Below, one piece after another: positions 1 to 64,000 of a stretch of 64,000 bases of DNA. The notes under the pieces were generated by a model. That model was not told the DNA's origin and did no database searches. It was given only the letters and a program-made list of their open reading frames with translations. How positions within the stretch are numbered: position 1 is the stretch's first letter; each line of letters opens with the position of its first letter. This DNA is from an uncultured bacterium. GTDB lineage: Bacteria > Joyebacterota > Joyebacteria > Joyebacterales > Joyebacteraceae. The translations under genes were made by a program, and so were the position numbers. The stretch spans positions 1,372-65,371 of the forward strand of contig CAZLTC010000006.1 of NCBI GenBank assembly GCA_964562405.1. Reading direction: 5' to 3'.

Positions 1-627
1 CTGGACCGCGGGTTCGTCTACGGCATCGCGCACGTGCGCGGTGGGGGCGAGATGGGAGAGGAGTGGTACGACGACGGCAAACTCCTGCACAAGCGGAACA
101 CGTTCACGGACTTCATTGCCTGCACCGAACATCTCGTCGCGGAGGGCTACGCGGACCCCTCGCGCGTCGCGATGTCGGGTGGGAGCGCGGGCGGCCTGCT
201 CATCGGAGCCGTGCTGAACATGAGGCCTGAGCTCTACTCGCTCGCCATCGCCGACGTGCCCTTTGTCGACGTCCTCAACACGATGCTCGACCCGTCGCTG
301 CCCCTGACCGTTGGCGAGTATGAGGAATGGGGAGACCCGAACGATCCGGTCTATTACGACTACATCAAGTCCTACTCGCCGTACGACAACGTGGGGCGCT
401 ACGACTATCCGGACATTCTTGTGACCGGCAGCCTCAACGACCCGCGCGTCCAGTACTGGGAGCCGGCCAAGTGGACCGCGAAGCTCCGCGCCAACTGGGT
501 GACCGACTCCGTGCTCCTACTCAAGATGAACATGGGAGCGGGCCACGGCGGCGCCTCCGGTCGATACGAGCGCTATAGAGAGAGCGCATTCGAATACGCG
601 TTCATCATCGACCGCATGAACAGGTAA
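1..627 (+). CDS. S9-family serine peptidase (oligopeptidase B / prolyl-oligopeptidase-like), C-terminal catalytic domain; 5' end cut by window edge
   Basis: Frame is open from nt 1 (LDRGFVYGIAHVRGGGEMGE...). GGSAGGLL nucleophile motif, then NDPRV (Asp) and GAGHGG (His) triad elements typical of S9A peptidases; stop at 625-627. Confidence 0.8.
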   Translation: MDRGFVYGIAHVRGGGEMGEEWYDDGKLLHKRNTFTDFIACTEHLVAEGYADPSRVAMSGGSAGGLLIGAVLNMRPELYSLAIADVPFVDVLNTMLDPSLPLTVGEYEEWGDPNDPVYYDYIKSYSPYDNVGRYDYPDILVTGSLNDPRVQYWEPAKWTAKLRANWVTDSVLLLKMNMGAGHGGASGRYERYRESAFEYAFIIDRMNR

Positions 628-658
628 CGGGTGCGCGTCAATGCGGGCACGTGCGCCC

Positions 659-687
659 TTGACGGGAGGGCGCACGACCTGTATCCT
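659..687 (+). promoter_or_regulatory. Candidate sigma70-type promoter TTGACG-N17-TATCCT upstream of rsgA copy 1
   Basis: Hexamers and spacing read directly from the sequence; located about 230 nt upstream of ATG 919. Confidence 0.3.
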
Positions 688-918
688 ATGAGCTGTCGTA
701 TTCACCAACCCGCCTTGAAAGGAGGTGCCTTGTGTCGGTGACGAGAGAATCCCGTTCGGCGGAAGCGCACCTCGAGATGCCTGCCAACTAGTCGGTTTCA
801 CCCAGCAGCACACCGGCAGCTATCCTCGGGTCCGGAGCCCCTTTGCCAGGGGAGCGTCCTCACGTGCGCTTCCGCTCGCTTGAGCCCACAGACATGTCCC
901 AAACAGGGAGCAAGAGAG

Positions 919-1914
919 ATGCAACGCGATCTCGATGGAGACGGGCGTCTCGTGATGGGCGTCGTCTTCAGGAAGGCGCGCGGTCTTTACGACGTCAACG
1001 GCATCGACGGACACGTTCGATGCTCGATATCGAACAGGCTGCGGAAGGAACTTGTGTACCCGTTGTCCGACCCCAACTCGGGGACCTCGCGCGGTGTGAG
1101 GCGCGTGGAGGACATAAGCATGGTGGACCCGGTCGCCATCGGCGACGAGGTGCTCTACGTGCCTGCGGGGCAGGGACAGGGCCAGATCCGGGAGGTGAGG
1201 CCGAGGCGAAACGCCCTGACGCGCTGCGTCCAGGACGTCAAGCGCAGGGGCGAGGGCAGGTCGGTCGACCAGGTCATCGTCGCGAACGCCGATCAGATGG
1301 TGGCGGTCTTCGCGGCGGCCAAGCCCAGGCCCACGTGGCACCTCCTGGACCGCTATCTGGTAGGCGCCGAGGCCTCCGAGATAAGCGCCCTGATCTGCGT
1401 CACCAAGATGGACCTGGATGCCGGCGGGCTAACTCGAGCCGACCTGGCCATCTACGAGAATCTAGGCTACCAGGTCGTCTTCACGAGCGTTGTGACCGGC
1501 GAGGGAGTCGACGCGATGCGTGGCGCCCTGGACGGCAGGATATCCGTGTTCGTAGGCAAGTCGGGAGTTGGGAAGACCTCTCTTCTGAACGAGCTGCAGC
1601 CAGGGCTAGGCCTGTACGTGAAGGAGGTGAGCGAGAGCTCCGGAAAGGGGAGGCACGCTACGACCCACCTTGAGATGTTCCCGCTGGATGGTGGTGGGGG
1701 TGTGGTGGACACGCCCGGCATGAAGCTCTTCGAGCCGGCCGCAGACGCCATGGAGCCCGCCTTCTACTTCCGCGAGTTTCGACCGCTTCTTGGTAGCTGC
1801 CGCTTCGGCGCCGACTGCTCACACACGCACGAACCAGGGTGCGCGATAAAGGAGGCGGTCCAGGCAGGCGAGGTCAGTGAGAGAAGGTATCAGAGCCTCC
1901 TCAAGATGCTCTAG
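919..1914 (+). CDS. rsgA: Ribosome small-subunit-dependent GTPase A (circularly permuted GTPase RsgA/YjeQ), copy 1
   Basis: OB-fold N-terminus (GVVFRKARGLYDV...CSISNRLRK), P-loop GKSGVGKTSLLN, C-terminal Zn-finger C-x5-C..H..PGC. ORF is open from 880; ATG 919 has GGGAG 8 nt upstream and is preferred. Confidence 0.85.
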   Translation: MQRDLDGDGRLVMGVVFRKARGLYDVNGIDGHVRCSISNRLRKELVYPLSDPNSGTSRGVRRVEDISMVDPVAIGDEVLYVPAGQGQGQIREVRPRRNALTRCVQDVKRRGEGRSVDQVIVANADQMVAVFAAAKPRPTWHLLDRYLVGAEASEISALICVTKMDLDAGGLTRADLAIYENLGYQVVFTSVVTGEGVDAMRGALDGRISVFVGKSGVGKTSLLNELQPGLGLYVKEVSESSGKGRHATTHLEMFPLDGGGGVVDTPGMKLFEPAADAMEPAFYFREFRPLLGSCRFGADCSHTHEPGCAIKEAVQAGEVSERRYQSLLKML

Positions 1915-2073
1915 GCGAGGCCAAAGAGGCCCGGGACTGGGCCCGGCCGTGTGGTGACGCGTCCAGCGGGCGCGCAGCGGCCGGGCCCAAGCGTCCCGTA
2001 GCACGGCCGAACCGTCCTGTGCTAGAATCGCGAGCACCGCTACGGAAGAGCAGCACTCACACAGGAGGCACTC

Positions 2074-5000
2074 ATGTCCAGCGCCGTGAAGCGTGGAGCG
2101 TTGTGCGCCGTCTTGGCTTGTCTGGTATTCGCCGCGACGGCCTCTGCGGAGCCCGTGACATTCACGTTCAAGCCCCCGGAGAGCATGCAGGTCAACACCG
2201 TGTCCCTTAGGGGGGATTTCAACAACTGGGGCGAGACGCCGATGGTGAAGGGCGACGGAGACGTTTGGAGCGTCACTGTCGACCTCACTCCCGGGGATCA
2301 CCAGTACAAGTACTTCATCAACAGCGAGTGGCCGCAGGACATGTCCACGTGGCTGGACGGAGGTCCGGTGGACCCGGAGGCCGACGACTACATAGACGAT
2401 GCGAACGGTGGGCTGAACGCGGTGCGCAGCGTGGGCGGCGCCAAGCCCGCTCAGAAGCAGGTGTTCGAGGCGGCACCGCCTCTCAAGGACGGCTTCCTGA
2501 GGATCCACTACGACCGTCCCAAGGGTGGGTACGACGGGTGGGGCCTGCACGTCTGGCAGGACGTCGTTCCGACGGTCGAGTGGACGAGTCCGCTCCCTCC
2601 GACGGGACGTGACAACTTCGGTGTCTACTGGGACGTCGAACTCACGAAGGACGCCAAGAGCGTTGGCTTCATCGTGCACAAGGGCGACACGAAGGACCCG
2701 GGTCCCGACATGTTCATCGACATAGCCAAGCAGGGGACCGAGGTGTGGCTGGTCTCAGGGTCGCCCGTCATCAACACGGAGGAGCCAGACGTGTCATCTC
2801 TCGCCTTCGGCAACCTCGACCGCCAGCGCGCCCACTGGGTTGACCGTTCCACGATCGCCTGGAAGGTGAAGTCGGGCGACGGCGACGTGTTCACGCTCCA
2901 CGTCGGCGGCGCGGACGGGCTGACGCTGACGAAGGACGGAGTGACCGGAGGAGAGGACATCGCTCTCACCATGTCGGGAAGCAACCTGCCCAGGGAGACG
3001 CTGGCGAAGTTCCCGTACCTCGCGGGCTGCAAGGCGCTGACTCTGCCGAGTGACAAGCTCGACGCGGTCCCGTCGTTCCTCAAGCAGGAACTGGCGGTCT
3101 CGGTGAAGGGTCCCGACGGCGTCGTGAGCGACGCGACGGGCCTTCAGATACCCGGTGTGCTCGACGACGTGTTCGCGTACGACGGGCCGCTCGGCGTGAA
3201 CTGGGGCCAGGGCGTTCCAACCGTGAGCGTCTGGGCGCCCACGGCTCAGAAGGTCTGGCTACACGTGTTCGACACGTCCGATGCGCCGGAGTCCTCGGCG
3301 GTTCTCGAGATGGCCGAGGACACGGGCGTGTGGAGCGTGACCGGAACACCCGACTGGAAGGACAAGTTCTACCTCTACGAGGTCAAGGTTTACGTGCCGT
3401 CTACGCGCGCGGTCGAGCGCAACATGGTGACGGACCCCTATTCCAGAAACCTCTCGATGAACAGCAAGCGCAGCCAGTTCGTCGACCTCGACGACCCCTC
3501 GCTCAAGCCCGAAGGATGGGACGGGCTGACGAAACCGACGCTCGAGGCACCGGAGGACATCGTCCTCTACGAGCTGCACGTGCGCGACTTCAGCTCCAAC
3601 GACCCGACCGTTCCTGCGGGCCACGTCGGGACGTTCGCGGCCTTCGCAGACGACACGAATGGCGCACGTCACCTGCGCGCGCTGGCCGAGGCGGGTCTGA
3701 CACATGTGCATCTCCTGCCCGCGTTCGACATAGCTTCTGTAGACGAGGACAAATCGACGTGGAAGGGGCCCGGGGATCTCTCGATCTATCCTCCCGACTC
3801 CGACCAGCAGCAGGCGGCCGTAGCCCGCATCCAGGGCGTCGACGGCTTCAACTGGGGCTACGACCCCTACCACTTCGGAGTGCCTGAGGGGAGCTACTCG
3901 ACCGACCCGGACGGCACGGCCCGCATAGTCGAATTCAGGATGATGGTCAAGGCTCTGGCCGACATGGGGCTCCGCGTCGTGATGGACGTCGTGTACAACC
4001 ATACGAACGAGAGCGGGCTGGGCGACAAGTCGGTCTTCGACAAGATCGTCCCCGGCTACTATCACAGGCTCAACGCCGACGGCTTCGTGGAGACGAGCAC
4101 TTGCTGCCAGAACACGGCCAGCGAGCACTACATGATGGGGCGGTTCATGGTCGACGACCTCGTTCACTGGGCGCGTGACTACAAGGTGGACGGCTTCCGC
4201 TTCGATCTCATGGGCCACCACATGAAGAGCAACATGGTCGAGATTCGCGACGCGCTGCACGCGCTGCGTCCTGAGACCGACGGTGTCGATGGTGATACCA
4301 TCTACCTGTACGGTGAGGGATGGGACTTCGGCGAGGTTCAGGGCGGCAAGCGCGGCGTCAATGCGACGCAGCAGAACATGGCCGGCACCGGCATCGGCAC
4401 GTTCAATGACCGCATAAGAGACGCGATACGAGGCGGCTCGGCGTTCGGCGACAGACGTGACCAGGGTTTCGCCACCGGGCTGTATACCGACCCCAGCGGT
4501 TTCAACGGTTCCGGCCCGAACGAGCGCGAGGCGCTGCTCAAGTCGATGGACCGCATCCGCATCGGCATGACCGGCAACCTCCGCAACTATCTTCTCATCG
4601 ACTTCCGGGGCAACGAGGTGCGCGGCGGGAACATGGAGAACGTCGGATACACGACGGACCCTCAGGAGGTCATCAACTACGTGTCGGCCCACGATAACGA
4701 GACGTGGTTCGACAAGGTCCAGTTCGCCGCGCCGAAGCAGGCGACGATGGCGCAGCGCGTCCGGATGCAGAACCTGGGCCTGTCGGTCGTGGCGTTGGGG
4801 CAGGGCATACCGTTCTTCCACGCCGGCTCCGACATGCTCCGCTCCAAGTCCATGGACAGAGACAGCTACAACTCGGGCGACTGGTTCAACAAGGTCGACT
4901 GGTCGTATGAAGCCAACAACTTCGGAGTGGGACTCCCCATAGCCGACAAGAACCAGGATCGGTGGAACATAATGAGGCCGCTCCTGGCGAGAGCCGACAT

Positions 5001-5415
5001 CACGCCAGGCCGCGACAGCATCATGGCCGCCGTCCACCACTTCAGGGAGCTCCTGGCGATCAGGAAGAGCACCGTGCTGCTGCGCCTCAGGACGGGGGAG
5101 GACGTGCAGGCACGTGTCCGATTCCACAACGTCGGCCGCGATCAGGTGCCCGGACTCATCGTCATGAGCGTATCTGACGTGGTGCCGGAGCTTCGTCCGA
5201 TCGACCCGAACTACAAGAACGTTGTGGTGGTGCTGAACGCGACGCCGAAGACACAGGTCTACGGAGAGAACGGCTGGAAGGGGAGCGCCTTCGAGCTGCA
5301 TCCGGTGCTCAGCATGTCACACGATGAGGTCGTCAAGCAGTCGAGCTACGATTCGAACGATGGGACCTTCAGTGTTCCCGCAATGACGGCCGCCGTGTTC
5401 GTCGAGCCGGAGTAG
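2074..5415 (+). CDS. Secreted pullulanase-type GH13 glycoside hydrolase (type I pullulanase-like) with N-terminal carbohydrate-binding modules
   Basis: Signal peptide MSSAVKRGALCAVLACLVFAATASA. GH13 conserved regions DVVYNHT, GFRFDLMGH, YGEGWDF, YVSAHDN. AGGAGG 6 nt upstream of ATG. Confidence 0.85.
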   Translation: MSSAVKRGALCAVLACLVFAATASAEPVTFTFKPPESMQVNTVSLRGDFNNWGETPMVKGDGDVWSVTVDLTPGDHQYKYFINSEWPQDMSTWLDGGPVDPEADDYIDDANGGLNAVRSVGGAKPAQKQVFEAAPPLKDGFLRIHYDRPKGGYDGWGLHVWQDVVPTVEWTSPLPPTGRDNFGVYWDVELTKDAKSVGFIVHKGDTKDPGPDMFIDIAKQGTEVWLVSGSPVINTEEPDVSSLAFGNLDRQRAHWVDRSTIAWKVKSGDGDVFTLHVGGADGLTLTKDGVTGGEDIALTMSGSNLPRETLAKFPYLAGCKALTLPSDKLDAVPSFLKQELAVSVKGPDGVVSDATGLQIPGVLDDVFAYDGPLGVNWGQGVPTVSVWAPTAQKVWLHVFDTSDAPESSAVLEMAEDTGVWSVTGTPDWKDKFYLYEVKVYVPSTRAVERNMVTDPYSRNLSMNSKRSQFVDLDDPSLKPEGWDGLTKPTLEAPEDIVLYELHVRDFSSNDPTVPAGHVGTFAAFADDTNGARHLRALAEAGLTHVHLLPAFDIASVDEDKSTWKGPGDLSIYPPDSDQQQAAVARIQGVDGFNWGYDPYHFGVPEGSYSTDPDGTARIVEFRMMVKALADMGLRVVMDVVYNHTNESGLGDKSVFDKIVPGYYHRLNADGFVETSTCCQNTASEHYMMGRFMVDDLVHWARDYKVDGFRFDLMGHHMKSNMVEIRDALHALRPETDGVDGDTIYLYGEGWDFGEVQGGKRGVNATQQNMAGTGIGTFNDRIRDAIRGGSAFGDRRDQGFATGLYTDPSGFNGSGPNEREALLKSMDRIRIGMTGNLRNYLLIDFRGNEVRGGNMENVGYTTDPQEVINYVSAHDNETWFDKVQFAAPKQATMAQRVRMQNLGLSVVALGQGIPFFHAGSDMLRSKSMDRDSYNSGDWFNKVDWSYEANNFGVGLPIADKNQDRWNIMRPLLARADITPGRDSIMAAVHHFRELLAIRKSTVLLRLRTGEDVQARVRFHNVGRDQVPGLIVMSVSDVVPELRPIDPNYKNVVVVLNATPKTQVYGENGWKGSAFELHPVLSMSHDEVVKQSSYDSNDGTFSVPAMTAAVFVEPE

Positions 5416-5640
5416 CGGCTCGGCGATCACGAATGGAGCTTGTGGATGGGGGTCGGGCCGCATCGGTCCGGCCCCCGTCCGTCCAGAGGAGAAGCGGATG
5501 CGTCGTCGAATGGCGCCGGTCGCCCTCCTGCCCTAGGGTGAGCCACAACCGCCGTGGCGTGAGCGGCAGGCATCGCCGGTCGACCTGACCGCGCGCGGCA
5601 CTCCGTGGGCGCCCGAACCAGGCGAATCCGCAGGCCCTCC

Positions 5641-5669
5641 TTGCGCATCTAACCTGAATGTGGTAAACT
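5641..5669 (+). promoter_or_regulatory. Candidate promoter TTGCGC-N17-(TG)GTAAACT, extended -10, for the M6-like protease gene
   Basis: tTGtGGTAAACT extended -10; AT-rich island in a GC-rich context, 70 nt upstream of ATG 5739. Confidence 0.4.
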
Positions 5670-5738
5670 ATGAATTGGCGGCGGGTTAGCGGTAGTGACC
5701 CGGCGTTCGGCGGATTTGGCACATGCTTGGAGGAAAGT

Positions 5739-8585
5739 ATGCGTGGTCCAGCGCTCCCGGCGCCCGCGTTTGCCGTGTTGGTGGCCGGATTAATGAGCCT
5801 TGCAGCGGTCTCGGCGCTTGCCGCGCCGATGAACGGGGACATTGTGACGATTCGCCAGGCTGATGGGTCGTTCATTGACCTGGCGGTCTGGGGTGATGAG
5901 TTCTACGCGGTCGGGGAGACGCCGGACGGTTACACGGTCGTGCGCGATGACGTGACCGGCGTCTATTGCTACGCGAAGGTCTCGGCGGATGGGAACAAGC
6001 TCGTGTCGACGGGCATCCCTGCGGCGATCGGGCAGGTGCCCGCGGGCCTCTCGAAGCACGTCCGAGTCGACCGGGAGGCGGCTAGCGCGAAGGCCCGCGA
6101 GGTTAGGCAGGCCTTTGAGGCGCGCGAGCTGCAGGATTTGTCTGTTCTGCCCGAACCTCCCGGGCGCTCGCGCGGGACGTCGACGGGCAGCGTGACGGGG
6201 CTCACGCTCATCGTCGACTTCTCAGACGATGTGGGGACGATACCGCCCAGCTCCATCGATGACTTCTGCAACCTCGAGGGGTACACCGGATACAGCAACA
6301 ACGGTTCCGTGCGCGACTACTTCGATGACGTATCCGGAGGACTGCTCGACTATACCAACTATGTTTCGACCGCGTACTACCGTGCTGCGAACCCGAAGTC
6401 CTACTACACCGATCCCTCGGTCTCCTACGGGACCCGGGCCGTCCAGCTGATCAAGGAAGCGTTGAACGCTCTCGATGCGGCGGGGTTCGATTTCAGCGCG
6501 TACGACGCGGACGGGAACGGGAGCATAGACGCTCTGAACTGCTTCTACGCCGGCGCGACCTGGAACAACTGGGCCGAGGGCCTGTGGCCTCACTCAGGCT
6601 GGATGTCGTGGTGCGCGGACGGAGTGTGCACGCAGCGATATCAGATCTCGAACCTGGGAAGCTCTCTCAGGCTCGGCACGTTCGTGCACGAGAACGGCCA
6701 CATGCTGATGGGTTGGCCGGATCTCTATGACTACGACGGGGACTCGGCGGGCGTCGGCCAGTTCTGCGTGATGTGCTCGGTCGGACCGGGTACGAATCCG
6801 ATCGAGCCTTGCGCCTACATGAAGTACACGGCGGGTTGGGCCGACTTGTCGATGCCGACCGGCTACGAGAACGGCCTCTCCGCACCGAGTGCCGGGAACG
6901 TCGTCTACAAATTCGACAAGCCGGGCGCGCCCAACGAATACTACCTCGTTGAGAACCGGCAGAAGACCGGACGGGACAGCGCGATTCCAGACAATGGGCT
7001 TGCCATATGGCACGTCGACGAGAACGGCAGCAATGACTGGCAGCAGCGGACGCCGGACTATCACTACGAAGTCACTCTCGTGCAGGCCGACGGAGACTGG
7101 GATCTCGAGCACTACAACAACAATGGTGACAGCTACGACCTCTACGCGGCCACCGCGGAGACGGAGTGCACTCCCACCACATACCCCAACACCGACTGGT
7201 GGGACGGGAGCGAGTCGGGTTACTACTTCACGAACATCAGCTCGTCGAGCTCCGTGATGACGTTCGACTTCGCAGATGGTCCTCCGTTCAACCCCGAGTT
7301 CACCGCGCCGGTCTTCGCGTGCGAGATCGAGAAGTCGGGCTCGGCGACTTATCTAACCACTATCAGAAACCCCGGTAGTCTGTCCGGCAACGCCGACGTG
7401 GATATCGAGCAGGAGATCCTGCCCGACGGCGTCACGGACACCGACTGGACCGCCACCTACAGGCAGGTCGGCGGGCCGTGGCTCTCCACTCCCTCGTCCT
7501 TTTACCTTGGTCCGGGCGAGGAGATCGATATGGAAGTGAGGTTCGAGGACGGCATGGGTACCATGGAGGGGATGTGCCTGACGACGCTCACCGCGACCGT
7601 CAGCTCCGACCCGACGCTCTCGAACAAGGGATCGTTCGCGACGTTCGTGGACATGCCATGCGTGGCGATCATCGACGACGACAACGGAGCCGCGAACGAG
7701 ACATACCTCGCCACCGCCCTGGAAGATGCTGGATACTGCGCCAGGGTTTGGGACGCCTCGTCCCGCGGCCGGCCCAGCATCGAGGAGCTGTCGTCGTACA
7801 GCGCGGTCTTCTGGACGACGGCCGGAGGTGACGCCTCGTATCTGAGCGCGGACGACGAGCAGAACCTGATGGACTATCTCGACGGGGGTGGCGACCTCTT
7901 CATGTCCAGCATGGGCTACCTCACGGCCAGGACAGCACCCAACGCCTTCACCCAGGACTACCTGCACCTGGACTCGTGGCAGGACGACGTGGTCGCCTTC
8001 TCGGCGGCCGGGGTTGCCGGCGACCAGATATCCGATGGCATGAGTCTCATGCTCCTGGCGGGTCCCGTTTCCTCGAGTGGCTCCGATGCGATGGTGCTGG
8101 ACACACCGGCCGAGGCCATCTTCAGCGCGTCGTCGAACGTGACGGGCCTCAAGGTGGCGGAGGGCGACCACAAGATCGTCTTCCTCTCATTCGCCTTCGA
8201 GAACGTCAAGACCGCCACGGAGGACCCGAACAACCAGAGGACTCTCGTCTCCAGGGTCATGGACTGGTTCATGAACACGACGGGAGTCGATGATCTCACG
8301 ATCGGACGGCTCGCACTCGGGCACAACTACCCGAACCCGTTCAATCCGACCACGAACATCGCCTTCTCGGTGCCTGATGGGACCGAGCCCGTGGCTCTCC
8401 GGGTCTACAGCGTGGACGGCCGTCTGGTGAGGACGCTCGTGGATGGAGCTGTGCCTGCCGGGCCGCATACCGTGCTCTGGGACGGGACGAATGATGCCGG
8501 CGTGAGCGTGGCCTCTGGTGTCTACTTCGCGCGTCTGAGTTCGGCGGGAGAGACGAAGCAGACGAAGATGGCGCTCCTCAAGTAA
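5739..8585 (+). CDS. Secreted M6-like (immune-inhibitor-A-type) zinc metalloprotease with shared C-terminal sorting domain
   Basis: HENGH zinc motif followed by PDLYDYDG as in the M6 family; hydrophobic signal after M at 5739 (GGAGGAAAG upstream). The ORF-track start 5670 sits directly on the predicted -10 element and is unlikely. C-terminus NYPNPFNPTTNIAFSVP...GVYFARL...KMALLK. Confidence 0.75.
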   Translation: MRGPALPAPAFAVLVAGLMSLAAVSALAAPMNGDIVTIRQADGSFIDLAVWGDEFYAVGETPDGYTVVRDDVTGVYCYAKVSADGNKLVSTGIPAAIGQVPAGLSKHVRVDREAASAKAREVRQAFEARELQDLSVLPEPPGRSRGTSTGSVTGLTLIVDFSDDVGTIPPSSIDDFCNLEGYTGYSNNGSVRDYFDDVSGGLLDYTNYVSTAYYRAANPKSYYTDPSVSYGTRAVQLIKEALNALDAAGFDFSAYDADGNGSIDALNCFYAGATWNNWAEGLWPHSGWMSWCADGVCTQRYQISNLGSSLRLGTFVHENGHMLMGWPDLYDYDGDSAGVGQFCVMCSVGPGTNPIEPCAYMKYTAGWADLSMPTGYENGLSAPSAGNVVYKFDKPGAPNEYYLVENRQKTGRDSAIPDNGLAIWHVDENGSNDWQQRTPDYHYEVTLVQADGDWDLEHYNNNGDSYDLYAATAETECTPTTYPNTDWWDGSESGYYFTNISSSSSVMTFDFADGPPFNPEFTAPVFACEIEKSGSATYLTTIRNPGSLSGNADVDIEQEILPDGVTDTDWTATYRQVGGPWLSTPSSFYLGPGEEIDMEVRFEDGMGTMEGMCLTTLTATVSSDPTLSNKGSFATFVDMPCVAIIDDDNGAANETYLATALEDAGYCARVWDASSRGRPSIEELSSYSAVFWTTAGGDASYLSADDEQNLMDYLDGGGDLFMSSMGYLTARTAPNAFTQDYLHLDSWQDDVVAFSAAGVAGDQISDGMSLMLLAGPVSSSGSDAMVLDTPAEAIFSASSNVTGLKVAEGDHKIVFLSFAFENVKTATEDPNNQRTLVSRVMDWFMNTTGVDDLTIGRLALGHNYPNPFNPTTNIAFSVPDGTEPVALRVYSVDGRLVRTLVDGAVPAGPHTVLWDGTNDAGVSVASGVYFARLSSAGETKQTKMALLK

Positions 8586-8640
8586 CGCTGCCCGGCGTCC
8601 GCACCGCGGACGCTGGAACATCGCGAGTCGAGAATGCGGC

Positions 8641-8692
8641 TGTTGCATCGAGACGCCCTGTGCGAAAGCACGGGGCGTCTTCTTCAATGCAA
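8641..8692 (+). terminator. Long GC hairpin (inner stem GAGACGCCCTGTGC / GCACGGGGCGTCT, GAAA loop, outer arms GTTGCAT / ATGCAAC) followed by TCTTCTTC; terminator after the M6-like gene
   Basis: Inverted repeat seen directly; a second smaller hairpin lies at 8594-8612. Confidence 0.5.
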
Positions 8693-8806
8693 CATCGGGA
8701 AACGGTTGTCACACTTCACTCGTCTGGTACGGCACTTGCCCTGCTTGTGCACAATGTGTGTCAGGAACGTCTCACGTCACGAACGGGGGAAGGGAGATAC
8801 GGCGAG

Positions 8807-9901
8807 ATGAGAACATCGATCGTCCTAGTCTGCGCGGCAGTTCTGTGTGTCCCGGCGATCTGCGCCGGCCAGGAGTCCTACATCACGCTCGAGGAGAACA
8901 CCTGGGGCAACGCGCACAAGGAGTTCAACCTTGTGACGATACCCGATTGGATCGACAGCCTGGTGACGACCGGGTCGCCGCTCGTCATGGGGAAGCCAGG
9001 CCGGTCTCTGACGTTCGCGGACGGATCCGAAGAGGCGATACTCGCCGCGCTCCCGGCGTCGGGCCAGCCGGCCGTCCTGCCGGAGGACCTCGGCGACGCT
9101 CTGGTCGACTCGACGTGCGCCCTTCCCGAAGGGCTCCCGGCCAGCAAGAAGGGCAAGCTCAAGAACTCGCTTCTAGGTGAGACGATGGCGCTGGCCCTCA
9201 ACGCGAGGCTCGACCCGGAGCTGATAGACCTGGACGTCTGCTCCGTGATGATGACCGTAAACGTGCTGGCGGGCCCAGATGAGCTCTACGGTACAGAGGA
9301 CGACTCGCTGTGCGCGATGTGCGACACGATGACGATACGCATCCCGGAGGCCGTTCTGTCCGCGCTCCAGGATAGCATGGGCGTGGAACCTACCGTCGGG
9401 AACGTCCTCGAGTTCGCGAACATGGCGCTCGCGGGAGAGGGCACGTACGACGCCACCCTCAAGGGCGTATGGCACGCGGTGAAGAACATCAATCGTGGCT
9501 TCAAGAACTACCGCATGCTTGTCTACTGCGAGGGCGATACGGGCGGAGTGCCGATCGACATCAAGGGCGCGCCCGGCACTTCCGGAGGTCCTGAGGATCG
9601 CGCCGAGTCGATGGCGAGCGCCGTCGCGCTGTCGGCCTCGAGTCCGGTGAGCGACCGGGCGTTCGTCTACTTCACGGTGCCCGAGGCCAGCCGAGTGACG
9701 CTCTCTGTCTACAACGTCGCCGGCCGCGAGGTGGCGACTCTCCTGAACGGTCAGGTCTTCCAGGATCGCGCCACGGTGGAGATGGCCGCCGACAATCGAA
9801 GTGCCCTTCCGTCCGGAGTCTACTTCGTGAGAATGACGGCGGTTGGCGTCGCCAGCGGTGCCGAATACAGACAAACGGCCAAGATGCTGGTGGTTCGCTG
9901 A
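8807..9901 (+). CDS. Hypothetical secreted protein with divergent copy of the shared C-terminal domain
   Basis: Start MRTSIVLVCAAVLCVPAICAG (signal peptide) with GGGGGAAGGGAG upstream. C-terminus ...VYFTVPEASRVTLSVYNVAGREVATLL...GVYFVRM...KMLVVR. The ORF-track 5' extension from 8660 lacks an RBS/signal. Confidence 0.6.
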   Translation: MRTSIVLVCAAVLCVPAICAGQESYITLEENTWGNAHKEFNLVTIPDWIDSLVTTGSPLVMGKPGRSLTFADGSEEAILAALPASGQPAVLPEDLGDALVDSTCALPEGLPASKKGKLKNSLLGETMALALNARLDPELIDLDVCSVMMTVNVLAGPDELYGTEDDSLCAMCDTMTIRIPEAVLSALQDSMGVEPTVGNVLEFANMALAGEGTYDATLKGVWHAVKNINRGFKNYRMLVYCEGDTGGVPIDIKGAPGTSGGPEDRAESMASAVALSASSPVSDRAFVYFTVPEASRVTLSVYNVAGREVATLLNGQVFQDRATVEMAADNRSALPSGVYFVRMTAVGVASGAEYRQTAKMLVVR

Positions 9902-10006
9902 CCCCGGTCCAGCCCCTGACCCCGGTGCCCTCCTGGCACCTTCCTCGGCCGCCGCCCCCAACCTCGGGGCGGCGGCGCCTCGTTTACTTCCCCCTGCAGA
10001 TTCCCC

Positions 10007-10054
10007 TTGACAGCCTGCGACAGTCGTCGCAGAATATGTGTGACAGTTGTCGCG
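10007..10054 (+). promoter_or_regulatory. Promoter -35 (TTGACA) plus two GACAGTYGTCGC dyad repeats: candidate BlaI-family operator upstream of blaI-blaR1-like genes
   Basis: GCGACAGTCGTCGC (10017-10030, perfect palindrome) and GACAGTTGTCGC (10042-10053), 11 nt apart, between TTGACA and the ATG at 10077. Confidence 0.35.
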
Positions 10055-10076
10055 GACCCCCGAACAAGGAGTCGCC

Positions 10077-10538
10077 ATGAAGTCGCTTCCCAGCCTCTCG
10101 CGGTTCGAGCTTCAGTGCCTGCGGAAGCTCTGGAACCGCAAGGAGGGGACGGTCAGGGACATTCACGGAGACCTCGCCGACCCCCCGAGCTACTCGACCG
10201 TCAGGAAGATCATGGACCGCCTGGAGGAGAAGGGCGCAATAGAGCGCGTCCGCAAGGAAGGGAAGGCGTGGGTATACCGCTCCAGAGTCTCCCCACGGGA
10301 GATGCTCCGCAAAGAGATAAGGCAGTTTCTCGATGTGGCGTTCGATGGCTCGGCGGCTCCGCTCGTCGCGCAGCTGGCGCGTATGCAGGAGCTCACCGTC
10401 GAGGACTTGAGAGAGGTCGAGAGGGTCCTGGCTGGTGACAGAGCCGCCGCTTCCGAGACTGACTCCCACGACGAGAACGGTGTTCGCTCGCGCAGCGAAG
10501 GTCCGTCCACCGACGACAGGCACGAGGAACAGGTCTGA
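10077..10538 (+). CDS. BlaI/MecI/CopY-family winged-helix transcriptional repressor
   Basis: MKSLPSLSRFELQCLRKLWNRKEGTVRDIH...YSTVRKIMDRLEEKGAI...WVYRSRVS matches the penicillinase-repressor family. AAGGAG RBS before ATG 10077. Confidence 0.75.
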   Translation: MKSLPSLSRFELQCLRKLWNRKEGTVRDIHGDLADPPSYSTVRKIMDRLEEKGAIERVRKEGKAWVYRSRVSPREMLRKEIRQFLDVAFDGSAAPLVAQLARMQELTVEDLREVERVLAGDRAAASETDSHDENGVRSRSEGPSTDDRHEEQV

Positions 10539-10584
10539 CATATCGCGCGTGGTGGAAGGACCCCCGCGCGTCGGAGGTACGACG

Positions 10585-12099
10585 GTGAACGAGGTGCTCG
10601 AGTACGCGACCGGTTACTGGATGGCGGTTGCGTCACATCTGTGGCAGACGACCATGCTTATACTCTTCCTCTCGGGTCTCGCCCTGATCTTGAAGCGGGC
10701 GCCGGCGCGCGTGCTCAACGCGCTCTGGTGGGTCGCGCTGGCGAAGCTCGTCGTGCCCGTATCCATCGTCGCGCCCGCCGTCAGCCGCGCGCTGGGTCCA
10801 GTGCTCGATCGACTCGAACAGGGCTCGGCCCCGATGGAGGCCGTGACCGTCTGGCTGCACAGGGCCGGCCCCGTCCTGGATCCCATCGCGTCCGTCGCTC
10901 GTCCCACCCCGGGACTGCCCGGCGCGCTGGGTCTCGCACTCCTAGTCGCCTGGGCTGTCGGCGCCTCCTGGTTCGCCGTCGTCTGGCTGCGCTCGAGAGA
11001 CTGGAGGGTTGTCGGAGAGTCGCGGCCGATCGACGGTCTGTCGACCGCGGCAGCGCGCGGGGCGTTGGATGCGCTGCAAGGCACGCGCATACCGGCCGGC
11101 GCGGTGCTGGTCACGCGCGAGCCGCTCACGCCCTCGGTCGTCGGTATCTTCCGCCGCAGGATCATCCTCTCGGTGGACGTCATCGAGAGACTGGAGCCGC
11201 ATGAACTGAGGGCCATCCTGCTTCACGAGGACGCACACCGGCGCCGGTTCGAACCGCTGCAGGTGCTCGTCCAGAGGGTGGCCGTGGCCGCGTTCTACTT
11301 CTTCCCGCCGCTCTGGCCGGTGCTCCGGCGGCTGCGGGAGACCAGCGAGATGGCGTGCGACGAGGCCGCCGTTCGTCAGGGCGTGCGCCCGGAGCGTTAC
11401 GCGACCGCCCTGGCAAGGACTCTGAACATTGGACTGGAGCCTCTCGGGCTGGCCGTCGGCCTCGCGCGAGGGACTCCCACGCTCACGCGCAGCAGGTTTG
11501 AGCGGCTGCGGAACGAAGGGAGGTTCACACCGATGAGATGGCATTGGGCATGTCTCGTGGTGGCCGTGCTCGCTGCTGTTGCGACCGCCGTGCTTTCGGC
11601 CATTCCGACGATCGCAGGCGAGCCGGAGGGTGGGGCTACCTCTGTCAAGACCGAGGTCACGACCGACGAGAACGGCGACAGGGTCATGGAAGTGACCATA
11701 GAAGGAGAAGAGGAGGAAGAGGCCACGTACACGGTGACCCTTCTTCACAGCGAGCCCCCGGAATACCCGGAGGACGCAAAGACGGACGGCGTCGGCGGCA
11801 GGGTCGTTCTCGAACTCATGATCAATTCCGACGGGACAGTCGGCGAGGTCACCGCCGTCCAGGAAGTCGAGGACTACCCGTCGCTCACCGAGGCAGCGAC
11901 AGAGGCGGCCAGCCAGTGGACGTTCGAGATCCAGGGCGAGGTCGACGGTGAGCAGACGCTCGAGGTCATCGTTCCCATCGAGTTCAAGATGGATGGCGAG
12001 AAGACCAAGACGATCAAGATCACCGTCCCGGACGCGACCGAGGCGCCGGAGGCCCCCGGCGAGCCGGAGGAGCCCGACGAGGCGGACGCGCCCGAATAG
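10585..12099 (+). CDS. BlaR1-like M56 family membrane metallopeptidase/sensor fused to a TonB C-terminal-like domain
   Basis: Multi-TM N-terminus, HEDAH (HExxH) zinc motif. C-terminal EPPEYPEDAKTDGVGGRVVLELMINSDGTVGEV resembles the TonB_C fold, preceded by a Glu/Pro-rich linker. GTG 10585 with GGAGG 7 nt upstream; the ORF-track start 10435 overlaps blaI. Confidence 0.7.
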   Translation: MNEVLEYATGYWMAVASHLWQTTMLILFLSGLALILKRAPARVLNALWWVALAKLVVPVSIVAPAVSRALGPVLDRLEQGSAPMEAVTVWLHRAGPVLDPIASVARPTPGLPGALGLALLVAWAVGASWFAVVWLRSRDWRVVGESRPIDGLSTAAARGALDALQGTRIPAGAVLVTREPLTPSVVGIFRRRIILSVDVIERLEPHELRAILLHEDAHRRRFEPLQVLVQRVAVAAFYFFPPLWPVLRRLRETSEMACDEAAVRQGVRPERYATALARTLNIGLEPLGLAVGLARGTPTLTRSRFERLRNEGRFTPMRWHWACLVVAVLAAVATAVLSAIPTIAGEPEGGATSVKTEVTTDENGDRVMEVTIEGEEEEEATYTVTLLHSEPPEYPEDAKTDGVGGRVVLELMINSDGTVGEVTAVQEVEDYPSLTEAATEAASQWTFEIQGEVDGEQTLEVIVPIEFKMDGEKTKTIKITVPDATEAPEAPGEPEEPDEADAPE

Positions 12100-12183
12100 G
12101 GGGTGCCGAGGCAGTAGAGAGAAGAGCAGGGGCCGCTGCGGCTCCGGGAGGCCGGCAGATAGGGTCTCTCCGGGGCCGCGCGC

Positions 12184-13689
12184 TTGTGTTATGCTCCTTG
12201 TACGCAGTCGAGGTGGGTACAGCATCCAGGGGAGTGGACTCTGGGCAACTGGTACACCACGGAGGGGATATACAACTCCCTCCCGATACCGCTCCAGAAT
12301 GCCTGTGTGGCCTGGCGCGGGTGGCGCATATACCGGGAGCGTTTCGGCCGCAGGTACGAGGAGCTTGCCGAGTTCCTCGAGCGGTCCGAGACCGCGTCGG
12401 TCGACACGCACAGAGAGTACCAGGAGACGCGCCTGCGCGAGCTCATACTCCACGCGTATGAGAATGTGCCTTACTACCACGACGTCATGGACGCCCGCGG
12501 CCTCAAGCCGTCGGACGTCGTGTCGATAGAGGACCTGGCCAAACTCCCGATCCTGACGAAGAAGGACGTTCGCGAGGCAGGCGACAGGCTCGTCTCGCGG
12601 ACCGTCGACCCCAGGAAGCTCCGCGTGGCATGGACGTCGGCAACGAGCGAGACGCCTCTGCCGGTGAAGTGGGACCACTCCGTCGCCCTCGTGAACCATG
12701 CCAGCTACATGCGAGTGCGGCGGTGGGCAGGCGTTCCGTTCGGTCATCGTTACGCGACCATGCAGGGGACGCCGGTCGTACCCATCACGCAGCGCAAGCC
12801 TCCTTTCTGGCGTTCGAACCCTCTGTGGCACCAGGTGCTCTTCTCTCAGCTGCACCTGAGCGACGAGAGCCTGCCTCACTACGTGAGGAAGATGCGTGAG
12901 GCCGGTGTGGAGGATCTGGAGACGTACGCATCGTGCGCCTACGTGATGGCCAGGTATCTGGAAGATCGAGACGAGTACCTGCCGCTGAAGGCGGTCATCA
13001 CGACCGGCGAGCCGCTCTTCCCGGAGGAACGCGCTCTCATGGAGGAGAGGTTCGCGGCCCCGGTCTTCGACGCGTACGGACAAGCGGAACGCGTCATCTT
13101 CTCCTGCGACTGCGAGAAGCACGAGGGACATCACGTGTTTCCGGAGTACGGCATTACCGAGTTCGTCGACGGCGATGGTGACGTCCTGCCACGAGGCGAG
13201 TGCGGGTTCATGATCGGGACCGGACTCCACAACTTCGCGATGCCGCTCATCCGGTACGCGTGCGGAGACGTGGGGGCTCCGTCGGACCGGACCTGTTCGT
13301 GCGGGCGGACGCTGCCCATGCTCTCGACCCTCACCAGCAGGGCCGGTGACATTCTGGTGACGCCGGACGGCCGCATGGTCCCGCCCATCATGGTCACCTG
13401 GATCGTGAAGTTCCTGGAGGGCGTCCGCGACTGGCAGGTCGTCCAGGAGGCCGTGACCGAACTCCGCGTGCTGGTAGTCCGGGATGCGCCCGTGACGAAG
13501 GCCGAGTTCGAGGGCCTGAGCGGCTATCTCTCCAGGAGGCTCGGCCCGGAGGTCCACATCGAGATCGAGCCGGTGCCGGAGATACCACGCGTGGGCCGGG
13601 GCAAGACCCGCCACGTGATCTCAAAGGTGCCGCTGGTCTGGGGCGTTCCCAACCGGTCGAGCTGCGGCGCCGTTCCCGACTCTGAGTGA
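12184..13689 (+). CDS. Phenylacetate-CoA ligase / coenzyme F390 synthetase-like (CapK-like) adenylate-forming enzyme with degenerate P-loop
   Basis: N-terminal LPIPLQNACVAWRGWRIYRERFG and YENVPYYHDVMDARGLKPSDVVSIEDLAKLPILTKKDVRE are typical of the PaaK/F390-synthetase family. The position of SSGTTGKP is occupied by TSATSETP. TTG start is uncertain. Confidence 0.6.
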   Translation: MCYAPCTQSRWVQHPGEWTLGNWYTTEGIYNSLPIPLQNACVAWRGWRIYRERFGRRYEELAEFLERSETASVDTHREYQETRLRELILHAYENVPYYHDVMDARGLKPSDVVSIEDLAKLPILTKKDVREAGDRLVSRTVDPRKLRVAWTSATSETPLPVKWDHSVALVNHASYMRVRRWAGVPFGHRYATMQGTPVVPITQRKPPFWRSNPLWHQVLFSQLHLSDESLPHYVRKMREAGVEDLETYASCAYVMARYLEDRDEYLPLKAVITTGEPLFPEERALMEERFAAPVFDAYGQAERVIFSCDCEKHEGHHVFPEYGITEFVDGDGDVLPRGECGFMIGTGLHNFAMPLIRYACGDVGAPSDRTCSCGRTLPMLSTLTSRAGDILVTPDGRMVPPIMVTWIVKFLEGVRDWQVVQEAVTELRVLVVRDAPVTKAEFEGLSGYLSRRLGPEVHIEIEPVPEIPRVGRGKTRHVISKVPLVWGVPNRSSCGAVPDSE

Positions 13690-13765
13690 GCCCGGCGTCC
13701 CTCGACCGCGCGGACCGCAGCATCCGCAGCGCCGATCCGCCGGCCGCCACATCAGGACACCAATC

Positions 13766-14695
13766 GTGCGCGAACTCACCCACCTGAAGGTACTCGGGAT
13801 CAGATACCGGAACGCCCGTCCGGCGCCCGACGACGAGAGAGGCCTGGACGCCCTCCTGGCCTCCGGGGCATACGAGTCCGCGGGAGTTCCCTTCGACATC
13901 AGCGAGCCACGGTTGTCGGAGGCCGCTCAGTCAGCGCCCGAGAACGGGGAGCCCGGCGGCGACGAGGCGGCTCGTACCCTCGATGCGAAGCAGACGGGCG
14001 CGCTGTGCGGGCTCATCGCCGCTGATGTGGCGTCGGCCGTGAGTGCCGGCTCCGGCGTGCTCGTGGTCGGCGGGAACTGCTCTCACGGTCCCGGCGTCGT
14101 CGGGGGATTGCTGCAAGCATACGGGGCGGAGACGCGCGTCGGTCTCGTCTGGTTCGACGCGCACGGCGACTTCAACACGCCCCGGACGAGCCGGTCGGGC
14201 AGCCTCGGCGGCATGCCCGTCGCGGTCCTCGCCGGCCTGGCGTACCCTGACTGGAGGATGCGAGCCGGCGTCGCGCGGCCGCTCCCCGCCGAGAGCGTCC
14301 TGCTCGTCGGCTGCCGCGACCTCGACGAGGGGGAGGGGCGTCTCCTGGAGGAGTGCGGCGTGCGCGTGGCCGGAATGGGTGATGCGGGTGCGATGGTCGA
14401 CCTGGTGGAGCGCTCGGACGTGATCTGTCTCCACGTTGACATCGACGTGCTCGACGCTGCCCTTGTCCCGGGGCACAGGTCGGCAGTCGCCGAAGGTCCG
14501 TTGGTGGCCGGGTTGCTCGCCGCCATGGAGACGGTTCTCGCGACCGGGAAGGTCGCGGCTATCGCTGTCGTGTCCACATCCTCGGCCGGTGAACTTGGAC
14601 ACACTACCGTGGAGTCGGCGGCCGATGTCATCCGCGGCGCCCTCCGCGCGTGGCGATCGCACGGGTTGCCGGAAGCGGCCGGAGGCCGATCATGA
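13766..14695 (+). CDS. Arginase/agmatinase/formiminoglutamase-fold (ureohydrolase) protein with atypical first metal motif
   Basis: VVGGNCSHG (in place of GGDHS), WFDAHGDFNTP (DAHxD), HVDIDVLDAALVPG (DxDxxD) in the canonical order and spacing of the arginase family. GTG start. Confidence 0.65.
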   Translation: MRELTHLKVLGIRYRNARPAPDDERGLDALLASGAYESAGVPFDISEPRLSEAAQSAPENGEPGGDEAARTLDAKQTGALCGLIAADVASAVSAGSGVLVVGGNCSHGPGVVGGLLQAYGAETRVGLVWFDAHGDFNTPRTSRSGSLGGMPVAVLAGLAYPDWRMRAGVARPLPAESVLLVGCRDLDEGEGRLLEECGVRVAGMGDAGAMVDLVERSDVICLHVDIDVLDAALVPGHRSAVAEGPLVAGLLAAMETVLATGKVAAIAVVSTSSAGELGHTTVESAADVIRGALRAWRSHGLPEAAGGRS

Positions 14696-15855
14696 ACAGG
14701 AGACGCATGGCGCGTCTCGCGGTGACCGCGGTTGCCGCGTTGGCCATTCTGCTTCTCTCATCGCGCATTCACACGGCCTACCTCGCCGCGCTGGTGCTAG
14801 CTGAGTCCGCCAGCCCGGAGGTTGACGGGCCGATCGCGACGCGATTGCCCGACCCAGTGGTCGAGGGCGTGACGTTCGCAGGTCCCGGCAAGACGATGGT
14901 CGCCGATGTCTACAGACCGGAGACCGGCGGCAAGCATCCGGGCATAGTGCTCAGCCACGGCGTGGCCGCCAGGGGCAAGGACGACCCGCGCCTGGTGAAC
15001 TTCGCCGACGCGCTGGCGCGAGCGGGGTACGTTGCTCTCGTTCCCCAGTTCGTAAACATGAAGGAGTTCCGCGTCCGGCCCTCCGACATCGACGAGCTGG
15101 TGGCCTCCTATGAGTATCTTGAGTCCCGCCCGGACGTTGACCCCACTCGCGTCGGCCTGTTCGGCTTCAGCTACGCGGGCGGGCTGTCCGTGCTCGCGGC
15201 CGCCGACCCACGCATCGCCGACCGGATCCGCTTCTGCTTCCTGCTGGGCGGCTACTACGACCTCGTGAGCGTGGTCACGTACATGACGACAGGGATGTAC
15301 GAGCGGGACGGAACGTGGGTACACCTCGAGCCCAGGAACACCGGGCGCTGGGCGTTCCTCCTGAACAGCTCGGATCTCATCGAGGACGTCGCCGACCGTG
15401 AGACGATCGCCGCGCTCGCGCGCCGGAAGCTGGACGGTCCCGACTCCGACGTTTCTGACCTGGTGCGGGGGCTCGGGCCGGAGGGGGCGAGCGTGTACTC
15501 TCTCATGGTCAACACGGATCCGGAGCAGACCCGCCGTCTTGTCGAGGGTCTGAGTCCACGGGTGCGGCAGTACTTCGACGAGCTGACGCTTGCCGGACGC
15601 ATCGACGGCCTGCGCTGCCGTCTCATCATCGGGCACGGCCGTGACGACGACCTCATTCCGTATACTGAGAGCCTGAAGCTCGCGAGGAACGTCCCCGAGG
15701 GCACGGCCGTCCATCTGGCCATTCTTGAGTCGTTCCATCACGTCGACTTCAGGTTGGGTGGAGTGGGCGGGCCGCGCGGGCTTCTCGCCTCGCTTGCCGA
15801 GATAGGCAGGCTCTACTCGATCACGTACGATCTGCTTGCGCAGGGGCTCGTCTGA
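14692..15855 (+). CDS. Alpha/beta-hydrolase (dienelactone hydrolase / S9-like esterase-peptidase fold), probably secreted or membrane anchored
   Basis: N-terminal hydrophobic segment, GFSYAGG (GxSxG nucleophile elbow), later Asp/His candidates. ATG 14692 overlaps the previous stop (ATGA) with GGAGG upstream. Confidence 0.6.
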   Translation: MNRRRMARLAVTAVAALAILLLSSRIHTAYLAALVLAESASPEVDGPIATRLPDPVVEGVTFAGPGKTMVADVYRPETGGKHPGIVLSHGVAARGKDDPRLVNFADALARAGYVALVPQFVNMKEFRVRPSDIDELVASYEYLESRPDVDPTRVGLFGFSYAGGLSVLAAADPRIADRIRFCFLLGGYYDLVSVVTYMTTGMYERDGTWVHLEPRNTGRWAFLLNSSDLIEDVADRETIAALARRKLDGPDSDVSDLVRGLGPEGASVYSLMVNTDPEQTRRLVEGLSPRVRQYFDELTLAGRIDGLRCRLIIGHGRDDDLIPYTESLKLARNVPEGTAVHLAILESFHHVDFRLGGVGGPRGLLASLAEIGRLYSITYDLLAQGLV

Positions 15856-15870
15856 TGCACGGCTGGGTCG

Positions 15871-18360
15871 TTAGCGCAGGAGCACGAGCTTCGAGGAGGA
15901 GGCGCCGCAATCCGTCTCGAGCCTTGCGAAGTAGACCCCCGACGCCACGGGTCTGCCGCCGCCGTCGCGACCGTCCCACGCCACGGCAGACGCGCCGGCC
16001 GCGAACTCGCCCCCGGCGAGCGTGCGGACCAACCGCCCGGCGGCGTCGTAGATCGATACGCTGCCTCGCGAGCGCGAGGGGAGCAGAAGGGATATCGAGG
16101 TTGAAGGTCCGAACGGGTTGGGGTGCGTGCCGGAGATGCGCGGAGCGACCGGCAGGCCAGCCTCGGCCTCGTCATCCGGGACGTCTGACTGTGTCCCGTA
16201 GGCGAGCACGATGAGTCCCATCCCGGGCAGCTGCACCACGGCCGACTGTGCATACCCGTCCTCCGCGACCGCCTCCGAAGAGATGACGCCGGGGTTCTCC
16301 ATGCCGTTTCCGTCGTAGGCGGCGGCCTGGCTGTTGAGCGCCTCGTACCAGTCGCCGGCCTGCGGGAGGCCGATGCGGTAGCTTCCGTAGTCGGAGTCAC
16401 CGAAGTTCGCGAGGACGACCAGCACGTCTCCGGCTCCGCTCCAGCGCTGCCACGCGATGACGTTGCCGCTCTCGTTGAGGTGGAACACTTCATGTCCCGC
16501 GTCGGCGCGCAGCGCGTCGTTCCCCGTCCGCAGATGAATGAGGTCGCGGTAGTAGTTGAAGATGGGCGCATAGGTCGTCTTCTTGGACCAGTCGATGCGG
16601 TTCTCGTAGTCGGTCCCGAAGTCCGTGTCCTCGAGCCACTCGGTTCCCATCAACATGGCGGGGATGCCCGGAGCAGTCATGACGATACCCTGCGCGAGCT
16701 TGCTCCTGCCCTTGGCCCACTCGTCGTCATGGGGCGCCGTAGCGTCTATCGATTTGACGATGCGCTGGCCGCCGCTGGAGGGCCAGGCCTCGTCGTGCAG
16801 CTCGACGTAGTTCGTGACGTAGCCGTTCTCCAGATACTGGCCACCCCCGTTCACGATGTCCCTGATCTTCCATACCTCCGGGTCTCCATAGGCGGCGTCA
16901 AAGATCTCCTCGCGCAGGCGGTCCGTGAACACATCGTAGTACTGCGAGTCAAAGCCGGCTCCTCCCAGGCTGGTCGGGCGCGTCACCCAGGAGTTGTCCG
17001 GGAGCTGTTCGGCGATGGCGATCTTGTCGACCCACCTTCGGTCCATCTCGTCGTTCATGCGCTGCATGAGGCTCCAGCCCGAGGCCTCCTGAGGGTAGAT
17101 GTTCATGTAGCCGGTGGCGTCCATCCGGAACCCGTCGACCTTGAACTCCTCGAGCCAATAGAGAGCGCTGTCGGCAAGGTAGTCACGCACCGGCTCGTCG
17201 TCGAAATCGGGTTGACTGCCCCACGGTGTCTCGACCGCGGGGTCGTCGAAGTAGGCTTGCGTCCCGTCGTACTCCCAAAGGAAGTTGTCGCTGTAGGAGA
17301 AGTGGTTCCAGACGATGTCGAGGATGACGGCGATGCCGTAGGAGTGCAGGGTATCGATCATCTCCTTGAGCTCATCCGGCGTGCCGTACGCCCACTCCGG
17401 TGCCCACTGGGAGATCGGATTGTATCCGGCCGAGTAGTCCCAGGGGAACTCCGTGATCGGGTTCAGCATGACCGCGTTGACGCCCAGCTCGGAGAGGTGA
17501 GAAGCTCTCGCCGCTACCTCGGGGTAGCCGGCCGGGAAGGGCGCCGTGCCGTACGGGTCGTTCCTTCCGGAGAACGTGCCTACATGGAGCTGGTAAACGA
17601 CCATCTTCTCGAAGTCGGGTGTGTCGAAGTCGTCCATCTGCCAGTCGTACCTGAAACGATCCTCGATGTGGGTGTTGAGGTTGTCCCCGGAGTTCAGCGA
17701 CTTCCCGCGCGCGTCGGGCTTCCAGATCGAACCGTTGAAGTAGTACTTGTACATCTGGCGATTCGAGGCCGAGGGCACGTACGCGGCGAAGTACTCGCCG
17801 TCCTTCGTCATCGGGCTGGAGGTGCCCCAGCTGTTGAACTGGCCGCGGACGTAAGCAGTCGACGCACCGGGCGCCCACACCCGGAAGACCGCGCCGCCAT
17901 CGACCAGCGTCGAGCCGAGCGGGGCGTGCTCAAGGGTGTCAAAGTCGAGCACGAACCCGCCGTCGGTCGGAACACCGTCGGTCATCCCGCCGGCGCTCAG
18001 GTAGTCGACGTCCGCGCCGTCGGTCAGCTCGATGTAGTAGGAGAGGGTCGTGGACGACGTCGATGGGATCTGCGCCGTCCATACATCAAACGGCCCGCGT
18101 GCGGCTGTCTCAACGGCTCCGATCCAGGCGACGTCGCCGTCTTCGACATGTACGCGGGCCGAAGCTATGTCATCGTGGTAGGTCTGGAAGAGGATCTCGA
18201 AGCTCTGGCCGCTCATGGGGCACAGCGGCCTTCTGTCCTGCCACCAGACGTGAGATATGCCGTTCCACTCTATGTTGCCGTCGGGGCCTGCGGCCCCCGC
18301 AGTCATGCAAAGGGCGGCCACCAGGGCCGCTGCAGCTCCAGTGAGCCTGAGCGACTTCAT
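15871..18360 (-). CDS. Secreted GH13 alpha-amylase-family glycoside hydrolase with shared C-terminal sorting domain
   Basis: Signal MKSLRLTGAAAALVAALCMTAGAAG. GH13 motifs AVILDIVWNHFS, GFRMDATGYM, YVELHDE. C-terminus HPNPFGPSTSISLLLP...IYDAAGRLVRTL...GVYFARL...KLVLLR. Confidence 0.8.
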   Translation of the reverse strand: MKSLRLTGAAAALVAALCMTAGAAGPDGNIEWNGISHVWWQDRRPLCPMSGQSFEILFQTYHDDIASARVHVEDGDVAWIGAVETAARGPFDVWTAQIPSTSSTTLSYYIELTDGADVDYLSAGGMTDGVPTDGGFVLDFDTLEHAPLGSTLVDGGAVFRVWAPGASTAYVRGQFNSWGTSSPMTKDGEYFAAYVPSASNRQMYKYYFNGSIWKPDARGKSLNSGDNLNTHIEDRFRYDWQMDDFDTPDFEKMVVYQLHVGTFSGRNDPYGTAPFPAGYPEVAARASHLSELGVNAVMLNPITEFPWDYSAGYNPISQWAPEWAYGTPDELKEMIDTLHSYGIAVILDIVWNHFSYSDNFLWEYDGTQAYFDDPAVETPWGSQPDFDDEPVRDYLADSALYWLEEFKVDGFRMDATGYMNIYPQEASGWSLMQRMNDEMDRRWVDKIAIAEQLPDNSWVTRPTSLGGAGFDSQYYDVFTDRLREEIFDAAYGDPEVWKIRDIVNGGGQYLENGYVTNYVELHDEAWPSSGGQRIVKSIDATAPHDDEWAKGRSKLAQGIVMTAPGIPAMLMGTEWLEDTDFGTDYENRIDWSKKTTYAPIFNYYRDLIHLRTGNDALRADAGHEVFHLNESGNVIAWQRWSGAGDVLVVLANFGDSDYGSYRIGLPQAGDWYEALNSQAAAYDGNGMENPGVISSEAVAEDGYAQSAVVQLPGMGLIVLAYGTQSDVPDDEAEAGLPVAPRISGTHPNPFGPSTSISLLLPSRSRGSVSIYDAAGRLVRTLAGGEFAAGASAVAWDGRDGGGRPVASGVYFARLETDCGASSSKLVLLR

Positions 18361-18422
18361 CGAATCCCCTAACCCGGTTCACAGGAGCAGCCTCAAGACG
18401 TCATCTCTTGACGTCCTTAATC

Positions 18423-18451
18423 ATTATAGCGAAAGGGGTAGACGTTATCAA
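18423..18451 (-). promoter_or_regulatory. Promoter TTGATA-N17-TATAAT (minus strand) for the GH13-CTD gene
   Basis: Perfect -10 and 5/6 -35 with 17-nt spacer on the minus strand; AT-rich island. A second TATAAT lies at 18508-18513 (minus). Confidence 0.45.
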
Positions 18452-18670
18452 GTAGCGCTGTCCGGCAGGTGATCGCCGCGGCCGGCTCGAGGGTTCCACA
18501 TGCATTATAATTTAGCATGATGGATGTCGCGGTCTTGTTCTGTTGACGCGCTGTCTCTTACATGATATCGTAGCTCATGTTCGATGGTTCGGGCCGGGCC
18601 CGAGGTGGGGTCAGCGAGATCCCCCGAGGCCCTTCCGCCCCGGGTTCGAGTCGGTCGGGCGACGCAGAGC

Positions 18671-18702
18671 GAAAGGCCCTCCTCTTCCGAGGAGGGCCTT
18701 TC
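18671..18702 (-). terminator. Perfect 14-bp GC hairpin GAAAGGCCCTCCTC-TTCC-GAGGAGGGCCTTTC downstream of the BNR-CTD gene
   Basis: Inverted repeat seen directly, 54 nt after the minus-strand stop (18756). No U-tract, as is common in GC-rich genomes. Confidence 0.45.
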
Positions 18703-18755
18703 GCATCTCACTCTGTGCTGACGCCCTGACTGCCGCGGGTGAATGAGAGGGCGCC

Positions 18756-20067
18756 TTACCTCAGCAGGACGAGCTTCACAGGGTCGGCACCCGACCCGGC
18801 AGCGAGCCGCGCGAAGTACACACCGGAGGGCAAGGGGCGTCCAACCGAGTCCCGGCCGTCCCATTGGGCGGCCGCGAGGGGGGACGCCTCGAGGCGCCGC
18901 AGCAGTCTCCCCGAGATGTCGTACACGTTGATGGCGTGCGCTTCACTTGAGGGCGTGGCGGGCGCCAGGAAGATCGCCTCGCGGAACGGATTCGGCCAGC
19001 ACCGGAGGACCGGGGGCGCGACGGCCACAGGGGCGTCCGCCGAGTCTCCGGGTATGTCCGTCGGAGGATCCAGCAGGGCGAAGTGGACCTGCATGTTGCT
19101 CTGCGTCGTGCCGCGCGGCCAGGCGAGAGCTACGATGCCGCTCGAGAGCGTCACTGGGTGCGGCTCCGTGTCCCAGCCCGCGTAGCTCAGCCAGTTCTCC
19201 TCGCTCGCCCAGGCGTAGCCGTCGTCGGAGACGCGCGAGTACAGATCGTAGGGGTCGCCACCGGTCGACGTTGCGTAATAGAGCCCGTACCGCCCGTCAG
19301 CCAGCTCGATGGGGAAGGAGTCGTGCGAGTTCTGCGTGTAGGTGACGCGGTTCTCTGCGCTCCAGTTCAGCCTGTCGGTCGACGTCTTCGTGAAGATGTC
19401 TATCTGGTAGTACCAGATACCGGTCTTGCGCTGATAGCTCAAGACGTACGTCCCATCCGAGTGGCGCATGATGCGGTTCAGTGAACCGGTGCTGGCGTTC
19501 GTCTTGTCGTGGTCCCATGTCGTCCCGTCCTCCGAGTGGGCCACGTGGCCCCCGTTCGAGAGCAAGTCGTAGCTCATGGTCAGGGATCCGTTGTTCTCGG
19601 AGAAGACGGTGGGGTTTACAAGGTCCTCGGTCGTCCACCCGAGGTCCACGATGCCTCGACGCGTCCAGGTCGTGCCGTCGGGGGAGTCGGCCATGTGTAT
19701 GCGGTAGCCGCCCGTCTCATCCGACAAGTAGTAGAGCTGGTACGTCCCGCCGGGCAGCTGAATGACCGATGGATGCCTCTCGTTCCCAGACGTGGCGACG
19801 ATAGCGCGAGGTGGGGACCACACCGCCCCGTCGGACGACACCGTCAGCATCAGATCACCGTTTTCATAGTTCGAGTCCAGCCTCTCATACACGATCATGA
19901 GGGAGCCATCGTCGCACTCGAGAAGCGAGGGCATGTAGTTCAGGTACCCGTCGTCGGTCACGGGCACGATGTCATAGGAGCACGCGGCCGATGCAATGAG
20001 CGCCAGTGCGCAGCATGCACTTGCCGCGGCCATGTGCGGACGGTGAACCGGCGAACGTGCAGACATG
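18756..20067 (-). CDS. BNR/Asp-box repeat (sialidase-like beta-propeller) protein with shared C-terminal sorting domain
   Basis: Four Asp-box repeats (SSDGAVWS, SPDGTTWT, SEDGTTWD, SDDGYAWA). Signal MSARSPVHRPHMAAASACCALALIASAACS. C-terminus WPNPFREAIFLAP...VYDISGRLLRRL...GVYFARL...KLVLLR. The ORF-track extension to 20735 is antisense to yajC and rejected. Confidence 0.7.
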
Positions 20068-20114
20068 AGTACCCCCCGGGGTCCTGTCCTGGTTTGCGCT
20101 GCGGGACGCTCACT

Positions 20115-20126
20115 ACCATTATAGCA
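20115..20126 (-). promoter_or_regulatory. Extended -10 element aTGcTATAAT (minus strand) upstream of the BNR-CTD gene
   Basis: Perfect TATAAT with TGn, ~50 nt upstream of minus-strand ATG 20067; no good -35. Confidence 0.3.
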
Positions 20127-20145
20127 TACTGTGGGCGCGGCGCTC

Positions 20146-20174
20146 TTGACTCGCCGGACGCTCCCTGATAACAT
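20146..20174 (+). promoter_or_regulatory. Candidate promoter TTGACT-N17-TAACAT for the small ORF / yajC-def-fmt operon
   Basis: Read directly; divergent from the BNR-gene promoter 20-30 nt away. Confidence 0.35.
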
Positions 20175-20267
20175 CTCCCGGTTGAACGGTAACAACGTCC
20201 AGGAGGCCATCTGGCGTTCAAGAAGGCGAAGCGCAAGGACGAGAAGCCCGGTTCGGGGATCATACTC

Positions 20268-20471
20268 GTGAAGGACGGCGTCAAGAGGGAGGTGACGTTC
20301 GAGGAGCTTGCGCTCTCGAACACGCTCTCCCTGGAGGCGCTCGTCCGCGTGCTGGCGAGGACGGGCGAGATCGACCCCAAGGAGCTGCTCGAGGAGATGG
20401 AGAAGGTGAAGGCCGAGCGGTTCCGTGACGGGTCCGAACTCCCGAACGCGGGTCCTGACACCGCTCACTAG
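20268..20471 (+). CDS. Small hypothetical protein upstream of yajC (start unclear; frame open back to a CTG at 20211 behind AGGAGG)
   Basis: Open frame with charged helical sequence (EELALSNTLSLEALVRVLARTGEIDPKELLEEMEKVKAERF). It sits 12 nt upstream of yajC and downstream of a predicted promoter. No ATG start is available. Confidence 0.35.
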   Translation: MKDGVKREVTFEELALSNTLSLEALVRVLARTGEIDPKELLEEMEKVKAERFRDGSELPNAGPDTAH

Positions 20472-20483
20472 GAGGCGTGGCTG

Positions 20484-20816
20484 ATGCTGTTTCTGACAAT
20501 GCTCTTCCCGGACGTCGCACACGCGATGGGCACGCCCGGCGCTGGTGGCGAAGGCGGCGGTGGCAACACGTCGTTCTTCTTCATGCTCATAGCGATCTTC
20601 GCTATCTTCTACTTTCTGATGATCCGTCCCGAGTCCAAGCGGCGCAAGGAACGGCAGCAGATGATCGACTCGCTCAAGCGGCACGACAAGATAGTGACGA
20701 TCGGCGGTCTTTACGGCGAGATTCTCGACGTCCACGACGACAGGGTAGTCGCCAAGATCTCGGATGGTGTGAAGGTCGAGATCGCGAAGTCTGCCGTGAC
20801 CGGCGTGAGGGAGTAG
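20484..20816 (+). CDS. yajC: Preprotein translocase subunit YajC
   Basis: Single TM followed by MIRPESKRRKERQQMIDSLKRHDKIVTIGGLYGEI, the YajC signature. GGAGG RBS. Confidence 0.85.
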   Translation: MLFLTMLFPDVAHAMGTPGAGGEGGGGNTSFFFMLIAIFAIFYFLMIRPESKRRKERQQMIDSLKRHDKIVTIGGLYGEILDVHDDRVVAKISDGVKVEIAKSAVTGVRE

Positions 20817-20824
20817 CTTTCGGA

Positions 20825-21343
20825 ATGGCGATACGGGACGTGGTGAAGCAGGGGAGCGTCTCTCTCCAGGGTAACGTCGAGCACATCGAGAGGATCGATC
20901 AGGGTGTACTGGATCTGATCGATGACCTCATTGACACGATGAGAGAGGGCGCCACGCCCGGCGTCGGTCTCGCGGCGCCCCAGATCGGTGTAGCACGCGC
21001 CGTGATAGTGGCGCAGCCGCCCCCCGAATACGAGGGGGCGGAGGCCATCTACCGCGGAGTCGTCGCTCTTGTGAACCCCGAGATCGTGCTCGCGTCTGGA
21101 GCACCGGTCGTGATAGAGGAGGGGTGTCTGTCCTGCCCCGGCGTCACCGCCGAGGTGGAGCGCCCCGGAAGTGTGATAGTGAAGGGGCTGGACCGGGATG
21201 GCAAGCCGGTCAAGCTGGAGGTGTCGGGAGCACTGGCCAGGATCTTCCAGCACGAGATAGACCACCTCAACGGCAAGTTCTTCTTCGATCACCTCAATCC
21301 CATCAAGAGGCAGCTCGTGAAGGCGCGGATCAGAAGAACCTAG
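20825..21343 (+). CDS. def: Peptide deformylase
   Basis: GVGLAAPQIG, EEGCLSCPG and QHEIDHLNG motifs. ATG 20825 with GGGAG upstream; the ORF-track 5' extension from 20477 overlaps yajC in another frame. Confidence 0.85.
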   Translation: MAIRDVVKQGSVSLQGNVEHIERIDQGVLDLIDDLIDTMREGATPGVGLAAPQIGVARAVIVAQPPPEYEGAEAIYRGVVALVNPEIVLASGAPVVIEEGCLSCPGVTAEVERPGSVIVKGLDRDGKPVKLEVSGALARIFQHEIDHLNGKFFFDHLNPIKRQLVKARIRRT

Positions 21344-21386
21344 GGCCGTGACTGTCCTCAATCGGTCCCAGTGAGAGTTGCCGACC

Positions 21387-22325
21387 ATGCGCATCGTGTT
21401 CATGGGGACGCCGGATTTCGCTGTCCCCTCACTCTTGAAGCTCCACGAAGCGGCACACGACGTGCCGCTCGTCGTCACGCAGCCCGACCGCCCGGCCGGG
21501 CGCGGGCGCAGGCTCAGGCCGCCTGCCGTGAAGGTGGCCGCGCTCTCCCTCTGTCTGCCCGTAGAGCAAAGCGACGACATCAACGACGAGGCGTTCGTCG
21601 AGAGGCTCCGCTCGGTGGCCCCCGAGCTGCTCGTGGTCGTCGCATTCGGGCAGATACTACGGCGCGCACTCCTGGAGGTCCCCTCGAGGGGCGCCGTCAA
21701 CGTGCACGCCTCCCTGCTCCCCCGATATCGGGGCACGGCGCCGATCAACTGGGTCATCGTGAACGGCGAGACGGAGACCGGCGTGACCACCATGTTCATG
21801 GCGGACAAGGTCGACGCCGGAGAGATCATCCTCGAGAGGACGACCACGATCCGGGACATGGAGACGGCCGGCGAGCTGTCCGATCGGCTGGCCGAGCTCG
21901 GGGCGGAGCTGCTTCTGGAGACCGTCGCCCTGATCGAGAAGGGAGAGGCTCCGCGAGTCGCGCAGGACGTCTCTCGGGCCTGCTACGCGCGGAAGCTCAG
22001 GAAGACCGATGGGGAGATAGACTGGACGGAGCCTTCAAGGCGCGTCCTGGACAGGATAAGAGGTATGACCCCGTGGCCTGGGGCGTACACGTGGTATCGC
22101 GGGAAGCGGCTCGTCATCGAGCGCGCCGCACAGGGGCCGCCGGCGGCGGGCTCTCCGGGAGAGGTCCTGGCCGTGACCCGTGATTCCATAGACGTCGCGA
22201 CCGGGGACGGCGTGGTGCGCCTGCTGGAGGTGCGGCCGCAGGGCCGGCGTGCGATGAAAGCCGACGCTTTCGCCAGGGGATACCGCCCCGAGGTGGGCTC
22301 GTTCCCGTTCTCGGCGGAGGGATAG
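21387..22325 (+). CDS. fmt: Methionyl-tRNA formyltransferase
   Basis: MRIVFMGTPDFAVPSL N-terminus, HASLLPRYRGTAPINW catalytic region, C-terminal tRNA-binding domain. Immediately follows def. Confidence 0.9.
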   Translation: MRIVFMGTPDFAVPSLLKLHEAAHDVPLVVTQPDRPAGRGRRLRPPAVKVAALSLCLPVEQSDDINDEAFVERLRSVAPELLVVVAFGQILRRALLEVPSRGAVNVHASLLPRYRGTAPINWVIVNGETETGVTTMFMADKVDAGEIILERTTTIRDMETAGELSDRLAELGAELLLETVALIEKGEAPRVAQDVSRACYARKLRKTDGEIDWTEPSRRVLDRIRGMTPWPGAYTWYRGKRLVIERAAQGPPAAGSPGEVLAVTRDSIDVATGDGVVRLLEVRPQGRRAMKADAFARGYRPEVGSFPFSAEG

Positions 22326-22331
22326 TCCGCG

Positions 22332-23093
22332 ATGATGGAGCTGGGCGAAAAGCGCCTCTTCATTCTGGTCTCCGCGGGAGGGCTGCTGTTGCTGGGCCTT
22401 CTGGCATGCGCCGCGTGGTACCTGATAGCGCCAAGGCTTGCGGAGCTGCATCCGGAGCTTCCAAGGACCGTTGCCGCCGTTGCCGCCGCCGCGTTCCTCA
22501 TAATCGCGTTCGGGCTCGGCCTCATAGCGCTGTCTGCGCTGACGGGTCGCCGGGTTCTGTTCAGCCAGAGGATGACCGCAACGGTCGTGCGCATCCTCTT
22601 CCCGCTCGTCCTGATGTTGTCGGCGCTCATCAGGCTCGACACGGAGGCGGTCAAGCGTTCGTTCGTCGCCGTCAACAACGCCCTTGTCAAAGCAGGGCTC
22701 GACACGATACGGAAGGGTAGGCTGCTACTTCTTCTTCCGCACTGCCTGCAGGCGACCACCTGCCCTCACAAGATCACGGGCGGTCTCATAGACAACTGCA
22801 AGGGGTGTGGACGCTGTGTCATTGCGGGGCTTCTGGAACTCGCGCGCGAACACGGATTGGCTCTCACCGTGGCCACCGGCGGCACGCTGGCGCGTCGAGT
22901 GATCGGGGAGATCAACCCGGCCGCCATCATTGCAGTGGCCTGCGAGACGGATCTCACGAGCGGCATACGGGACAGCTACCCGCTGCCCGTCCTCGGGATC
23001 CTGAACGAGAGGCCGCACGGTCCGTGTCGCGACACCACGGTCGACCTCGCGGCGGTGCGCGGCGCCGTGCGTTTCTTTGCGGGACTGGAGTAG
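22332..23093 (+). CDS. DUF116-family membrane protein (Cys-rich, between fmt and rsmB)
   Basis: Two N-terminal TM segments, then LLLLPHCLQATTCPHKITGGLIDNCKGCGRCVIAGL..., the conserved Cys pattern of DUF116 proteins found in fmt-sun neighbourhoods. Confidence 0.6.
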   Translation: MMELGEKRLFILVSAGGLLLLGLLACAAWYLIAPRLAELHPELPRTVAAVAAAAFLIIAFGLGLIALSALTGRRVLFSQRMTATVVRILFPLVLMLSALIRLDTEAVKRSFVAVNNALVKAGLDTIRKGRLLLLLPHCLQATTCPHKITGGLIDNCKGCGRCVIAGLLELAREHGLALTVATGGTLARRVIGEINPAAIIAVACETDLTSGIRDSYPLPVLGILNERPHGPCRDTTVDLAAVRGAVRFFAGLE

Positions 23094-23098
23094 GGGAC

Positions 23099-24565
23099 AT
23101 GGACGCAAGGCAGGTCGCGCTTCTGAGCCTCACGGAGTGGGAGTCCGGCGACCAGAAGATAGACGTGGTCCTCGAACGCGAGCTGGCGAACGCGGCGCTG
23201 GACGACCGCGACACCGCGCTGGCCCAGAACCTGACGTACGGCGTGCTCCGCTGGAAGGGCAGGCTCGACTGGGTGCTGGACCAGTACGTGAAGGGCGGCC
23301 TTCGCTCGCTTCCGCTTCCCATACGAAACGCGCTCAGACTCGGTCTCTATCAGATCGACTACCTCGACAGGATCCCGGCGCGGGCCGCGGTGAGCGAGTC
23401 CGTCAACCTCGCGAAGCGCTACGGGCACAAGGGGACGGCCGGGCTGGTCAACGCCGTGCTCCGGAACGTCCTCACGAGTCTGCGGCCGGATTTCCCGGAC
23501 ATGAACGCCGATCCCGTGGAGCACATCAGCGTCGTATACTCGCATCCGTCGGTCCTGGTGCAGCGGTGGATAGAACGGTACGGGGTCGACATGACGCTCG
23601 TCTTCTGCGAGTACAACAACGAAGTGCCGCGGCTGGTGGCGCGCGCAAACGGACTGCGCTGCTCACCTTCGGCACTCGAGACCGCGCTCAAGGCCGAGGG
23701 GCGCGAGACCCGACCCGGCAGGTACTTCGACGAGTGCCTCGAGGTAATGGGTGGTGGAGACGTCGCCAACCTGCGGTGCTTCCAGGACGGGCTCATGCAG
23801 GTCCAGGATGAGAGCACTCTGGCCGCGGTCCGGCTGCTCAACCCGTCTCCGGGCGAGGAGATCATCGACATGTGCGCGGCTCCGGGCGGCAAGACGACCT
23901 ACATCTCGGAGCGCATGGGCGGCGACGGTCGCATAAGAGCCTTCGAGATATCACGGAGGCGCTCGCATCTCCTGAACGAGAACCTCACGAGGCTCGGCAT
24001 CACGAACTGCGAGGTGCTGTGCGGCGAGGCGACCGCGGCCGTGACCGACAAGGCCGACGGGATACTCCTTGACGCCCCGTGCTCGGGAACGGGCACGCTC
24101 GGCCGCAGGATCGACTCGCGCTGGAAATTCGACCTGCGCGCGAGAGAGAGGATGAAGCAGGAGGTGGCCGACCTCGAGCGGATACATCCTCGCCAGATCT
24201 TCGCACACCAGGCGAGCCGCCAGCTCCGTCTGCTCCTGAACGCCGCGGATCTTGTGAATGATGGCGGCCGTATCGTATACAGCACCTGCTCGATGGAACC
24301 GGAGGAGAACGAACTAGTCATCAGCCATTTCCTCAAGAAGCGGCCTGAGTTCGTCATCGAGGACGCCGCACCTTACGTTCCGGGCATGTTCGTCGATGGC
24401 GGGTTCGTTAGGACCATGCCTCACAAGCACGCCATCGACGGGTCGTTTGCGGCGCGCCTCGCCAAGCGCGGCGGTGAGGCCTTCGAGATGGAGGCGGAGG
24501 ACGAACTCGATCTGCCGGAGCACGCTACATCGATGGACCTCGAGATAGCCGAAGAGTTGGCCTGA
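23099..24565 (+). CDS. rsmB: 16S rRNA (cytosine-C5)-methyltransferase RsmB/Sun with NusB-like N-domain
   Basis: N-terminal NusB-like region (RDTALAQNLTYGVLRWKGRLDW). SAM motifs DMCAAPGGKTT, DAPCSGTG; catalytic YSTCS. ATG 23099 just after the DUF116 stop. Confidence 0.85.
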   Translation: MDARQVALLSLTEWESGDQKIDVVLERELANAALDDRDTALAQNLTYGVLRWKGRLDWVLDQYVKGGLRSLPLPIRNALRLGLYQIDYLDRIPARAAVSESVNLAKRYGHKGTAGLVNAVLRNVLTSLRPDFPDMNADPVEHISVVYSHPSVLVQRWIERYGVDMTLVFCEYNNEVPRLVARANGLRCSPSALETALKAEGRETRPGRYFDECLEVMGGGDVANLRCFQDGLMQVQDESTLAAVRLLNPSPGEEIIDMCAAPGGKTTYISERMGGDGRIRAFEISRRRSHLLNENLTRLGITNCEVLCGEATAAVTDKADGILLDAPCSGTGTLGRRIDSRWKFDLRARERMKQEVADLERIHPRQIFAHQASRQLRLLLNAADLVNDGGRIVYSTCSMEPEENELVISHFLKKRPEFVIEDAAPYVPGMFVDGGFVRTMPHKHAIDGSFAARLAKRGGEAFEMEAEDELDLPEHATSMDLEIAEELA

Positions 24566-24624
24566 GATGGACGTCAGGCATCTTTGAGTGGGATGGGTCG
24601 GCCGTGAGAGTACCCGGACGTGAC

Positions 24625-25371
24625 ATGGAACTTAGGATGCCTGCTATCGTGCGGAAGGTCCTCTTCACGCTGTCCGCCGTCGTTGCGGCGCTCGTGTGCG
24701 CGGCCCTGGCCGTGAACTACATCGTCATGCCCATACTGGTGGGCCGGGGGGATCTCGTTCCGGCGCCGGACCTCGTGGGACGTTCGCTCGTGGAGGCCAA
24801 GCGTGTGGTGGATGAGGTGAGGTTGGCCATCAGAGTGGAGTCCGTGCAGCCTGACCCCATGCTTCCCGCGGGCGCGGTCGTTCGGCAGGCCCCGGCGCCC
24901 GGAGTGGACACGAAGCGCGGGAGAAGCATCTCCGTGGTTGTGAGTTCAGGCCTCGACATGAAGGTCGTGCCTCCTCTGTCAGGTCTGACCGCGCGCCAGG
25001 CTCAGCTGGATGCGGAGTCGGCCGGCTTCGCGATCAGCTCGGTAGCCGAGGTCCACACGCCCGAGGTCGAGCGCGGCCGGGTCGTCGGCACGATGCCGCG
25101 CAGCGGCTCCGTTCTGCCGGCAGGGACCGGCATCAGCATGGTCGTGAGCCTGGGGCCGAGGCCGATGGCGCTGATCATGCCCTCTCTGGTCGGCCGCACT
25201 CCAGAGGAGGCGCGGCTCATCGTCGAGGAGCTGGGGCTCGTGGTGAGGTCGGTAAGGTACGGTCAGGGCAGGAGCGATTTCCTGAGGGATGTCGTGCTCG
25301 TTCAGGAACCGGTTGCAGGCGCCAGGGTGGTGGAGGGCGAGAGCGTCACGCTCCGGGTCGGCAAGGGGTAG
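24625..25371 (+). CDS. Membrane-anchored protein with three PASTA domains (no kinase/PBP domain)
   Basis: N-terminal TM (VLFTLSAVVAALVCAALAV) followed by three ~65-aa repeats beginning PDLVGRS..., PLSGLTAR..., PSLVGRTPEEA..., matching the PASTA fold. Start 24625 or 24637. Confidence 0.65.
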   Translation: MELRMPAIVRKVLFTLSAVVAALVCAALAVNYIVMPILVGRGDLVPAPDLVGRSLVEAKRVVDEVRLAIRVESVQPDPMLPAGAVVRQAPAPGVDTKRGRSISVVVSSGLDMKVVPPLSGLTARQAQLDAESAGFAISSVAEVHTPEVERGRVVGTMPRSGSVLPAGTGISMVVSLGPRPMALIMPSLVGRTPEEARLIVEELGLVVRSVRYGQGRSDFLRDVVLVQEPVAGARVVEGESVTLRVGKG

Positions 25372-25434
25372 CGGTCGTCTCCGCCTCGGCCGGACCTGTA
25401 CTGCCCGGGCCTACGCCGGAGAGGGAGTCAAGGT

Positions 25435-26121
<687 letters not shown>

Positions 26122-26137
26122 CCACGTTCTTTTCTCC

Positions 26138-26166
26138 TTGCGCCATATCTGTCGCTTTGGTATATT
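26138..26166 (+). promoter_or_regulatory. Candidate promoter TTGCGC-N17-(TG)GTATATT upstream of the ffh-rpsP-rimM-trmD-rplS operon
   Basis: Extended -10 tTGgTATATT in an AT-rich island within the 227-nt rpe-ffh gap. Confidence 0.4.
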
Positions 26167-26348
26167 CTCTAGGCTGTATCAGTTGCAGGCCCGGAGCTTG
26201 ACGGCTCGTCGGGATGGTGCATCATTGTGTCCGTCTCCGAGACGTCAGTGGGTTCGTTTGCTCACGCTCTGCAACCCTTTCGTCCGGCAAGTCCTTACGG
26301 TGTGGGGCGGCGGACGTGCGGAGCGATCCCGGAGGTGGTGGCGGGCGC

Positions 26349-27674
26349 ATGTTCGATCAGCTTTCTCAGAGACTCGACAGTGCATTCCGCGCGCTGACCG
26401 GTAGGGGCAGACTCACAGAGGCGAACATAGAGGACGCCCTCCGCGAAGTCAGAAGGGCGCTGCTCGAGGCCGATGTCAATTTCAAGGTCGCGCGCGGGTT
26501 CACAGAAAACGTTCGCGCGCGGGCCGTCGGCCAAGAGGTTCTCAGGAGCCTCACCCCAGGCCAGCAGGTGGTGAAGATCGTCCACGAGGAGCTTGTCAGT
26601 CTCCTCGGTGGAGCGTCGGAGCCCTTCCGGCTCTCAGGTGCAACGCCGGCCGTGGTGATGGTCGTGGGCCTCCAGGGGTCCGGCAAGACGACCTTCTGTG
26701 GGAAGCTTGCGCGGCACCTGAGGAAGCGCGGTAGGAGCCCGCTGCTCGTGGCGGCCGATACGTACAGACCGGCGGCGCAGGAGCAGCTAGCGACCCTCGC
26801 CAGGGGGCTCGGCCTTCCGGTCCACACCGGTCGGTCCGGCGCCGATCCTGTCGAGATCGCGAAAACGGCGCTCACGGTGGCGCGCGACGGGGGCGCGGAC
26901 GTCGTCATCCTCGATACGGCTGGCAGGCTGCATGTCGACGAGAAGATGATGGATGAGCTCTCGCGAATCAGGGAGGCGACACGGCCTTCCGAGATCCTGC
27001 TCGTGCTGGATAGCATGACGGGGCAGGATGCGGTCAACGTCGCGACGGAGTTCCTGGGGCGGCTCGATTTCACCGGGGCCGTGCTCACGAAGCTCGACGG
27101 CGACACGCGCGGAGGGGCGGCAGTATCGCTCCGCGCCGTGACCGGGAAGCCGATCAAGTTCGCCAGCGTCGGCGAGAAGCTTGACGCTCTGGAGCAGTTC
27201 CACCCTGATCGGATGGCCTCCCGCATCCTCGGTATGGGCGACGTGCTGACCCTCGCCGAACGCGCGCAGGAGTCGGTCGATCTGGAACAGGCCGCGAAGC
27301 TCGAGGAGAAGCTCCGGAAGCAGAGCTTCACGCTCGAGGACTTCCAGGAGCAGCTCGCGGCCCTCAAGAAGATGGGACCGCTCGACCAGCTCGCGGGAAT
27401 GATTCCCGGGGTGGGCAAGCTCGGGCAGGTGGCCATCGACGAGAAGGCGCTGAAGGGGGTCGAGGCAATGATCCGATCGATGACGCCGGGCGAGAGACGT
27501 GACCCGGGTATCATCGACGGTAACAGAAGGAAGCGGATAGCGCACGGGAGCGGGACGACCGTGCAGGACGTGAACCGCCTCCTCAAGCAGTTCGACTCCA
27601 TGAAGAAGATGATGAAGCAGTTCGGGAAGATGGGGAAACGCGGGAAGCTCCCGCTCATGAACCCCTTCGGATGA
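26349..27674 (+). CDS. ffh: Signal recognition particle protein Ffh
   Basis: MFDQLSQRLDSAFRALTGRGRLTEANIEDALREVRRALLEADVNF; NG-domain motifs GLQGSGKTT and DTAGR; Met-rich M domain at the C-terminus. Confidence 0.9.
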   Translation: MFDQLSQRLDSAFRALTGRGRLTEANIEDALREVRRALLEADVNFKVARGFTENVRARAVGQEVLRSLTPGQQVVKIVHEELVSLLGGASEPFRLSGATPAVVMVVGLQGSGKTTFCGKLARHLRKRGRSPLLVAADTYRPAAQEQLATLARGLGLPVHTGRSGADPVEIAKTALTVARDGGADVVILDTAGRLHVDEKMMDELSRIREATRPSEILLVLDSMTGQDAVNVATEFLGRLDFTGAVLTKLDGDTRGGAAVSLRAVTGKPIKFASVGEKLDALEQFHPDRMASRILGMGDVLTLAERAQESVDLEQAAKLEEKLRKQSFTLEDFQEQLAALKKMGPLDQLAGMIPGVGKLGQVAIDEKALKGVEAMIRSMTPGERRDPGIIDGNRRKRIAHGSGTTVQDVNRLLKQFDSMKKMMKQFGKMGKRGKLPLMNPFG

Positions 27675-27743
27675 TGCATGGCCAACCCCTGCTGGGGGTG
27701 CAATACGCAGTTCCCGGAACACGAGGAACCTGAAGGAGGACGA

Positions 27744-28376
27744 GTGTCGGTAAGGATCAGACTGCAGCGGAAGGGCGCCAAGCACATGGCCTTCTACCGC
27801 ATCGTCGTGGCGGACTCGAGATCTCCGCGCGACGGACGTTTCGTTGAGCAGCTCGGCTACTACGACCCGCTCCGTGATCCACCGGAGATCAACATCGAGA
27901 CGCCGAAGGTTATAGACTGGCTCTCGAAGGGCGCCCAGCCTTCTGGCACCGTCGAGTCGCTTCTGCGCCGCGTCGGGATCATGCAGATGTGGCATGAGGT
28001 CAGGAAGGGTAGGTCTCTCGATGAGCTCGGTCACATAGAGGACGAAGCCAGGAAGCGCATCGACGCCAAAGCGTCGATGGACAAGCGGCTCAAGACGGAA
28101 GCCAAGGTCGACAAGGTCACGAAGAAGGAACAGGACGCGAAGCCCGAAGCGCCGGCGGCGGAGAGCGAGGCGGCTGGGGAAGCCCAGAGCGCACCGCCGG
28201 TGGCGGAGCCCGAGACGACGGAAGCGAGCGCGGGGCCGGACGAGGGCGAGGGGACCGATGGCGGCGACGCCACGTCCGGGTCGGACGGCGGCGCATCCCA
28301 GGATGAGGCCGCTCAAGAGGCCCCCGCGGGTGCGGAGGAAGAGCCCGCAGCGTCGGAGGAACAGAAGCCGGAGTAG
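27744..28376 (+). CDS. rpsP: 30S ribosomal protein S16 with ~130-aa Ala/Glu/Pro-rich acidic C-terminal extension
   Basis: VSVRIRLQRKGAKHMAFYRIVVADSRSPRDGRFVEQLGYYDP core. GTG 27744 with GAAGGAGGA upstream. The tail ...PEAPAAESEAAGEAQSAPPVAEPETTEASAGPDEGEGTDGGDATSGSDGG... is low complexity. Confidence 0.8.
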   Translation: MSVRIRLQRKGAKHMAFYRIVVADSRSPRDGRFVEQLGYYDPLRDPPEINIETPKVIDWLSKGAQPSGTVESLLRRVGIMQMWHEVRKGRSLDELGHIEDEARKRIDAKASMDKRLKTEAKVDKVTKKEQDAKPEAPAAESEAAGEAQSAPPVAEPETTEASAGPDEGEGTDGGDATSGSDGGASQDEAAQEAPAGAEEEPAASEEQKPE

Positions 28377-28495
28377 CGGGAGCGAACGGAGACGGCTCCC
28401 AGTCCCATCGCGGGGGAGGATGTGCCGGAACCAGAGCCGGCGGCCGGCCGCGTAGGGTAGAAGACCATGTCTCCTTAAGAGAGGTCACTGGACCC

Positions 28496-28771
28496 ATGTT
28501 CGAAGACGAGATCAAGACTCCAGATTCGACCGAAGCCTCGCTCCAGGCGCTCGTCGAGTACATCTCGCGGGGCCTTGTGACGCACCCGGACGACGTTAAT
28601 GTCACGCAGTCGATGAAGGGTGACATGATCGTCTACGAGGTGCGGGTCGCTGACGAGGACAAGGGCCGGGTGATTGGCAAGAACGGCCGTACCGCGAAGG
28701 CCCTGCGTGCCATCATCGGCGCCGCGGCGACCAAGAACGAAAAGAAGGCGACCGTCGAGATCATCGACTAG
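28496..28771 (+). CDS. KH-domain RNA-binding protein (UPF0109/YlqC-like)
   Basis: VIGKNGRTAKALRAIIG (GxxG KH loop). Conserved position between rpsP and rimM. Confidence 0.8.
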   Translation: MFEDEIKTPDSTEASLQALVEYISRGLVTHPDDVNVTQSMKGDMIVYEVRVADEDKGRVIGKNGRTAKALRAIIGAAATKNEKKATVEIID

Positions 28772-28819
28772 GTCGCCCGAGGTCCTCTCCGGGCCGAATC
28801 CCACGAGATCCGGGGCTGC

Positions 28820-29350
28820 TTGATGAGTGAGCGTGACAACTGGATCGAGGCGGGCGTCCTCGTACGTCCGCACGGGGTGAGGGGAGAGATCGTCGCCGAC
28901 GTCAAGAGTGACCTCGTCGACCTGCTGGTGGACGGTATGGGCATCCGGCTCGTTTCCCAAGCGGGGGCCGAGAGCGTGCCCAAAGTTGAGCAGGTCCGTG
29001 TGCACCAGGGACGCGCGGTCATCAAGTTCGAGGGGGCCGATTCCCGCGAGGCCGCGGAGGCCCTGAGGGGAAGCACTCTCTGGCTCACCAGGGAGCAGAT
29101 AGGCGAGCTGCCCGAGGGGCGCTACTTCGTGGAGGACATACTCGGGCTCAAGGTCTACTGCGAATCCGGTGAGTTGCTGGGCCGGATCGGCGAGGTGCTG
29201 TGCATGCCGGCCAGCGACATATACGTGGTGCGCGGTGACGGAGGTGAGATACTGCTTCCGGTCATCGACGAGGTGATACTGAGCGTCGACATCGAGGGCG
29301 GCAAGGTGGTCGTCCATCTGATGGAAGGCCTCAGGCGGGGGGTTGAGTGA
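28820..29350 (+). CDS. rimM: 16S rRNA processing protein RimM
   Basis: WIEAGVLVRPHGVRGEIV N-terminus, PRC-barrel C-terminus. Its stop overlaps the trmD start. Confidence 0.85.
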   Translation: MMSERDNWIEAGVLVRPHGVRGEIVADVKSDLVDLLVDGMGIRLVSQAGAESVPKVEQVRVHQGRAVIKFEGADSREAAEALRGSTLWLTREQIGELPEGRYFVEDILGLKVYCESGELLGRIGEVLCMPASDIYVVRGDGGEILLPVIDEVILSVDIEGGKVVVHLMEGLRRGVE

Positions 29351-30141
29351 GGATCGATGTGCTCACGCTCTTCCCCGAGATGTTCGAGGGGCCCCTGTCT
29401 GAGAGCATCATCAAGCAGGCCCGCGAGAAGGGTCTCCTGAAGATAGCTCTCACCAACATCAGGGACTTCGCGAAGGACCGGCACCGGACCGCTGACGACT
29501 GCCAGTACGGGGGCGGCAGCGGGATGGTGATGAAGCCGGAACCGATCTTTGAAGCTCTTGAGAACGTGCTCGCCCCGCCCTCCGCGGACACGGTGGCGGG
29601 TGGTCCCACGCCGGAACCGATCGAAGCAGGGACGACGTCCGAAGCGGTGGTCGTCCTGCTCTCGGCTCGAGGCAGGCTTCTGGACCACGCCCTTGCAGCG
29701 GAGCTGTCGCGCGAGCCGCGCCTCGTTCTCGTCTGCGGCCGGTACAAGGGCGTCGACGAGCGGGTAGCCTCTCTCGCGACGCACGAGGTCTCTATCGGCG
29801 ACTACGTGCTGACGGGCGGCGAACTCGCGGCGATGGTGCTGATAGACGCCGTCGTCCGCTTCGTGCCTGGAGTGCTGGGCGACATCGAGTCCGCCGAGAC
29901 CGACTCGTTCTTCGAGGGGATACTCGGGCCGCCAAGCTACACGAGGCCCGAGGAGTACCGCGGCATGAGCGTCCCTGACGTGCTCGTGTCCGGCCACCAC
30001 GAGATGATACGACGCTGGCGCAGGAAGGAAGCCCTGAAGGCGACCAGAGAGCGCCGGCCCGAACTGCTGGAGCGCGTCCGCCTGAGCGACGAGGACGAGG
30101 AGCTGCTGGCAGAGATAGACGTTGAGGAGAACACGATCTGA
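29347..30141 (+). CDS. trmD: tRNA (guanine37-N1)-methyltransferase TrmD
   Basis: [31 protein letters not shown]...[17 protein letters not shown]..., the SPOUT-fold TrmD signature. GTG start overlapping the rimM stop (GTGA). Confidence 0.9.
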
Positions 30142-30178
30142 GAATGGCCACAACGCCGAACAACCGAGGGAGTTAGAA

Positions 30179-30529
30179 ATGAACGAGAAGGTAAGGGCCA
30201 TAGGCGACCGCGCGCTGCGCGACGACCTGCCCGATTTCGCCATAGGAGACACGGTTCGGATACACGTTCGCATCAGCGAGGGTGAGAAGGAGCGGACTCA
30301 GGCGTTCGAGGGCACGGTGTTGGCGAGAAGGGGCTCGGGCGCCGGTGAGACGTTCACGGTCCGCAGAGTGTCGCAGGGCATAGGTGTGGAGCGCACGTTC
30401 CCGGTATGCTCTCCGAACGTGCAGTCCGTGGTCGTAACACGCCGCGGCAAGGCGCGTCGCGCCAAGCTGTACTACCTCAGGGACAGGACCGGCAAAGCCG
30501 CGAAGACGAAGGCCAAGGATTTCAGGTAG
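30179..30529 (+). CDS. rplS: 50S ribosomal protein L19
   Basis: [47 protein letters not shown]...; GAGGGAG RBS. Confidence 0.9.
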
Positions 30530-30539
30530 CGAACCACTC

Positions 30540-31595
30540 GTGGGGTCTTCCGTGGTTTCCGACGGAGCAGCCCATACGGACGGGCCGTCACGGCCGGATG
30601 AGGTCGAGACGACGTCTCATCGCCCTTCCGTCTGCGAGCTGAGCCTGAGAGAGGTGAGGGAACTCGTCGCCGGCGCTCCACCGGAGCCCGGCGACTCTCT
30701 TTGGCTCGAGCTGCGGGCGGACCCGCGGAGGGGCGTCGCGCGCCTCTGCGAGGAGATCGTCCGGCGCCGGGAACGCGAGTCCGCGTCACGCGAGCGAGAG
30801 CGGCGTCTCAGGCGTCACGAGTCGGAATTGTGGGAGAGGGGCCTGGAACTCGTGGCCGGCGTGGACGAGGCCGGACGGGGGCCACTCGCCGGGCCCGTCG
30901 TCGCTGCCGCAGTGGTGCTTCCCCGCGAGCTTCCGTTCGACGGCATAGACGACTCGAAGAAGCTGACCGCGGCGCGGAGGGACGAGCTGTTCGCGCTGAT
31001 CCACGGGCACGCCCTGGCCATCGGTGTCGGCAGCTCCTCCGAGAAGGTCATAGACGACATCAATATCCTCCGGGCCACGCACGCGGCCATGCGGCAGGCG
31101 GTCGCCGCTCTAGGGATCGAGCCGGACCACTTGCTGATCGACGGAGACCCAGTACCCGATCTCCCCGCTCCCCAGACGGCGATACATCGCGGCGACGAGC
31201 AGTCCGCCGCTATCGCCGCCGCTTCGATAGTGGCCAAGGTCACCAGAGACAGGCTGCTCGTCGAGTACGACACCACGTATCCGGGATACGGATTCGCACG
31301 CCACAAGGGATACGGCACCCCCGACCACATGGCGGCGCTCACCCGTCTCGGTCCCTGCGAGATCCATCGCAGGTCGTTCGCCCCGGTGCTGGAATCGGGC
31401 GGAGGGCACTCCGAGGAGTTCCGGAGGTTCCGCAAGCTCATGCTCGACGCCGATACGCCCGAGCGCCTGCAGGAGATCGCCGAGGACATCGCGAAGCACA
31501 GAGAGGCGCTCGCGGCCTATGAGCTGTCGAAGCTGCGTGGCTTGTACAAGCGCTCCCACAGACGCGTGACGGTCGGCCTCGTCCGTTCGCGTTGA
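30540..31595 (+). CDS. rnhB: Ribonuclease HII with N- and C-terminal extensions
   Basis: LVAGVDEAGRGPLAGPVVAAAVVL catalytic motif, DDSKKL. GTG start; extension length is uncertain. Confidence 0.75.
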   Translation: MGSSVVSDGAAHTDGPSRPDEVETTSHRPSVCELSLREVRELVAGAPPEPGDSLWLELRADPRRGVARLCEEIVRRRERESASRERERRLRRHESELWERGLELVAGVDEAGRGPLAGPVVAAAVVLPRELPFDGIDDSKKLTAARRDELFALIHGHALAIGVGSSSEKVIDDINILRATHAAMRQAVAALGIEPDHLLIDGDPVPDLPAPQTAIHRGDEQSAAIAAASIVAKVTRDRLLVEYDTTYPGYGFARHKGYGTPDHMAALTRLGPCEIHRRSFAPVLESGGGHSEEFRRFRKLMLDADTPERLQEIAEDIAKHREALAAYELSKLRGLYKRSHRRVTVGLVRSR

Positions 31596-31655
31596 CAGCC
31601 CCGCCCCCGTTTCCCGAAGACCCGCTATCGATCCTCCCCAGGACACCAACACGGC

Positions 31656-32030
31656 ATGAACAAGAGAAGAGTTGGGACGCTCGCGGAGCGCATCGCCGCG
31701 CGCTTTCTGGAGATGAACGGCTATTCGATACTCGTGACCGGCTACAGGTTCCACGGTCGCGAGATCGACGTGATAGCCAAGCGTGGAACGACCGTGGCGT
31801 TCGTGGAGGTCAAGTTCAGAAGCGGGGCCGGAAGAGGCGCTCCTCGCGAGTCCGTGCGGGCGACTAAGCGCAGCCACATCGTGCACGCGGCGAAGGGCTT
31901 CCTCTCGCAGGCACGGCTCCCGGCCCCTAGATGCCGGTTCGACGTGATCGAGATACGGATGGTGAGGGGAGGCCAGGCGATGAGCATAGAACACCTGGTC
32001 GGGGCCTTCGATGCCGACGCCTGGGGATGA
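31656..32030 (+). CDS. YraN-family (UPF0102) putative endonuclease
   Basis: GTLAERIAARFLEMNGYSILVTGYRFHGREIDVIAKRG...VAFVEVKFR, the typical YraN sequence. Conserved position after rnhB. Confidence 0.8.
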   Translation: MNKRRVGTLAERIAARFLEMNGYSILVTGYRFHGREIDVIAKRGTTVAFVEVKFRSGAGRGAPRESVRATKRSHIVHAAKGFLSQARLPAPRCRFDVIEIRMVRGGQAMSIEHLVGAFDADAWG

Positions 32031-32045
32031 GCGAGGGGAGGGCTA

Positions 32046-33572
32046 ATGCTGGCGACCGTGCTTAGTGGAGGGGTCTGCGGGATCGACGGGTATATCGTGC
32101 GGGTAGAGGCGGACGTAAGCAGGGGGCTTCCGTCGTTCTCGACCGTCGGACTGGGTGACAGCGCGGTACGCGAGGGCCGCGACCGCGTCGCATCTGCCAT
32201 ACGAAACTCCGGTTTGAGCTTCCCGGTCGACCGTATCACGGTGAACCTCGCGCCCGCTGACGTGCGCAAGGAGGGCGCGGGATTCGATCTCCCGATCGCG
32301 CTGGGCATCCTGGCCGCGACGGGGCAGGTCGAGAGCAGGCTCCTGGCGAGCTTCGCGGTCGTCGGAGAGCTTGCGCTGGACGGGACGACGCGCGGACTGA
32401 GCGGAGCGCTCCCCGTGGCCGCCGCGGCGGCCCGCGAGCGACTTCGCGGGATCATCCTTCCTGCCGGCAACGCTCGAGAGGCCGCGGTGTTCGGCGACCT
32501 CGCGGTGCTGCCGGTCCGCAACCTCAGGGGCGCGGTCCGCGTGCTTGCGGGTGGGCCGCCCGACGAGCCGGAGGAGGCGGTCCACGCGGCCGTCGCCCCG
32601 GACCGCGCGTCCGACCTGTCGGACATCCGCGGTCAGGAGCACGCGAAACGCGCTCTCGAGATCGCTGCCGCGGGGGGACACAACCTGCTCATGGTCGGCC
32701 CCCCCGGCGTGGGCAAGACGCTCCTGGCTCGCGCGTTCCCGACGGTGCTCCCCGGACTGACGCGCGAGGAGTCGCTCGTAGCGACGATGATCCACAGCGT
32801 GGCCGGCGAGCTTCCGCCGGGGAGTGGACTGCTCGAGGCGAGACCGTTCCGGGCACCGCACCACACCGTGTCGTTCGCGGGGCTCGTCGGCGGCGGCAGG
32901 GTCCCGCGACCTGGCGAGGTCAGCCTGGCGCACGCCGGCGTTCTTTTCCTCGACGAGATCGCCGAGTTCAGGCGCGACGCCCTCGAGGCCCTCAGACAGC
33001 CGCTGGAGGACGGCCGCACGACCGTCACGCGGGCGGCCGCGACGGCCACGTTCCCGGCGGATTTCACGCTCGTGGCGAGCATGAATCCCTGCCCGTGCGG
33101 GCATCTCGGTCACCCGACCAGGCCCTGCAAGTGCGCACCGTCGGCGGTCAGGCGCTACAGGGGCAAGGTCTCGGGGCCGGTCATGGACCGCATCGACGTC
33201 CAGGTGCCGCTTCATCCGCCGACGTTCGACGAGCTGTCGCCCGGCAGGGGAGGCGAGGCGAGCGTGGACGTGAGAGCGCGCGTCCTGGAGGTGAGGGGAC
33301 TCCAGGCCGAGAGATGGAAGGCCTGCCGCAATCCGCTCAATGGGCGCGTTCCGACCGCGCTGCTCGTGGAGATGGTACAGCTCAGGGGGAGGGCGCGCGT
33401 GCTCCTGAGACGTGCCGTCAGCGAACTCGGCTTCTCTGCTCGCTCGTACCACAAGGTGCTCCGCATCGCACGCACCATCGCCGACCTCGCGGGCGAGGCG
33501 GAGGTCCGTGCCGCGCACGTGGCGGAGGCCGTCCAGTACCGCAGTCTGGACCGCCAGATCCCCTCGGGCTGA
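32046..33572 (+). CDS. comM: YifB/ComM-family Mg-chelatase-like AAA+ ATPase
   Basis: MLATVLSGGVCGIDGYIVRVEADVSRGLPSF N-domain, Walker A GPPGVGKT, Walker B VLFLDE. Confidence 0.85.
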   Translation: MLATVLSGGVCGIDGYIVRVEADVSRGLPSFSTVGLGDSAVREGRDRVASAIRNSGLSFPVDRITVNLAPADVRKEGAGFDLPIALGILAATGQVESRLLASFAVVGELALDGTTRGLSGALPVAAAAARERLRGIILPAGNAREAAVFGDLAVLPVRNLRGAVRVLAGGPPDEPEEAVHAAVAPDRASDLSDIRGQEHAKRALEIAAAGGHNLLMVGPPGVGKTLLARAFPTVLPGLTREESLVATMIHSVAGELPPGSGLLEARPFRAPHHTVSFAGLVGGGRVPRPGEVSLAHAGVLFLDEIAEFRRDALEALRQPLEDGRTTVTRAAATATFPADFTLVASMNPCPCGHLGHPTRPCKCAPSAVRRYRGKVSGPVMDRIDVQVPLHPPTFDELSPGRGGEASVDVRARVLEVRGLQAERWKACRNPLNGRVPTALLVEMVQLRGRARVLLRRAVSELGFSARSYHKVLRIARTIADLAGEAEVRAAHVAEAVQYRSLDRQIPSG

Positions 33573-33678
33573 ATGCGCAGTGGCCCGCCGCGTTCGGAAG
33601 ATCGGGCGCCAACGGCCGAGGGCGAAGCGAAGCGCCGCAGAGCGGTTGTCTCCGGGTTCGGGCCGTAAGTCGCACGGG

Positions 33679-33707
33679 TGGACAGGATTATGCTAGTATG
33701 CTATAAT
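33679..33707 (+). promoter_or_regulatory. Promoter TGGACA-N17-(TG)cTATAAT for the C1 peptidase gene
   Basis: Perfect -10 with TGn; AT-rich island (tatgctataataatac) 30 nt upstream of the RBS. Confidence 0.5.
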
Positions 33708-33738
33708 AATACAAACGGTCAAGGAGACAACCGGAGGC

Positions 33739-36273
33739 GTGACAATGCACGGCATCGGTAGGGTATGCGCATGCTTGGCGGCTGCGGCCGCCCTGGCTTT
33801 GTGCGCGGGTTCGGCGCTCGCGGACGAGAAGGCGGCCGGCGACCCCGAGATAGAGGCTCTTCAAAGGCAGATCGATGGCCAGGGTCTGAGCTGGACGGCC
33901 AAGCACAACTGGACGTCCGATCTCTCCACGGAGGAGTTCAGGGCTCTCCTGGGAACGCGAGTACCGCCCGAGGTTCAGAGGCGCTTCGACGCTCTGGACC
34001 CCCAGGACTTCCCGGTAGCGCGCGACCTGCCGGACAGCTTCAGCTGGCGGACGCAGGACATAATGACGGCCGTGAAGAACCAGGCCTCGTGCGGGAGCTG
34101 CTGGGATTTCGCGGGAGTGGGCGCCCTCGAGGCCGTGATAAAGCAGAGCACCAGCATCGAGCTGGACCTTTCCGAGCAGCAGGTTCTCTCCTGCGCTACT
34201 CCCGGATACGGGTGCGGCGGTGGCTGGTACGCGTGGGCTTGGAGCTACTTCCGGGACTACGGCGCGGTCAGCGAGTCGTGCATGCCGTACGAGGCCGACG
34301 ATGAGGTTCCCTGTGCCGACTCGGGATGTGAGAAGGTCGCGACGGCCAAGAACTGGATCGACATACCGGACGACGTCGAGGTCATCAAGACCGCGCTGCT
34401 CACCGCTCCGATCGCTACGACCTTCACCGTCTACGACGACTTCAGCTCATACGGATCCGGCTGCTACGAGCACGCGGGCGATGACCCGATCAACCACGCG
34501 GTCGTCATCGTCGGATGGGACGACAACAAGTGCGGCGCCGGCGACGGCGCGTGGCTCTGCAAGAACAGCTGGGGCAACTGGTGGGGCGACCTGGGCGGCT
34601 ACTTCTGGATCAAGTACGGCAGCTGCAACATAGGTTCCAACGTGCAGCAGGTTTTCTACTATCCGGGTGTCGACGTCGTCCACGACTCGCACGAATTCAG
34701 CGACACCGCGGGTGACGACGACGGCTGGGCGGATCCTGGCGAGTCGATCGATCTGTCGGTCACGCTCAAGAACGAGATAGTGGCTCCCGATCGCACGGGC
34801 GTGTCGGCCACGATCAGCACGAACTCCCCGTACGTAACGGTGACGCAGAATGCCGCGTCGTTCGGAAACCTCGACGCGGGCGAGACTGCGACCGGAGCGC
34901 CCGCGTACGAGTTCGTCGTGGACAAGTTCGCTCCTGCCGGCGAGGAGGTGGAGTTCGTCCTGTCGATCACCGGCGGGGCACGCTACGCGAACTCGGACAC
35001 GTTCGCTATCGTGCTTGGTCCCATCCCGGTCCTCCTCGTGGACGACGACGCGGGCGAGTCGACCGAAATGTGGTTCGAGGACTCGCTGAGGAGGGTCCGC
35101 CCTGTCCACAAGTCCTGGATCGAGGACGTGCAGGGCCCGATCTCCCTGGCCGAACTGAACCGGTACACCGCCGTCATCTGGGACTGCGGATGGGGTGGCA
35201 AACTGGACGCAGACAATAGGACGACCCTCGAGTCGTATCTCGACGGTGGCGGGACGATCCTCTTCTCCGGTGAGGACATGGGCTGGGCGCTCAACTACCA
35301 GAACGACCCGGACGAGATCCAGTTCTACAACGACTACCTTCATGCCGACTACATCGCCGACGACTCGGGCTACCGCAGCGTCGACGGCGTCTCGGGCGAC
35401 CCGATAGGGGACGGCCTGTCGTTCACGCTCAACGGCACCGACAGCGCCATGAACCAGTTCTATCCCAGCGAGATCGAGCCGAGGACGGGCGCGACGGGCA
35501 TCTTCGAGTATGCGCCCGGGACCGAGGGAGCGCTGCGCTACTCCACGGGCCATCGCGAGGTCTATCTCGCGTTCGGCTTCGAGGGAGTGACCGGCGCCGC
35601 CGTGCGCGACACGATCATGCGCAGGGCGCTCGAGTGGCTCGTCGATGGCGACTGGCCGGATGTGACGCAGCCGACCGTCGAGGTGACGGCGCCGAACGGT
35701 GGCGAAGAGTACTCCATTCACGACACCGTCAGAATAAGCTGGGACGCCGGTGACGACGTTGGGGTGACGGAGCTCGAGCTCTACTACTCGACCGACGGAG
35801 GAGCGACGTATCCGGACACCATTGCAATCCTGACGGCGCCGGCATCCTACTACGACTGGCCTGTGCCCGATGAGGCCGGCGAGACGTCTCGGGTGCGTGT
35901 GGTTGCGCGTGACGCGGCGGGACTGGCCGCGTACGACGACTCGGACGCGGATTTCAGCGTGGTCGACCCGGGCAGCGGTATCGTTGACGCGCCAAGGGCG
36001 CTTGCCCTAGGGCAGAACATGCCCAACCCGTTCAATCCCGTGACCCGCATAGCCTACTCGATACCGCGTCCCGCTCACGTTCGCCTTACGATATACGACG
36101 TCAACGGGAGGGTCGTGAGGAGTCTCGTCGATAGGTCGATGATGGCCGACGACTACGTCTCGGTCTGGGACGGCAGGACCGATGGCGGCGGCGAGGCCGC
36201 TTCGGGTATCTACCTGTACAGACTCACCGCCGATGGCACGGAACTCGAGCGGAAGATGATCCTGCTGCGCTGA
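33739..36273 (+). CDS. Secreted papain-family (C1A) cysteine peptidase with Ig-like middle region and shared C-terminal sorting domain
   Basis: Signal peptide. QASCGSCWDFAG catalytic Cys motif, HAVVIVGWDD His, NSWGNWWGDLGGYFWI. C-terminus QNMPNPFNPVTRIAYSIP...IYDVNGRVVRSL...GIYLYRL...KMILLR. RBS AAGGAGA. Confidence 0.8.
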   Translation: MTMHGIGRVCACLAAAAALALCAGSALADEKAAGDPEIEALQRQIDGQGLSWTAKHNWTSDLSTEEFRALLGTRVPPEVQRRFDALDPQDFPVARDLPDSFSWRTQDIMTAVKNQASCGSCWDFAGVGALEAVIKQSTSIELDLSEQQVLSCATPGYGCGGGWYAWAWSYFRDYGAVSESCMPYEADDEVPCADSGCEKVATAKNWIDIPDDVEVIKTALLTAPIATTFTVYDDFSSYGSGCYEHAGDDPINHAVVIVGWDDNKCGAGDGAWLCKNSWGNWWGDLGGYFWIKYGSCNIGSNVQQVFYYPGVDVVHDSHEFSDTAGDDDGWADPGESIDLSVTLKNEIVAPDRTGVSATISTNSPYVTVTQNAASFGNLDAGETATGAPAYEFVVDKFAPAGEEVEFVLSITGGARYANSDTFAIVLGPIPVLLVDDDAGESTEMWFEDSLRRVRPVHKSWIEDVQGPISLAELNRYTAVIWDCGWGGKLDADNRTTLESYLDGGGTILFSGEDMGWALNYQNDPDEIQFYNDYLHADYIADDSGYRSVDGVSGDPIGDGLSFTLNGTDSAMNQFYPSEIEPRTGATGIFEYAPGTEGALRYSTGHREVYLAFGFEGVTGAAVRDTIMRRALEWLVDGDWPDVTQPTVEVTAPNGGEEYSIHDTVRISWDAGDDVGVTELELYYSTDGGATYPDTIAILTAPASYYDWPVPDEAGETSRVRVVARDAAGLAAYDDSDADFSVVDPGSGIVDAPRALALGQNMPNPFNPVTRIAYSIPRPAHVRLTIYDVNGRVVRSLVDRSMMADDYVSVWDGRTDGGGEAASGIYLYRLTADGTELERKMILLR

Positions 36274-36485
36274 CGTGGGTGGGACGTCCGCCGAGCCGCG
36301 GAATCCATGGGGGCCTGGACGGTGACGTCCGGGCCCCGCTCGTTGGGGCGGGGGTGCGTCGCCGCGCGCCGGCCCGCCATGTCCCGGCGCTCCTCCCCGG
36401 GACCGCCCGCGGCCGTCACGCCCCGACATGCCGGGCTTGATTGCCCCGGCCGATGCCGCTACCATGAACTGAACCGACAGTCCCC

Positions 36486-38261
36486 TTGGACCTGAGAGCG
36501 ATCCACCTGCAGGCGCGGGCAGCGCCGCGCGAGAGAAGACCCGTGAATACGCGAGCACACGCCGTCATAATCCTGGTCGTCATGGCCTTCTTCGTCGGCA
36601 TCTTTCTCTGGCAGGAGCACGCTGCCACGGGGACGTTCGGTTTCCCTCTCGACGATGCCTGGATTCACGCGCAGTTCGCCCGGAACATCGTGCTCGGCAA
36701 CGGGTTCTCTTACAACCCGGGCGTGCCGGCCTCGGGATCGACGGCGCCGCTGTGGACGTTCGTGTCGGCGACCGGGTTTCTTCTGACCGGCGATCCCGTT
36801 CTCGGCGCGAAGGTCATGGGCGTCCTCTTCCTTGGTCTCACCGTGTTCCTCGTCTACTTCATCGTGAGGGCGATCACGGGCGACGGGAGGGAGGCGCTCT
36901 TCGCCGCCGTGATAGCGGCGTCGCTCCCCAGGCTGCTCTGGGCGAGCGTCTCCGGGATGGAGGTGACGCTCGCGGTCTCGCTCTCTCTGGCTGGCATACT
37001 TACTCACATCCTCTACTCCAACACGTCGGACAAACGGCAGTACCTCTCGACCGCGCTCTTCGGACTCGCGACGCTCGCCAGGCCCGAGTGCGGGATCTTC
37101 TTCGGCGCGGCTCTGCTCGACCGCACGCTCGTGCGCGTCCTCATCCGCTGGCGCGGGCTGGCGGCGCGCGAGTGGGCCGTGCCAATGCTGCTGCACGTGG
37201 GGCTCTTCGCTCTCGTACTGCTTCCGTTCCTCGTGTTCAGCAAGCGCTTCGGCATAGGATTCCTGCCGAACACAGCCTACGCCAAGGCGCTGTTCTGGAA
37301 CAGGGGACTCATCTCGGCCTTCATCAAGTCCAGCCCGCTGGAGCTTCTGAAGTCACTGACCGTGTACCCGTTCAATTACTACCTGTCGTTTCTCGAGGAG
37401 AGCTCGCGGAACAACCCCGTCCTCTTCGCCATGGTTGCGTTCGGTTTCTTCAAGCTGACGCTCTCGATGCCGTACGGCCGCACGACGCGATACCAGTCGT
37501 TCATCCTGCCCCTTGCGGTGATCCTCTTCCCGCTCGTCATGGGCATCGTGGCGCCGTTCGGCGAGGCATCGTTCCAGGAGGGCCGCTACGCGGCGCCCGT
37601 GGCCCCGCTCATGCTCATAGTGGGCACGATCGGCATCTACTCGGCGGCCAGCTACGGCGCGCGCATATTCAGCGAGGCCAAGTTCATGGGAAGTCCGGCC
37701 AGGCTTGTACTCGAGCGCAGCCTGATCTGGTTCCTGATGGCGCTGACGCTGTTAGCGCAGGGGAGAAACGTCTGGTACCAAAGCAAGATTTACGGAAAGG
37801 AAGTGGCGAACATCGAGGACATGCAGGTGACGCTCGGCAGATGGATAGACCAGAACCTGCCCCGCGATGCGGTGATCGCGGTCAACGACGTCGGCGCTAT
37901 AGCGTACTTCTCCCAGCGCAAGGTCCTGGACACCGTCGGCCTCATATCACCCGAGGTGCTGGCATACCGCAGAGAAGGTCAGTCCGCCGACACGGCGATG
38001 TTCAGTCTGCTGGAGTCCGAGAGGCCTGACTATGCGGTGCTGTTCCCCGCGTGGTATCCGCAGTCGGTTCGCAGGGACGTCTTCGAGCCCATCCATCGCG
38101 TCGTGCTCCACGACAACGTGATCTGCGGAGGTGATGAGATGGTCGTCTACAAACTGGACTGGGACAGGCTGGGCGACACAGACGAGGCGCCGAAGAGGGT
38201 TCCGGAGGGCGACGGCGGAGCGGCCGCCGAGCGTTCCCGCGAGGAGGTCCCGGATGGCTAG
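36486..38261 (+). CDS. Polytopic integral membrane protein (GT-C-like putative glycosyl/lipid transferase; function unknown)
   Basis: More than 10 predicted TM helices with a DDAWIH acidic loop motif after TM1. The start may be an internal GTG. Confidence 0.5.
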   Translation: MDLRAIHLQARAAPRERRPVNTRAHAVIILVVMAFFVGIFLWQEHAATGTFGFPLDDAWIHAQFARNIVLGNGFSYNPGVPASGSTAPLWTFVSATGFLLTGDPVLGAKVMGVLFLGLTVFLVYFIVRAITGDGREALFAAVIAASLPRLLWASVSGMEVTLAVSLSLAGILTHILYSNTSDKRQYLSTALFGLATLARPECGIFFGAALLDRTLVRVLIRWRGLAAREWAVPMLLHVGLFALVLLPFLVFSKRFGIGFLPNTAYAKALFWNRGLISAFIKSSPLELLKSLTVYPFNYYLSFLEESSRNNPVLFAMVAFGFFKLTLSMPYGRTTRYQSFILPLAVILFPLVMGIVAPFGEASFQEGRYAAPVAPLMLIVGTIGIYSAASYGARIFSEAKFMGSPARLVLERSLIWFLMALTLLAQGRNVWYQSKIYGKEVANIEDMQVTLGRWIDQNLPRDAVIAVNDVGAIAYFSQRKVLDTVGLISPEVLAYRREGQSADTAMFSLLESERPDYAVLFPAWYPQSVRRDVFEPIHRVVLHDNVICGGDEMVVYKLDWDRLGDTDEAPKRVPEGDGGAAAERSREEVPDG

Positions 38262-38850
38262 CTACCTGGGCCAGATCGACCACTGGCTCTTCCTGTTGCT
38301 GAACGGCAGGCTCACGAGTCCCTTGCTCGACAAGGTGATGCCGTTCGTGACCACACAGGAACACTGGTATCCACTGCTCCTGGTCGTCCTCGTCGCGCTG
38401 CTCATATGGGGCGGTCGGCGCGGACGCATAGCGGCCGTGCTCCTCATCGTTGCCGTGGCCTTGGCCGACCAGATCTCCTGCTCGCTCCTCAAGCCGCTCG
38501 TCGGCCGCATCCGTCCCTGCAATGCTCTGCCCTCCGACCAGGTGCGACTTCTCGTGGGTTGCTCGAAGGCCTTCTCATTCCCCTCGGCGCATGCCGCCAA
38601 CTCCTTCGCCATGGCGTGGGTCGTTTCCTGGGGCATGCCCAGGCTCTCCTTCTTCGCCTTCCTCCTGGCCATCGCCGTGGCGTACTCGCGTGTCTACGTC
38701 GGCGTGCACTACCCGCTGGATGTCCTGGGGGGCGCGGTCCTCGGCCTGCTCATCGGCGGTCTTCTGACCGCGCTCGGGCGAGTGGTCGAGAGGAAGCTGA
38801 GGCGGAGGAGACTGGCGGGGGAGGGCACGGAGTTCGGGCATGGGAGGTGA
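38254..38850 (+). CDS. PAP2-family (type 2 phosphatidic acid phosphatase-like) membrane phosphatase
   Basis: KPLVGRIRP, PSAHA, SRVYVGVHYPLD: the three PAP2 motifs. GAGGAGG RBS. Overlaps the preceding membrane-protein gene by 8 nt. Confidence 0.75.
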   Translation: MASYLGQIDHWLFLLLNGRLTSPLLDKVMPFVTTQEHWYPLLLVVLVALLIWGGRRGRIAAVLLIVAVALADQISCSLLKPLVGRIRPCNALPSDQVRLLVGCSKAFSFPSAHAANSFAMAWVVSWGMPRLSFFAFLLAIAVAYSRVYVGVHYPLDVLGGAVLGLLIGGLLTALGRVVERKLRRRRLAGEGTEFGHGR

Positions 38851-38890
38851 CCGGGAACAGGTCGGTCTTCGACAGCGGACATCAGGCAGA

Positions 38891-38918
38891 ACGCCCGGCA
38901 GGATCTCCTACCGGGCGT
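38891..38918. terminator. Hairpin ACGCCCGG-(12-nt loop)-CCGGGCGT + TTTCG between convergent PAP2 (+) and M16 (-) genes; candidate bidirectional terminator
   Basis: 8-bp GC stem seen directly; located in the 114-nt convergent intergenic gap. Confidence 0.4.
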
Positions 38919-38964
38919 TTCGCTGTCCTTACGCGTCCGTGATTCGAACCGCTTCCTGAAGGGC

Positions 38965-41583
38965 CTACTCCGTTGACGAGGTCGCCTCGTCACTCTCGGC
39001 GGGCCGCGGCCGTCTCAGCACTGTGACCGGATTGTTCAGGTACTTCTTAGCGACGCGGAGCACGTCGTCCTTGGTTACCGACTCGATGCCCTGAGCGTAG
39101 TCTCTGTTGAAATCGTACCCGAGTCCGTACAGCTCGGCTACCGCCACGTCCTGAGCCTGAGCCTCGTTGGTCTGCTTCGACGTCTTGTCCATGACGACGC
39201 AAAGCTGCTTGGCGTGCTCCAGTTCCTCGTCGGTGACAGGGTCCGTCGCGATCTGCTTCATGTACTTGTTGATGATGGAGAGCGACTGGTCGAGCGCCTC
39301 GTCATAGGTCGCCGCGTAGATGCCGAAGTAGCCGGTATCGAACCCGGTCCAGTTGTAGGCATGCACCACGTAGACCAGCGAGTTCCCTCTGAGGTCCGAG
39401 TGCAGCCATCCGCCTGGGTAGTAGATGCCTGACGTAACGGCATCCAGAACGTCCATTGCGCAGCGGTCGCCGGACGAGTACGGCATCCCCTTGTAGCCCA
39501 TGAAGATGATCGTCTGTGCGCGATCGTGATAGCTGGTGAGCGTCTTGGCCTCCACGGCCTCGGGCTCCACCGCGATGCCAGGGCCGCGCTCACCATCGGA
39601 CTGCCAGTCCCCGAACGCGTCCTCGACCATCGCCAGCGCATCGTCGTAGTCGATGTCGCCGAACACCGTCACGACCGTGTTGTGGGGCGTCACCAGCGCG
39701 TCGTGATGCGCGACGAGGTCGGCACGGGTCATCGCGGCCACGCTCTCGGGCGTGCCCACCGGTGGTCTGCCGTACGGATGGGTCGGGAATAGCTCGGCGA
39801 GCATCCTGTCCATGGCGTCGGTCGTCCAGTTGTCACCGCGAGCCAGGATGGCGGCGTCGATCAGCGGGCGCTCCTTGTCCATCTCCGCCGTGTCGAAGCG
39901 GGGGTTCATCAGGATGTCGGAGAAGAGGTCCATGCCCTCGCCGAGGTCCTCGGTCATGACGGTCATGCCCGACTGTATGCGAGTGTGGTTGGCCGAGCAC
40001 GCGTACTGCGCTCCCATTTCGTCGATCTCGAGCGCGATCTCGTCGGCGCTGCGGCTGTCCGTGCCTCGCGGCATCATCTCGGCCACGAAGTTGGCCAGGC
40101 CGTTCTTGTCCTCGAACCTGGCGCCGGCCATCGAGTAGCTGCCCAGGAAGACGATGGGATTCGTGCTGTTGCGCTTGATGAGGACCGTGAGGCCGTTGTC
40201 GAGGACGTGCTTCTCGACGTCGCCCACTTCCGGCGCCTCGACCGACACCTGCGCCACCTCCGCGGACTGCTCGGCAGTGGGCTCGAGCACGGCGATCCCA
40301 AGATTGTCATCATAGAAGTACTTCTTCACCACGTCGCGGATCTGGTCCGCTGTGACGTCCTGTATGTGCGCCGTGTAGAGCTCGTCGAAGTCGGGGTTCC
40401 CCGCCGTGATCTCGGAGCGACCGAGGCTCGACGCGAGGCTCTCCAGGTCCTGCCTGCTGAAGTAGAAGTCGGCCGTCTTGAGCTTCTTGGCCTTGTCGAT
40501 CTCCTTCTCGGAGACCCGCTCCGTGGCCAGCTTGTAGACCTCCTCCGTGACCGCGTCTATGGCCGCGTCGATGTTGGCCGGATCGAGGGTCATCGAGACC
40601 GCGAACGTGCCCGCGTCGTAGGAAGGAGTGTGCGACCAGGAAGACACGCTGTATACGAGACCGAGGTCGTCGACGAGCTTCTTGTGAAGCCGCGAGCTGT
40701 TTCCCTCGGACAGCACGTGGGAGAGGATGTCGAGCGGGTACAGGTCCGGGTCCGAGAGCGGAACGGTGTGCCATCCCATGAGGATGTACGCCATGTCGAG
40801 GTCCCGCTGCTCCATCAGCACGCGGCGGCCAAGCTGGGGCGGCTCAGGGACCAGGGCGGGCATGTCGACCGGCTTCCTGGCGAAGTCCTTGAAGGCGTCG
40901 GCGATCTTCGCCATCGCCTCGGCGGAGTCGAGGTCGCCGACGGCGACGAACACCATGTTGTCCGGCACGTACATCCGGTCGTGGTACTTCACGAGGTCGT
41001 CGCGCGTCAGCTTGAGGAAGTTGTCCAGATAGCCTATCACCGGGTACTTGGCCGGATGCTCGCGGAACATGACCTCTTTGAAGAGGTTGTAGATCCGCCG
41101 GCCCGGCTCGTCGTAGCCCATGTTGATCTCGCGCGTGATGACTCCGTGCTGCGCATCGACCTGCTCCTGCGGAAGATTGACGTTCATCGCCTGGTCGGCC
41201 AGCAGGTCGAGGGCCTCGTCGAAGTTATCGGTGGAGGTCTCTATGAAATAGCAGGCGTGGTCGTTGGTCGTGTACGCGTTGTACCCGCCGCCGATGGCCT
41301 CGACCTCCTTCTCGATCTGGTCGAGCGTGCGGTTCGTGGTCCCATCGCTCATCATGTGCTCGAGGTAGTGAGTGATGCCGCACCCGAGGTACTCCTCCTC
41401 GTGGATGCTGCCCGACTTGACGTAGAAGCGGAGGTTCACTACCGGAGACGAGTGGTTCTCGCGGACGATGACGGTCATGCCGTCGGGAAGGACCTCCCTA
41501 ACGGTCTCCGTCGCCTGGACCGCGACAGAAGCGAAAAGCACCAAAGCGGTGGCCAGCCAGACGGCTGCGACTGCGGCTCTCAT
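38965..41583 (-). CDS. Secreted two-module M16-family (pitrilysin/insulinase-like) zinc peptidase
   Basis: Signal MRAAVAAVWLATALVLFASVAVQA. Inverted zinc motif HYLEH. About 870 aa consistent with tandem M16 active + inactive halves. GGGAGGG RBS on the minus strand. Confidence 0.8.
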   Translation of the reverse strand: MRAAVAAVWLATALVLFASVAVQATETVREVLPDGMTVIVRENHSSPVVNLRFYVKSGSIHEEEYLGCGITHYLEHMMSDGTTNRTLDQIEKEVEAIGGGYNAYTTNDHACYFIETSTDNFDEALDLLADQAMNVNLPQEQVDAQHGVITREINMGYDEPGRRIYNLFKEVMFREHPAKYPVIGYLDNFLKLTRDDLVKYHDRMYVPDNMVFVAVGDLDSAEAMAKIADAFKDFARKPVDMPALVPEPPQLGRRVLMEQRDLDMAYILMGWHTVPLSDPDLYPLDILSHVLSEGNSSRLHKKLVDDLGLVYSVSSWSHTPSYDAGTFAVSMTLDPANIDAAIDAVTEEVYKLATERVSEKEIDKAKKLKTADFYFSRQDLESLASSLGRSEITAGNPDFDELYTAHIQDVTADQIRDVVKKYFYDDNLGIAVLEPTAEQSAEVAQVSVEAPEVGDVEKHVLDNGLTVLIKRNSTNPIVFLGSYSMAGARFEDKNGLANFVAEMMPRGTDSRSADEIALEIDEMGAQYACSANHTRIQSGMTVMTEDLGEGMDLFSDILMNPRFDTAEMDKERPLIDAAILARGDNWTTDAMDRMLAELFPTHPYGRPPVGTPESVAAMTRADLVAHHDALVTPHNTVVTVFGDIDYDDALAMVEDAFGDWQSDGERGPGIAVEPEAVEAKTLTSYHDRAQTIIFMGYKGMPYSSGDRCAMDVLDAVTSGIYYPGGWLHSDLRGNSLVYVVHAYNWTGFDTGYFGIYAATYDEALDQSLSIINKYMKQIATDPVTDEELEHAKQLCVVMDKTSKQTNEAQAQDVAVAELYGLGYDFNRDYAQGIESVTKDDVLRVAKKYLNNPVTVLRRPRPAESDEATSSTE

Positions 41584-41859
41584 CTATCCCTCCCTGTACC
41601 GGGTTGCACTGGAACGGGCAGCCTCATCCGCGTTTCCAGGAGCACCTGAACACGGGCCGCCGACAAGGCTTCGCAGTGCCCTGAAGCGGCGGCCCCTCAG
41701 CGACTTTGACCCCAGTATAGACAGGCCGGTTGCAGCGGTCAAGGAACCGGGACGGCTGAGGGCGCGAGGGCACCCTTAATCTCGTTGCGAGACCGCGCGA
41801 TGCCCCTTAGGATGTAGGCGATTCTGCCGTACTGACCGCTGTTCGGGGAAGGAGCCTCA

Positions 41860-42627
41860 GTGAGGGACGAGACCAGGCTGGCGGCCGACGCCGCCAACGC
41901 TGCGGGCAGGCAGCTCAGGGAACGCTTCGAACGGTCGCATGAGGTGGAGAAGAAGAGCCGGCGTGAGCTCGTCACCGAGATGGACCGCGCGTCGGAGGGG
42001 ATCATCCTCTCCGCGATCCGGGCGGAGTATCCCGACGACGCCGTGACAGCCGAGGAGAGCCGTCCGGTGCAGGGATCGTCCGGACGCGCCTGGATCGTCG
42101 ACCCGCTGGACGGGACCAACAACTACGCGCACGGGTACCCGTTCTTCTCGGTCGTCGTCGCGTTCGAGGAGGGCGGAGAGGTCGTCTCGGGCGTCGTCTA
42201 CGACCCTCTCAGAGACGAGCTGTTCGCCGCCGAGGCCGGCGCCGGAGCCACGGTCAACGGTTCGCCCATCAGGGTCTCCGAAACCGACTCGGTCGCGGAC
42301 TCGATCGTCGCGACCGGATTCCCCTACGACCGCACCGCTCTGAACGACAACAACCTCGCAAACCTCAACAGATTCATACTGTCGGTCCGCGGCATACGGA
42401 GGGCCGGCTCCGCCGCGCTCGACCTCGTCTACGTCGCGTGCGGCCGGCTCGACGGCTACTGGGAGCTGGCACTCAATGCCTGGGACGTCTCCGCCGGCGG
42501 CCTCATAGTGCGGGAGGCGGGCGGCCACGTTACGAACTTCGCATCGAAGGGTTGGGACCATCGCCGAGGCGACATCGTCGCCAGCAACGGTCGGATACAC
42601 GACGAGATGCAAAGCCTGATAGGGTGA
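41860..42627 (+). CDS. Inositol monophosphatase-family (SuhB/IMPase-like) phosphatase
   Basis: WIVDPLDGTNNYAHGYPFFSVVVA metal-binding motif, WDVSAGGLIVREAGG. GTG start with GGAAGGAG upstream. Confidence 0.8.
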   Translation: MRDETRLAADAANAAGRQLRERFERSHEVEKKSRRELVTEMDRASEGIILSAIRAEYPDDAVTAEESRPVQGSSGRAWIVDPLDGTNNYAHGYPFFSVVVAFEEGGEVVSGVVYDPLRDELFAAEAGAGATVNGSPIRVSETDSVADSIVATGFPYDRTALNDNNLANLNRFILSVRGIRRAGSAALDLVYVACGRLDGYWELALNAWDVSAGGLIVREAGGHVTNFASKGWDHRRGDIVASNGRIHDEMQSLIG

Positions 42628-42649
42628 GTCTTCACGCTCGGAGATTCTG

Positions 42650-44095
42650 ATGAGAGTGTTCACGGTATTGCCGGCGGCCGCGTCGCGTGCTGCGCTCGCG
42701 GTGGCCGCCGCGGTCACCGTCGGCCTGACGCCGGCGCTGGGCGTCCTGCTGTCGCCAGGCGCCGCCCTCGCGGCGGAGGATCGCGAGTCTGAGGTCCTCA
42801 CGCTCGACGTCGCGGTCAGCATGGCGCTCGAGCGCAACCTCGGCCTGGAGGCGGCGCGCGAGGACTACGAGTCGGCCAAGTGGGGTCTTCGCTCAGCGAG
42901 AGCATCGCTCTTCCCGTCGGTCGGTCTGTCGTCCACGGCACGCCGCGTCGATCCGGAGACCTACAGACGCGCCAACGCCTCGCTGGACTATATCGAGGAG
43001 TTCGGAGTCGACCTCGATCCGTTCCTGTACGAGACTACCTACGAGACGAGTTTCTACCTGACGGTGCCCATCTGGAACGGCGGGAAGCTCTGGGGCGCCG
43101 TAGGAGCCGCCGGCGGGGGACGTGACGCGGCCAGGCAGGCATACGAGTCGAAGAGACGGGCGGTGATCGTCGATGCGGAGTCCGCGTACTTCGATCTGCT
43201 GAGAGCGCAAGATCTCGTGGACGTGCAGACCCAGGCGGTGTACGCCGCCTCCGACAATGCCACCGCGGCCGCGCGCAGGTTCGAGGTCGGGCTGACGAAC
43301 CGTGCCGAGGCGTTGCGTTGGGAGGTGCAACGCGCGGACGAGGAGCGCAAGCTCGTGGAGGCCGAGGGCGCGCTAACGCTGGCGCGGACGAGGCTTCTCA
43401 ACGTTCTGGGGTTGCCGCTCGACGCGAGCCTCACGCTTGCGGACGTGTCAGAGGATCTGCTCGCCGCGGCCGCGGACCGGTACGATGCCACGGTAGGGAG
43501 GGGCGACCTGACAGAGGAACGGGCGCTCGAGTTGCTCGCGGACAACCCTGAGCTCTTGGCCATGGACGCGGTCACCCGCTCGAGCGAGTCCGGCGTGGCC
43601 ATCGCGAGAGGCTCTTTCCTGCCGGCCCTGAACGCATCGGCAAGCTACGGTTGGAAGGCGGACGACGACATCGATCCGGACGACGGGACCGCATGGTCCG
43701 TGACCCTGGCGCTTGACGTCCCAGTGTTCACGAGTTTCAAGAACCTCTCCGACTACCAAAGCAGCAAGCGCGCGTACTTCGCGTCGCTTCGTAGGCAGGA
43801 GGACGGCGAGCGCAATCTCGTGACCGCGCTTCGGGCCGCGGACTCCACCGTTCGCTCCTCGCTGAAGCGCGTCGCAGCCGCCCGCGTAGAAGAGGAGCTG
43901 GCAGCCGAGCTTCTGAAGAACGTGCGAAATACGTACACGCAGGGGATGGCGACCAACACCGAGCTGGTCGATGCCGAAGTGCTCTATGGCCTCAGCCGCG
44001 TGAGCGCGGTAGACGCGCTCTACGATTGCCTGATCGCCCTCGCCGAGACCGAGAGGCTCATCGGCCCGCCCGCCGAGAACGAAACCGGAGAATGA
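42650..44095 (+). CDS. TolC-family outer-membrane efflux protein
   Basis: Signal peptide; two repeated coiled-coil/beta-barrel halves typical of outer-membrane factors. Translationally coupled to the downstream MFP. Confidence 0.75.
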   Translation: MRVFTVLPAAASRAALAVAAAVTVGLTPALGVLLSPGAALAAEDRESEVLTLDVAVSMALERNLGLEAAREDYESAKWGLRSARASLFPSVGLSSTARRVDPETYRRANASLDYIEEFGVDLDPFLYETTYETSFYLTVPIWNGGKLWGAVGAAGGGRDAARQAYESKRRAVIVDAESAYFDLLRAQDLVDVQTQAVYAASDNATAAARRFEVGLTNRAEALRWEVQRADEERKLVEAEGALTLARTRLLNVLGLPLDASLTLADVSEDLLAAAADRYDATVGRGDLTEERALELLADNPELLAMDAVTRSSESGVAIARGSFLPALNASASYGWKADDDIDPDDGTAWSVTLALDVPVFTSFKNLSDYQSSKRAYFASLRRQEDGERNLVTALRAADSTVRSSLKRVAAARVEEELAAELLKNVRNTYTQGMATNTELVDAEVLYGLSRVSAVDALYDCLIALAETERLIGPPAENETGE

Positions 44096-45222
44096 TGATG
44101 AGACGATTGGCGACCTTGCTGTCCATGTTCGTGGTTGTGCTTATGCTCCCCCCGGCACTCACCGGTTGCGGCGGTCGGCCCGGAGACGGCGAGGCCGCTG
44201 GAACCGCCGAGGCGCGCACGCCCGTCGAGGTGGACGTTGTGGAGCCGCACACGGCGGTTCTCGAGATCTCAGCGGTGGGCACGATCGAGGCGCGGGAGGA
44301 CATCCTCGTTAGCTCGGAGGCAGCCGGTCAGGTGGTCGATGTGCCCGTGATGGTGGGGGACGGGGTGGCGGAGGGTGACGTTCTGGTCAGGCTTGACGAC
44401 GAACTGGCTGAGCTCTCGGTCCAGCAGGCCGACGCCCAGCTCCTGCTCGCAGAGGCCGACCTTGACAACGCTGAGGCCAACCTGAAGCGTGTGACCAACC
44501 TCTGGAAGGGCGGCGACGTCTCCGATTCCGACCACGAAGCCGCCGAGAGAGCGGCCAAGGTCGCCAGGGCCGGTCACATGGCGGCCGCCGCGGCGCGAGC
44601 GAGCGCCGGCAGGCAGCTTCGCAACACCGAGATCGGCAGCCCGATCGACGGGGTCGTCGCGTTCGTCCACGTCGAGGGGGGGCAGCTCGTCGGCGTCGGC
44701 ACTCCGATCGCCCAGGTCGTCAACGACGAGACCGTGCAGGTGGAGATCGGTCTCAACGAGAACGAGATCGTCGACGTCCGCCGTGGCGCGCCCGCGTCGG
44801 TTCGTATCCGGGCGCTGCCTGGCGAGACGTTCGCCGGTACCGTGGAGTACGTAGGTCCCAAGGCCGACGAGATGACCAGTACCTATCCCGTTCGGGTCGT
44901 CGTCCCGAATCCAAAGGGGCGCCTGCGGTCCGGCATGGTGGCGGAGGTCACGCTGACAGCCCGGCGGTTTGAGGATTCGATCGTGATAGAGCGGGACTGG
45001 GTCGCCGAGCGCTTCGGCGAGCCGTCCGTGTTCGTGGTCGTCGACTCCACAGCGGCGGTCAGGAAGGTGAGACTGGGCCGCATCATCGGTGACGGTGTGG
45101 TGGTGACCTCGGGGCTCGAGTCGGGCGATCGAGTGATTTCGTTCGGGTACGACCAGCTGACCGAAGGTGCGCCCGTCGACGTGCGCAACGAGAAGGTCGA
45201 CGTGGGCGACGAAGGGGAGTGA
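44092..45222 (+). CDS. Efflux RND periplasmic adaptor (membrane fusion protein), lipoprotein
   Basis: MMMRRLATLLSMFVVVLMLPPALTGCGG lipobox; HlyD-like biotinyl/lipoyl and beta-barrel segments. ATG overlaps the tolC-like stop (ATGA). Confidence 0.8.
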   Translation: MMMRRLATLLSMFVVVLMLPPALTGCGGRPGDGEAAGTAEARTPVEVDVVEPHTAVLEISAVGTIEAREDILVSSEAAGQVVDVPVMVGDGVAEGDVLVRLDDELAELSVQQADAQLLLAEADLDNAEANLKRVTNLWKGGDVSDSDHEAAERAAKVARAGHMAAAAARASAGRQLRNTEIGSPIDGVVAFVHVEGGQLVGVGTPIAQVVNDETVQVEIGLNENEIVDVRRGAPASVRIRALPGETFAGTVEYVGPKADEMTSTYPVRVVVPNPKGRLRSGMVAEVTLTARRFEDSIVIERDWVAERFGEPSVFVVVDSTAAVRKVRLGRIIGDGVVVTSGLESGDRVISFGYDQLTEGAPVDVRNEKVDVGDEGE

Positions 45223-45285
45223 TGACCGCCTCGCCGGACGCGTGGCGGGAGCCCTGCCCGACGGGAGTCTGAACGGAGCCAGAGC

Positions 45286-48200
45286 GTGCACATAGGTGAG
45301 TTCTCCGTACGACAGCCGGTGCTCGTCAACCTCGTGTTCATAGCCGTCCTCGTGGTCGGCGTGTTCACGTTCTTCAACATGCCCGCCGAGCTCCTCCCGA
45401 ACGTCAATATGGACGAGGCCGTCGTGGTCGTCTTCTACGCGGGTGTATCGCCCGAGGAGATGGAGACGCTCGTCACGAAGCCCCTCGAGGAGGAGATAGA
45501 CGCCGTAGAGGACATCGACAGCGTGTCATCGACGTCGGGAGAGAGCCGGTCCATCATCGACGTCAGGTTCAAGCCCGGCCTTTCCGACGACGAGTTCGAC
45601 CGCAGGATCCTTGACCTGCGTTCCGCGGTCGGGAACGCGAGATCCGAGCTTCCGGAGGACGCCGGCGACCCCGAGGTCGTTCCCATCAAGCTGGGCGAGG
45701 TCATTCCTATCCTGTCGCTGAGCATCGGTGGGCCCGTCAGCGACACCGTTCTGCGGGAGGTCGCCGATGACCTGCGAGACGATATCCTCGACGTCGACTA
45801 CGTGCGCGCTGTCGACGTCGTGGGCCAGCGCGAACGCGAGATATGGGTCGAGCTGGACGCCGACAGGCTGGAATCGTACGGGCTGCCCATAGGTCAGGTC
45901 GTGGCTTCGCTTTCGTCCCGCAATCTGAACGTCCCGGCGGGAACGCTCGACCTTGGTCAGTCCGAGTACATCGTGAGGACGCTGGGCGAGTTCGAATCTC
46001 TCACCGACATCGAGGACAGCGTCATCGCGTCGGACCCGTACGGAAGGCAGATCCGGATCAGGGACGTCGGCGCCGTCCGGGACACGCTGGAGGTCCGCCT
46101 ATCGGCCGCCCGACTGGACGGCGAGAAGAGCGTGACCCTCTGGGTGATGAAGGACAAGGAGGGGAGCGTTGTAAACGTCGTCGACGACGTGAGGGCCGTT
46201 GTCGATTCATACGGAAAGCGGCTCACCGAAGACGTCAGCTTCGAGATCCGGAACGACACGTCGATAGAGGTCCGCGACGTTCTGCACATCCTCGAACGCA
46301 ACGCGGTGTTCGGCATCATTCTCGTCGCTCTCATCCTGTTCGTTTTCATCGGCTTCAGGAACGCGGTGCTCGCGTCGATCGGCATCCCGTTCAGCTTCCT
46401 GGCGGCCTTCATCCTGATGAACGCGGCAGGAGTGACCGTGAACACGCTGTCGCTCTTCTCGCTGGTTCTCGTTCTCGGCATGCTGGTCGACGACGCCATC
46501 ATCGTCATAGAGAACATCTATCGCCACATGGAGCATGGCATGCCCGCCAGACAGGCGGCCGTGGTTGGGACCGGGGAGGTCCTGGCTCCGGTCACGGCGG
46601 CCGTGCTCACCACGGTCGCGGCCTTCCTGCCCCTCCTCCTCATGTCAGGGCTCTGGGGCAAGTTCATGAGCGTGATACCGAAGGTTGTCACGTTCGCTCT
46701 GCTTGCATCGCTCGTTGAGGCATTCCTCGTGCTCCCTTCGCACATGGCTGACTTCGCGCGCGTCACCCCCAGGGCGACCAGGTGCCACCCGCAGTTCGTG
46801 TCGTTCACCAGATGGTACGAGCGCATTCTCCGTCGCGCGCTGCTGAGGCGCTATCGCACGATGCTGCTCGTCGGCGTCCTCGCTCTCGTTGCCATCGGTC
46901 TGGTCTTCACTCTCGACGTCGTCATATTCCAGGAGGAGGACCTCAACCAGATCGAGATTCGCGCTCAGACTGCGGTCGGGACGCGCCTCGATGTCACCGA
47001 CCGGGTGGCTCGCGAGATAGAACAAGTCCTCTTCGAGCTGCCTTCCGACGAGGTCGAGGCCGTTGTGACGAGGGTCGGCTTCATGATCCGCAATTACCGT
47101 GGGGAGCTGGCCTCGAACAACATGCAGTTCAACGTCGACCTGGTCGACTACGAGCTGCGCGACAGGTCCGACGACGAGATCATGGAGGCCGTGCGGAGGC
47201 GTATCTCGTCGGAGGTGCCGGGACTGACGTTCCTTTCTCTGTCGAGGCCGCAGCAGGGGCCCCCGTCAGGGCGACCTGTCGAGGTGCGCGTGAAGGGCGA
47301 GGACCCCGGTGTGCTGCGTCGCATAGCGAACGAAATGGAGGCGCTCCTGGCGACTTATCCCGGCGTCGTTGACATCGACGACGACATGACGCCCGGCAAG
47401 TCTGAGCTGAACGCGAGGATCATTCCCGAGGCGGCGGCGCTCTACGGCCTCACCGCGTACGATATCTCGTCAACGGTGCGGGCCGCGTTCGAGGGCGTCG
47501 ACGCCACGAAGTACCGGGGAGCCGGCGACGACGAGATCGACATCGTCGTGAGGCTGGAAGAGCCCGACCGGAGCGACCTTGAGGACCTGAGGGGCCTGAG
47601 GGTCATCTCACCGACCGGCCGGTCCGTGCCGCTGGGCGCAGTAGCGGAGTTCTCAATAGACGCGGCTCCGGCGGAGCTGCACAGAAGAGACGGGGACCGT
47701 GTCGTCACCGTGACCGGCGGTGTCGCCGGAGCGACGACGTCGACGGAGGTCAACCGCATGCTCCAGAGGGACCTTGCCGACGTCCCGGACCGCTACCCGG
47801 GCTATCGTCTGGACTTCGGTGGCGAGTACCAGGAGACGCAGGAGTCGTTCGCGTCGCTCCTCATGGCGTTCCTGGTTGCCATCATGCTCATCTACCTGAT
47901 CCTCGGCACCGAATTCCAGTCGTTCATCCAACCCCTCATAGTCATGTTCACGGTGCCGTTCGCCTTCATCGGTGTCGTCATAGGGCTCGTCGTCATGCGT
48001 TACCCGTTCACGCTGAACGCGGGCGTGGCGATCGTGGCTCTCGCGGGAGTGGTCGTGAACGACTCCATCGTGCTCGTCGACTTCATCAAGAAGGCCAGGG
48101 CCGAGGGTGTGACGCGCTGGGAATCGGTGGTGCAGGCCGGCTGCATGCGTCTTCGGCCGATTCTGCTGACGTCGATCACGACGATACTCGGAGTGCTGCC

Positions 48201-48429
48201 GCTCGCGATGGGGTGGGGCGGCGTGTCGGTCACCTGGGGACCGATGGCTGCGTCGCTGGCCTGGGGTCTGGCGTTCGCGACCGTGCTCACGCTGTTCGTG
48301 ATACCGGCGCTCTTCTGCATCGTCGATGATGTGCGGGCCCGCTTCGGCAAGCTTGACGTGCCCGGCGGGCGCCAGCCGGACCAGGACCTCAAGGTCGTCG
48401 AGGCGTTGTGCCGTGACCTGGAGGAGTGA
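45286..48429 (+). CDS. RND (HAE1/AcrB-like) efflux transporter permease
   Basis: 1047 aa with 12 TM segments and two large periplasmic loops; AcrB-family conserved segments. Confidence 0.85.
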   Translation: MHIGEFSVRQPVLVNLVFIAVLVVGVFTFFNMPAELLPNVNMDEAVVVVFYAGVSPEEMETLVTKPLEEEIDAVEDIDSVSSTSGESRSIIDVRFKPGLSDDEFDRRILDLRSAVGNARSELPEDAGDPEVVPIKLGEVIPILSLSIGGPVSDTVLREVADDLRDDILDVDYVRAVDVVGQREREIWVELDADRLESYGLPIGQVVASLSSRNLNVPAGTLDLGQSEYIVRTLGEFESLTDIEDSVIASDPYGRQIRIRDVGAVRDTLEVRLSAARLDGEKSVTLWVMKDKEGSVVNVVDDVRAVVDSYGKRLTEDVSFEIRNDTSIEVRDVLHILERNAVFGIILVALILFVFIGFRNAVLASIGIPFSFLAAFILMNAAGVTVNTLSLFSLVLVLGMLVDDAIIVIENIYRHMEHGMPARQAAVVGTGEVLAPVTAAVLTTVAAFLPLLLMSGLWGKFMSVIPKVVTFALLASLVEAFLVLPSHMADFARVTPRATRCHPQFVSFTRWYERILRRALLRRYRTMLLVGVLALVAIGLVFTLDVVIFQEEDLNQIEIRAQTAVGTRLDVTDRVAREIEQVLFELPSDEVEAVVTRVGFMIRNYRGELASNNMQFNVDLVDYELRDRSDDEIMEAVRRRISSEVPGLTFLSLSRPQQGPPSGRPVEVRVKGEDPGVLRRIANEMEALLATYPGVVDIDDDMTPGKSELNARIIPEAAALYGLTAYDISSTVRAAFEGVDATKYRGAGDDEIDIVVRLEEPDRSDLEDLRGLRVISPTGRSVPLGAVAEFSIDAAPAELHRRDGDRVVTVTGGVAGATTSTEVNRMLQRDLADVPDRYPGYRLDFGGEYQETQESFASLLMAFLVAIMLIYLILGTEFQSFIQPLIVMFTVPFAFIGVVIGLVVMRYPFTLNAGVAIVALAGVVVNDSIVLVDFIKKARAEGVTRWESVVQAGCMRLRPILLTSITTILGVLPLAMGWGGVSVTWGPMAASLAWGLAFATVLTLFVIPALFCIVDDVRARFGKLDVPGGRQPDQDLKVVEALCRDLEE

Positions 48430-48478
48430 ACGGGGCCGTGCGCGCGAGCGCGAAGATGAGGCCTTCGAGGAAGATGCT

Positions 48479-49438
48479 GTGACGGAGACACTTGGAAACC
48501 GGGCGGCGCGTGGTGCGGACGACGGTAGCGAGATCCGGGGGCAGGTTCTCGCGTGCTTCCACGACGAGTGGGAGGTCGCGCTGTCGGGAGGCCCGATCGT
48601 CCGCGCGTCGATCCGGGCGCGGCACTTCCTGGGCCTTCCGCGCGAGGAGAAGATCCTCGTTGCCGGAGACCACGTTGAACTCGCGCGCGTGAGAGACGTA
48701 GCCTACGTCATCGAGCGGCGTCTGCCGAGGTCGACCATCCTCTCCAGGCTCCTGCCCGGAGCCCGGCGCGACAAGGAGCAGGTGATCGTGGCCAACGCCG
48801 ACCTCCTCGTGGCCGTCGGCTCGCTCTCCTCGCCGGCGCTCAACAGGCGCCTGCTCGATCGCTTTCTCGTGATCGCCGAGGACGCTGGTCTGGAGTCGGT
48901 CGTCGTCCTGAACAAGGTCGACCTCGTGAGCGAGTCGGACTGGTCCCATGTCGCTCTGGGCTACGCGGCCGCGGGATACGCTGTGATCGCGACCTCCGCT
49001 ACGGAGGGCCGCTGCGTCGAGGAGCTGTCCGCGCGTCTAGCCGGCCGTTTCACGGTCTTCGCCGGTCCGAGCGGAGCGGGGAAGAGCTCCTTGCTGAACG
49101 CCATCGAGCCCGGCCTGGGCCTCAGGGTCAGAGAGGTGAGCGCCAAGACCGGCAAGGGGAAGCACACAACGTCCAACGTGACCGTGCTCAGGTTGGATGA
49201 TGGCTCTCTCGTGGCTGACACTCCGGGCTTCCGGGAATTGGGCTTCTGGAGGATCGACCCGGGCGAGCTGGACCAGCTCTTCCCCGAACTGCGCGCTCTC
49301 GCGCCGCAGTGCAGGTTCAGGGGATGCAACCATATCCCGGAGCCCGGCTGCGCCGTCACACGCGCGCTCGAGGAAGGCCGTCTTGATGGTGAGCGCTACG
49401 AGAGCTACGTGAAGCTCTTCGAGGAGCTGTCCGGCTGA
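48479..49438 (+). CDS. rsgA: Ribosome small-subunit-dependent GTPase A, copy 2 (RsgA paralogue)
   Basis: Same architecture as copy 1: OB-fold, P-loop GPSGAGKSSLLN, Zn-finger CRFRGCNHIPEPGC. GTG 48479 with GAGGAAG upstream; the ORF-track start 48326 overlaps the RND gene. Confidence 0.75.
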   Translation: MTETLGNRAARGADDGSEIRGQVLACFHDEWEVALSGGPIVRASIRARHFLGLPREEKILVAGDHVELARVRDVAYVIERRLPRSTILSRLLPGARRDKEQVIVANADLLVAVGSLSSPALNRRLLDRFLVIAEDAGLESVVVLNKVDLVSESDWSHVALGYAAAGYAVIATSATEGRCVEELSARLAGRFTVFAGPSGAGKSSLLNAIEPGLGLRVREVSAKTGKGKHTTSNVTVLRLDDGSLVADTPGFRELGFWRIDPGELDQLFPELRALAPQCRFRGCNHIPEPGCAVTRALEEGRLDGERYESYVKLFEELSG

Positions 49439-49486
49439 AGACGATGAGGCCGGGCGGCGTCGCACCGTATTGAGAGGAGTCGAGCA

Positions 49487-50716
49487 ATGCAGGTAGTTCT
49501 CTACGAAGACGCATCGGTCCGCACCCTCGGTCCGTTGGCGCTGCTTCGGCCCGTCTTCGAACTCAGGTGTGGGGCCCTCCTCCTGCGAGAGAAGCTCGAG
49601 ATGAGGCGGCCGGAATGGCGCGTGGCGCTCTCGCCTCGTCCGGAACTCGCGCGCGTGGTCTCAGATGAGCAGCCCGGGCGGGAGGCGTTCGGGCCGCAGG
49701 GCGGCCCCACGCTCTTTCTGTCAGCCGCTGTGCTCGTCGATGACGGGCTGCTCGACTGGGTGGAGACGCTTGGGGAAGGCCGGACGCTCTTGAGCCGGGG
49801 GCGGGTCGTGGGTGCCTACGTGCAAAGCTGCGCAGAGGTGGAAGGCGGCGGCCCGGACATCGCGGCTTCAATAGAGCGGCTGCGCCACGAGCCGGCGGAG
49901 TGCCCGACGATTCGCGTTATCCGGTACCCGTGGGAACTGGTGGAGGAGACCGCCGGCGAGATTGGGCGCGACGCGGCACTGCTGAAGGAGCGCGGACGGA
50001 TAGCGGGAAGCGTGAGCGGAGACGCGTCGGTCGTGGAGCCCGGACGATTGACGGTGGGCCCGGGCAGCGAGGTCGGACCGGGCGTCGTCATCGACGCGTC
50101 CGCCGGCGATGTCATCCTCGGTCGCGAAGTCACAGTGCTGCCGAACTCGGTGCTCATCGGGCCGCTCTCGGTAGGCGATGGCTCGCTCGTGAGAGCGGGC
50201 ACGCGCATCTATGGCGGGACCTCCGTGGGGCCCGTGTGCAAGGTCGGTGGGGAGATATCGGCGTCAGTGATCCAGTCGCACTCGAACAAGCAGCACGACG
50301 GATTCCTGGGGCACTCGTTCGTCGGGAGCTGGGTCAACCTCGGCGCCGGAACGGACACGTCCGACCTCAGGAACGACTACGGTCCCGTGAAGGTCGAGCT
50401 GGACGGGGAGACCATCGAGACCGGCTCGCTGTCGGTCGGCGCCATCATCGGCGACCACTCCAAGACGGCGATCGGCACGAAGCTGAATACCGGGACGGTG
50501 GTAGGCGTGTTCTGCAGCGTGTTCCCCGGCATCTTCCCGCCGAGGTGCCTGGCGTCCTTTTCGTGGGGCACGGCGGACGGGTTCGTGCGCTACGAGCTCG
50601 AGCACGCCATAGAGACCGCCCGGACCGTGATGTCGAGGAGGGGAGTCGACCTGTCGGAGGCCCGCGAGTCGCTCATCAGGAGCGTCCATGGGCGAACGGT
50701 GGGCACCGGAGCCTGA
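49487..50716 (+). CDS. Left-handed beta-helix (hexapeptide-repeat) protein with degenerate N-terminal nucleotidyltransferase-like domain (GlmU-like)
   Basis: N-terminal MQVVLYEDASVRTLGPLALLRPVFELRCGALLL resembles a sugar-nucleotidyltransferase fold lacking a clear GxGxR motif. The C-terminal half is [LIV]GxxxxI hexapeptide repeats. Confidence 0.6.
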   Translation: MQVVLYEDASVRTLGPLALLRPVFELRCGALLLREKLEMRRPEWRVALSPRPELARVVSDEQPGREAFGPQGGPTLFLSAAVLVDDGLLDWVETLGEGRTLLSRGRVVGAYVQSCAEVEGGGPDIAASIERLRHEPAECPTIRVIRYPWELVEETAGEIGRDAALLKERGRIAGSVSGDASVVEPGRLTVGPGSEVGPGVVIDASAGDVILGREVTVLPNSVLIGPLSVGDGSLVRAGTRIYGGTSVGPVCKVGGEISASVIQSHSNKQHDGFLGHSFVGSWVNLGAGTDTSDLRNDYGPVKVELDGETIETGSLSVGAIIGDHSKTAIGTKLNTGTVVGVFCSVFPGIFPPRCLASFSWGTADGFVRYELEHAIETARTVMSRRGVDLSEARESLIRSVHGRTVGTGA

Positions 50717-50806
50717 CCCTGCGGCGCACGAGTTGCCCCCCGCCGAGCTGGACGGCGGGGGGCGAGGGAGGGGAGATGAGCTTATCGCTTCATCCCTCGG
50801 TACAGC

Positions 50807-51868
50807 CTAGTCCTTCTTGAGCTTCTTCAGTTCTTCCTTCATCTCCTTGAGCTCCGCTCGGAGTTCGGCCATCTCCCTCTCGAGATCCTCACGGTCCTCG
50901 GTCATGATGATGGCCTTTGAGCTTGCGGCCTTGCTCAGCTCCTCAGCGTGAGCCTGGAGCGCCTGTTCGTATTCCTTGATGGTCTTGTCGTAATCGCTCT
51001 CGCCGACGACCGCTGTGACAGTGATCTCCTTGCCCTTACGGACCACGACGATGGGAGTCTCCTCGTCAGTCTGCATGTCGGCGATAGCCTCTACCAGACT
51101 AGCGCGGTCCTCAACGCGGTCGCCGTCGACCTTGATTATGATGTCACCGGCCTTGATGCCGGCCTTCTCGGCAGCGCTTCCCTTGACGACGTCCTCGACG
51201 AGCACTCCCTTGCCTTCTGGAACCTCGAAGTAGTCGGCCAGCCCATCACTGAGGTCGTCGATGTAGACGCCGAGCCTACCCCTGCCGCCCGTACCCGACA
51301 GGCCTATCTCCAGCCACGGAAGCGCTACGTCTCCCAGGACCGCGAGGCCCTTGAGTCCCTCCAGGCCACCCTCCAGGCCTTTCAGGAAGCTGCCGCTGTT
51401 GATGTAGTATTCCTCCGGACGGCTTCCGAGCTTCGCCATCAGAAGCTGCTCCTTGCCGTCCCGGGACACCGTGATGTCGATCTCGTCACCGGGCTTCTTG
51501 TCGCCGATGATGGCGATGAGGTCCTTGATGCCGCCCGTGGTCTTCGGGCCGATCTTCTGAATGACATCTCCGGCCTCGAGGCCCGCCATCTCCGCCGGGC
51601 TGTCCTCGTGGATCTCGGTTATGTACACGCCTTTCGCGTCGCCGTTGAGCTTCGCGTCGCCGCGCAACTCGTCATTCAGATCCGAGATGCCGACGCCGAG
51701 CCACGCCGCGTCGGAATCGGTCTCTACGACGACCTTGATCTCCTTCTTGTCGTCCTGCGGAGTGTAGACCCTCACGACGTTCGTCTTCTCGCCGGCCATG
51801 GATGCCGGTGCGACGAGAAGCAGGCAAACGCCCGCGAGGACCGCTCCCGCCACAATCCTCCTGATCAT
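50807..51868 (-). CDS. Secreted tandem-PDZ domain protein with C-terminal coiled-coil (no protease domain)
   Basis: Signal MIRRIVAGAVLAGVCLLLVAPASMA; two PDZ domains (GVYITEIHEDSPAEMAGLEAGDVIQKI.. and GVLVEDVVKGSAAEKAGIKAGDIIIKV..); Lys/Glu-rich helical tail. GGAGGTGG RBS on the minus strand. The ORF-track 5' extension to 52531 is rejected. Confidence 0.65.
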   Translation of the reverse strand: MIRRIVAGAVLAGVCLLLVAPASMAGEKTNVVRVYTPQDDKKEIKVVVETDSDAAWLGVGISDLNDELRGDAKLNGDAKGVYITEIHEDSPAEMAGLEAGDVIQKIGPKTTGGIKDLIAIIGDKKPGDEIDITVSRDGKEQLLMAKLGSRPEEYYINSGSFLKGLEGGLEGLKGLAVLGDVALPWLEIGLSGTGGRGRLGVYIDDLSDGLADYFEVPEGKGVLVEDVVKGSAAEKAGIKAGDIIIKVDGDRVEDRASLVEAIADMQTDEETPIVVVRKGKEITVTAVVGESDYDKTIKEYEQALQAHAEELSKAASSKAIIMTEDREDLEREMAELRAELKEMKEELKKLKKD

Positions 51869-52102
51869 GAAGCCACCTCCAGATGCCCGTGTTGCCGCGC
51901 GCTCGGCGGGCTCAGGCGCCTTCTTCCGCCGACGGTCTGTGGCGTCTCGTCCCGTCGGCAATTGCCGACTCTCTTCCGGAGCGGCGAACGGCCGCTCACG
52001 AAATTGGACACACCGGCAGCTGTGCGGTTGAAGGTTCGTTTCGCGTGGAGGGCCCGTGTCACCGCGATAGGAGAGCCGGCGCGGCGCGGCAAGACGAGGA
52101 AA

Positions 52103-52126
52103 GGGCGGGGCACTTGGGCCCCGCCC
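52103..52126 (-). terminator. Hairpin GGGCGGGGC-ACTTG-GCCCCGCCC downstream of the Yip1 gene (minus strand)
   Basis: 9-bp GC stem; the minus-strand transcript would read ...hairpin-UUUCCUCGUCUUG. Confidence 0.4.
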
Positions 52127-52155
52127 TCTTCGGAAATCTCTGGCCGCGGCCGGCT

Positions 52156-52677
52156 CTAGCGCAGCAGGGCCAGTCCTATGGCTGCGCCTATGGCCGCGAA
52201 GATACCCATCACGATCACTCCCAGCACGAGCGGCACCGCGAGCGCTATTACCGCCTTGCCGCGGTCGAGCCCGTAGATGTGCTCCATGGCGAGAACCGAA
52301 GGGACCAGCATCCACAGACCGGCGACGACGGCGAGGAAAATGGCGAGCGGCGGGAGCGGCAGTATGGCGACCCACGTCACCATGGCAGCCAGGCCGACCG
52401 GTGCCATGAGCTTCTTGAAGTCTCCCTTGCCACCAAGGAATGAGGTCGCGACGAAGTGCGCGATGCCGAAGAAGATGAAGAAGCCGATGAGCCTCACGAT
52501 CGGTAGGACTATGAGACCGAGAGCGTTCCATGTGCCTATGGCGAGGCAGACACCGCTTATGGCGACGACTCCGATGGCCGGACCGAGCGCTTTCTCATCG
52601 GCGGCCATCTCGGTGATGACCTCCTTGTTCAGCTTGATTATCTCCCACGCCTTCTTCAGGTAGTCCATGAACGACAT
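52156..52677 (-). CDS. Yip1-domain integral membrane protein
   Basis: MSFMDYLKKAWEIIKLNKEVITEMAAD.. N-terminus followed by 4-5 TM helices, typical of the bacterial Yip1/DUF1282 family. GGAGAGGAGG RBS. Confidence 0.6.
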   Translation of the reverse strand: MSFMDYLKKAWEIIKLNKEVITEMAADEKALGPAIGVVAISGVCLAIGTWNALGLIVLPIVRLIGFFIFFGIAHFVATSFLGGKGDFKKLMAPVGLAAMVTWVAILPLPPLAIFLAVVAGLWMLVPSVLAMEHIYGLDRGKAVIALAVPLVLGVIVMGIFAAIGAAIGLALLR

Positions 52678-53105
52678 TCGAAGGTCCTCCTCTCCAGGGC
52701 CGGCCGGGGGGAGCAGGCGTGCGCCCCTCGGTTCGGCATCCCGCAACGCACGACGGTTTCTCAGCCACTGACGGCGCCACTATAGGTGAACCGAGCAGCG
52801 GTGGGCAAGGGCAAAGCGCGGCGGCCACACGCTGGGGCTCTTCTCGCCCCAGCCTGTGATGGCCGGAGGGGCGGCACACGTGGAGCGCTTGCGGAACACG
52901 GGGCGCCGCTGAACGGCTGCTCAGGCTGTCCGAGTGCCTCATACTGGCATAGTCTTTGCAACTTGGCGCAGTACAAGGAGTGTTGCGTATTCTGGGGGTG
53001 TGCCGTGGCGCCCGCGGCGACGCCGTTGCGGCTCCAGGTATGGGCGTGAGGGCACACGGTTGGACCGCCCCGGTCATGAGGCCGGAGGCAGAGGAGGAAC
53101 GCATT

Positions 53106-53567
53106 ATGCGAAGCAGGCGAAGACTGATGCATGGCGCAGCGGTAACCGCCGCCGTGGTCACTGTCGCCCTTCTGGGCGTGACCGGCTGCAGCATGGTGGA
53201 GCCGGAGTCGTCCTGGACGGGCAGCGATGGTTCCATCACGGGTGTCGTCAGCTCGACGACCGGGTCGGCGCTCGTCGGCGTAGACGTGAGGATGTGCGCT
53301 CAGACCGACGATGGCCAGTGCCTTGAGTACTACACGACCACCGGCCCCGACGGGGTCTACTCCATCGACGGTCTTGAACTCGGCAATGCGCATGCATACG
53401 AGAAGGCCTACGTTGTCTACGTCAACAGGACGACGTCGAGCGCCATTCCAGTCGTGTCCGGCTATGGAACGCACGTCGCTACCGTGCCGGTGACGTCGGA
53501 AGGCAGCTCCTACGATGTCACGATCACGGCCCCGGGACCCGGCGACCCCAACGACTTCCTAGAGTAG
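53106..53567 (+). CDS. Lipoprotein with carboxypeptidase-regulatory-like (transthyretin-like) beta-sandwich domain
   Basis: MRSRRRLMHGAAVTAAVVTVALLGVTGCS lipobox; GSITGVVSSTTGSALVGVDV...TGPDGVYSIDGLELG pattern; strong GGAGGCAGAGGAGG RBS. Confidence 0.55.
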   Translation: MRSRRRLMHGAAVTAAVVTVALLGVTGCSMVEPESSWTGSDGSITGVVSSTTGSALVGVDVRMCAQTDDGQCLEYYTTTGPDGVYSIDGLELGNAHAYEKAYVVYVNRTTSSAIPVVSGYGTHVATVPVTSEGSSYDVTITAPGPGDPNDFLE

Positions 53568-53646
53568 CCGGCGGGACCAGGGTTGCAGTCGCGGGCCAGC
53601 AGGCAAGGAAGAGGGGCCGTCCTCAGGACGGCCCCTTCTCATTGCG

Positions 53647-53734
53647 TGGTACCGGAGGCCGGGCTCGAACCGGCACGGGCCAGAGGCCCTCGGGATTTTG
53701 AGTCCCGCGCGTCTACCAGTTCCGCCACTCCGGC
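53647..53734 (-). tRNA. tRNA-Leu (anticodon CAA), 88 nt incl. encoded CCA
   Basis: Reverse complement folds as acceptor GCCGGAG / CUCCGGU, D-arm, anticodon stem CGGGA/UCCCG with loop CUCAAAA, long variable arm GGGCC..GGCCC, T-arm GCCGG-UUCGAGC-CCGGC, 3' ACCA. Confidence 0.85.
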
Positions 53735-53751
53735 GTGGTGGCGCAGAGGAG

Positions 53752-53780
53752 ACTCTAGCATCAGCGCAGTGGCCGGTCAA
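53752..53780 (-). promoter_or_regulatory. Promoter TTGACC-N17-TAGAGT (minus) driving tRNA-Leu
   Basis: Read from the reverse complement; -10 lies ~17 nt upstream of the tRNA 5' end. Confidence 0.45.
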
Positions 53781-53826
53781 GGCGCGCGCATCGCACGAGA
53801 TGGAGGGCGACGCGCGGACATTGAAC

Positions 53827-53854
53827 TTGACTGGAGGGCCGCAGATGCTAGAAT
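53827..53854 (+). promoter_or_regulatory. Promoter TTGACT-N16-TAGAAT driving tRNA-Ala
   Basis: -10 lies ~25 nt upstream of the tRNA 5' end; shares GATGCTAGART with the tRNA-Leu promoter. Confidence 0.45.
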
Positions 53855-53879
53855 ACTCAGACACACAGGATTCAAACTT

Positions 53880-53956
53880 GGGGCCATAGCTCAGTTGGGA
53901 CGAGCGCTTGACTGGCAGTCAAGAGGTCGCGGGTTCGATCCCCGCTGGCTCCACCA
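53880..53956 (+). tRNA. tRNA-Ala (anticodon GGC) with G3:U70 identity pair, encoded CCA
   Basis: GGGGCCA acceptor pairing with UGGCUCC (G3-U70 wobble), anticodon stem CUUGA/UCAAG with loop CUGGCAG, T-arm GCGGG-UUCGAUC-CCCGC, 3' ACCA. Confidence 0.85.
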
Positions 53957-54092
53957 GATGCCGCGAGTCTCGGTCGCCGGGAGACCTCTGACAAGGCCTC
54001 CCGGCGGACTCGTCTGGAGGCGGTGTGCCCGGGCGCCGGGGCGGATGCTCCCGGTCCGGAATACCCTCCGGGGGTGCTGAACGCCCAGCGTC

Positions 54093-54121
54093 TTGACACG
54101 GCGGCGTGACTGTGCTACACT
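54093..54121 (+). promoter_or_regulatory. Promoter TTGACA-N17-(TG)cTACACT for the C25/FG-GAP giant gene, followed by a ~200-nt leader
   Basis: Consensus -35, 17-nt spacer, TGn + TACACT; leader contains hairpins GGGATT-GTGA-AATCCC and GGAAC-AG-GTTCC. Confidence 0.5.
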
Positions 54122-54321
54122 GTATTGTAGGGATGCAGACGGGATTGTGAATCCCGCGAGACCACGGAAGCAGGAGCTTGCCACCAAGGATCACTGCTAT
54201 CGCTCAGCTTCATAGTCTGATTCCGGCACGACGAATGCCGTATTGACTGTGAGGAAGCGAGGCCGTTGGTTCATTGGTGGAACAGGTTCCTGCTTCTGCG
54301 TATTCAGGAGGGTGCTGTCAG

Positions 54322-57300
54322 ATGCGAGGTCATCTTGGGGCGGTGGTCGCTGCCGGCATCGTCTTGTCCGTCGCGGCAGTCGTTCAGTCGGCGCCTGGTG
54401 TCGCGCGCGTTTCGTTCGATGCGGCGGATCTTCACATATCGAGGCTTGGTGGCTTCGAGAGCGTGAGCATGGCGGGGTGCAGTTCGATGTCGCAGGTTGG
54501 GGAGCCGGAACTCCCGGTCATGGTCTTCCGGTTCGTTATCCCGGCCGACGCCAGGGTGGAGGACGTACTTGCCGAGTTCGATGAAGTCGACGTGCCGGGC
54601 GTGCATTCGGTGTCGCCCGCACAGCCCGAGGTCCCCATAGGGGAGGCCCCCGAGCGCGCGCAGCCGGACCCGGTGATCTATGGAAGCAGCGAGCCGTTTC
54701 CCTCCAGCCGCGTGCGCTACCTGGGTGACGGGTATCTGGGCGGATATCGCATCGCGAGCGTGGCGGTCTATCCACTGCAGTACGCCCCGAAGGAGGGACG
54801 CCTGACGCTGGCTACGGACGTCTCGGTTGAGTTGGTGCTTGCGCCAGGCGCCGAACGCGCCCGTCCGCGTCACAGAATGTCGGCCGAGGCGCAGCGGCTG
54901 TACGCCAGTCTGGTCGAGAGCATCGTCGAGAATCCGGGTGACGTCGTGACCTCGAGATCGGGCGCGGTCGATATCGTGGAAGACCAGGGGGACGTCGGTT
55001 TCAGTCCCCGATACACTCCGTCGCTTGAGGGCAGCCTGGTCGAGTACGTCATCATCACGAACGAAACGCTCGAGCCGTACTTCCAGCAGCTCGCCGACGC
55101 CAAGACGGCGAAGGGCGTGCCCGCGGTGGTGCGTACGGTCTCGTGGATCGAGGAGAACTACCCGGGCGGATGTGACCTGCCGGAGCGAGTGAGGATGTTC
55201 ATCCAGGACGCATACTCCTCCTGGGGAACGGTCTACGTCCTGCTCGGCGGGGACACGGACATCGTGCCGGTTCGCAAGGCGCAGACAACGTACTACGGTG
55301 GCGAACTGATCCCGTGTGACCTCTATTACAGTGACCTCGACGGCAACTGGAACGACGACGGCGACAGTTACTTCGGAGAGGCGTACAGGGGCGAGACCGC
55401 TCCGGGCGACAGTGTGGACCTGTATCCCGACGTCTTCGTTGGACGTGTCCCCGCGAGGAACTCCATCAACGTTCAGTCGTTCCTGGACAAGACCGACGCC
55501 TACGAGAATGACCCTGTTCCGAAGTTCACAGACAGAAACCTCTACCTGGCGGAAGTGCTGTTCCCCTACGACTGGGACGGCGGCGTCTACAGCCTGGACG
55601 GAGCAGCCGACATCGTCGAGCCGGGACTTCCGTTCGTGCCTCCGTCGATTCACAACGCGCGGCTCTATCAGAACCAGGCGGAGTTTCCGGGCTCGTATAG
55701 CCTGAGTGCTCAGGCCCTGGTGGACTCGTTCAACCTGGGCTACAACATCGCTGTTCACGTAGGCCACGGGAACAAGGACATTATGAGGGCCAGCAAGGAC
55801 AGCTATCTCTCGATGTCCGACGCGTCTGAGTTGTCCAACGGCATCGACAAGGCCTCGTTCCTATGGATGCTGGACTGCTCGACGACGGCCATTGACTACG
55901 ACTGCATTGCCGAACGGTTCATGAACAACCCCGACGGTGGTACCATGGCGCTCTTCGGACCCACCCGGTACGCCTTCCCAGCGACCTCGAGAACGTACTA
56001 CTGGGACTGGCTGGACCTTCTGTACAACCAGGGCATCACGAGGGTAGGTCCCCTGTGCGCCGCCTCCAAGGCTCTCCACGCCAGCTACGCGGAGTCCGGC
56101 ACCGACAACACCGACCGATGGACTCAGTTTGCGACCGTCACGCTGGGCGACCCTGAGCTACCACTCTGGACGGGAAGGCCGCAGACGCTGGCCGTCGGTC
56201 ACCCGTCGGGTCTGCGAGTCGGCGACTCCGGGATGACCGTCACGGTGACCGACCCGAGTCCGGTGGACAGCGCTCTCGTATGTGTGAGCAAATCCGGGGA
56301 CGTCTACGCTCGCGGCTACACCAACGCTTCAGGGCAGACAACGCTGTCGTTCGTTCCCCACACGACAGGAACGCTCAGCGTGGTCGTGTCACGTCCCGGC
56401 TATGAGCCCCACGAGTCGACCGCGAACGTGACGGCCGCCTCCGGCGCGCACGTCTACCTGACATCGGTGGCGATCGACGACGACGCCTCCGGTTCGAGCG
56501 TTGGCAACGGCAATGGCGAGTGCGAGGCGGGAGAGACGATCGAGCTCGACATCACAGCGCGCAACGGCGGCAGCGCGTCCGCCGCATCGGTGACGGCCAC
56601 GCTGACGTCGGTCGACGGCTACGTCCTGATCGAGGACGACACGGCCGTGCTGGGTACGATCGCCGCATCGGGCACGGCCTCATCCGACGCAGCCTTCAGA
56701 TTCCAGACGTCGATCGACACCCCGAACGAGCACGACGCCGCGTTCACGATCCAGTTCAGCAGCGGATCGCGAGTCGTCTGGACGGAGGATTTCGACCTCA
56801 GGATATACCGCCCGATTCTCGGCCAGATTCATGTCGACCTCGACGACTCGACAGGCAACGGCAATGGGGTGCCCGAGATGGGGGAGACCGTCGATGTCGT
56901 CATCGAGCTCCTGAACGACGGCAACGGGCAAGCTGGAGCCGTCGCGGGCGTGCTGCGCTACCCCTCGGCCGGGGCAACCGTGGCCGACAGCGTCGATACG
57001 TGGGGCGACATCGAGGCCGGTGCGACGGCGGTCGGGTCCGGTGGCTTCTCATTCACGGTGAACGGCCCGCTCACCAACCACTTCCGGCTCACGCTCAGCG
57101 ACGAGCGAGGAGCCAACTGGACCTCGTACCTCGACTTCATGAGGCCTTCGGGGCCCGATACTCTCTCGGGAGTGGTCGAGGGCACCACCATAGGGCTTTC
57201 CTGGGACGTAACCACCGACGCGGATCTTCGAGGCTATGACATCTACCGCTCGCAGTCGGTGAGCGGCCCGTACGAGATCGTGAACGGCGCAGTCGTGGAG

Positions 57301-64000: not shown

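Follow-up and report, generated by a model that had tools for sequence, protein, structure and literature searches.

Two intact and divergent RsgA GTPase genes in a Candidatus Eisenbacteria genome, one of which resembles an old import of a Chloroflexi-type gene

The GTPase RsgA (YjeQ/CpgA) is usually encoded by a single-copy gene, in line with the statement of the first-pass annotation that most bacteria have just one, and it serves as a BUSCO single-copy marker (PMC7828034, Table 1 therein). We analysed a 64,000-nucleotide stretch of DNA (hereafter called the window) of a contig from an uncultivated Candidatus Eisenbacteria (Eiseniibacteriota) bacterium. It harbours two intact, divergent RsgA genes, rsgA1 (copy 1) and rsgA2 (copy 2), which raises the question of where they come from and how they might share their task. 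A second RsgA is not unprecedented, as Streptomyces coelicolor possesses two RsgA/EngC paralogues, SCO6149 and SCO5211, one on a list of genes activated by WblC and its partner of housekeeping type (PMC7157823). The names of L. plantarum rsgA2 (lp_1687), L. monocytogenes rsgA1 and P. multocida RsgA_2 suggest that these bacteria, too, have at least two genes of the RsgA family, a likeness to the window known from gene names only (PMC7278804, PMC12371860, PMC5900567). Because such pairs have precedents elsewhere among bacteria, the presence of two genes is by itself a modest curiosity. Copy 2 looks native, and copy 1 looks like an old import of a Chloroflexi-type gene with a regulatory leader of its own. 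The features discussed below are collected in Table 1.

Table 1. Location of the two rsgA genes, their motifs and their surroundings, counted from the first nucleotide of the window.
Feature	Position	Strand	Description
S9 prolyl-oligopeptidase gene, 3' part	34-627	+	Conserved neighbour upstream of rsgA1
Promoter-like element	659-687	+	TTGACG-17-TATCCT; candidate, consensus match only; ahead of the rsgA1 leader
Shine-Dalgarno site and uORF	721-791	+	Strong site GGAGGTG (721-727) and 19-codon uORF (732-791), VSVTRESRSAEAHLEMPAN then stop; conserved in orthologues
Downstream leader segment	858-879	+	CCTCACGTGCGCTTCCGCTCGC; predicted pairing with codons 9-15 of the uORF; may form the alternative helix of a candidate attenuator-like leader
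rsgA1	919-1914	+	RsgA paralogue, Chloroflexota-type subfamily, 331 aa; ATG 919, TAG 1914
rsgA1 OB fold	~952-1233		AlphaFold model
rsgA1 OB-fold insertion	1045-1128		Residues 43-70
rsgA1 G4	1402-1413		TKMD
rsgA1 P-loop (G1)	1555-1578		GKSGVGKT(SLLN)
rsgA1 G3	1708-1719		DTPG
rsgA1 zinc finger	1798-1842		CRFGADCSHTHEPGC, C-x5-C-x-H-x5-C; predicted ligands C294, C300, H302, C308
Pullulanase-type glycosidase	2074-5415	+	Conserved neighbour downstream of rsgA1 in related genomes
Inositol-monophosphatase-family gene (IMPase)	41860-42627	+	Best NCBIfam match PRK10757 inositol-1-monophosphatase, below cutoff
RND efflux operon	42650-48429	+	OEP 42650-44095; membrane-fusion protein ~44026-45222; AcrB-type pump 45286-48429, stop codon 48427-48429
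rsgA2	48479-49438	+	RsgA paralogue, Eisenbacteria-wide ('native') subfamily, 319 aa; GTG 48479, TGA 49438
rsgA2 OB fold	~48533-48751		AlphaFold model
rsgA2 G4	48911-48922		NKVD
rsgA2 P-loop (G1)	49064-49087		GPSGAGKS(SLLN)
rsgA2 G3	49217-49228		DTPG
rsgA2 zinc finger	49310-49351		CRFRGCNHIPEPGC, C-x4-C-x-H-x5-C; predicted ligands C277, C282, H284, C290
Alternative GlmU-like nucleotidyl/acetyltransferase (altGlmU)	49487-50716	+	TIGR03991

The first-pass annotation described both genes as coding for RsgA paralogues of full architecture, and our analyses bear this out. The proteins match PF03193 (169 bits, E = 9e-50 for rsgA1 and 178 bits, E = 2e-52 for rsgA2; cutoff 30) and TIGR00157 (219.6 and 231.4 bits, respectively; cutoff 100), and they score below the cutoffs of the lineage-specific equivalogs PRK12288 and PRK12289. 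In both sequences the G4, G1 and G3 motifs and the zinc finger follow one another in that order, as expected for a circularly permuted G domain, and the predicted zinc ligands form a Cys3His set. No Pfam (RsgA_N) match was obtained for the OB fold of either copy, and both AlphaFold models display a five-strand N-terminal barrel. These models match full-length RsgA structures, including 30S-bound ones (Foldseek TM 0.73-0.78, >300 aligned columns), and the G-motif and Cys/His residues are invariant in the two family alignments, of 54 and 55 members. Both proteins appear to keep every element required for 30S-dependent GTPase action, and a role in 30S maturation is suggested by this conservation and by their structural similarity to 30S-bound RsgA (5NO2, 7BOI).

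The OB fold, the permuted G domain and the Cys3His finger are common to both copies and to the RsgA/YjeQ/CpgA (EngC) proteins of known structure (1U0L, 1T9H, 2RCN, 6H4D, 5NO2 and 7BOI), to which the copies are, however, merely 29-35% identical. Copy 1 departs from known RsgA proteins by a conserved insertion of ~28 residues in its OB fold, modelled with low confidence by AlphaFold, by TKxD in place of NKxD and by C-x5-C in place of C-x4-C, whereas copy 2 has an unusual P-loop, GxSGAGKSS. The P-loops initially quoted, GKSGVGKT and GPSGAGKS, are correct, and the copies do differ substantially, with 37-40% identity between them (40% over 238 aa).

Might the pair be an artefact, either an assembly or binning chimera of two organisms or an intact gene next to a decaying pseudogene? 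Each copy has a counterpart, with the same neighbours, in two related Candidatus Eisenbacteria MAGs, GCA_043815815.1 (JBDRIO01; MFH1501693 and MFH1501940) and GCA_964399265.1 (CAYNQF01; contigs 62 and 31), which answers the question initially raised about conservation in related genomes. As the two loci of JBDRIO01 are on separate contigs, a point in favour of a chimera, their 47-kb physical linkage is seen solely in the present assembly. Nevertheless, the composition of the window is uniform (GC 0.63-0.70), the GC3 values of the two copies are 0.82 and 0.84, and their codon-usage distances are typical of window genes. The closest relatives of both sides of the window are the same two MAGs, with identities for the two copies of 74% and 74% in JBDRIO01 and of 80% and 82% in CAYNQF01, and identical proteins are found in independent Logan assemblies. 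As for a pseudogene, both reading frames are intact, no catalytic or zinc residue varies, and the dN/dS ratios, 0.13-0.29 for rsgA1 against five orthologues and 0.12-0.32 for rsgA2, are well below 1 and indicate purifying selection, as for neighbouring genes. On the grounds of matching composition, purifying selection (dN/dS of 0.12-0.32 over both copies) and shared synteny in two related MAGs, we rejected both readings, which are effectively refuted.

We then considered the origin of the copies with a neighbour-joining (NJ) tree of 132 taxa (298 columns, 200 bootstraps), in which the taxon labels come from a handful of NCBI MAG names. The copy-1 orthologues form a clade (support 0.94) within a larger one that also includes Anaerolineales-, Anaerolineae- and Chloroflexota-labelled sequences (0.985), and copy 2 belongs to a clade that gathers all Eisenbacteria-labelled sequences (1.0), with a weakly supported Longimicrobiales sister (0.66). 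The copies are therefore not each other's closest relatives, and a recent tandem or segmental duplication was discarded. 'Duplicated', as the first-pass annotation put it, is probably the wrong word, since copy 1 is in a different subfamily together with Chloroflexota-labelled sequences. It is 52-61% identical to Chloroflexota-labelled RsgA; for either copy, identities to the actinobacterial, planctomycete, Bacillota and E. coli proteins are 33-41%. The OB-fold insertion is a derived character in common with the Chloroflexi-labelled sequences, as are TKxD (117 of 120) and C-x5-C (120 of 120). Because of this bootstrap support and these shared indels, copy 1 looks like a xenologue rather than an in-lineage duplicate, and an old horizontal acquisition fits the sequences better than duplication. 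The transfer is something that we infer, and its direction depends on the branching inside the copy-1/Chloroflexi clade, where node support is poor and the tree is compatible with both a nested and a sister placement of the Eisenbacteria clade.

The same poorly ordered clade gives some room to an ancient in-lineage duplication, or to a very old paralogy with differential loss, in which both subfamilies would predate the Eisenbacteria and the likeness of copy 1 to Chloroflexota proteins would reflect shared retention of an ancient paralogue or a gene passed by Eisenbacteria to Chloroflexota. Identity between the copies (40%) is roughly what either has with the RsgA of any other phylum, the two have evolved equally fast when compared over the same pairs of genomes, and the Longimicrobiales sequence closest to copy 2 has a C-x5-C knuckle and 46% identity to copy 1. 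We nevertheless find such a history rather improbable. The copy-1 orthologue clade is small (34 clusters, where the database has at least 113 of the copy-2 type), indicating its presence in just a subset of the phylum, and copy 1 has discrete indels and motifs in common with Chloroflexi-labelled proteins. In addition, no second subfamily member was found in the other phyla sampled, in a scan dominated by Actinobacteria with one hit per genome.

Gene neighbourhoods bear on a further possibility, that one copy no longer acts mainly on the 30S subunit. This would most plausibly be rsgA1, in which the OB fold and the zinc knuckle are modified, turned to a moonlighting or metabolic function, or else rsgA2 would serve an efflux/envelope cluster. 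The RND operon does lie 5' of rsgA2 in the window, as first reported, and occupies the interval between the IMPase gene (whose best model, PRK10757, we take to be SuhB in E. coli) and rsgA2 in four of five genomes compared. It is missing in the closest relative, CAYNQF01, where the IMPase gene immediately precedes rsgA2 and the order is IMPase-rsgA2-altGlmU; the adjacency is therefore neither obligatory nor a conserved functional link. The altGlmU gene is the invariant 3' neighbour in five of five genomes, after a gap of 48 nt here with no terminator predicted in between. The GTG start of rsgA2 had been said to overlap the end of the RND operon, but it is located 49 nt past the RND stop codon. 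An alternative GTG at 48413, which corresponds to a 341-aa database prediction (P0121), overlaps the RND gene by 17 nt, and the N-termini of orthologues favour the start at 48479.

To our knowledge, the phosphatase activity of CpgA has no defined diagnostic residues. A precedent for moonlighting is documented in B. subtilis, where CpgA acts as a 4-phosphoerythronate phosphatase in a lineage-specific manner (PMC12445079). A change of function would also agree with the conserved sequence of the low-confidence insertion in copy 1 and with the tight packing of rsgA2 against its neighbours, the RND pump and altGlmU genes, without predicted terminators. We consider it unlikely, however, as all the hallmarks of RsgA are retained in the two proteins, whose models overlay the 30S-bound form, the peculiarities of copy 1 are common to its whole Chloroflexota-type subfamily, where this protein may be the sole RsgA (an assumption), and the rsgA2 neighbourhood can do without the pump.

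The first-pass annotation had suggested that the pair might go with specialised ribosome populations or a moonlighting paralogue. The one positive hint that the copies are specialized is the separate, conserved leader of rsgA1, of ~225 nt, which contains a predicted uORF. The TTGAC hexamer of the promoter-like element is recognizable at five of eight orthologous loci, and a Shine-Dalgarno-like GGGAG precedes the rsgA1 start by 8 nt. At all eight copy-1 loci the uORF has the same 19-aa frame, a GGAGGT Shine-Dalgarno site, a start codon and a TAG stop in register, with synonymous third-position changes (e.g. TCG/TCT and GTG/GTA/GTC), as would befit a leader peptide. We did not find its motif elsewhere, neither in ~170 loci and the rest of the window nor upstream of the Chloroflexi-type relatives. 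The uORF contains GCACCTC, complementary to its own Shine-Dalgarno site, and there is no covariation in this hairpin because both arms are invariant among orthologues. The predicted duplex between the uORF and the downstream segment has an energy of -28.5 kcal/mol (z = -3.35 versus shuffles), and z is -2 or lower in five of eight orthologues, with the segment in the same place, 39-46 nt upstream of the rsgA1 start codon. The minimum free energy of the whole leader is not significant (z = -0.88), and the leader has no match in Rfam.

Leader peptides control translation-related or resistance genes by attenuation or at the translational level, as in the ermC and cat leaders and the whiB7 uORF. 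The rsgA1 region resembles them by its short predicted ORF, strong Shine-Dalgarno site and long 5' leader, and by uORF RNA that is predicted to pair alternatively with its own Shine-Dalgarno site or with a segment just 5' of the gene. Unlike them, it has no terminator-like U-tract and no recognized arrest-peptide motif in the uORF, and its structural support is partial. The S. coelicolor pair is likewise a case of two RsgA paralogues per genome, and a regulatory split is suggested here by the private leader of rsgA1. That pair belongs to a different phylum, nothing connects the regulators of the two cases, and the candidate control here is the uORF-containing leader. WblC/WhiB7 regulators are actinobacterial. 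By analogy, we hypothesize that rsgA1 may be induced by translation stress.

We propose, with a probability of roughly 0.7, that this Eisenbacteria host stably keeps two functional RsgA (YjeQ/CpgA) GTPases of different evolutionary origin, of which rsgA1 was horizontally acquired. The lineage's own RsgA would be rsgA2, part of the conserved cluster IMPase-[RND pump]-rsgA2-altGlmU and probably co-transcribed with its neighbours. The rsgA1 gene, of an Anaerolineae/Chloroflexota-typical subfamily with a TKxD G4 motif, a zinc knuckle one residue longer and a conserved OB-fold insertion, was most likely acquired by the ancestor of an Eisenbacteria sub-group and would have been transmitted vertically ever since, in an unchanged position between the S9 peptidase and pullulanase genes. 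Both proteins would be GTPases that depend on the 30S subunit and take part in its late maturation, and the division of labour between them is probably regulatory. With a promoter-like site of its own, a conserved ~225-nt leader and a predicted 19-codon uORF, the RNA of which may pair with its own Shine-Dalgarno site or with the downstream segment, rsgA1 has a layout that would suit expression responsive to the state of translation.

RsgA is regarded as a near-universal, single-copy ribosome-assembly factor, which serves as a single-copy marker and has been explored as an antibiotic target. As the first-pass annotation had claimed, the window harbours two rsgA paralogues with full architecture. 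Both gene products match PF03193 (E = 9e-50 and 2e-52 for copies 1 and 2, respectively) and the TIGR00157 equivalog model (219.6 and 231.4 bits, cutoff 100), and both show the permuted G4-G1-G3 order with a Cys3His knuckle after G3 (see the table). They also match all solved RsgA/YjeQ/YloQ chains, with E values from ~1e-50 to ~1e-22. The OB fold was not detected in either copy by the Pfam scan; it is present in the AlphaFold models of both (pLDDT 81 for copy 1 and 87.5 for copy 2), which align over >300 columns with full-length RsgA structures, including 30S-bound forms (7BOI, 5NO2 and 1U0L; TM 0.73-0.78). The P-loops quoted in that annotation were found in both copies, and the substantial divergence that it described is borne out by a pairwise identity of 40% over 238 residues.

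The GTG start codon of rsgA2 had been thought to overlap the end of the upstream RND gene, but it begins 49 nt after the stop codon of the latter. The sole start that overlaps the RND gene is an upstream GTG, yielding the 341-residue database prediction P0121. That start is possible, but alignment of the orthologues' N-termini favours the downstream GTG.

Coordinates of the rsgA loci, of their surroundings and of related loci (positions in the window unless a locus handle is given; L003 and L004 are the JBDRIO01 rsgA1 and CAYNQF01 rsgA2 loci, and the other handles denote further rsgA1 orthologous loci)
Feature	Position	Strand	Remark
Promoter-like element	659-687	+	TTGACG-17-TATCCT, consensus match
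Leader SD	721-727	+	GGAGGTG, strong; within conserved block
uORF	732-791	+	19 codons, VSVTRESRSAEAHLEMPAN followed by stop; directly after SD, within conserved block
Downstream pairing partner of uORF	858-879	+	Complementary to uORF codons next to anti-SD; GCGCTTCCGC at 866-875
rsgA1	919-1914	+	ATG to TAG, 331 aa; ribosome-binding site GGGAG 8 nt upstream
rsgA1 motifs	1402; 1555; 1708	+	TKMD; GKSGVGKT; DTPG
rsgA1 zinc knuckle	1798-1842	+	CRFGADCSHTHEPGC
FlgD_ig-type proteins	5670-8585; 54274-59058		Also neighbours in L003, L085, L086, L168, L170
IMPase gene	41860-42627	+	Best match PRK10757 inositol-1-monophosphatase model, under its cutoff
OEP-MFP-RND operon	42650-48429		RND stop codon 48427-48429
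Alternative rsgA2 start	48413	+	GTG
rsgA2	48479-49438	+	GTG to TGA, 319 aa
rsgA2 motifs	48911; 49064; 49217	+	NKVD; GPSGAGKS; DTPG
rsgA2 zinc knuckle	49310-49351	+	CRFRGCNHIPEPGC
Alternative GlmU gene	49487-50716	+	TIGR03991 'alt_bact_glmU', 370 bits
tRNA-Leu(CAA)	53647-53734	-	
tRNA-Ala(GGC)	53880-53956	+	
Hybrid kinase gene	L003 8133-9728		
IMPase, rsgA2, alternative GlmU	L004 4173-7169		Contiguous
Leader SD-uORF blocks	L003 9797-9867; L084 1455-1525; L085 7801-7871; L086 1458-1528; L168 1408-1477; L169 518-588; L170 2815-2886		

The two genes are real, maintained paralogues of a single genome. GC is flat over the whole window (0.63-0.70), and in GC3 (0.82 for copy 1 and 0.84 for copy 2) and codon usage both genes resemble the other 20 that were examined. 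Identical proteins are present in independent Logan assemblies. Each copy has an orthologue in two related Candidatus Eisenbacteria MAGs, JBDRIO01 (MFH1501693 and MFH1501940, 74% identity each) and CAYNQF01, the closest relative (contigs 62 and 31, 80% and 82% identity for copies 1 and 2, respectively). The flanks are conserved in related MAGs, with an S9 peptidase upstream and a pullulanase downstream of rsgA1, and the order M16 peptidase, IMPase, rsgA2, alternative GlmU, PDZ protein and C25 peptidase around rsgA2. The uniform composition and the co-occurrence of both copies in two MAGs rule out an assembly chimera or contamination. Decay of one copy to a pseudogene is ruled out by family alignments of 54 and 55 members, in which the G-motif and zinc-ligand residues are all invariant, and by low Nei-Gojobori dN/dS ratios, approximate values given that dS is near saturation, of 0.13-0.29 for rsgA1 (against five orthologues), 0.12-0.32 for rsgA2 (against four) and 0.14-0.30 for neighbour genes.

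The first-pass annotation had described a duplicated GTPase, which is probably not the case. Each copy is as distant from the RsgA proteins of Actinomycetota, Planctomycetota, Bacillota and E. coli (33-41% identity) as from the other copy. The database neighbours of copy 1 comprise 33 close orthologues (60-83%) followed by proteins labelled Anaerolineales, Anaerolineae or Chloroflexota (52-61%). Those of copy 2 form at least 113 clusters, which include every Candidatus Eisenbacteria-labelled protein, down to 56%, and after which comes a Longimicrobiales protein (51%). In a neighbour-joining tree (132 sequences, 298 trimmed columns, 200 bootstraps), the copy-1 orthologues form a clade (support 0.94) inside a larger one with Chloroflexota-labelled sequences (0.985), and copy 2 belongs to a separate clade (1.0) with a Longimicrobiales sister (0.66). 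Discrete characters of the two groups are in line with the tree. The copy-1/Chloroflexota group harbours TKxD (117/120), a C-x5-C-x-H-x5-C knuckle (120/120) and a common, conserved insertion of ~28 residues between OB strands 3 and 4 (consensus LRKxLxYPTSDPxSG..R.VQ.V.DI..VDP), whereas of the 118 members of the copy-2 group 115 have NKxD and 112 have C-x4-C, and the P-loop of this group is GxSGAGKSS.

The most economical reading of these sequence comparisons takes rsgA2 as the native gene of the lineage and rsgA1 as an old xenologue of Chloroflexota type, acquired by an ancestor of one sub-group within the phylum. Such an acquisition would be old, since the composition of rsgA1 is fully ameliorated, its orthologues diverge to ~60%, and in any given genome pair it has evolved at the same rate as rsgA2. 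For copy 1, horizontal acquisition is favoured over duplication. The branching order inside the 0.985 clade is poorly supported and only a minority of the sequences compared carry taxon labels, and therefore transfer in the opposite direction, or very ancient paralogy with loss, may account for the same pattern.

The genetic environment of rsgA2 is variable on its upstream side. Genes for OEP, MFP and RND proteins precede it in the window and in three further genomes of Eisenbacteria, JBDRIO01, JALGWI01 and DAOWER01; at this place, after the IMPase gene, the operon shows presence/absence variation. The pump is missing in CAYNQF01, where rsgA2 comes 18 nt after the IMPase gene and is in turn followed by the alternative GlmU gene. 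This rules out an obligatory RND-rsgA2 functional unit, and the association with the efflux operon pointed out initially is incidental. The invariant partner of rsgA2, in 5/5 genomes, is the downstream alternative GlmU gene. No terminator-like site was found between the RND, rsgA2 and alternative GlmU genes, and their co-transcription is plausible. The best-matching model of the IMPase corresponds to E. coli SuhB, which functions in the antitermination of rRNA transcription and in ribosome biogenesis. Because of that role, the adjacency gives a weak hint of a tie to ribosome biogenesis, with rsgA2 as the housekeeping copy. Further downstream, the interval from the PDZ protease region to the large C25 peptidase gene contains two divergent tRNA genes. 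Many large, secreted-looking proteins encoded around both rsgA loci, including S8 and C25 peptidases, FG-GAP proteins and a metallophosphatase, harbour a FlgD_ig-type C-terminal domain, possibly a tag for sorting or secretion that is typical of the lineage.

The 291 nt directly upstream of rsgA1 are non-coding and include a promoter-like element, with which the region of the conserved leader (659-918) begins. Alignment of orthologous upstream regions revealed a sharply conserved block comprising a SD sequence and a 19-codon uORF, whose frame, SD, start codon and TAG stop are in register in all eight copy-1 loci with enough upstream sequence, reaching down to 62% protein identity. The peptide consensus is MSVtRE..sAgaHL[E/D]....*, and synonymous third-position changes support the translation of the putative uORF. 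This motif was found neither elsewhere in ~170 fetched loci or the remainder of the window, nor upstream of the Chloroflexi-type relatives. In JBDRIO01, the S9 peptidase gene and the rsgA1 leader are separated by an inserted gene for a hybrid histidine kinase/response regulator, downstream of which the leader and uORF are still present.

The invariant uORF nucleotides GCACCTC, which encode His-Leu, are complementary to the SD, and the adjoining GCGGAAGCGC is the exact reverse complement of GCGCTTCCGC downstream of the uORF. The uORF-downstream duplex has a predicted energy of -28.5 kcal/mol (z = -3.35 against shuffles), with z <= -2 in five of the eight orthologues, where its position is conserved at 39-46 nt ahead of the rsgA1 start, and by inspection L086 and L169 show apparent compensatory changes. 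The minimum free energy of the whole leader is not better than that of shuffled sequences (z = -0.88), no U-tract terminator was found in the leader, and Rfam searches of it at gathering and permissive thresholds gave no match. Judged on conservation and predicted pairing, it looks like a candidate leader-peptide type control element.

A more speculative reading, with a probability of only about one in five, is that rsgA1 is a horizontally acquired, stress-inducible spare 30S-maturation GTPase of Chloroflexi type under a new uORF leader. Translation of the uORF, or stalling on it, would remodel alternative RNA helices in the leader and switch on rsgA1, so that a second, structurally distinct RsgA would be made under translation or ribosome-assembly stress. 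By analogy, rsgA1 might be the counterpart, in an uncultivated phylum, of the Streptomyces RsgA paralogue that WblC induces. Functional specialisation of the two copies is suggested, separate regulation being the only pointer to it.

The initial statement that most bacteria have a single rsgA holds as a general rule, RsgA being normally single-copy and a BUSCO marker (PMC7828034), but pairs are documented elsewhere, such as S. coelicolor SCO6149 and SCO5211, one of them a member of the WblC/WhiB7 regulon, which translation inhibitors induce (PMC7157823). Numbered names, which are gene names only, occur for L. plantarum rsgA2, L. monocytogenes rsgA1 and P. multocida RsgA_2 (PMC7278804, PMC12371860, PMC5900567). 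B. subtilis CpgA moonlights as a 4-phosphoerythronate phosphatase, whereas E. coli RsgA does not (PMC12445079).

RsgA pairs are thus already known, and this is one more, in an uncultivated phylum. It goes slightly beyond the known cases in that one copy appears to derive from another phylum and has a uORF leader of its own, and is otherwise an ordinary paralogue pair. As a caution, RsgA is unsafe as a strict single-copy marker in contamination estimates of Eisenbacteria MAGs. The rsgA1 leader, which is small and amenable to testing, may be a new cis-regulatory element. With two very different RsgAs stably present in a candidate phylum without cultured members, the case is further evidence that alternative, separately controlled assembly factors can be retained by bacteria.

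Follow-up and report, generated by a model that had tools for sequence, protein, structure and literature searches.

In the stretch of DNA analysed here (64 kb, hereafter the window), seven otherwise unrelated exported proteins end in the same tail of about 85 aa, which is probably a type A-like C-terminal domain (CTD) of the T9SS, belonging to a FlgD-Ig-like subtype common in non-Bacteroidota phyla of the FCB group. The lineage of the window is Candidatus Eisenbacteria-like, within the FCB group, with a GC content of 63-68%, in agreement with the original prediction of an uncultivated high-GC lineage. The domain identity of the tail, its fold, its position and its distribution were observed directly. 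Since the tail is already catalogued as a type A sorting domain, and the label [quoted passage not shown] is in use at NCBI, the pattern is real but ordinary for its bacterial group.

The first gene encodes an M6-family metalloprotease with a signal peptide (5739..8585, plus strand; MRGPALPAPAFAVLVAGLMSLAAVSALA), in which the TIGR03296 M6 domain scored 168 bits. Its tail (8316-8582, plus strand) matched FlgD_ig at 39.6 bits, TIGR04183 at 35.1 bits and the seven-tail profile at E 4e-38. A second signal-peptide protein (8807..9901, plus strand) has an N-terminal domain matching no family, and its residues 1-278 gave no significant Pfam or PDB sequence match. Its tail (9623-9898, plus strand; TIGR04183 29.4 bits for the tail alone, tail profile E 2e-31) is the most diverged of the seven, lacking the PNPF and WDG motifs and ending in KMLVVR. 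The minus strand carries a GH13 alpha-glucan-active enzyme with a signal peptide (15871..18360; Pfam Alpha-amylase, Alpha-amylase_C and CBM_48), whose tail (15874-16137, minus strand) scored 43.4 bits for FlgD_ig and 31.4 bits for TIGR04183. Next to it on the same strand is a 436-aa protein (18756..20066) with a signal peptide or lipoprotein N-terminus and a tail at 18759-19010 (minus strand; TIGR04183 29.1 bits). No significant Pfam or PDB sequence match was found for the N-terminal part of this protein, which possesses three Asp-box-like motifs of the form S-x-D-G-x-x-W; it is probably a beta-propeller and may be a lipoprotein.

The remaining three genes are on the plus strand. A papain-family (C1A) cysteine protease with a signal peptide and a Big_7 domain (33739..36273; Peptidase_C1 168 bits) ends in a tail at 36007-36270 (plus strand; FlgD_ig 33.6 bits, TIGR04183 34.6 bits). 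The largest of the seven proteins, a 1578-aa gingipain-like C25 cysteine protease with a signal peptide (54322..59058), matched Peptidase_C25 at 189 bits over the full model and consists of a Propeptide_C25 prodomain, the catalytic domain, an Ig-like domain, fn3, an FG-GAP beta-propeller (FG-GAP_3) and the tail (58780-59055, plus strand; TIGR04183 27.3 bits). The last is a DUF7901 and GEVED-domain protein with a signal peptide (59539..61740; DUF7901 298 bits, GEVED 48 bits) and a tail at 61468-61737 (plus strand; FlgD_ig 48.3 bits, TIGR04183 29.1 bits). Signal peptides were judged by inspection of the N-termini, and by eye all seven had the Sec type, with a charged n-region, a hydrophobic core and an A-x-A-like end, as had been claimed for each protein; those from the starts at 5739, 8807, 54322 and 59539 were clean. 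The gene coordinates originally given were right except for the start of the 436-aa protein, where the ATG is at 20066 and not at 20067. Five of the upstream domain labels were confirmed by HMM (M6, GH13, C1A, C25/FG-GAP and DUF7901/GEVED), and the label "BNR/sialidase-like" for the 436-aa protein was left unproven.

The tail is common to exactly seven ORFs of the window, among which it is alignable after translation. Searching the six frames of the window with the seven-tail profile returned seven matches (E 1.1e-40 to 2.3e-31, 103-133 bits), and the best match outside these had E = 1.1, so that no copy of the tail was missed and chance is no explanation for the pattern. The claim that seven proteins share one alignable tail was thus upheld, and the motif proposed for it agreed with the seven-tail alignment, in which a P, G-R, L, G-x-Y, R and the terminal K were all invariant. 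K or R stood directly before the stop codon in every tail. A conserved stretch, L-x-[LQ]-x-[QH]-N-x-PNPF, precedes the tail, though it assigns no cleavage site by sequence. Pairwise identity was 23-57% for protein and 41-65% for DNA, so the copies are ancient and have diverged; with DNA identity this low, recent duplication or domain shuffling was ruled out as their origin. Upstream of the tail the domains are mutually unrelated (M6, GH13, C1A, C25/FG-GAP, DUF7901/GEVED and two others without assignment). Other exported proteins of the window, such as a pullulanase and an M16 peptidase, lack the tail. A sorting tag would be expected to behave in this way, present on unrelated signal-peptide proteins and absent from other exported ones.

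The original prediction had proposed profile HMMs as a check on membership in a CTD family, and the result was significant. TIGR04183, the NCBIfam model of the T9SS type A sorting domain, was passed by all seven tails (27.3-35.1 bits, against a curated cut-off of 23 bits), with matches spanning model positions ~2-70 of 72, and the threshold of Pfam FlgD_ig (PF13860) was passed by five of them. PF18962 (Por_Secre_tail) was not passed. With matches counted in whole proteins at E <= 0.01, five of the seven scored 17.3-22.4 bits against a gathering threshold of 27, and the GH13 enzyme and the C25 protease had no match. The tails scored higher for FlgD_ig than for Por_Secre_tail, a model that appears to be tuned to Bacteroidota sequences. 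The type B model TIGR04131, with a cut-off of 35 bits, was not passed either and matched just two of the tails, at 15.7 and 13.7 bits, and CHU_C (PF13585) gave weak matches on two tails (at most 22.8 bits against 27). Type B CTDs of Cytophaga hutchinsonii are sometimes labelled as FlgD_ig superfamily (PMC11611037).

An AlphaFold model of the tail of the DUF7901/GEVED protein (pLDDT 89.4) was an all-beta sandwich, in line with the seven-stranded Ig-like fold of the RgpB, PorZ and PorU CTDs. Foldseek gave the PorU CTD the best query-normalised TM-score (0.73, E 5e-4), and the PorZ CTD was also among the matches. At the sequence level, positions 5-87 of the 88 in the tail profile aligned end to end with the PorU CTD (6za2 residues 1061-1154 of 1156, E 8e-6), and among PDB sequences the profile also matched the CTDs of RgpB, PorZ, mirolase and F. 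johnsoniae substrates. The reading of the seven proteins as T9SS-type, FlgD-Ig-like cargo thus agrees with HMMs, fold and public annotation.

Tails of this kind are widespread, with matches to ~427,000 protein clusters. The subtype was found at the extreme C-terminus of proteins from Eisenbacteria, Krumholzibacteriota, Cloacimonadota and Marinimicrobia, and also on Calditrichaeota proteins. Its occurrence in Cloacimonadota and Fibrobacterota places it in phyla with reported T9SS genes. The profile was strong in non-Bacteroidota phyla and weak or absent in Bacteroidales loci. The seven genes had been described as unusually dense, which did not hold in comparison with relatives: the window has ~1 tail gene per 9 kb against ~1 per 16 kb in the flanks of related high-GC loci, and single related loci contained 5 tail genes in 25 kb (L007) or 7 in 25 kb (L025).

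We infer that the seven proteins depend on a T9SS in the host organism. Each would be exported by Sec over the inner membrane through its N-terminal signal peptide, as the sequences suggest, and would then fold in the periplasm. An outer-membrane translocon and a PorV-type shuttle would next recognise the Ig-like tail, in which a G-R loop is exposed and the end is basic (K-x-x-L-L-K/R), and would bring the enzyme to the cell surface or into the medium; a C25-type sortase might afterwards remove the tail. The steps beyond the periplasm are modelled on Porphyromonas and Flavobacterium by homology. An Eisenbacteria-like bacterium would in this way place its proteases and a starch-active enzyme on the surface or outside the cell. 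Membership of the lineage in the FCB group counts toward the T9SS reading, as T9SS genes are reported in FCB phyla beyond Bacteroidota, including Cloacimonadota and Fibrobacterota (PMC11285876). A PorV/PorQ-family barrel encoded next to tail-bearing genes of related genomes also speaks for it. Against it stand the absence of core genes from the window and from ~0.4 Mb of Eisenbacteria-like DNA, C25 paralogues scoring under the PorU cut-off, PF18962 scores under threshold, some surveys and reviews that limit T9SS and its CTDs to Bacteroidota (PMC4793230; PMC10202324), the Caldithrix abyssi genome paper and the existence of internal tandem copies of the fold. No indexed paper ties Eisenbacteria to T9SS, nothing relevant on T9SS in Latescibacteria, Krumholzibacteriota, Zixibacteria or Marinimicrobia was present in the literature searched, and the system is not discussed in the Effluviviacota and Cloacimonadota genome papers.

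The original statement that no secretion machinery is encoded in these 64 kb was correct. Pfam scans of ~40 other genes of the window found no T9SS machinery, only housekeeping and efflux genes, and the C25 protease fell far under the PorU cut-off. SprA/Sov, GldK-N/PorK-N, PorU and PorV proper were likewise not found in the ~0.4 Mb of Eisenbacteria-like DNA. The 80 related loci contained no ORF of more than 1800 aa besides one cargo protein, and hence no SprA, and no FGE-sulfatase motifs of the GldK/PorK type. From 83 envelope-protein candidates of these loci, only a PorV/PorQ-family barrel, a BamG/FadL-like barrel and a CsgG homologue were recovered. The PorV/PorQ-family barrel (NF033709) fell slightly short of its cut-off of 90 bits, with a score of 83.9 (E 1.5e-23); it is conserved in Eisenbacteria genomes and directly adjoins tail-bearing genes. 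Both barrels recur in five independent contigs, encoded alongside tail-bearing proteins with an LTD domain. The five long contigs around the PorV/PorQ-like barrel held one recurring nucleotide-scavenging-like cluster and no T9SS core genes.

These observations bear on the possibility, which we consider rather unlikely, that the tail does serve for sorting but that Eisenbacteria and related candidate phyla handle it through a reduced or distinct outer-membrane route in place of the canonical SprA/GldKLMN T9SS. The PorV/PorQ-family barrels beside tail-bearing genes, including those adjoining LTD-domain proteins in the five contigs, offer a candidate for such a route, and the lack of core genes in the Eisenbacteria-like sequences and the strength of the subtype outside Bacteroidota, against its weakness or absence in Bacteroidales loci, are consistent with it. 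In addition, TXSScan found T9SS only in Bacteroidetes (PMC4793230), and Caldithrix abyssi reportedly has no Bacteroidetes-type gliding machinery. However, the Eisenbacteria-like DNA amounts to ~10% of a genome's worth and was chosen for other reasons, so the absence of T9SS genes there means little. T9SS genes are reported in both Cloacimonadota and Fibrobacterota, which have the same tail subtype, and the barrel cluster has the look of an operon for nucleotide scavenging, not of general secretion machinery. A more specific version, an ancestral or alternative CTD-dependent route for FlgD-Ig-like tails in Eisenbacteria, Krumholzibacteriota, Calditrichota, Zixibacteria and others, perhaps using cargo-linked PorV/PorQ-family barrels and a tail-bearing C25 processing protease, is unlikely and is retained because the Eisenbacteria-like sequence examined showed no T9SS core gene.

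It is quite improbable that the tail is a purely structural Ig-like module, serving for example as a stalk or for adhesion or carbohydrate binding, and plays no part in sorting. The sandwich is related to the FlgD Ig domain, and in some giant proteins the same profile matches tandem internal repeats of up to 15-21 copies. Those repeats, however, are matched by profile positions ~5-76 alone, without the terminal strand. In the window and the 80 related loci the tail occurs once per protein, at the very C-terminus; 77 of 82 full-length matches in the related loci come to within 3 residues of the stop codon, and 78 of 84 tails have K or R as their last residue. It joins unrelated enzymes whose one common trait is export, and it scores above the cut-off of the curated model for type A CTDs. 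The terminal position and basic end agree with published work in which CTDs need their C-terminal residues and the lysines of motif E (PMC10202324; PMC11285876). CTDs are also known to be incompatible between species (PMC11285876). A glycine in the L-beta3-beta4 motif is also functionally required (PMC11285876), and the invariant G of D-V-x-G-R-x-V in the tail is its counterpart.

PorU is itself a family C25 member that keeps a CTD, and this raises the question of whether the C25 protease of the window is the PorU-type sortase of the lineage, and hence a part of the machinery inside the window. Its catalytic region aligned to the PorU model NF033707 (model positions 366-732), and full-length orthologues with 50-70% identity are conserved across Eisenbacteria MAGs. 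The alignment scored 78.3 bits, though, against a cut-off of 420, and the PDB sequence matches were to the gingipain R2 catalytic domain and, for its gingipain-type prodomain, to the Kgp prodomain, not to PorU. Related genomes have several C25 paralogues, and some of these are arranged in tandem, as in L007 with three side by side; this fits cargo and not a single-copy sortase. No porV gene adjoins the protease in the window or the paralogues in related loci. A sortase role is therefore highly improbable. The protease and its paralogues from Eisenbacteria, Cloacimonadota, Bacteroidales and an unclassified MAG were all rejected as PorU (54-86 bits against 420). Judged by its sequence, the protein is gingipain-like cargo and no recognisable PorU.

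The identification of the seven proteins as flagellar hook-cap FlgD, which follows the JGI label "flagellar hook assembly protein FlgD" on many tail-only fragments and the FlgD Ig domains found as top PDB sequence matches for the central 55 residues of the tail, has practically no probability and was refuted by domain architecture, as none of the seven has an N-terminal FlgD domain and their domains are instead those of proteases or glycosidases, preceded by signal peptides, the FlgD match covers only profile positions 22-77 against 5-87 for the CTD matches, and FlgD equivalog models gave 15-38 bits against cut-offs of 230-383.

With the tail read as a type A-like CTD, the seven proteins, including proteases and the GH13 starch-active enzyme, are probably extracellular or surface-bound, which is a gain for their annotation. 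Extracellular proteases together with a starch-active enzyme fit a lifestyle of polymer degradation. The frequent JGI label is wrong for such tails. More broadly, FlgD-Ig-type tails number in the hundreds of thousands in FCB phyla other than Bacteroidota, and it is their dependence on T9SS that is at issue: the literature on CTD proteins is divided between reviews that restrict them to Bacteroidota and others that allow other FCB phyla.

Several known systems likewise place one C-terminal tag on many unrelated exported hydrolases of a genome, among them LPXTG/sortase, PEP-CTERM/exosortase, GlyGly-CTERM/rhombosortase and MYXO-CTERM/myxosortase. Their tags are a short motif followed by a transmembrane helix and a basic tail, unlike the 85-residue folded beta-sandwich described here. 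The FlgD Ig domain (PF13860) has the same fold and the same core, V-x-L-x-V-Y-D-x-x-G-R-x-V-R-T-L ... W-D-G-x-D-x-x-G-x-x-V-x-x-G-x-Y, but FlgD has its own N-terminal domain and lacks the PNPF start and the K-M-x-L-L-K end, whereas the tail is a terminal tag of unrelated exported enzymes. The type B domain (TIGR04131/CHU_C) is also a C-terminal beta-rich tag for the T9SS pathway; it differs in that the tail scores under the type B cut-offs and that no PorP/SprF gene adjoins any of the seven genes. The gingipains of Porphyromonas gingivalis (RgpB and Kgp) have the same order of prodomain, C25 catalytic domain, Ig-like domain and terminal CTD as the 1578-aa C25 protease. The latter, from an Eisenbacteria-like host and not from P. 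gingivalis, adds fn3 and a large FG-GAP beta-propeller, and its similarity to gingipain structures is only ~25 bits. The T9SS type A CTDs (TIGR04183/PF18962) of RgpB, PorU, PorZ and T. forsythia mirolase are likewise close to the tail. The tail differs from these in its Eisenbacteria-like and not Bacteroidota host and in the additional W-D-G-[RT]-D motif, which it has in common with FlgD. It shares with them a length of ~80-90 aa, the C-terminal site, the Ig-like fold, the PNP start, the D/N-x-x-G-R/K-x-V loop, the G-V-Y strand and the basic K-x-x-x-K/R end, and type A CTDs are, as here, found on signal-peptide-bearing proteases and glycosidases.

On translation, all seven ORFs for which the original prediction had claimed a shared C-terminus carried the common tail of ~85 residues. 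A profile built from these tails, searched against every stop-to-stop segment in all six frames of the window, returned exactly seven matches (E 1.1e-40 to 2.3e-31), and the eighth-ranked match had an E value of 1.1. Identity among the tails was 23-57% at the protein and 41-65% at the DNA level, which ruled out recent duplication as their origin and indicated old, diverged copies. GC content was 63-68% across the whole window. As proposed, each of the seven proteins had a plausible N-terminal Sec signal peptide.

Upstream of the tail, five of the domain labels stood: M6 (start at 5739), GH13 with CBM48 (15871-18360), papain-type C1 (33739-36273), a gingipain-like C25 protease with prodomain, fn3 and FG-GAP propeller (start at 54322, the C25 giant) and DUF7901 with GEVED (start at 59539). 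Their coordinates also held, as did the start of the "hypothetical" protein at 8807, whose N-terminal part had no assignable domain in Pfam or PDB sequence searches. The "BNR" label was based solely on three S-x-D-G-x-x-W motifs and found no support in Pfam or PDB searches. This gene starts at the ATG at 20066, one base from the position first given, and its product may be a lipoprotein.

Both domain types originally suggested for the tail were recovered with profile models. Scanned alone, all seven tails passed the NCBIfam model TIGR04183, "T9SS type A sorting domain" (27.3-35.1 bits, curated cut-off 23), with alignments spanning nearly the full model, while the type B model scored far under its cut-off. 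Pfam FlgD_ig (PF13860) was passed by five of the seven whole proteins. Por_Secre_tail (PF18962) matched five whole proteins below its threshold (17-22 bits, threshold 27) and did not match the GH13 protein or the C25 giant. [quoted passage not shown]

In Pfam scans the ~40 other window genes formed an ordinary chromosomal region, including def-fmt-rsmB, ffh-rpsP-rimM-trmD-rplS-rnhB, a BlaI/BlaR pair, a TolC-HlyD-AcrB efflux set and mraZ-rsmH. None encoded T9SS machinery, in agreement with the original prediction. A 1,113-aa pullulanase (2074-5415) and a double-M16 peptidase (38965-41583) had clear signal peptides and no tail, so some exported proteins carry the tail and others do not. The density of tail genes had been called unusual, which was not borne out. 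The window has about one per 9 kb (7 in 64 kb) against about one extra per ~16 kb in related high-GC flanks, and single related loci held five in 25 kb (L007) and seven in 25 kb (L025). Its content of tail genes is somewhat high, but unexceptional for such genomes. Immediately upstream of the C25 gene lie tRNA-Leu(CAA) (53647-53734, minus strand) and tRNA-Ala(GGC) (53880-53956, plus strand); the mechanical ORFs 53583-54080 and 53891-54187 overlap them and were rejected as genes. The region 10047-12099 holds a BlaI-type repressor gene and, next after it, a gene for a BlaR1/M56 sensor-protease with a fused TonB C-terminal domain, an uncommon pairing. Two RsgA-family ribosome-biogenesis GTPase paralogues (880-1914 and 48326-49438) occur within the 64 kb, and mraZ and rsmH, which open the cell-division cluster (62041-63976), are separated by an anti-sigma-antagonist-like gene with a STAS domain (62605-62970).

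Full-length relatives of the C25 giant (50-70% identity) were found in Candidatus Eisenbacteria/Eiseniibacteriota MAGs, which assigns the window to an Eisenbacteria-like bacterium of the FCB group. Remoter relatives were found in Krumholzibacteriota, Fibrobacteraceae, Cloacimonadota, Neomarinimicrobiota, LCP-89 and Bacteroidales. The giant belongs to the same peptidase family as PorU. However, it scored 78 bits with the PorU model against a cut-off of 420, had a gingipain-type prodomain and matched gingipain structures in the PDB, none of them PorU. Paralogues in Eisenbacteria, Cloacimonadota, Bacteroidales and one unclassified MAG were likewise far under the cut-off, and no porV gene was found beside them. 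We therefore rejected it as PorU and read it as cargo. Tail-ending C25 proteases also occurred as tandem paralogues in related genomes (L007:10600-25348; L006, L015, L031, L073); in L007, three ~1,600-aa copies directly follow one another. At least two distinct types, one of ~1,600 aa with FG-GAP and one of ~1,250 aa, were present in every sampled Eisenbacteria MAG.

Screening ~0.4 Mb of Eisenbacteria-like DNA for envelope-protein candidates gave a single relevant match, a 293-aa outer-membrane barrel in L007. Its whole length aligned to the "PorV/PorQ family" model (E 1.5e-23; 83.9 bits, cut-off 90), and PorQ and PorV2 matched more weakly. This barrel, labelled hypothetical by NCBI, is highly conserved (62-79% identity) in many Eisenbacteria MAGs. 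Its surroundings in L007 (1-7121) recurred in five independent contigs from Eisenbacteria-like genomes (L081, L082, L083, L084 and L085, about 6800-20000 in each). The gene order was an LTD-domain protein ending in the tail, the barrel, a protein of ~830 aa that begins with a ComEA-like helix-hairpin-helix domain and is barrel-like at its C-terminus, a FadL/BamG-like barrel of 425 aa, a 5'-nucleotidase and one more tail-bearing LTD protein, with an ABC sugar-type transporter upstream. It looks like an extracellular DNA/nucleotide scavenging locus pairing tail-bearing proteins with PorV-superfamily barrels. The cluster ties such a barrel to tail-bearing cargo in Eisenbacteria, but it is not a T9SS core; neither a SprA-sized ORF nor a GldK-type motif was seen in the related loci. 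Three metagenomic proteins (P0226, P0227 and P0228, 410-458 aa) combined a PorV/PorQ-like barrel and Pfam FlgD_ig in a single polypeptide. One tail-bearing gene in an Eisenbacteria-like MAG had, ~1.6 kb upstream of it, a gene for a lipoprotein of the CsgG family (curli secretion channel-like; L006:4169-5149, minus strand).

The tail would mark seven Sec-exported enzymes of this bacterium for crossing the outer membrane, and homology and phylogenetic placement make it likely that this export depends on a T9SS. Reviews disagree on the range of T9SS and CTDs. CTD proteins are confined to Bacteroidota according to one (PMC10202324), and TXSScan placed T9SS in Bacteroidetes only (PMC4793230). T9SS genes outside Bacteroidota have also been reported (PMC11285876). 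No indexed paper treating Eisenbacteria and T9SS together was found. Calditrichaeota proteins carry the tail, although, according to its genome paper, Caldithrix abyssi has no Bacteroidetes-type gliding machinery. The main live alternative to T9SS dependence, though an improbable one, is that these phyla use a CTD route that is divergent or different.

Across 80 related loci the profile gave 96 matches, scoring 60-114 bits in non-Bacteroidota phyla and low or not at all in Bacteroidales. A stop codon lay within three residues of the tail end in 77 of 82 full-length matches, and the final residue was K or R in 78 of 84 tails. Among 5.8 billion proteins, word-indexed searching found at least 7,221 with a match at E <= 1e-5, and an exhaustive profile search of a 1.84-billion-protein library found 427,004 cluster representatives at E <= 0.001 (268,994 at E <= 1e-10). 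Among the matches listed, those from Eisenbacteria and Krumholzibacteriota bore the NCBI name "T9SS type A sorting domain-containing protein", and those from Zixibacteria and Calditrichaeota "T9SS C-terminal target domain-containing protein". Given these counts and names, the domain is extremely common and already catalogued, and the window tails are new members of a very large known family that public pipelines already annotate. In the exhaustive search the strongest matches were giant proteins, which among P0241-P0260 measured 1,250-4,000 aa and contained 8-15 internal copies in tandem; P0277 had up to 21. Since such copies occur, the same fold also serves as a repeated structural module; they cover profile positions ~5-76 only, without the terminal K-M-x-L-L-K strand. 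A purely structural module is a weak explanation of the window tails. Weak too is the reading as FlgD: among the matches listed, the JGI/IMG name for tail-only fragments and for small proteins bearing the tail is often "flagellar hook assembly protein FlgD", and domain architecture speaks against the name.

The double identity of the tail is explained by profile searches of the PDB, in which FlgD Ig domains aligned to its middle only (positions 22-77). The PorU CTD (residues 1061-1154 of 1156) aligned over its whole length (positions 5-87). Further matches were to the CTDs of RgpB, PorZ, mirolase and two F. johnsoniae substrates. AlphaFold modelled the GEVED tail with high confidence (pLDDT 89.4) as all-beta, and the model's best query-normalised TM-score in Foldseek was to the PorU CTD (0.73), followed by FlgD (0.56-0.65). 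The conserved elements of the window tails, namely the PNPF start, the G-R loop, G-V-Y and the K-x-x-L-L-K/R end, are the counterparts of motifs A, B, D and E in type A CTDs. Among these, the glycine and the C-terminal residues proved important in experiments on P. gingivalis (PMC10202324; PMC11285876).

What the first reader, a model, noticed from the sequence alone, without database searches (positions are those of the whole stretch)
10007..15855. BlaI/BlaR1-type sensor pair (M56 peptidase fused to a TonB-C domain) heading a three-enzyme module
A BlaI-family repressor (10077-10538) and an M56 BlaR1-like membrane protease (10585-12099; HEDAH motif, TonB C-terminal-like domain after a Glu/Pro linker) are followed on the same strand by three enzymes. 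These are an F390-synthetase/PaaK-like adenylating enzyme, an arginase-fold hydrolase and an alpha/beta hydrolase, with short or overlapping junctions. Two GACAGTYGTCGC dyads between the -35 element and the blaI start look like the operator. The arrangement suggests a proteolytic derepression switch of the beta-lactam-sensing type. It appears repurposed to sense an unknown periplasmic cue (TonB-C domains contact outer-membrane transducers) and to control a small acyl-adenylate/amidino-hydrolase pathway. This is a candidate uncharacterised signal-to-metabolism system.
Basis: partly seen in the sequence, partly recalled or inferred. Interest (0 to 1): 0.6.

Follow-up and report, generated by a model that had tools for sequence, protein, structure and literature searches.

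The report
Self-regulated BlaI/BlaR-TonB sensor beside separate enzyme operon
An uncultured Eisenbacteria genome carries a repressor plus membrane-protease sensor pair of a widespread but untested type, which appears to switch itself on and off, while the three enzyme genes next to it appear to have their own promoter and are probably just neighbours.

Summary
The window encodes a BlaI-family repressor (10077-10538) and an M56 protease fused to a TonB C-terminal domain (10585-12099). Both gluzincin motifs are intact. Three enzyme genes follow.

The two dyads are real operators by comparison across genomes. The 14-bp palindrome GCGACAnnTGTCGC lies upstream of blaI in all 19 related loci examined. 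In 16 of them there are two copies 22-25 bp apart, one in the -35/-10 spacer and one just after the -10.

The proposed control of the enzyme module is not supported:
- A conserved GC-rich hairpin lies between blaR and the first enzyme gene in all 8 syntenic genomes. It is followed by an invariant extended -10 motif (TGnTATGCT).
- No BlaI box occurs there or elsewhere in the 64 kb.
- The arginase-like gene is missing in 3 of the 8 genomes.
- Outside this one Candidatus Eisenbacteria clade, blaI-blaR pairs and CapK-like genes have unrelated neighbours.

M56+TonB_C is already reported as the second most common M56 architecture, and it is uncharacterised. The best reading is an autoregulated two-gene sensor next to an independent capK-(arg)-hydrolase operon. 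This is a new member of a known kind and of modest interest.

The parts
10007..10035 (+). blaI promoter: -35 TTGACA (10007-10012), 17-nt spacer, -10 CAGAAT (10030-10035)
   Evidence: It is the only sigma-70-like site in 9600-16400, against 0.3 expected. The same TTGAC, box, CA[GCT]A[AT]T layout is present in 19 related loci.
10017..10030 (+). BlaI box 1 (GCGACAGTCGTCGC), inside the -35/-10 spacer
   Evidence: PWM score 18.6 bits. The equivalent box is conserved in orthologous promoters. Its core fits the CopY/BlaI operator YKACANNTGTMR except for C instead of T in the TGT half (PMC7253601).
10040..10053 (+). BlaI box 2 (GTGACAGTTGTCGC), just after the -10 and over the likely transcription start
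   Evidence: PWM score 20.6 bits, and it starts 23 bp after box 1. Two boxes 22-25 bp apart occur in 16 of 19 loci.
10077..10538 (+). blaI-like repressor, 153 aa (winged helix plus dimerisation helix, with a non-conserved acidic tail)
   Evidence: PF03965 E 1.6e-23. It aligns at residues 7-118 to MecI/BlaI 8-120, and the MecI cleavage pair N101-F102 aligns with Q99-L100. An AAGGAG Shine-Dalgarno lies upstream.
10585..12099 (+). M56 (BlaR1-like) membrane zinc protease fused to a periplasmic TonB_C domain, 504 aa. HEDAH is at aa 214-218 (nt 11224-11238), EMACD at aa 255-259 (nt 11347-11361) and TonB_C at about aa 383-469 (nt 11731-11991).
   Evidence: Pfam. The family profile matches BlaR1 8exs residues 37-328 at E 3.6e-8 and TonB C-terminal domains at E 3e-9. 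The AF2 model has pLDDT 81.8. Foldseek top hits are BlaR1 and TonB C-terminal domains, TM-score 0.77-0.87. H214, E215, H218, E255 and D259 are invariant and R307 nearly invariant in 43 homologues.
12137..12180 (+). GC-rich hairpin after blaR; probable terminator or 3'-end stem of the blaI-blaR transcript
   Evidence: Strong hairpins sit at the same place in 7 loci, and 5 of 15 pairs show compensatory changes. L106 and L007 have clear T-tracts after the stem. The window copy has a poor T-tract.
12184..12195 (+). TTGTGTTATGCT: extended -10 promoter-like motif (TGn + TATGCT) for the capK operon
   Evidence: TGTG[G/T/C]TATGCT is invariant apart from the N position in all 8 syntenic loci, 8-12 nt after the hairpin. 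A similar TGTGGTACAAT precedes a different gene after blaR in L003.
12241..13689 (+). CapK-like (PaaK/F390-synthetase superfamily) adenylate-forming enzyme. The proposed start is the conserved CTG at 12241; the mechanical ORF starts at TTG 12184.
   Evidence: PF27533 CapK_C from precomputed Pfam. PaaK structures match at E 3e-22.
13766..14695 (+). Arginase-fold protein, 309 aa, with a non-canonical first metal motif (GGNCSH instead of GGDHS)
   Evidence: PF00491 E 6e-25. Alignment to Thermus arginase 2ef4. Orthologues share GGNCxH. The gene is absent in L005, L088 and L089.
14692..15855 (+). Alpha/beta hydrolase (dienelactone-hydrolase-like), 387 aa, with an N-terminal hydrophobic anchor or signal
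   Evidence: DLH E 1.6e-6. It is 73-82% identical in syntenic loci. Its start makes an ATGA overlap with the arg stop.

Best explanation
The region holds two adjacent but separate transcription units.

Unit 1, 10007 to about 12180: an autoregulated blaI-blaR operon.
- A BlaI dimer binds two 14-bp palindromes (consensus GCGACAnnTGTCGC). One lies in the -35/-10 spacer and one lies over the transcription start. Together they shut off the pair's own promoter.
- The partner is a membrane gluzincin of the BlaR1 (M56) family, with its active site facing the cytoplasm.
- Where BlaR1 carries its penicillin-binding sensor, this protein carries a TonB C-terminal domain on a roughly 43-residue acidic tether in the periplasm.
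- Inferred: a periplasmic or outer-membrane partner binds the TonB_C domain. The most likely partner is a strand such as a TonB box. This activates the protease, which cuts BlaI in the helix joining its DNA-binding and dimerisation parts (around Q99-L100) and relieves repression.
- The transcript probably ends at a conserved hairpin.

Unit 2, about 12184 to 15855: a capK-like, (arginase-like), alpha/beta-hydrolase operon.
- It is read from its own extended -10 promoter.
- It is not a BlaI target.
- It encodes a CapK-type adenylate-forming enzyme. That family otherwise lives in polysaccharide-synthesis loci.

Shown here: domain make-up, catalytic residues, operator conservation, the hairpin and promoter motif, and the synteny pattern.
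Inferred: the signal, the cleavage of BlaI, and the promoter and terminator activity.
For: Pair and catalytic competence.
- Domain assignments.
- The BlaR1 signature motifs H201ExxH and E242xxxD plus R294 (PMC9834060) correspond to H214EDAH, E255MACD and R307. The spacings are identical (41 and 52 residues), and the residues are invariant or nearly invariant in 43 homologues.

Operators.
- 35 boxes from 19 loci give the consensus GCGACAnnTGTCGC.
- The layout of -35, box 1, -10, box 2 is kept down to 31% BlaR identity.
- The box core matches the experimentally refined CopY/BlaI operator.

Self-contained pair.
- blaIR pairs in L002, L003 and L091 also end in strong hairpins.
- They are followed by unrelated or convergent genes.
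- In the literature, 96% of BlaR homologues lie within 5 genes of a BlaI.

Separate enzyme unit.
- Conserved covarying hairpin plus invariant TGnTATGCT in 8 genomes.
- No BlaI box in the blaR-capK gap of any of the 7 syntenic loci scanned (L106 was not scanned), nor anywhere else in the 64-kb window.
- capK/arg and capK/hydrolase start-stop overlaps in L090 and L005 show the enzymes form their own tightly coupled unit.
- CapK homologues elsewhere sit beside GT4 glycosyltransferases (53 of 75 loci), Wzy_C, AsnB and polysaccharide deacetylase genes.
Against: - The block blaI-blaR-capK-(arg)-hydrolase is kept together in 8 genomes (capK 72-84%, BlaR 52-63% identity). It survives even where a gene was inserted between the hydrolase and the amylase (L106). 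Some functional link cannot be excluded.
- In the window itself the hairpin lacks a good T-tract, so read-through from blaR into capK is possible.
- The promoter and terminator are inferred from conservation only.
- No partner for the TonB_C domain was identified. The 64 kb holds no TonB-dependent receptor or ExbBD genes.
- The BlaI cleavage-site residues (N-F in staphylococci) are not conserved here; they are Q-L.
Confidence: 0.7

Rival explanations
1. This is the first reader's model: one five-gene operon. BlaI represses a transcript running from 10036 to 15855. Cleavage of BlaI by the M56-TonB_C sensor switches on the CapK-like, arginase-like and hydrolase enzymes as the system's output.
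For: - All five genes are on the same strand, and the block is retained in 8 related genomes.
- The hairpin in the window has a weak T-tract, so read-through is conceivable.
- No other BlaI target was found in the 64 kb.
Against: - A conserved hairpin plus an invariant extended -10 motif lie between blaR and capK in all 8 genomes.
- There is no BlaI box near capK.
- The arginase gene is lost in 3 of the 8 genomes.
- The convergent amylase is conserved just as well, so this is general collinearity.
- blaIR pairs elsewhere stand alone.
- CapK relatives elsewhere lack blaIR.
Confidence: 0.15
2. The M56-TonB_C protein is mainly a TonB paralogue. It would be an energy transducer for outer-membrane transport whose M56 part is a membrane anchor or quality-control protease. 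BlaI would simply set its level, and no external cue would be read.
For: - The TonB_C domain is canonical: YP motif, TM-score 0.77-0.87 to TonB C-terminal domains.
- In L092-L094 a second BlaI-type dual-box promoter drives a 132-133 aa anchor+TonB_C protein that resembles the C-terminal module of BlaR. In those relatives the regulon therefore consists of TonB_C proteins.
- Bacteroides lists M56-TonB proteins among its TonB homologues (PMC10350073).
Against: - No ExbB/ExbD genes lie nearby.
- There is no proline-rich rod before the domain, only a roughly 43-residue acidic linker.
- All catalytic residues of a BlaI-cleaving protease are conserved, and the gene is almost always paired with blaI. 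That argues for a signalling role.
Confidence: 0.1
3. The enzymes and the sensor are functionally linked without being co-transcribed. The CapK-like enzyme and the anchored hydrolase would make or remodel an envelope or secreted polymer, and the TonB_C domain would monitor its state or breakdown product.
For: - The block is retained in 8 genomes.
- The CapK family is associated with polysaccharide loci.
- The hydrolase has an N-terminal anchor or signal.
Against: - No direct evidence supports it.
- The association is absent outside one clade.
- The neighbourhood as a whole is collinear, including unrelated genes.
Confidence: 0.05

Closest known systems
BlaI/BlaR1 and MecI/MecR1 of Staphylococcus aureus and Bacillus licheniformis
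   Same: - A repressor of the Penicillinase_R family is paired with an M56 gluzincin membrane protease.
- The HExxH and ExxxD motifs and the conserved Arg have the same spacing.
- Two dyad operators with an ACA-NN-TGT core overlap the promoter.
- The gene pair is autoregulated.
   Different: - The sensor domain is a TonB C-terminal domain, not a penicillin-binding (SxxK) domain, so beta-lactams are not the expected signal.
- Gene order is blaI then blaR.
- No divergent target gene such as blaZ is present.
- The cleavage-site residues are Q-L instead of N-F.
M56+TonB_C proteins catalogued in InterPro and Bacteroides thetaiotaomicron TonB1/TonB10
   Same: The domain architecture is identical. 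It is the second most common among about 15,000 M56 entries, and most such proteins lie next to a BlaI (PMC13492132; PMC10350073). The search here found 46,272 cluster representatives at E up to 1e-3, but that total counts any protein matching the M56 or the TonB_C part; 4,716 reach E <= 1e-10 and 171 reach E <= 1e-30.
   Different: None of these has been characterised experimentally. This one comes from Candidatus Eisenbacteria. It has an acidic linker and a Pro/Glu tail after the domain.
CenI/CenR of Clostridioides difficile and BlaI/BlaR of mycobacteria (non-beta-lactam BlaIR systems)
   Same: These are also BlaIR-family pairs whose sensor lacks a transpeptidase domain and whose signal is unknown.
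   Different: Their C-terminal parts are short, disordered or different. None carries TonB_C, and they come from monoderm or mycolate envelopes.
FecA-FecR-FecI type trans-envelope signalling
   Same: This is a resemblance in logic only. A periplasmic domain of an inner-membrane regulator could read the state of an outer-membrane TonB-dependent transducer and release a cytoplasmic transcription factor through regulated proteolysis.
   Different: The proteins are different: an anti-sigma factor with an ECF sigma, against an M56 protease with a BlaI repressor. No transducer partner is identified here.
PaaK / coenzyme F390 synthetase / CapK adenylate-forming enzymes
   Same: The first enzyme has the PaaK-like fold (PDB 2y4o, E 3e-22) and belongs to CapK_C PF27533.
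   Different: It scores far below the PaaK and F390 equivalog cut-offs: 120 against 700 and 55 against 459 bits. Relatives sit in polysaccharide loci, not phenylacetate pathways.

Membership tests
BlaI/MecI/CopY repressors (Pfam PF03965) | Winged-helix DNA-binding domain plus C-terminal dimerisation helices | tested here: met
   PF03965 scores 83.6 bits against a cut-off of 22.6. The protein aligns over its full length to MecI 1sd6 and BlaI 1sd4.
BlaI/MecI/CopY repressors (Pfam PF03965) | Palindromic operator with a KACA-NN-TGTM core at the regulated promoter, often in two copies | tested here: met
   The consensus GCGACAnnTGTCGC comes from 35 boxes in 19 loci, with two copies in 16 loci. It was compared with RNYKACANNTGTMRNY. 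Binding itself was not tested.
BlaI/MecI/CopY repressors (Pfam PF03965) | BlaR-sensitive cleavage site (Asn-Phe in staphylococcal BlaI/MecI; P1' Phe almost invariant) | tested here: inconclusive
   The aligned residues are Q99-L100. A bulky hydrophobic P1' residue is retained, but not Phe (PMC9834060).
BlaR1 / peptidase M56 | Gluzincin motifs HExxH and ExxxD, plus the conserved Arg that pairs with the Asp | tested here: met
   H214EDAH218, E255MACD259 and R307 have the same spacings as BlaR1 H201/E242/R294. They are invariant or nearly invariant in 43 homologues.
BlaR1 / peptidase M56 | Polytopic membrane scaffold with a cytoplasmic protease and an extracytoplasmic C-terminal domain | tested here: met
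   The profile matches BlaR1 residues 37-328 at E 3.6e-8. The AF2 model has pLDDT 81.8. Foldseek gives 8exr_A TM-score 0.56 and rmsd 3.3 over 171 columns.
BlaR1 / peptidase M56 | Adjacent blaI gene | tested here: met
   blaI ends 46 nt upstream of blaR. The pair is conserved in every related locus with enough sequence.
Canonical beta-lactam sensor BlaR1/MecR1 | C-terminal penicillin-binding (transpeptidase, SxxK) sensor domain | tested here: not met
   There is no PF00905 hit. The C-terminal domain is TonB_C. The NCBIfam blaR1_generic model scores 34 bits against a cut-off of 400.
TonB energy transducers | C-terminal domain with the TonB fold and YP motif | tested here: met
   PF03544 scores 53 bits against a cut-off of 24.6. 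P392, Y394 and P395 are conserved. TM-score to TonB C-terminal domains is 0.77-0.87.
TonB energy transducers | Single N-terminal anchor helix that couples to ExbB/ExbD, and a proline-rich periplasmic rod | tested here: not met
   The domain hangs from the last helix of an M56 scaffold on a roughly 43-residue acidic, Pro-free linker. No ExbB/ExbD genes lie in the 64 kb. Coupling to ExbBD encoded elsewhere is not testable here.
Single BlaI-controlled operon including the three enzymes | No terminator or promoter between blaR and capK, or a BlaI box at a capK promoter | tested here: not met
   A conserved hairpin and TGnTATGCT lie in the gap in 8 genomes. No box scoring 13.5 bits or more is near capK in any of the 7 syntenic loci scanned (L106 was not scanned), and no further box above 9.5 bits occurs in the window.
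Arginase/ureohydrolase (PF00491) | Six-residue binuclear Mn site (GGDHS His, DAHxD, DxD) | tested here: inconclusive
   DAHGD and DIDVLD are present. The first motif is GGNCSH, where the aligned His is replaced by Cys and a His follows two residues later. This is conserved in the 4 orthologues aligned (window, L006, L007, L090).
PaaK / F390 synthetase equivalogs | Score above the NCBIfam equivalog cut-off | tested here: not met
   The best hit scores 120.5 bits against a cut-off of 700 (PaaK). F390 scores 55.5 against 458.7. The protein belongs instead to CapK_C PF27533.

The most novel reading that the evidence does not exclude
The BlaI/M56-TonB_C pair may be a trans-envelope signalling device of a kind not yet demonstrated. 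In this reading the TonB_C domain captures an exposed TonB-box-like strand of an outer-membrane or periplasmic protein. That contact, rather than a small-molecule ligand, triggers cytoplasmic proteolysis of the repressor. Two observations hint that the regulon is built around TonB_C modules themselves:
- the BlaI-controlled mini TonB_C protein in relatives (L092-L094);
- the existence of M56 fusions to Plug and CarboxypepD_reg domains.
In this Eisenbacteria clade, partial read-through could additionally couple the switch to the CapK-like envelope enzymes.
Probability: 0.2. Interest if true: 0.7.

Novelty: new member of a known kind. Interest (0 to 1): 0.3.

Why it matters
Most BlaR-like sensors do not sense beta-lactams, and what they do sense is an open question. 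The TonB_C-bearing class is the largest such group with a recognisable sensor domain.

This locus does not open that question experimentally, because the organism is uncultured and no partner is visible. It does give three usable things:
- a clean, well-conserved operator (GCGACAnnTGTCGC, two copies) and promoter layout for this class, which can be used to predict regulons in Eisenbacteria genomes;
- a caution that the adjacent enzymes should not be annotated as its output;
- a hint from relatives that TonB_C proteins themselves are the regulated products.

Tried and rejected
- TonB-box mimic idea. I considered that the periplasmic loop EL1 (residues about 59-104, conserved motif TVWLxRAxPxLDP) mimics a TonB box and docks on the protein's own TonB_C domain, as BlaR1 EL1 docks in its sensor. 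The AF2 monomer model predicts this loop as helices at moderate confidence, not a strand. There is no support, and coordinates and contacts were not available to test further.
- Rfam scan of 9000-17000 at E up to 1: no riboswitch or leader between blaR and capK.
- BlaI boxes outside the blaI promoter: none in the 64-kb window. There are only isolated single sites in unrelated loci.
- TonB-dependent receptor, ExbB or ExbD genes in the window: none among 39 of the 43 predicted genes scanned.
- Exact-sequence look-ups of the window's BlaR protein returned nothing, so the source contig's own record could not be read.
- phmmer of the single BlaR sequence against PDB found only TonB domains. The family profile was needed to reach BlaR1.
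- The metagenome scan returned only 19 confirmed loci, so the synteny statistics are small.


Full report
**What is in the sequence**

- The first gene (10077-10538, AAGGAG Shine-Dalgarno, ATG start) is a Penicillinase_R family repressor. Pfam gives E 1.6e-23. It aligns from residue 7 to 118 with MecI and BlaI crystal structures.
- The second gene (10585-12099, GGAGG then GTG) carries Peptidase_M56 (E 1.2e-21) and TonB_C (E 4.7e-14).
- A profile of 25 homologues matches S. aureus BlaR1 residues 37-328 (E 3.6e-8) and many TonB C-terminal domains (E about 3e-9).
- An AlphaFold2 model has mean pLDDT 81.8. Its best PDB matches are BlaR1 and TonB C-terminal domains (TM-score 0.77-0.87 on the target).
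- The BlaR1 signature defined by cryo-EM is H201ExxH, E242xxxD and R294 (PMC9834060). Here it reappears as H214EDAH218, E255MACD259 and R307. The spacings are the same (41 and 52 residues). These residues are invariant or nearly invariant in 43 homologues. The protease is therefore expected to be active.
- The linker between the last membrane helix and TonB_C is about 43 residues, acidic and without proline. The Pro/Glu-rich segment is a tail after the domain.

**The operator**

The only sigma-70-like promoter in 9600-16400 is TTGACA (10007), 17 nt, CAGAAT (10030-10035).
- GCGACAGTCGTCGC (10017-10030) lies in the spacer. GTGACAGTTGTCGC (10040-10053) lies just after the -10.
- Counting matches in the window alone is not significant. 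Comparison across genomes is decisive.
- I collected blaI-blaR loci from public assemblies. In all 19 distinct upstream regions the same layout recurs. Sixteen have two boxes whose starts are 22-25 bp apart, and three have one box. This holds down to 31% BlaR identity, while the flanking sequence is unalignable.
- The 35 boxes give the perfect palindrome GCGACAnnTGTCGC. Its core fits the experimentally refined CopY/BlaI operator RNYKACANNTGTMRNY (PMC7253601).
- A weight matrix built from them scores the two window boxes at 18.6 and 20.6 bits. Nothing else in the 64 kb scores above 9.5 bits, which is the level of shuffled sequence.

**Does the pair head the enzyme module?**

The evidence is against it, on four lines.
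1. *The gap between blaR and capK.* From the blaR stop (12099) to the conserved N-terminus of the CapK-like protein is about 140 nt.
   - In all eight genomes that share the arrangement (window, L005/L008, L006, L007, L088, L089, L090, L106), this gap contains a strong GC-rich hairpin, and 5 of its 15 pairs show compensatory changes.
   - The hairpin is followed after 8-12 nt by TTGTG[G/T/C]TATGCT. That is an extended -10 (TGn + TATGCT) in which only the N position varies.
   - In L007, L090 and L106 the hairpin is followed by a T-tract, as in an intrinsic terminator.
   - blaI-blaR pairs in other contexts (L002, L003, L091) also end in strong hairpins. L003 has a similar TGTGGTACAAT before its unrelated downstream gene.
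2. *No BlaI box near capK.* This holds in every one of the 7 syntenic loci scanned with the matrix; L106 was not scanned.
3. *The enzymes are coupled to each other, not to blaR.* There are ATGA or TTGA start-stop overlaps for arg/hydrolase in the window, capK/arg in L090 and capK/hydrolase in L005. The arginase-like gene is simply missing in L005, L088 and L089.
4. *The adjacency is confined to one Candidatus Eisenbacteria clade.* In that clade capK is 72-84% identical and BlaR 52-63% identical.
   - There the convergent GH13 amylase downstream is conserved just as well. Synteny therefore reflects general collinearity.
   - blaIR pairs at 31-54% BlaR identity are followed by unrelated or convergent genes.
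   - CapK homologues at 67% identity or less have no blaIR, arginase-like or hydrolase neighbour.

The retention of the block in eight genomes, including L106 where another gene was inserted before the amylase, leaves some room for a looser functional link or for read-through. I put the single-operon model at about 0.15.

**What the enzymes are**

- *First enzyme.* It belongs to the CapK_C family (PF27533, precomputed Pfam) of the PaaK-like adenylate-forming superfamily (PDB 2y4o, E 3e-22). It scores far below the PaaK and F390 equivalog cut-offs. In 75 loci of homologues from many phyla, the recurrent neighbours are polysaccharide-synthesis genes:
  - GT4 glycosyltransferases (53 loci);
  - Wzy_C (21 loci);
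  - asparagine synthase (16 loci);
  - polysaccharide deacetylase (14 loci).
- *Arginase-fold protein.* It keeps DAHGD and DIDVLD but has GGNCSH in place of GGDHS, as do the three orthologues aligned with it (L006, L007, L090).
- *Hydrolase.* It is dienelactone-hydrolase-like and has an N-terminal hydrophobic anchor.

**How the pair most likely works**

By homology with BlaI/BlaR1:
- The repressor dimer occupies both boxes and blocks RNA polymerase at its own promoter.
- The membrane protease, when activated through its periplasmic domain, cuts the repressor in the helix between its two domains. MecI N101-F102 aligns with Q99-L100 here.
- This relieves repression.

The signal is unknown. Because the sensor is a canonical TonB C-terminal domain, the most economical guess is that it binds a strand of a partner protein, as TonB binds a TonB box. 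This step is inference.

Two side observations fit a system built around TonB_C modules.
- M56 proteins are also fused to Plug and CarboxypepD_reg domains of TonB-dependent receptors.
- In relatives L092/L093 and L094, a second dual-box BlaI-type promoter drives a 132-133 aa protein made of an anchor plus TonB_C. This protein resembles the C-terminal module of the neighbouring BlaR.

No TonB-dependent receptor or ExbBD gene lies in the window.

**Comparison with what is known, and novelty**

- The M56+TonB_C architecture was noted in TonB surveys and in Bacteroides (PMC10350073).
- It was recently counted as the second most common among about 15,000 M56 entries, with 96% of BlaR homologues near a BlaI (PMC13492132).
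- My search of 1.84 billion cluster representatives found 46,272 matches at E up to 1e-3 and 4,716 at E up to 1e-10.
- None has been characterised experimentally in the literature I could search.

The locus is therefore a new member of a known, uncharacterised kind. It is not a beta-lactam sensor, because the defining penicillin-binding domain is absent. It should not be filed as a TonB energy transducer either.

**Verdict**

- Observation: confirmed.
- Interpretation: partly supported. The sensor pair and the operator hold up. Control of a metabolic module does not.
- Interest: 0.3.

Noticed in passing
window 12184-12310: The CapK-like gene probably starts at a CTG codon (12241). In all 7 syntenic loci examined a CTG sits two codons before the conserved N-terminus NWYTTEG..YNSLP..QNA, 6-8 nt after a GGAGG-like Shine-Dalgarno. 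In L005 an in-frame stop leaves it as the only possible start. The public annotation (460 aa, GTG 12307) cuts off about 22 conserved residues. The TTG at 12184 lies inside the promoter-like motif.
   Followed up: partly
window 13766-14695; L006, L007, L090: The arginase-fold protein has GGNC[S/V/A]H in place of the GGDHS metal motif in the four orthologues aligned (window, L006, L007, L090; the L106 copy was not aligned), while DAHGD and DIDVLD are kept. It evolves fast (49-58% identity, against 72-84% for its neighbours), and the gene is absent from 3 of 8 syntenic genomes.
   Followed up: partly
L094 6640-7175; L092 1860-2406 (= L093): In relatives with 38-40% BlaR identity, a second dual-box BlaI-type promoter drives a 132-133 aa protein made of a hydrophobic anchor plus TonB_C (Pfam E 1e-21 to 1e-23). 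It lies directly upstream of blaI, which there has a single box. The small protein aligns from residue 1 with the last helix, linker and TonB_C of the adjacent BlaR.
   Followed up: partly
window 2074-9901, 15871-20735, 33739-36273, 54274-61740: The window is rich in large secreted proteins, most of them hydrolases, that end in FlgD_ig / Por_Secre_tail sorting domains. They include an M6-like protease, a GH13 amylase with CBM48, a papain-like protease, a C25 gingipain-like protease and a DUF7901 protein. A pullulanase (2074-5415) lies among them but showed no such tail domain in Pfam. Together they suggest a polymer-degrading lifestyle with a T9SS-like export signal.
   Followed up: no
window 880-1914 and 48326-49438: There are two RsgA-type GTPase genes in one 64-kb stretch (Pfam E 9e-50 and 2e-52).
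   Followed up: no
window 11990-12099 (BlaR residues about 470-504): A Pro/Glu-rich, low-confidence tail follows the TonB_C domain instead of preceding it as in TonB. Its length varies widely among homologues, from 0 to about 100 residues.
   Followed up: no
L006 2203-3053; L106 2813-5497: In two of the syntenic genomes a LysR-type regulator and a Toluene_X (FadL-like outer-membrane channel) gene lie just upstream of blaI. In L006 the calls are short, so the genes are perhaps degraded. L003/L004 also carry a Toluene_X gene, 8.5 kb downstream.
   Followed up: no

What the first reader, a model, noticed from the sequence alone, without database searches (positions are those of the whole stretch)
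13766..14695. Arginase-fold protein whose first metal-binding motif reads GGNCS instead of GGDHS
The three signature blocks of the binuclear-Mn ureohydrolases are present in the right order and spacing: xGGxxS, DAHxD, DxDxxD. In the first block the usual Asp-His (His is a MnA ligand) is replaced by Asn-Cys (VVGGNCSHG), with a His two residues later. This predicts either altered metal specificity or a non-canonical activity (not a plain arginase/agmatinase). It fits with its placement next to an adenylate-forming enzyme.
Basis: partly seen in the sequence, partly recalled or inferred. Interest (0 to 1): 0.5.

Follow-up and report, generated by a model that had tools for sequence, protein, structure and literature searches.

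The report
Cysteine-ligand arginase-like enzyme, uncharacterised clade
This gene encodes an arginase-type metal enzyme in which a cysteine replaces one of the metal-binding histidines; the change is real and conserved across a large, untested bacterial and archaeal clade, and one distantly related enzyme with the same change is already known to work as an arginase.

Summary

The Cys is not an error. It is invariant in 116 of 116 close homologues and is the rule in 80 species genomes and in the best 150 cluster representatives.

It is one part of a clade-wide switch: H101 to C, H141 to G, S230 to H and E277 to S. The other five metal ligands and the residues that hold the alpha-amino-acid end of the substrate are retained.

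A precedent exists. Zymomonas mobilis arginase (PDB 6KSY; motifs GGDCL and HIDLDVLDP) binds metal 1 through the Cys sulfur and is a Mn-dependent arginase. That protein is only about 15% identical to this one, and no member of this clade has been studied.

Most likely this is a two-metal amidinohydrolase acting on L-arginine or a close analogue. The loss of H141 and E277 leaves a different substrate possible.

The neighbouring adenylate-forming gene is found only in close relatives, so it gives little functional support.

Interest is moderate.

The parts
13766..14695 (+). Gene for the 309-aa Cys-type arginase-fold protein (GTG start, TGA stop)
14069..14086 (+). Block 1, G102-G103-N104-C105-S106-H107. 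C105 (TGC, nt 14078-14080) takes the place of metal-A ligand His101 of canonical arginase. H107 is conserved only in the inner subfamily.
   Evidence: C105 is 116/116 and H107 is 114/116.
14156..14170 (+). Block 2, D131-A-H133-G-D135, equivalent to D124/H126/D128 (bridging Asp, metal-B His, metal-A Asp)
   Evidence: Invariant in 116/116 and in 82/82 clade members.
14174..14209 (+). Substrate loop N137-T-P-R-T-S-R-S144-G-S-L-G148. N137 and S144 correspond to N130 and S137, which bind the alpha-carboxylate. G148 replaces His141.
   Evidence: Position 148 is G or A in 81/82 clade members and H in all canonical sequences.
14324..14335 (+). D187-E-G-E190, equivalent to D183 and E186, which bind the alpha-amino group
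   Evidence: D187 is 81/82 and E190 is 81/82.
14432..14455 (+). Block 3, H223-V-D225-I-D227-V-L-D230. D225 and D227 correspond to D232 and D234. H223 replaces the Ser/Thr of the canonical signature.
   Evidence: H223 is 82/82 in the clade and S in all canonical sequences. The same HxDxDxLD occurs in zmARG.
14474..14476 (+). H237, in the loop over the active site (corresponds to T244). Conserved in most of the clade. Candidate stand-in for the lost His141 (inference only).
   Evidence: 114/116 in the inner family. Variable in some outer groups.
14573..14575 (+). S270, which replaces the guanidinium-binding Glu277
   Evidence: S/G/A in the clade, E in all canonical sequences. E stands opposite this position in formiminoglutamase, arginase, agmatinase and guanidine hydrolase.
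13940..13981 (+). 14-residue insertion (ENGEPGGDEAARTL, residues 59-72), modelled with low confidence and specific to this lineage
   Evidence: Shared only with P0001. pLDDT is below 50 at residues 60-63.
12184..13689 (+). Upstream neighbour: CapK/PaaK-like adenylate-forming enzyme (the real start may be near 12307)
   Evidence: NCBIfam PaaK-type hits, all below their cut-offs. PF27533 CapK_C in orthologous loci. PDB phenylacetate-CoA ligase 2y4o E 2.5e-22.
14692..15855 (+). Downstream neighbour: alpha/beta hydrolase (dienelactone-hydrolase-like) with a hydrophobic N-terminus. Its ATG overlaps the arginase-like stop codon (ATGA).
   Evidence: Pfam DLH E 1.6e-6. Overlap read from the sequence. 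Same arrangement in L001.
10047..12099 (+). BlaI-like repressor and BlaR1-like M56 protein with a TonB_C domain, co-oriented upstream. Possibly the same transcription unit.
   Evidence: Pfam hits. Promoter-like site at 10007-10035 and no convincing + strand terminator before 15855. Syntenic in L001, L003 and L008.

Best explanation
The gene encodes a cytoplasmic metallohydrolase of the arginase lineage, with no signal peptide. It belongs to a large, experimentally unstudied sister clade of the bacterial arginases. The two-metal site is kept, but its metal-A half is rebuilt. D131, H133, D135, D225 and D227 are the canonical ligands. The sixth ligand, His101, is replaced by the invariant Cys105. 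By analogy with the Z. mobilis arginase crystal structure, Cys105 binds metal A directly through its thiolate. The invariant His223 replaces the canonical Ser230 on the same strand as D225 and D227, and sits next to Cys105 in the second shell. A metal-bridged hydroxide would attack the guanidino (amidino) carbon of a free L-alpha-amino acid shaped like arginine, most simply L-arginine itself, giving ornithine and urea.

Shown: the fold, the residue equivalences, their conservation, and the correlated switch.

Inferred: Cys105 as a ligand, the identity of the metal, the substrate, and a role for H237 and a loop Glu as stand-ins for the lost His141 and Glu277.
For: - Metal ligands. The D124, H126, D128, D232 and D234 equivalents are invariant in 82/82 clade members, and C105 is present in 74/82, with Asp in the other 8.
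- Substrate end. The N130, S137, D183 and E186 equivalents, which in arginase bind the alpha-carboxylate and alpha-amino groups, are conserved at 80/82 or better.
- Precedent. zmARG has GGDCL and HIDLDVLDP. Its Cys92 S-gamma, Asp116, Asp120, Asp212 and a bridging water bind metal 1. It is a Mn-dependent arginase with kcat 302 s-1 and is 95% inhibited by ABH. phmmer aligns query 97-231 to 6ksy 84-218, which by the offsets pairs C105 with Cys92 and H223 with His210.
- The Cys/His pair recurs in a lineage only about 15% identical to the query, which argues that the two residues are structurally coupled.
Against: - His141 (Gly), Glu277 (Ser) and Asp274 (Ala) are lost. Glu277 is present in every solved ureohydrolase aligned here. 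Arginine may therefore be a poor substrate or the wrong one.
- The protein scores far below the rocF equivalog cut-off (91 against 228 bits).
- No arginine, ornithine or urea metabolism genes recur next to clade members.
- Some clade members are domains of large cell-surface proteins, which does not suggest amino-acid catabolism for those members.
- No model coordinates were available, so the geometry around Cys105 was not inspected.
Confidence: 0.5

Rival explanations
1. Same fold and same two-metal chemistry, but a different substrate. The clade would hydrolyse a neutral or less basic arginine analogue or another C-N bond of an alpha-amino acid, for example L-canavanine, N-omega-hydroxy- or N-omega-methyl-arginine, citrulline or another ureido or amidino amino acid. 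This would be a new activity within the ureohydrolases, possibly with a softer metal (Zn, Fe, Co or Ni) favoured by the thiolate.
For: The guanidinium-binding Glu277, the proton-shuttle His141 and the second-shell Asp274 are lost across the clade, and R164, K262, H223 and H237 are gained. All equivalog scores are far below their cut-offs. zmARG crystals contained Zn, not Mn. Some members are fused to GNAT acetyltransferases, which would fit acetylation of a released amine. The clade is diverse, with secreted multidomain forms.
Against: The only characterised Cys-type enzyme is a good Mn-dependent arginase. The residues that bind the alpha-amino-acid end of arginine are fully retained. No genomic context points to any particular alternative substrate. 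The GNAT domain gave no specific match.
Confidence: 0.3
2. Ligand migration or a redox switch. His223 (replacing Ser230) would take over as the metal-A ligand, and Cys105 would be a second-shell partner or a redox- or thiol-sensitive regulatory residue rather than a ligand.
For: Positions 223, 225 and 227 alternate on one beta-strand, so H223 faces the metal site (inference from the model's strand E219-225). H223 is invariant (82/82) even where position 105 is Asp. From my own recollection of the literature, not verified here, Ser230 is the hydrogen-bond partner of His101 in rat arginase.
Against: In the zmARG crystal structure the listed ligands of metal 1 are Cys92 S-gamma, Asp116, Asp120, Asp212 and water. 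His210 is not among them. Cys and Asp, the two residues seen at position 105, are both good metal ligands.
Confidence: 0.1
3. In this organism the enzyme would be one step of a three-gene pathway with the CapK/PaaK-like adenylating enzyme and the membrane-anchored alpha/beta hydrolase, for example making or trimming an acyl-amino-acid or an envelope-associated compound, under BlaI/BlaR1-like control.
For: The order CapK-like, arginase-like, DLH-like is kept in window, L001, L002, L003 and L008, down to 50% identity of the arginase-like protein. The arginase-like stop and the hydrolase start overlap as ATGA. No terminator-like site lies between the genes. An alpha/beta hydrolase also follows the gene in two Chloroflexota-type contigs.
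Against: All five loci are from one lineage and share wider synteny (FlgD_ig protein, BlaI, BlaR1 and the amylase gene), so the conservation may be simple inheritance. No CapK-like gene lies next to any of the other roughly 75 clade members. The downstream census found DLH in only 5 of 61 loci.
Confidence: 0.12
4. Artefact or dead enzyme: a sequencing or assembly error, or a catalytically inactive arginase-fold pseudoenzyme like the T. brucei arginase-like protein.
For: One canonical ligand and two catalytic residues are missing.
Against: The Cys is invariant across hundreds of independent assemblies. TGC is two base changes from any His codon. Five metal ligands and the substrate-binding residues are under strict conservation, unlike metal-free pseudo-arginases.
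Confidence: 0.03

Closest known systems
Zymomonas mobilis ZM4 arginase zmARG (ZMO0432, PDB 6KSY; Hwangbo et al. 2019, PMC6988801)
   Same: The His of block 1 is replaced by Cys (GGDCL against GGNCS). Block 3 starts with His instead of Ser (HIDLDVLDP against HVDIDVLDA). The other five ligands are kept, and the fold is the arginase fold.
Canonical bacterial arginases (RocF; Thermus thermophilus 2EF4/2EIV, Bacillus caldovelox 1CEV)
   Different: H101 is C, H141 is G, S230 is H, H228 is Y (C in the query), D274 is A and E277 is S. The rocF model scores 91 bits against a cut-off of 228.
N-omega-hydroxy-L-arginine amidinohydrolase DcsB (PDB 6LUG)
   Different: It is no closer than ordinary arginases. 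Its residue states were not compared. The D-cycloserine gene cluster is absent here.
Peptide arginases (OspR, Pfam PF12640)
   Same: Ureohydrolase superfamily with a two-metal site.

Membership tests
Ureohydrolase / arginase superfamily (Pfam PF00491) | Score above the Pfam gathering threshold | tested here: met
   88.6 bits against a cut-off of 22, E 6.2e-25
Ureohydrolase / arginase superfamily (Pfam PF00491) | Three-layer alpha/beta arginase fold | tested here: met
Ureohydrolase / arginase superfamily (Pfam PF00491) | Signature 2, D-[AS]-H-x-D | tested here: met
   LVWFDAHGD matches the PROSITE-type pattern, which I recalled from memory. Invariant in the family.
Ureohydrolase / arginase superfamily (Pfam PF00491) | Signature 1, G-G-x-H (metal-A His) | tested here: not met
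   G-G-N-C. The pattern fails only at H to C.
Ureohydrolase / arginase superfamily (Pfam PF00491) | Signature 3, [ST]-x-D-x-D-x3-[PAQ]... | tested here: not met
   H-V-D-I-D. The pattern fails only at the first position, S/T to H. Both Asp ligands are present.
Arginase sensu stricto (EC 3.5.3.1; NCBIfam TIGR01229 rocF) | Equivalog HMM score at or above the cut-off | tested here: not met
   91.4 bits against 227.6
Arginase sensu stricto (EC 3.5.3.1; NCBIfam TIGR01229 rocF) | Residues binding the alpha-carboxylate and alpha-amino groups of L-Arg (N130, S137, D183, E186) | tested here: met
   N137, S144, D187 and E190 are conserved at 80/82 or better
Arginase sensu stricto (EC 3.5.3.1; NCBIfam TIGR01229 rocF) | Guanidinium and proton-shuttle residues Glu277 and His141 | tested here: not met
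   S270 and G148
Arginase sensu stricto (EC 3.5.3.1; NCBIfam TIGR01229 rocF) | Hydrolysis of L-arginine to ornithine and urea | not testable with these tools
   Needs an enzyme assay
Cys-type arginase as in zmARG (PDB 6KSY) | Cys in place of the block-1 His, and His at the start of block 3 | tested here: met
   C105 and H223. The alignment offsets pair them with Cys92 and His210.
Cys-type arginase as in zmARG (PDB 6KSY) | Close sequence or structural relatedness (same subfamily) | tested here: not met
Cys-type arginase as in zmARG (PDB 6KSY) | Cys S-gamma coordinates metal 1 | not testable with these tools
   The prediction tool returns no coordinates. Needs a structure or a metal-aware model.
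Agmatinase (TIGR01230) and formimidoylglutamase (TIGR01227) | Equivalog HMM score at or above the cut-off | tested here: not met
   26.8 against 174.3 bits, and 48.5 against 229.2 bits
Peptide arginase (PF12640) | [quoted passage not shown] | tested here: not met

The most novel reading that the evidence does not exclude
The Cys/Gly/His/Ser clade may not be made of arginases at all. It would then be a distinct, widespread ureohydrolase family with a thiolate-containing metal site, possibly using Zn, Fe, Co or Ni, that hydrolyses another amidino, ureido or amide substrate. The clade holds at least about 150 clusters at 50% identity, across Chloroflexota, Gemmatimonadota, Acidobacteriota, Bathyarchaeia and Firmicutes, and includes domains of secreted surface proteins. 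On this reading, the window's gene works together with the translationally coupled hydrolase and the CapK-like ligase.
Probability: 0.25. Interest if true: 0.6.

Novelty: new variant of a known kind. Interest (0 to 1): 0.4.

Why it matters
Arginase is a textbook two-manganese enzyme whose six ligands are treated as invariant. This analysis shows that a Cys-for-His version is not a one-off from Zymomonas. It is the rule in a large, phylogenetically broad sister clade, and it always travels with three other active-site changes. That gives a natural experiment on how ligand identity tunes metal choice and substrate handling in this fold. It also marks hundreds of 'arginase family protein' annotations whose activity is unverified. 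For this window specifically, the gene is an ordinary member of that clade.

Tried and rejected
- Alignment shift that would bring His107 onto the ligand position: rejected. HMMER pairwise alignments and two MAFFT alignments agree, and H107 is absent from the outer groups.
- Sequencing error: rejected.
- My own 'ligand migration' idea, with His223 replacing His101 as the ligand: downgraded after reading the zmARG structure description, where the Cys is the ligand and the His is not listed.
- Family-wide operon partner: searched four ways and none found. The four were look-ups of encoding contigs, BLAST clustering of neighbours in 88 loci, a Pfam census of 61 downstream ORFs and a Pfam census of 140 flanking ORFs. 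Only lineage-local neighbours turned up: amidase, EamA and TspO in Roseiflexaceae, and CapK and DLH in the Eisenbacteria-like group.
- GNAT fusion as a clue to the substrate: the GNAT domain has no specific NCBIfam or PDB match.
- Peptide arginases: a different Pfam family.
- Plasmid search: two weak partial hits, uninformative.
- Literature searches for other Cys-ligand ureohydrolases or for studies of this clade: only the zmARG paper was found.
- The zmARG sequence could not be obtained, so its His141 and Glu277 equivalents are unread.
- The afdb50 fold library was unavailable.
- Model coordinates are not exposed, so the metal site could not be inspected.

Full report
**The observation.**
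Window 13766-14695 (+) is a 309-aa ORF with a GTG start. Homologues cover 97-100% of its length, so the start is sound. It matches Pfam Arginase PF00491 at 88.6 bits and E 6e-25. Among NCBIfam models it is closest to rocF arginase, but far below every equivalog cut-off: rocF 91 against 228 bits, hutG 48 against 229, agmatinase 27 against 174.

They are GGNCSH (residues 102-107), DAHGD (131-135) and HVDIDVLD (223-230). phmmer alignments to the Thermus thermophilus and Bacillus caldovelox arginases put 'vvggncshg' under 'vlggdhsls' and 'vlggdhsia'. MAFFT alignments with human arginase 1 agree. So N104 pairs with D100, C105 with H101 and H107 with L103. The alignment does not shift His107 onto the ligand position.

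**Conservation.**
A search of 5.8 billion proteins gave 852 hits. The best 120 are full-length relatives of 42-92% identity, mostly from Chloroflexota, Bipolaricaulota and Ca. Eisenbacteria, and are named 'arginase family protein' where they are named at all. Among 116 of them:
- C105 is invariant and H107 is present in 114.
- D131, H133, D135, D225 and D227 are invariant.
- Position 104 is Asp in 87 and Asn in 27.

The Cys codon TGC is two substitutions away from any His codon.

**A wider pattern.**
I aligned the arginase-family gene from 87 fetched loci (80 from species-representative genomes, 7 from the contig look-ups) and from the window, together with human arginase 1. This showed a perfectly correlated four-way switch.
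- Canonical sequences carry H101, H141, S230 and E277.
- About 80 others carry C (D in one Thermomicrobiales subgroup), G or A, H, and S, G or A at those positions. They come from Chloroflexota, Gemmatimonadota, Acidobacteriota, Gammaproteobacteria, Clostridia, Planctomycetota and Bathyarchaeia.

In a neighbour-joining tree these sequences form one clade apart from the canonical arginases. The Asp variants are nested inside it. The query's Eisenbacteria-like group is nested among the Chloroflexota and Bipolaricaulota sequences.

Further residues define the clade: R164, Y221 (Cys in the query, against His228 in canonical arginases), P245 and K262. In the query's subfamily Asp274 is replaced by Ala. 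His107 is conserved only in the query's inner GG[DN]CxH subfamily.

An exhaustive profile search of 1.84 billion cluster representatives found 218 clusters at E <= 1e-30. Of the best 150, only one has the canonical H/H/S/E state. Nearly all the others that cover position 105 have Cys there.

What is retained matters as much. All five other metal ligands are kept. So are the equivalents of N130, S137, D183 and E186, which in arginase hold the alpha-carboxylate and alpha-amino groups of L-arginine (the role assignment is established knowledge of rat and human arginase I).

**Structure.**

**Precedent.**
Full-text searching turned up Hwangbo et al. 2019 (PMC6988801), on Zymomonas mobilis arginase zmARG (PDB 6KSY). 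Its motifs are 89-GGDCL-93, 116-DSHPD-120 and 210-HIDLDVLDP-218.
- In the crystal, metal 1 (modelled as Zn) is five-coordinate: Cys92 S-gamma, Asp116, Asp120, Asp212 and a bridging water.
- Metal 2 has the usual Asp, Asp, Asp and His ligands.
- The enzyme hydrolyses L-arginine only with Mn2+, with Km 6.8 mM and kcat 302 s-1, and ABH inhibits it by about 95%.

6ksy is a weak hit of the query (E 8.5e-6, query 97-231 against chain 84-218). By the offsets this pairs C105 with Cys92, H223 with His210, D225 with Asp212 and D227 with Asp214.

**Genomic context.**
In the window the gene follows a CapK/PaaK-like adenylating enzyme after a 76-nt gap. Its stop codon overlaps the start of a dienelactone-hydrolase-like alpha/beta hydrolase, which has a hydrophobic N-terminus, in an ATGA overlap. 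A BlaI-like and BlaR1/TonB_C-like gene pair lies upstream. There is a promoter-like site at 10007-10035 and no convincing terminator before 15855.

This arrangement is kept in L001, L002, L003 (Ca. Eisenbacteria, GCA_043815815) and L008. Those loci share wider synteny, so the conservation may be simple inheritance. Elsewhere the neighbours differ. BLAST clustering of neighbours and Pfam censuses of 61 downstream and 140 flanking ORFs found no recurrent partner. They found no arginine, ornithine or urea genes either.

**Interpretation.**
The best-supported reading (confidence about 0.5) is a two-metal amidinohydrolase of the arginase lineage. Cys105 would be the metal-A ligand and His223 its second-shell neighbour. 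The substrate would be L-arginine or a close alpha-amino-acid analogue.

The main rival (about 0.3) keeps the chemistry but changes the substrate or the metal. Its grounds are the loss of Glu277, His141 and Asp274. Glu277 is present in every ureohydrolase I aligned.

My own idea that His223 takes over as the ligand is not supported by the zmARG structure (about 0.1). A lineage-specific pathway with the two neighbouring genes is possible (about 0.12). Sequencing error or a dead enzyme is effectively excluded.

**Novelty and score.**
The Cys-for-His arginase site is published for one enzyme. The clade to which this gene belongs is large and broad, carries additional unreported active-site changes, and has no characterised member. 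I class it as a new variant of a known kind, of moderate interest (0.4). The gene in this window is an ordinary member of that clade.

Noticed in passing
P0125, P0134, P0140, P0124, P0139, P0154, P0178 (representatives): Cys-type arginase-like domains (C/G/H/S state) occur inside very large proteins of 850-2177 aa. These carry S-layer homology, dockerin, cadherin-like, esterase Ig-like, metallo-beta-lactamase or Cu-amine-oxidase N-terminal domains, or a TAT signal. That points to secreted or cell-surface forms, which is hard to square with plain cytoplasmic arginine catabolism.
   Followed up: partly
P0020, P0032, P0043, P0087: Some close homologues are fused at the C-terminus to a GNAT acetyltransferase domain (PF13302/PF00583). 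The GNAT part has no specific NCBIfam or PDB match.
   Followed up: partly
L039, L040, L042, L043, L044, L046, L048, L052 (Thermomicrobiales/Sphaerobacterales): A subgroup nested inside the Cys clade has Asp instead of Cys at position 105 (G-D-D-T-A). It also has Ala at 148 and Ala or Ser at 237, and still has His223.
   Followed up: partly
window 10047-12099 (+): A BlaI-like repressor gene is followed by, and may overlap in the ORF listing, a BlaR1-like M56 peptidase gene whose product ends in a TonB_C domain rather than a penicillin-binding sensor domain. A sigma-70-like promoter site lies at 10007-10035.
   Followed up: no
window 5670-8585 (+), 8660-9901 (+), 15871-18360 (-), 18756-20735 (-): Four large predicted secreted proteins end in the same kind of C-terminal domain (...SGVYFARL...K/R; PF13860 FlgD_ig in the orthologous loci). 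They are a metalloprotease-like protein, an unknown protein, a GH13 amylase with CBM48 and a BNR/sialidase-like protein. The shared ending looks like a sorting or anchoring tag of this lineage.
   Followed up: no
window 14692-14695: The stop codon of the arginase-like gene and the start codon of the alpha/beta hydrolase gene overlap as ATGA, which suggests translational coupling. The same overlap occurs in L001.
   Followed up: yes
window 13940-13981 (residues 59-72): A 14-residue acidic and Gly-rich insertion is found only in the query and its 92%-identical relative P0001. It is modelled with low confidence.
   Followed up: partly
L004 8911-9684 and L005 9077-9736: In two Chloroflexota-type contigs the Cys-type gene is also followed directly by an alpha/beta hydrolase, but of a different family (PF00756 Esterase / Abhydrolase_2) from the DLH-like one in the window.
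   Followed up: partly
P0269: There is an apparently intermediate group: GGDCL, Gly at the His141 position and His at the start of block 3. It still has the canonical PGV..P.PGGLT loop and a '..VNP' ending, with Ala in place of Glu277. It is closer to T. thermophilus arginase (E 1.8e-37) than the query is.
   Followed up: no
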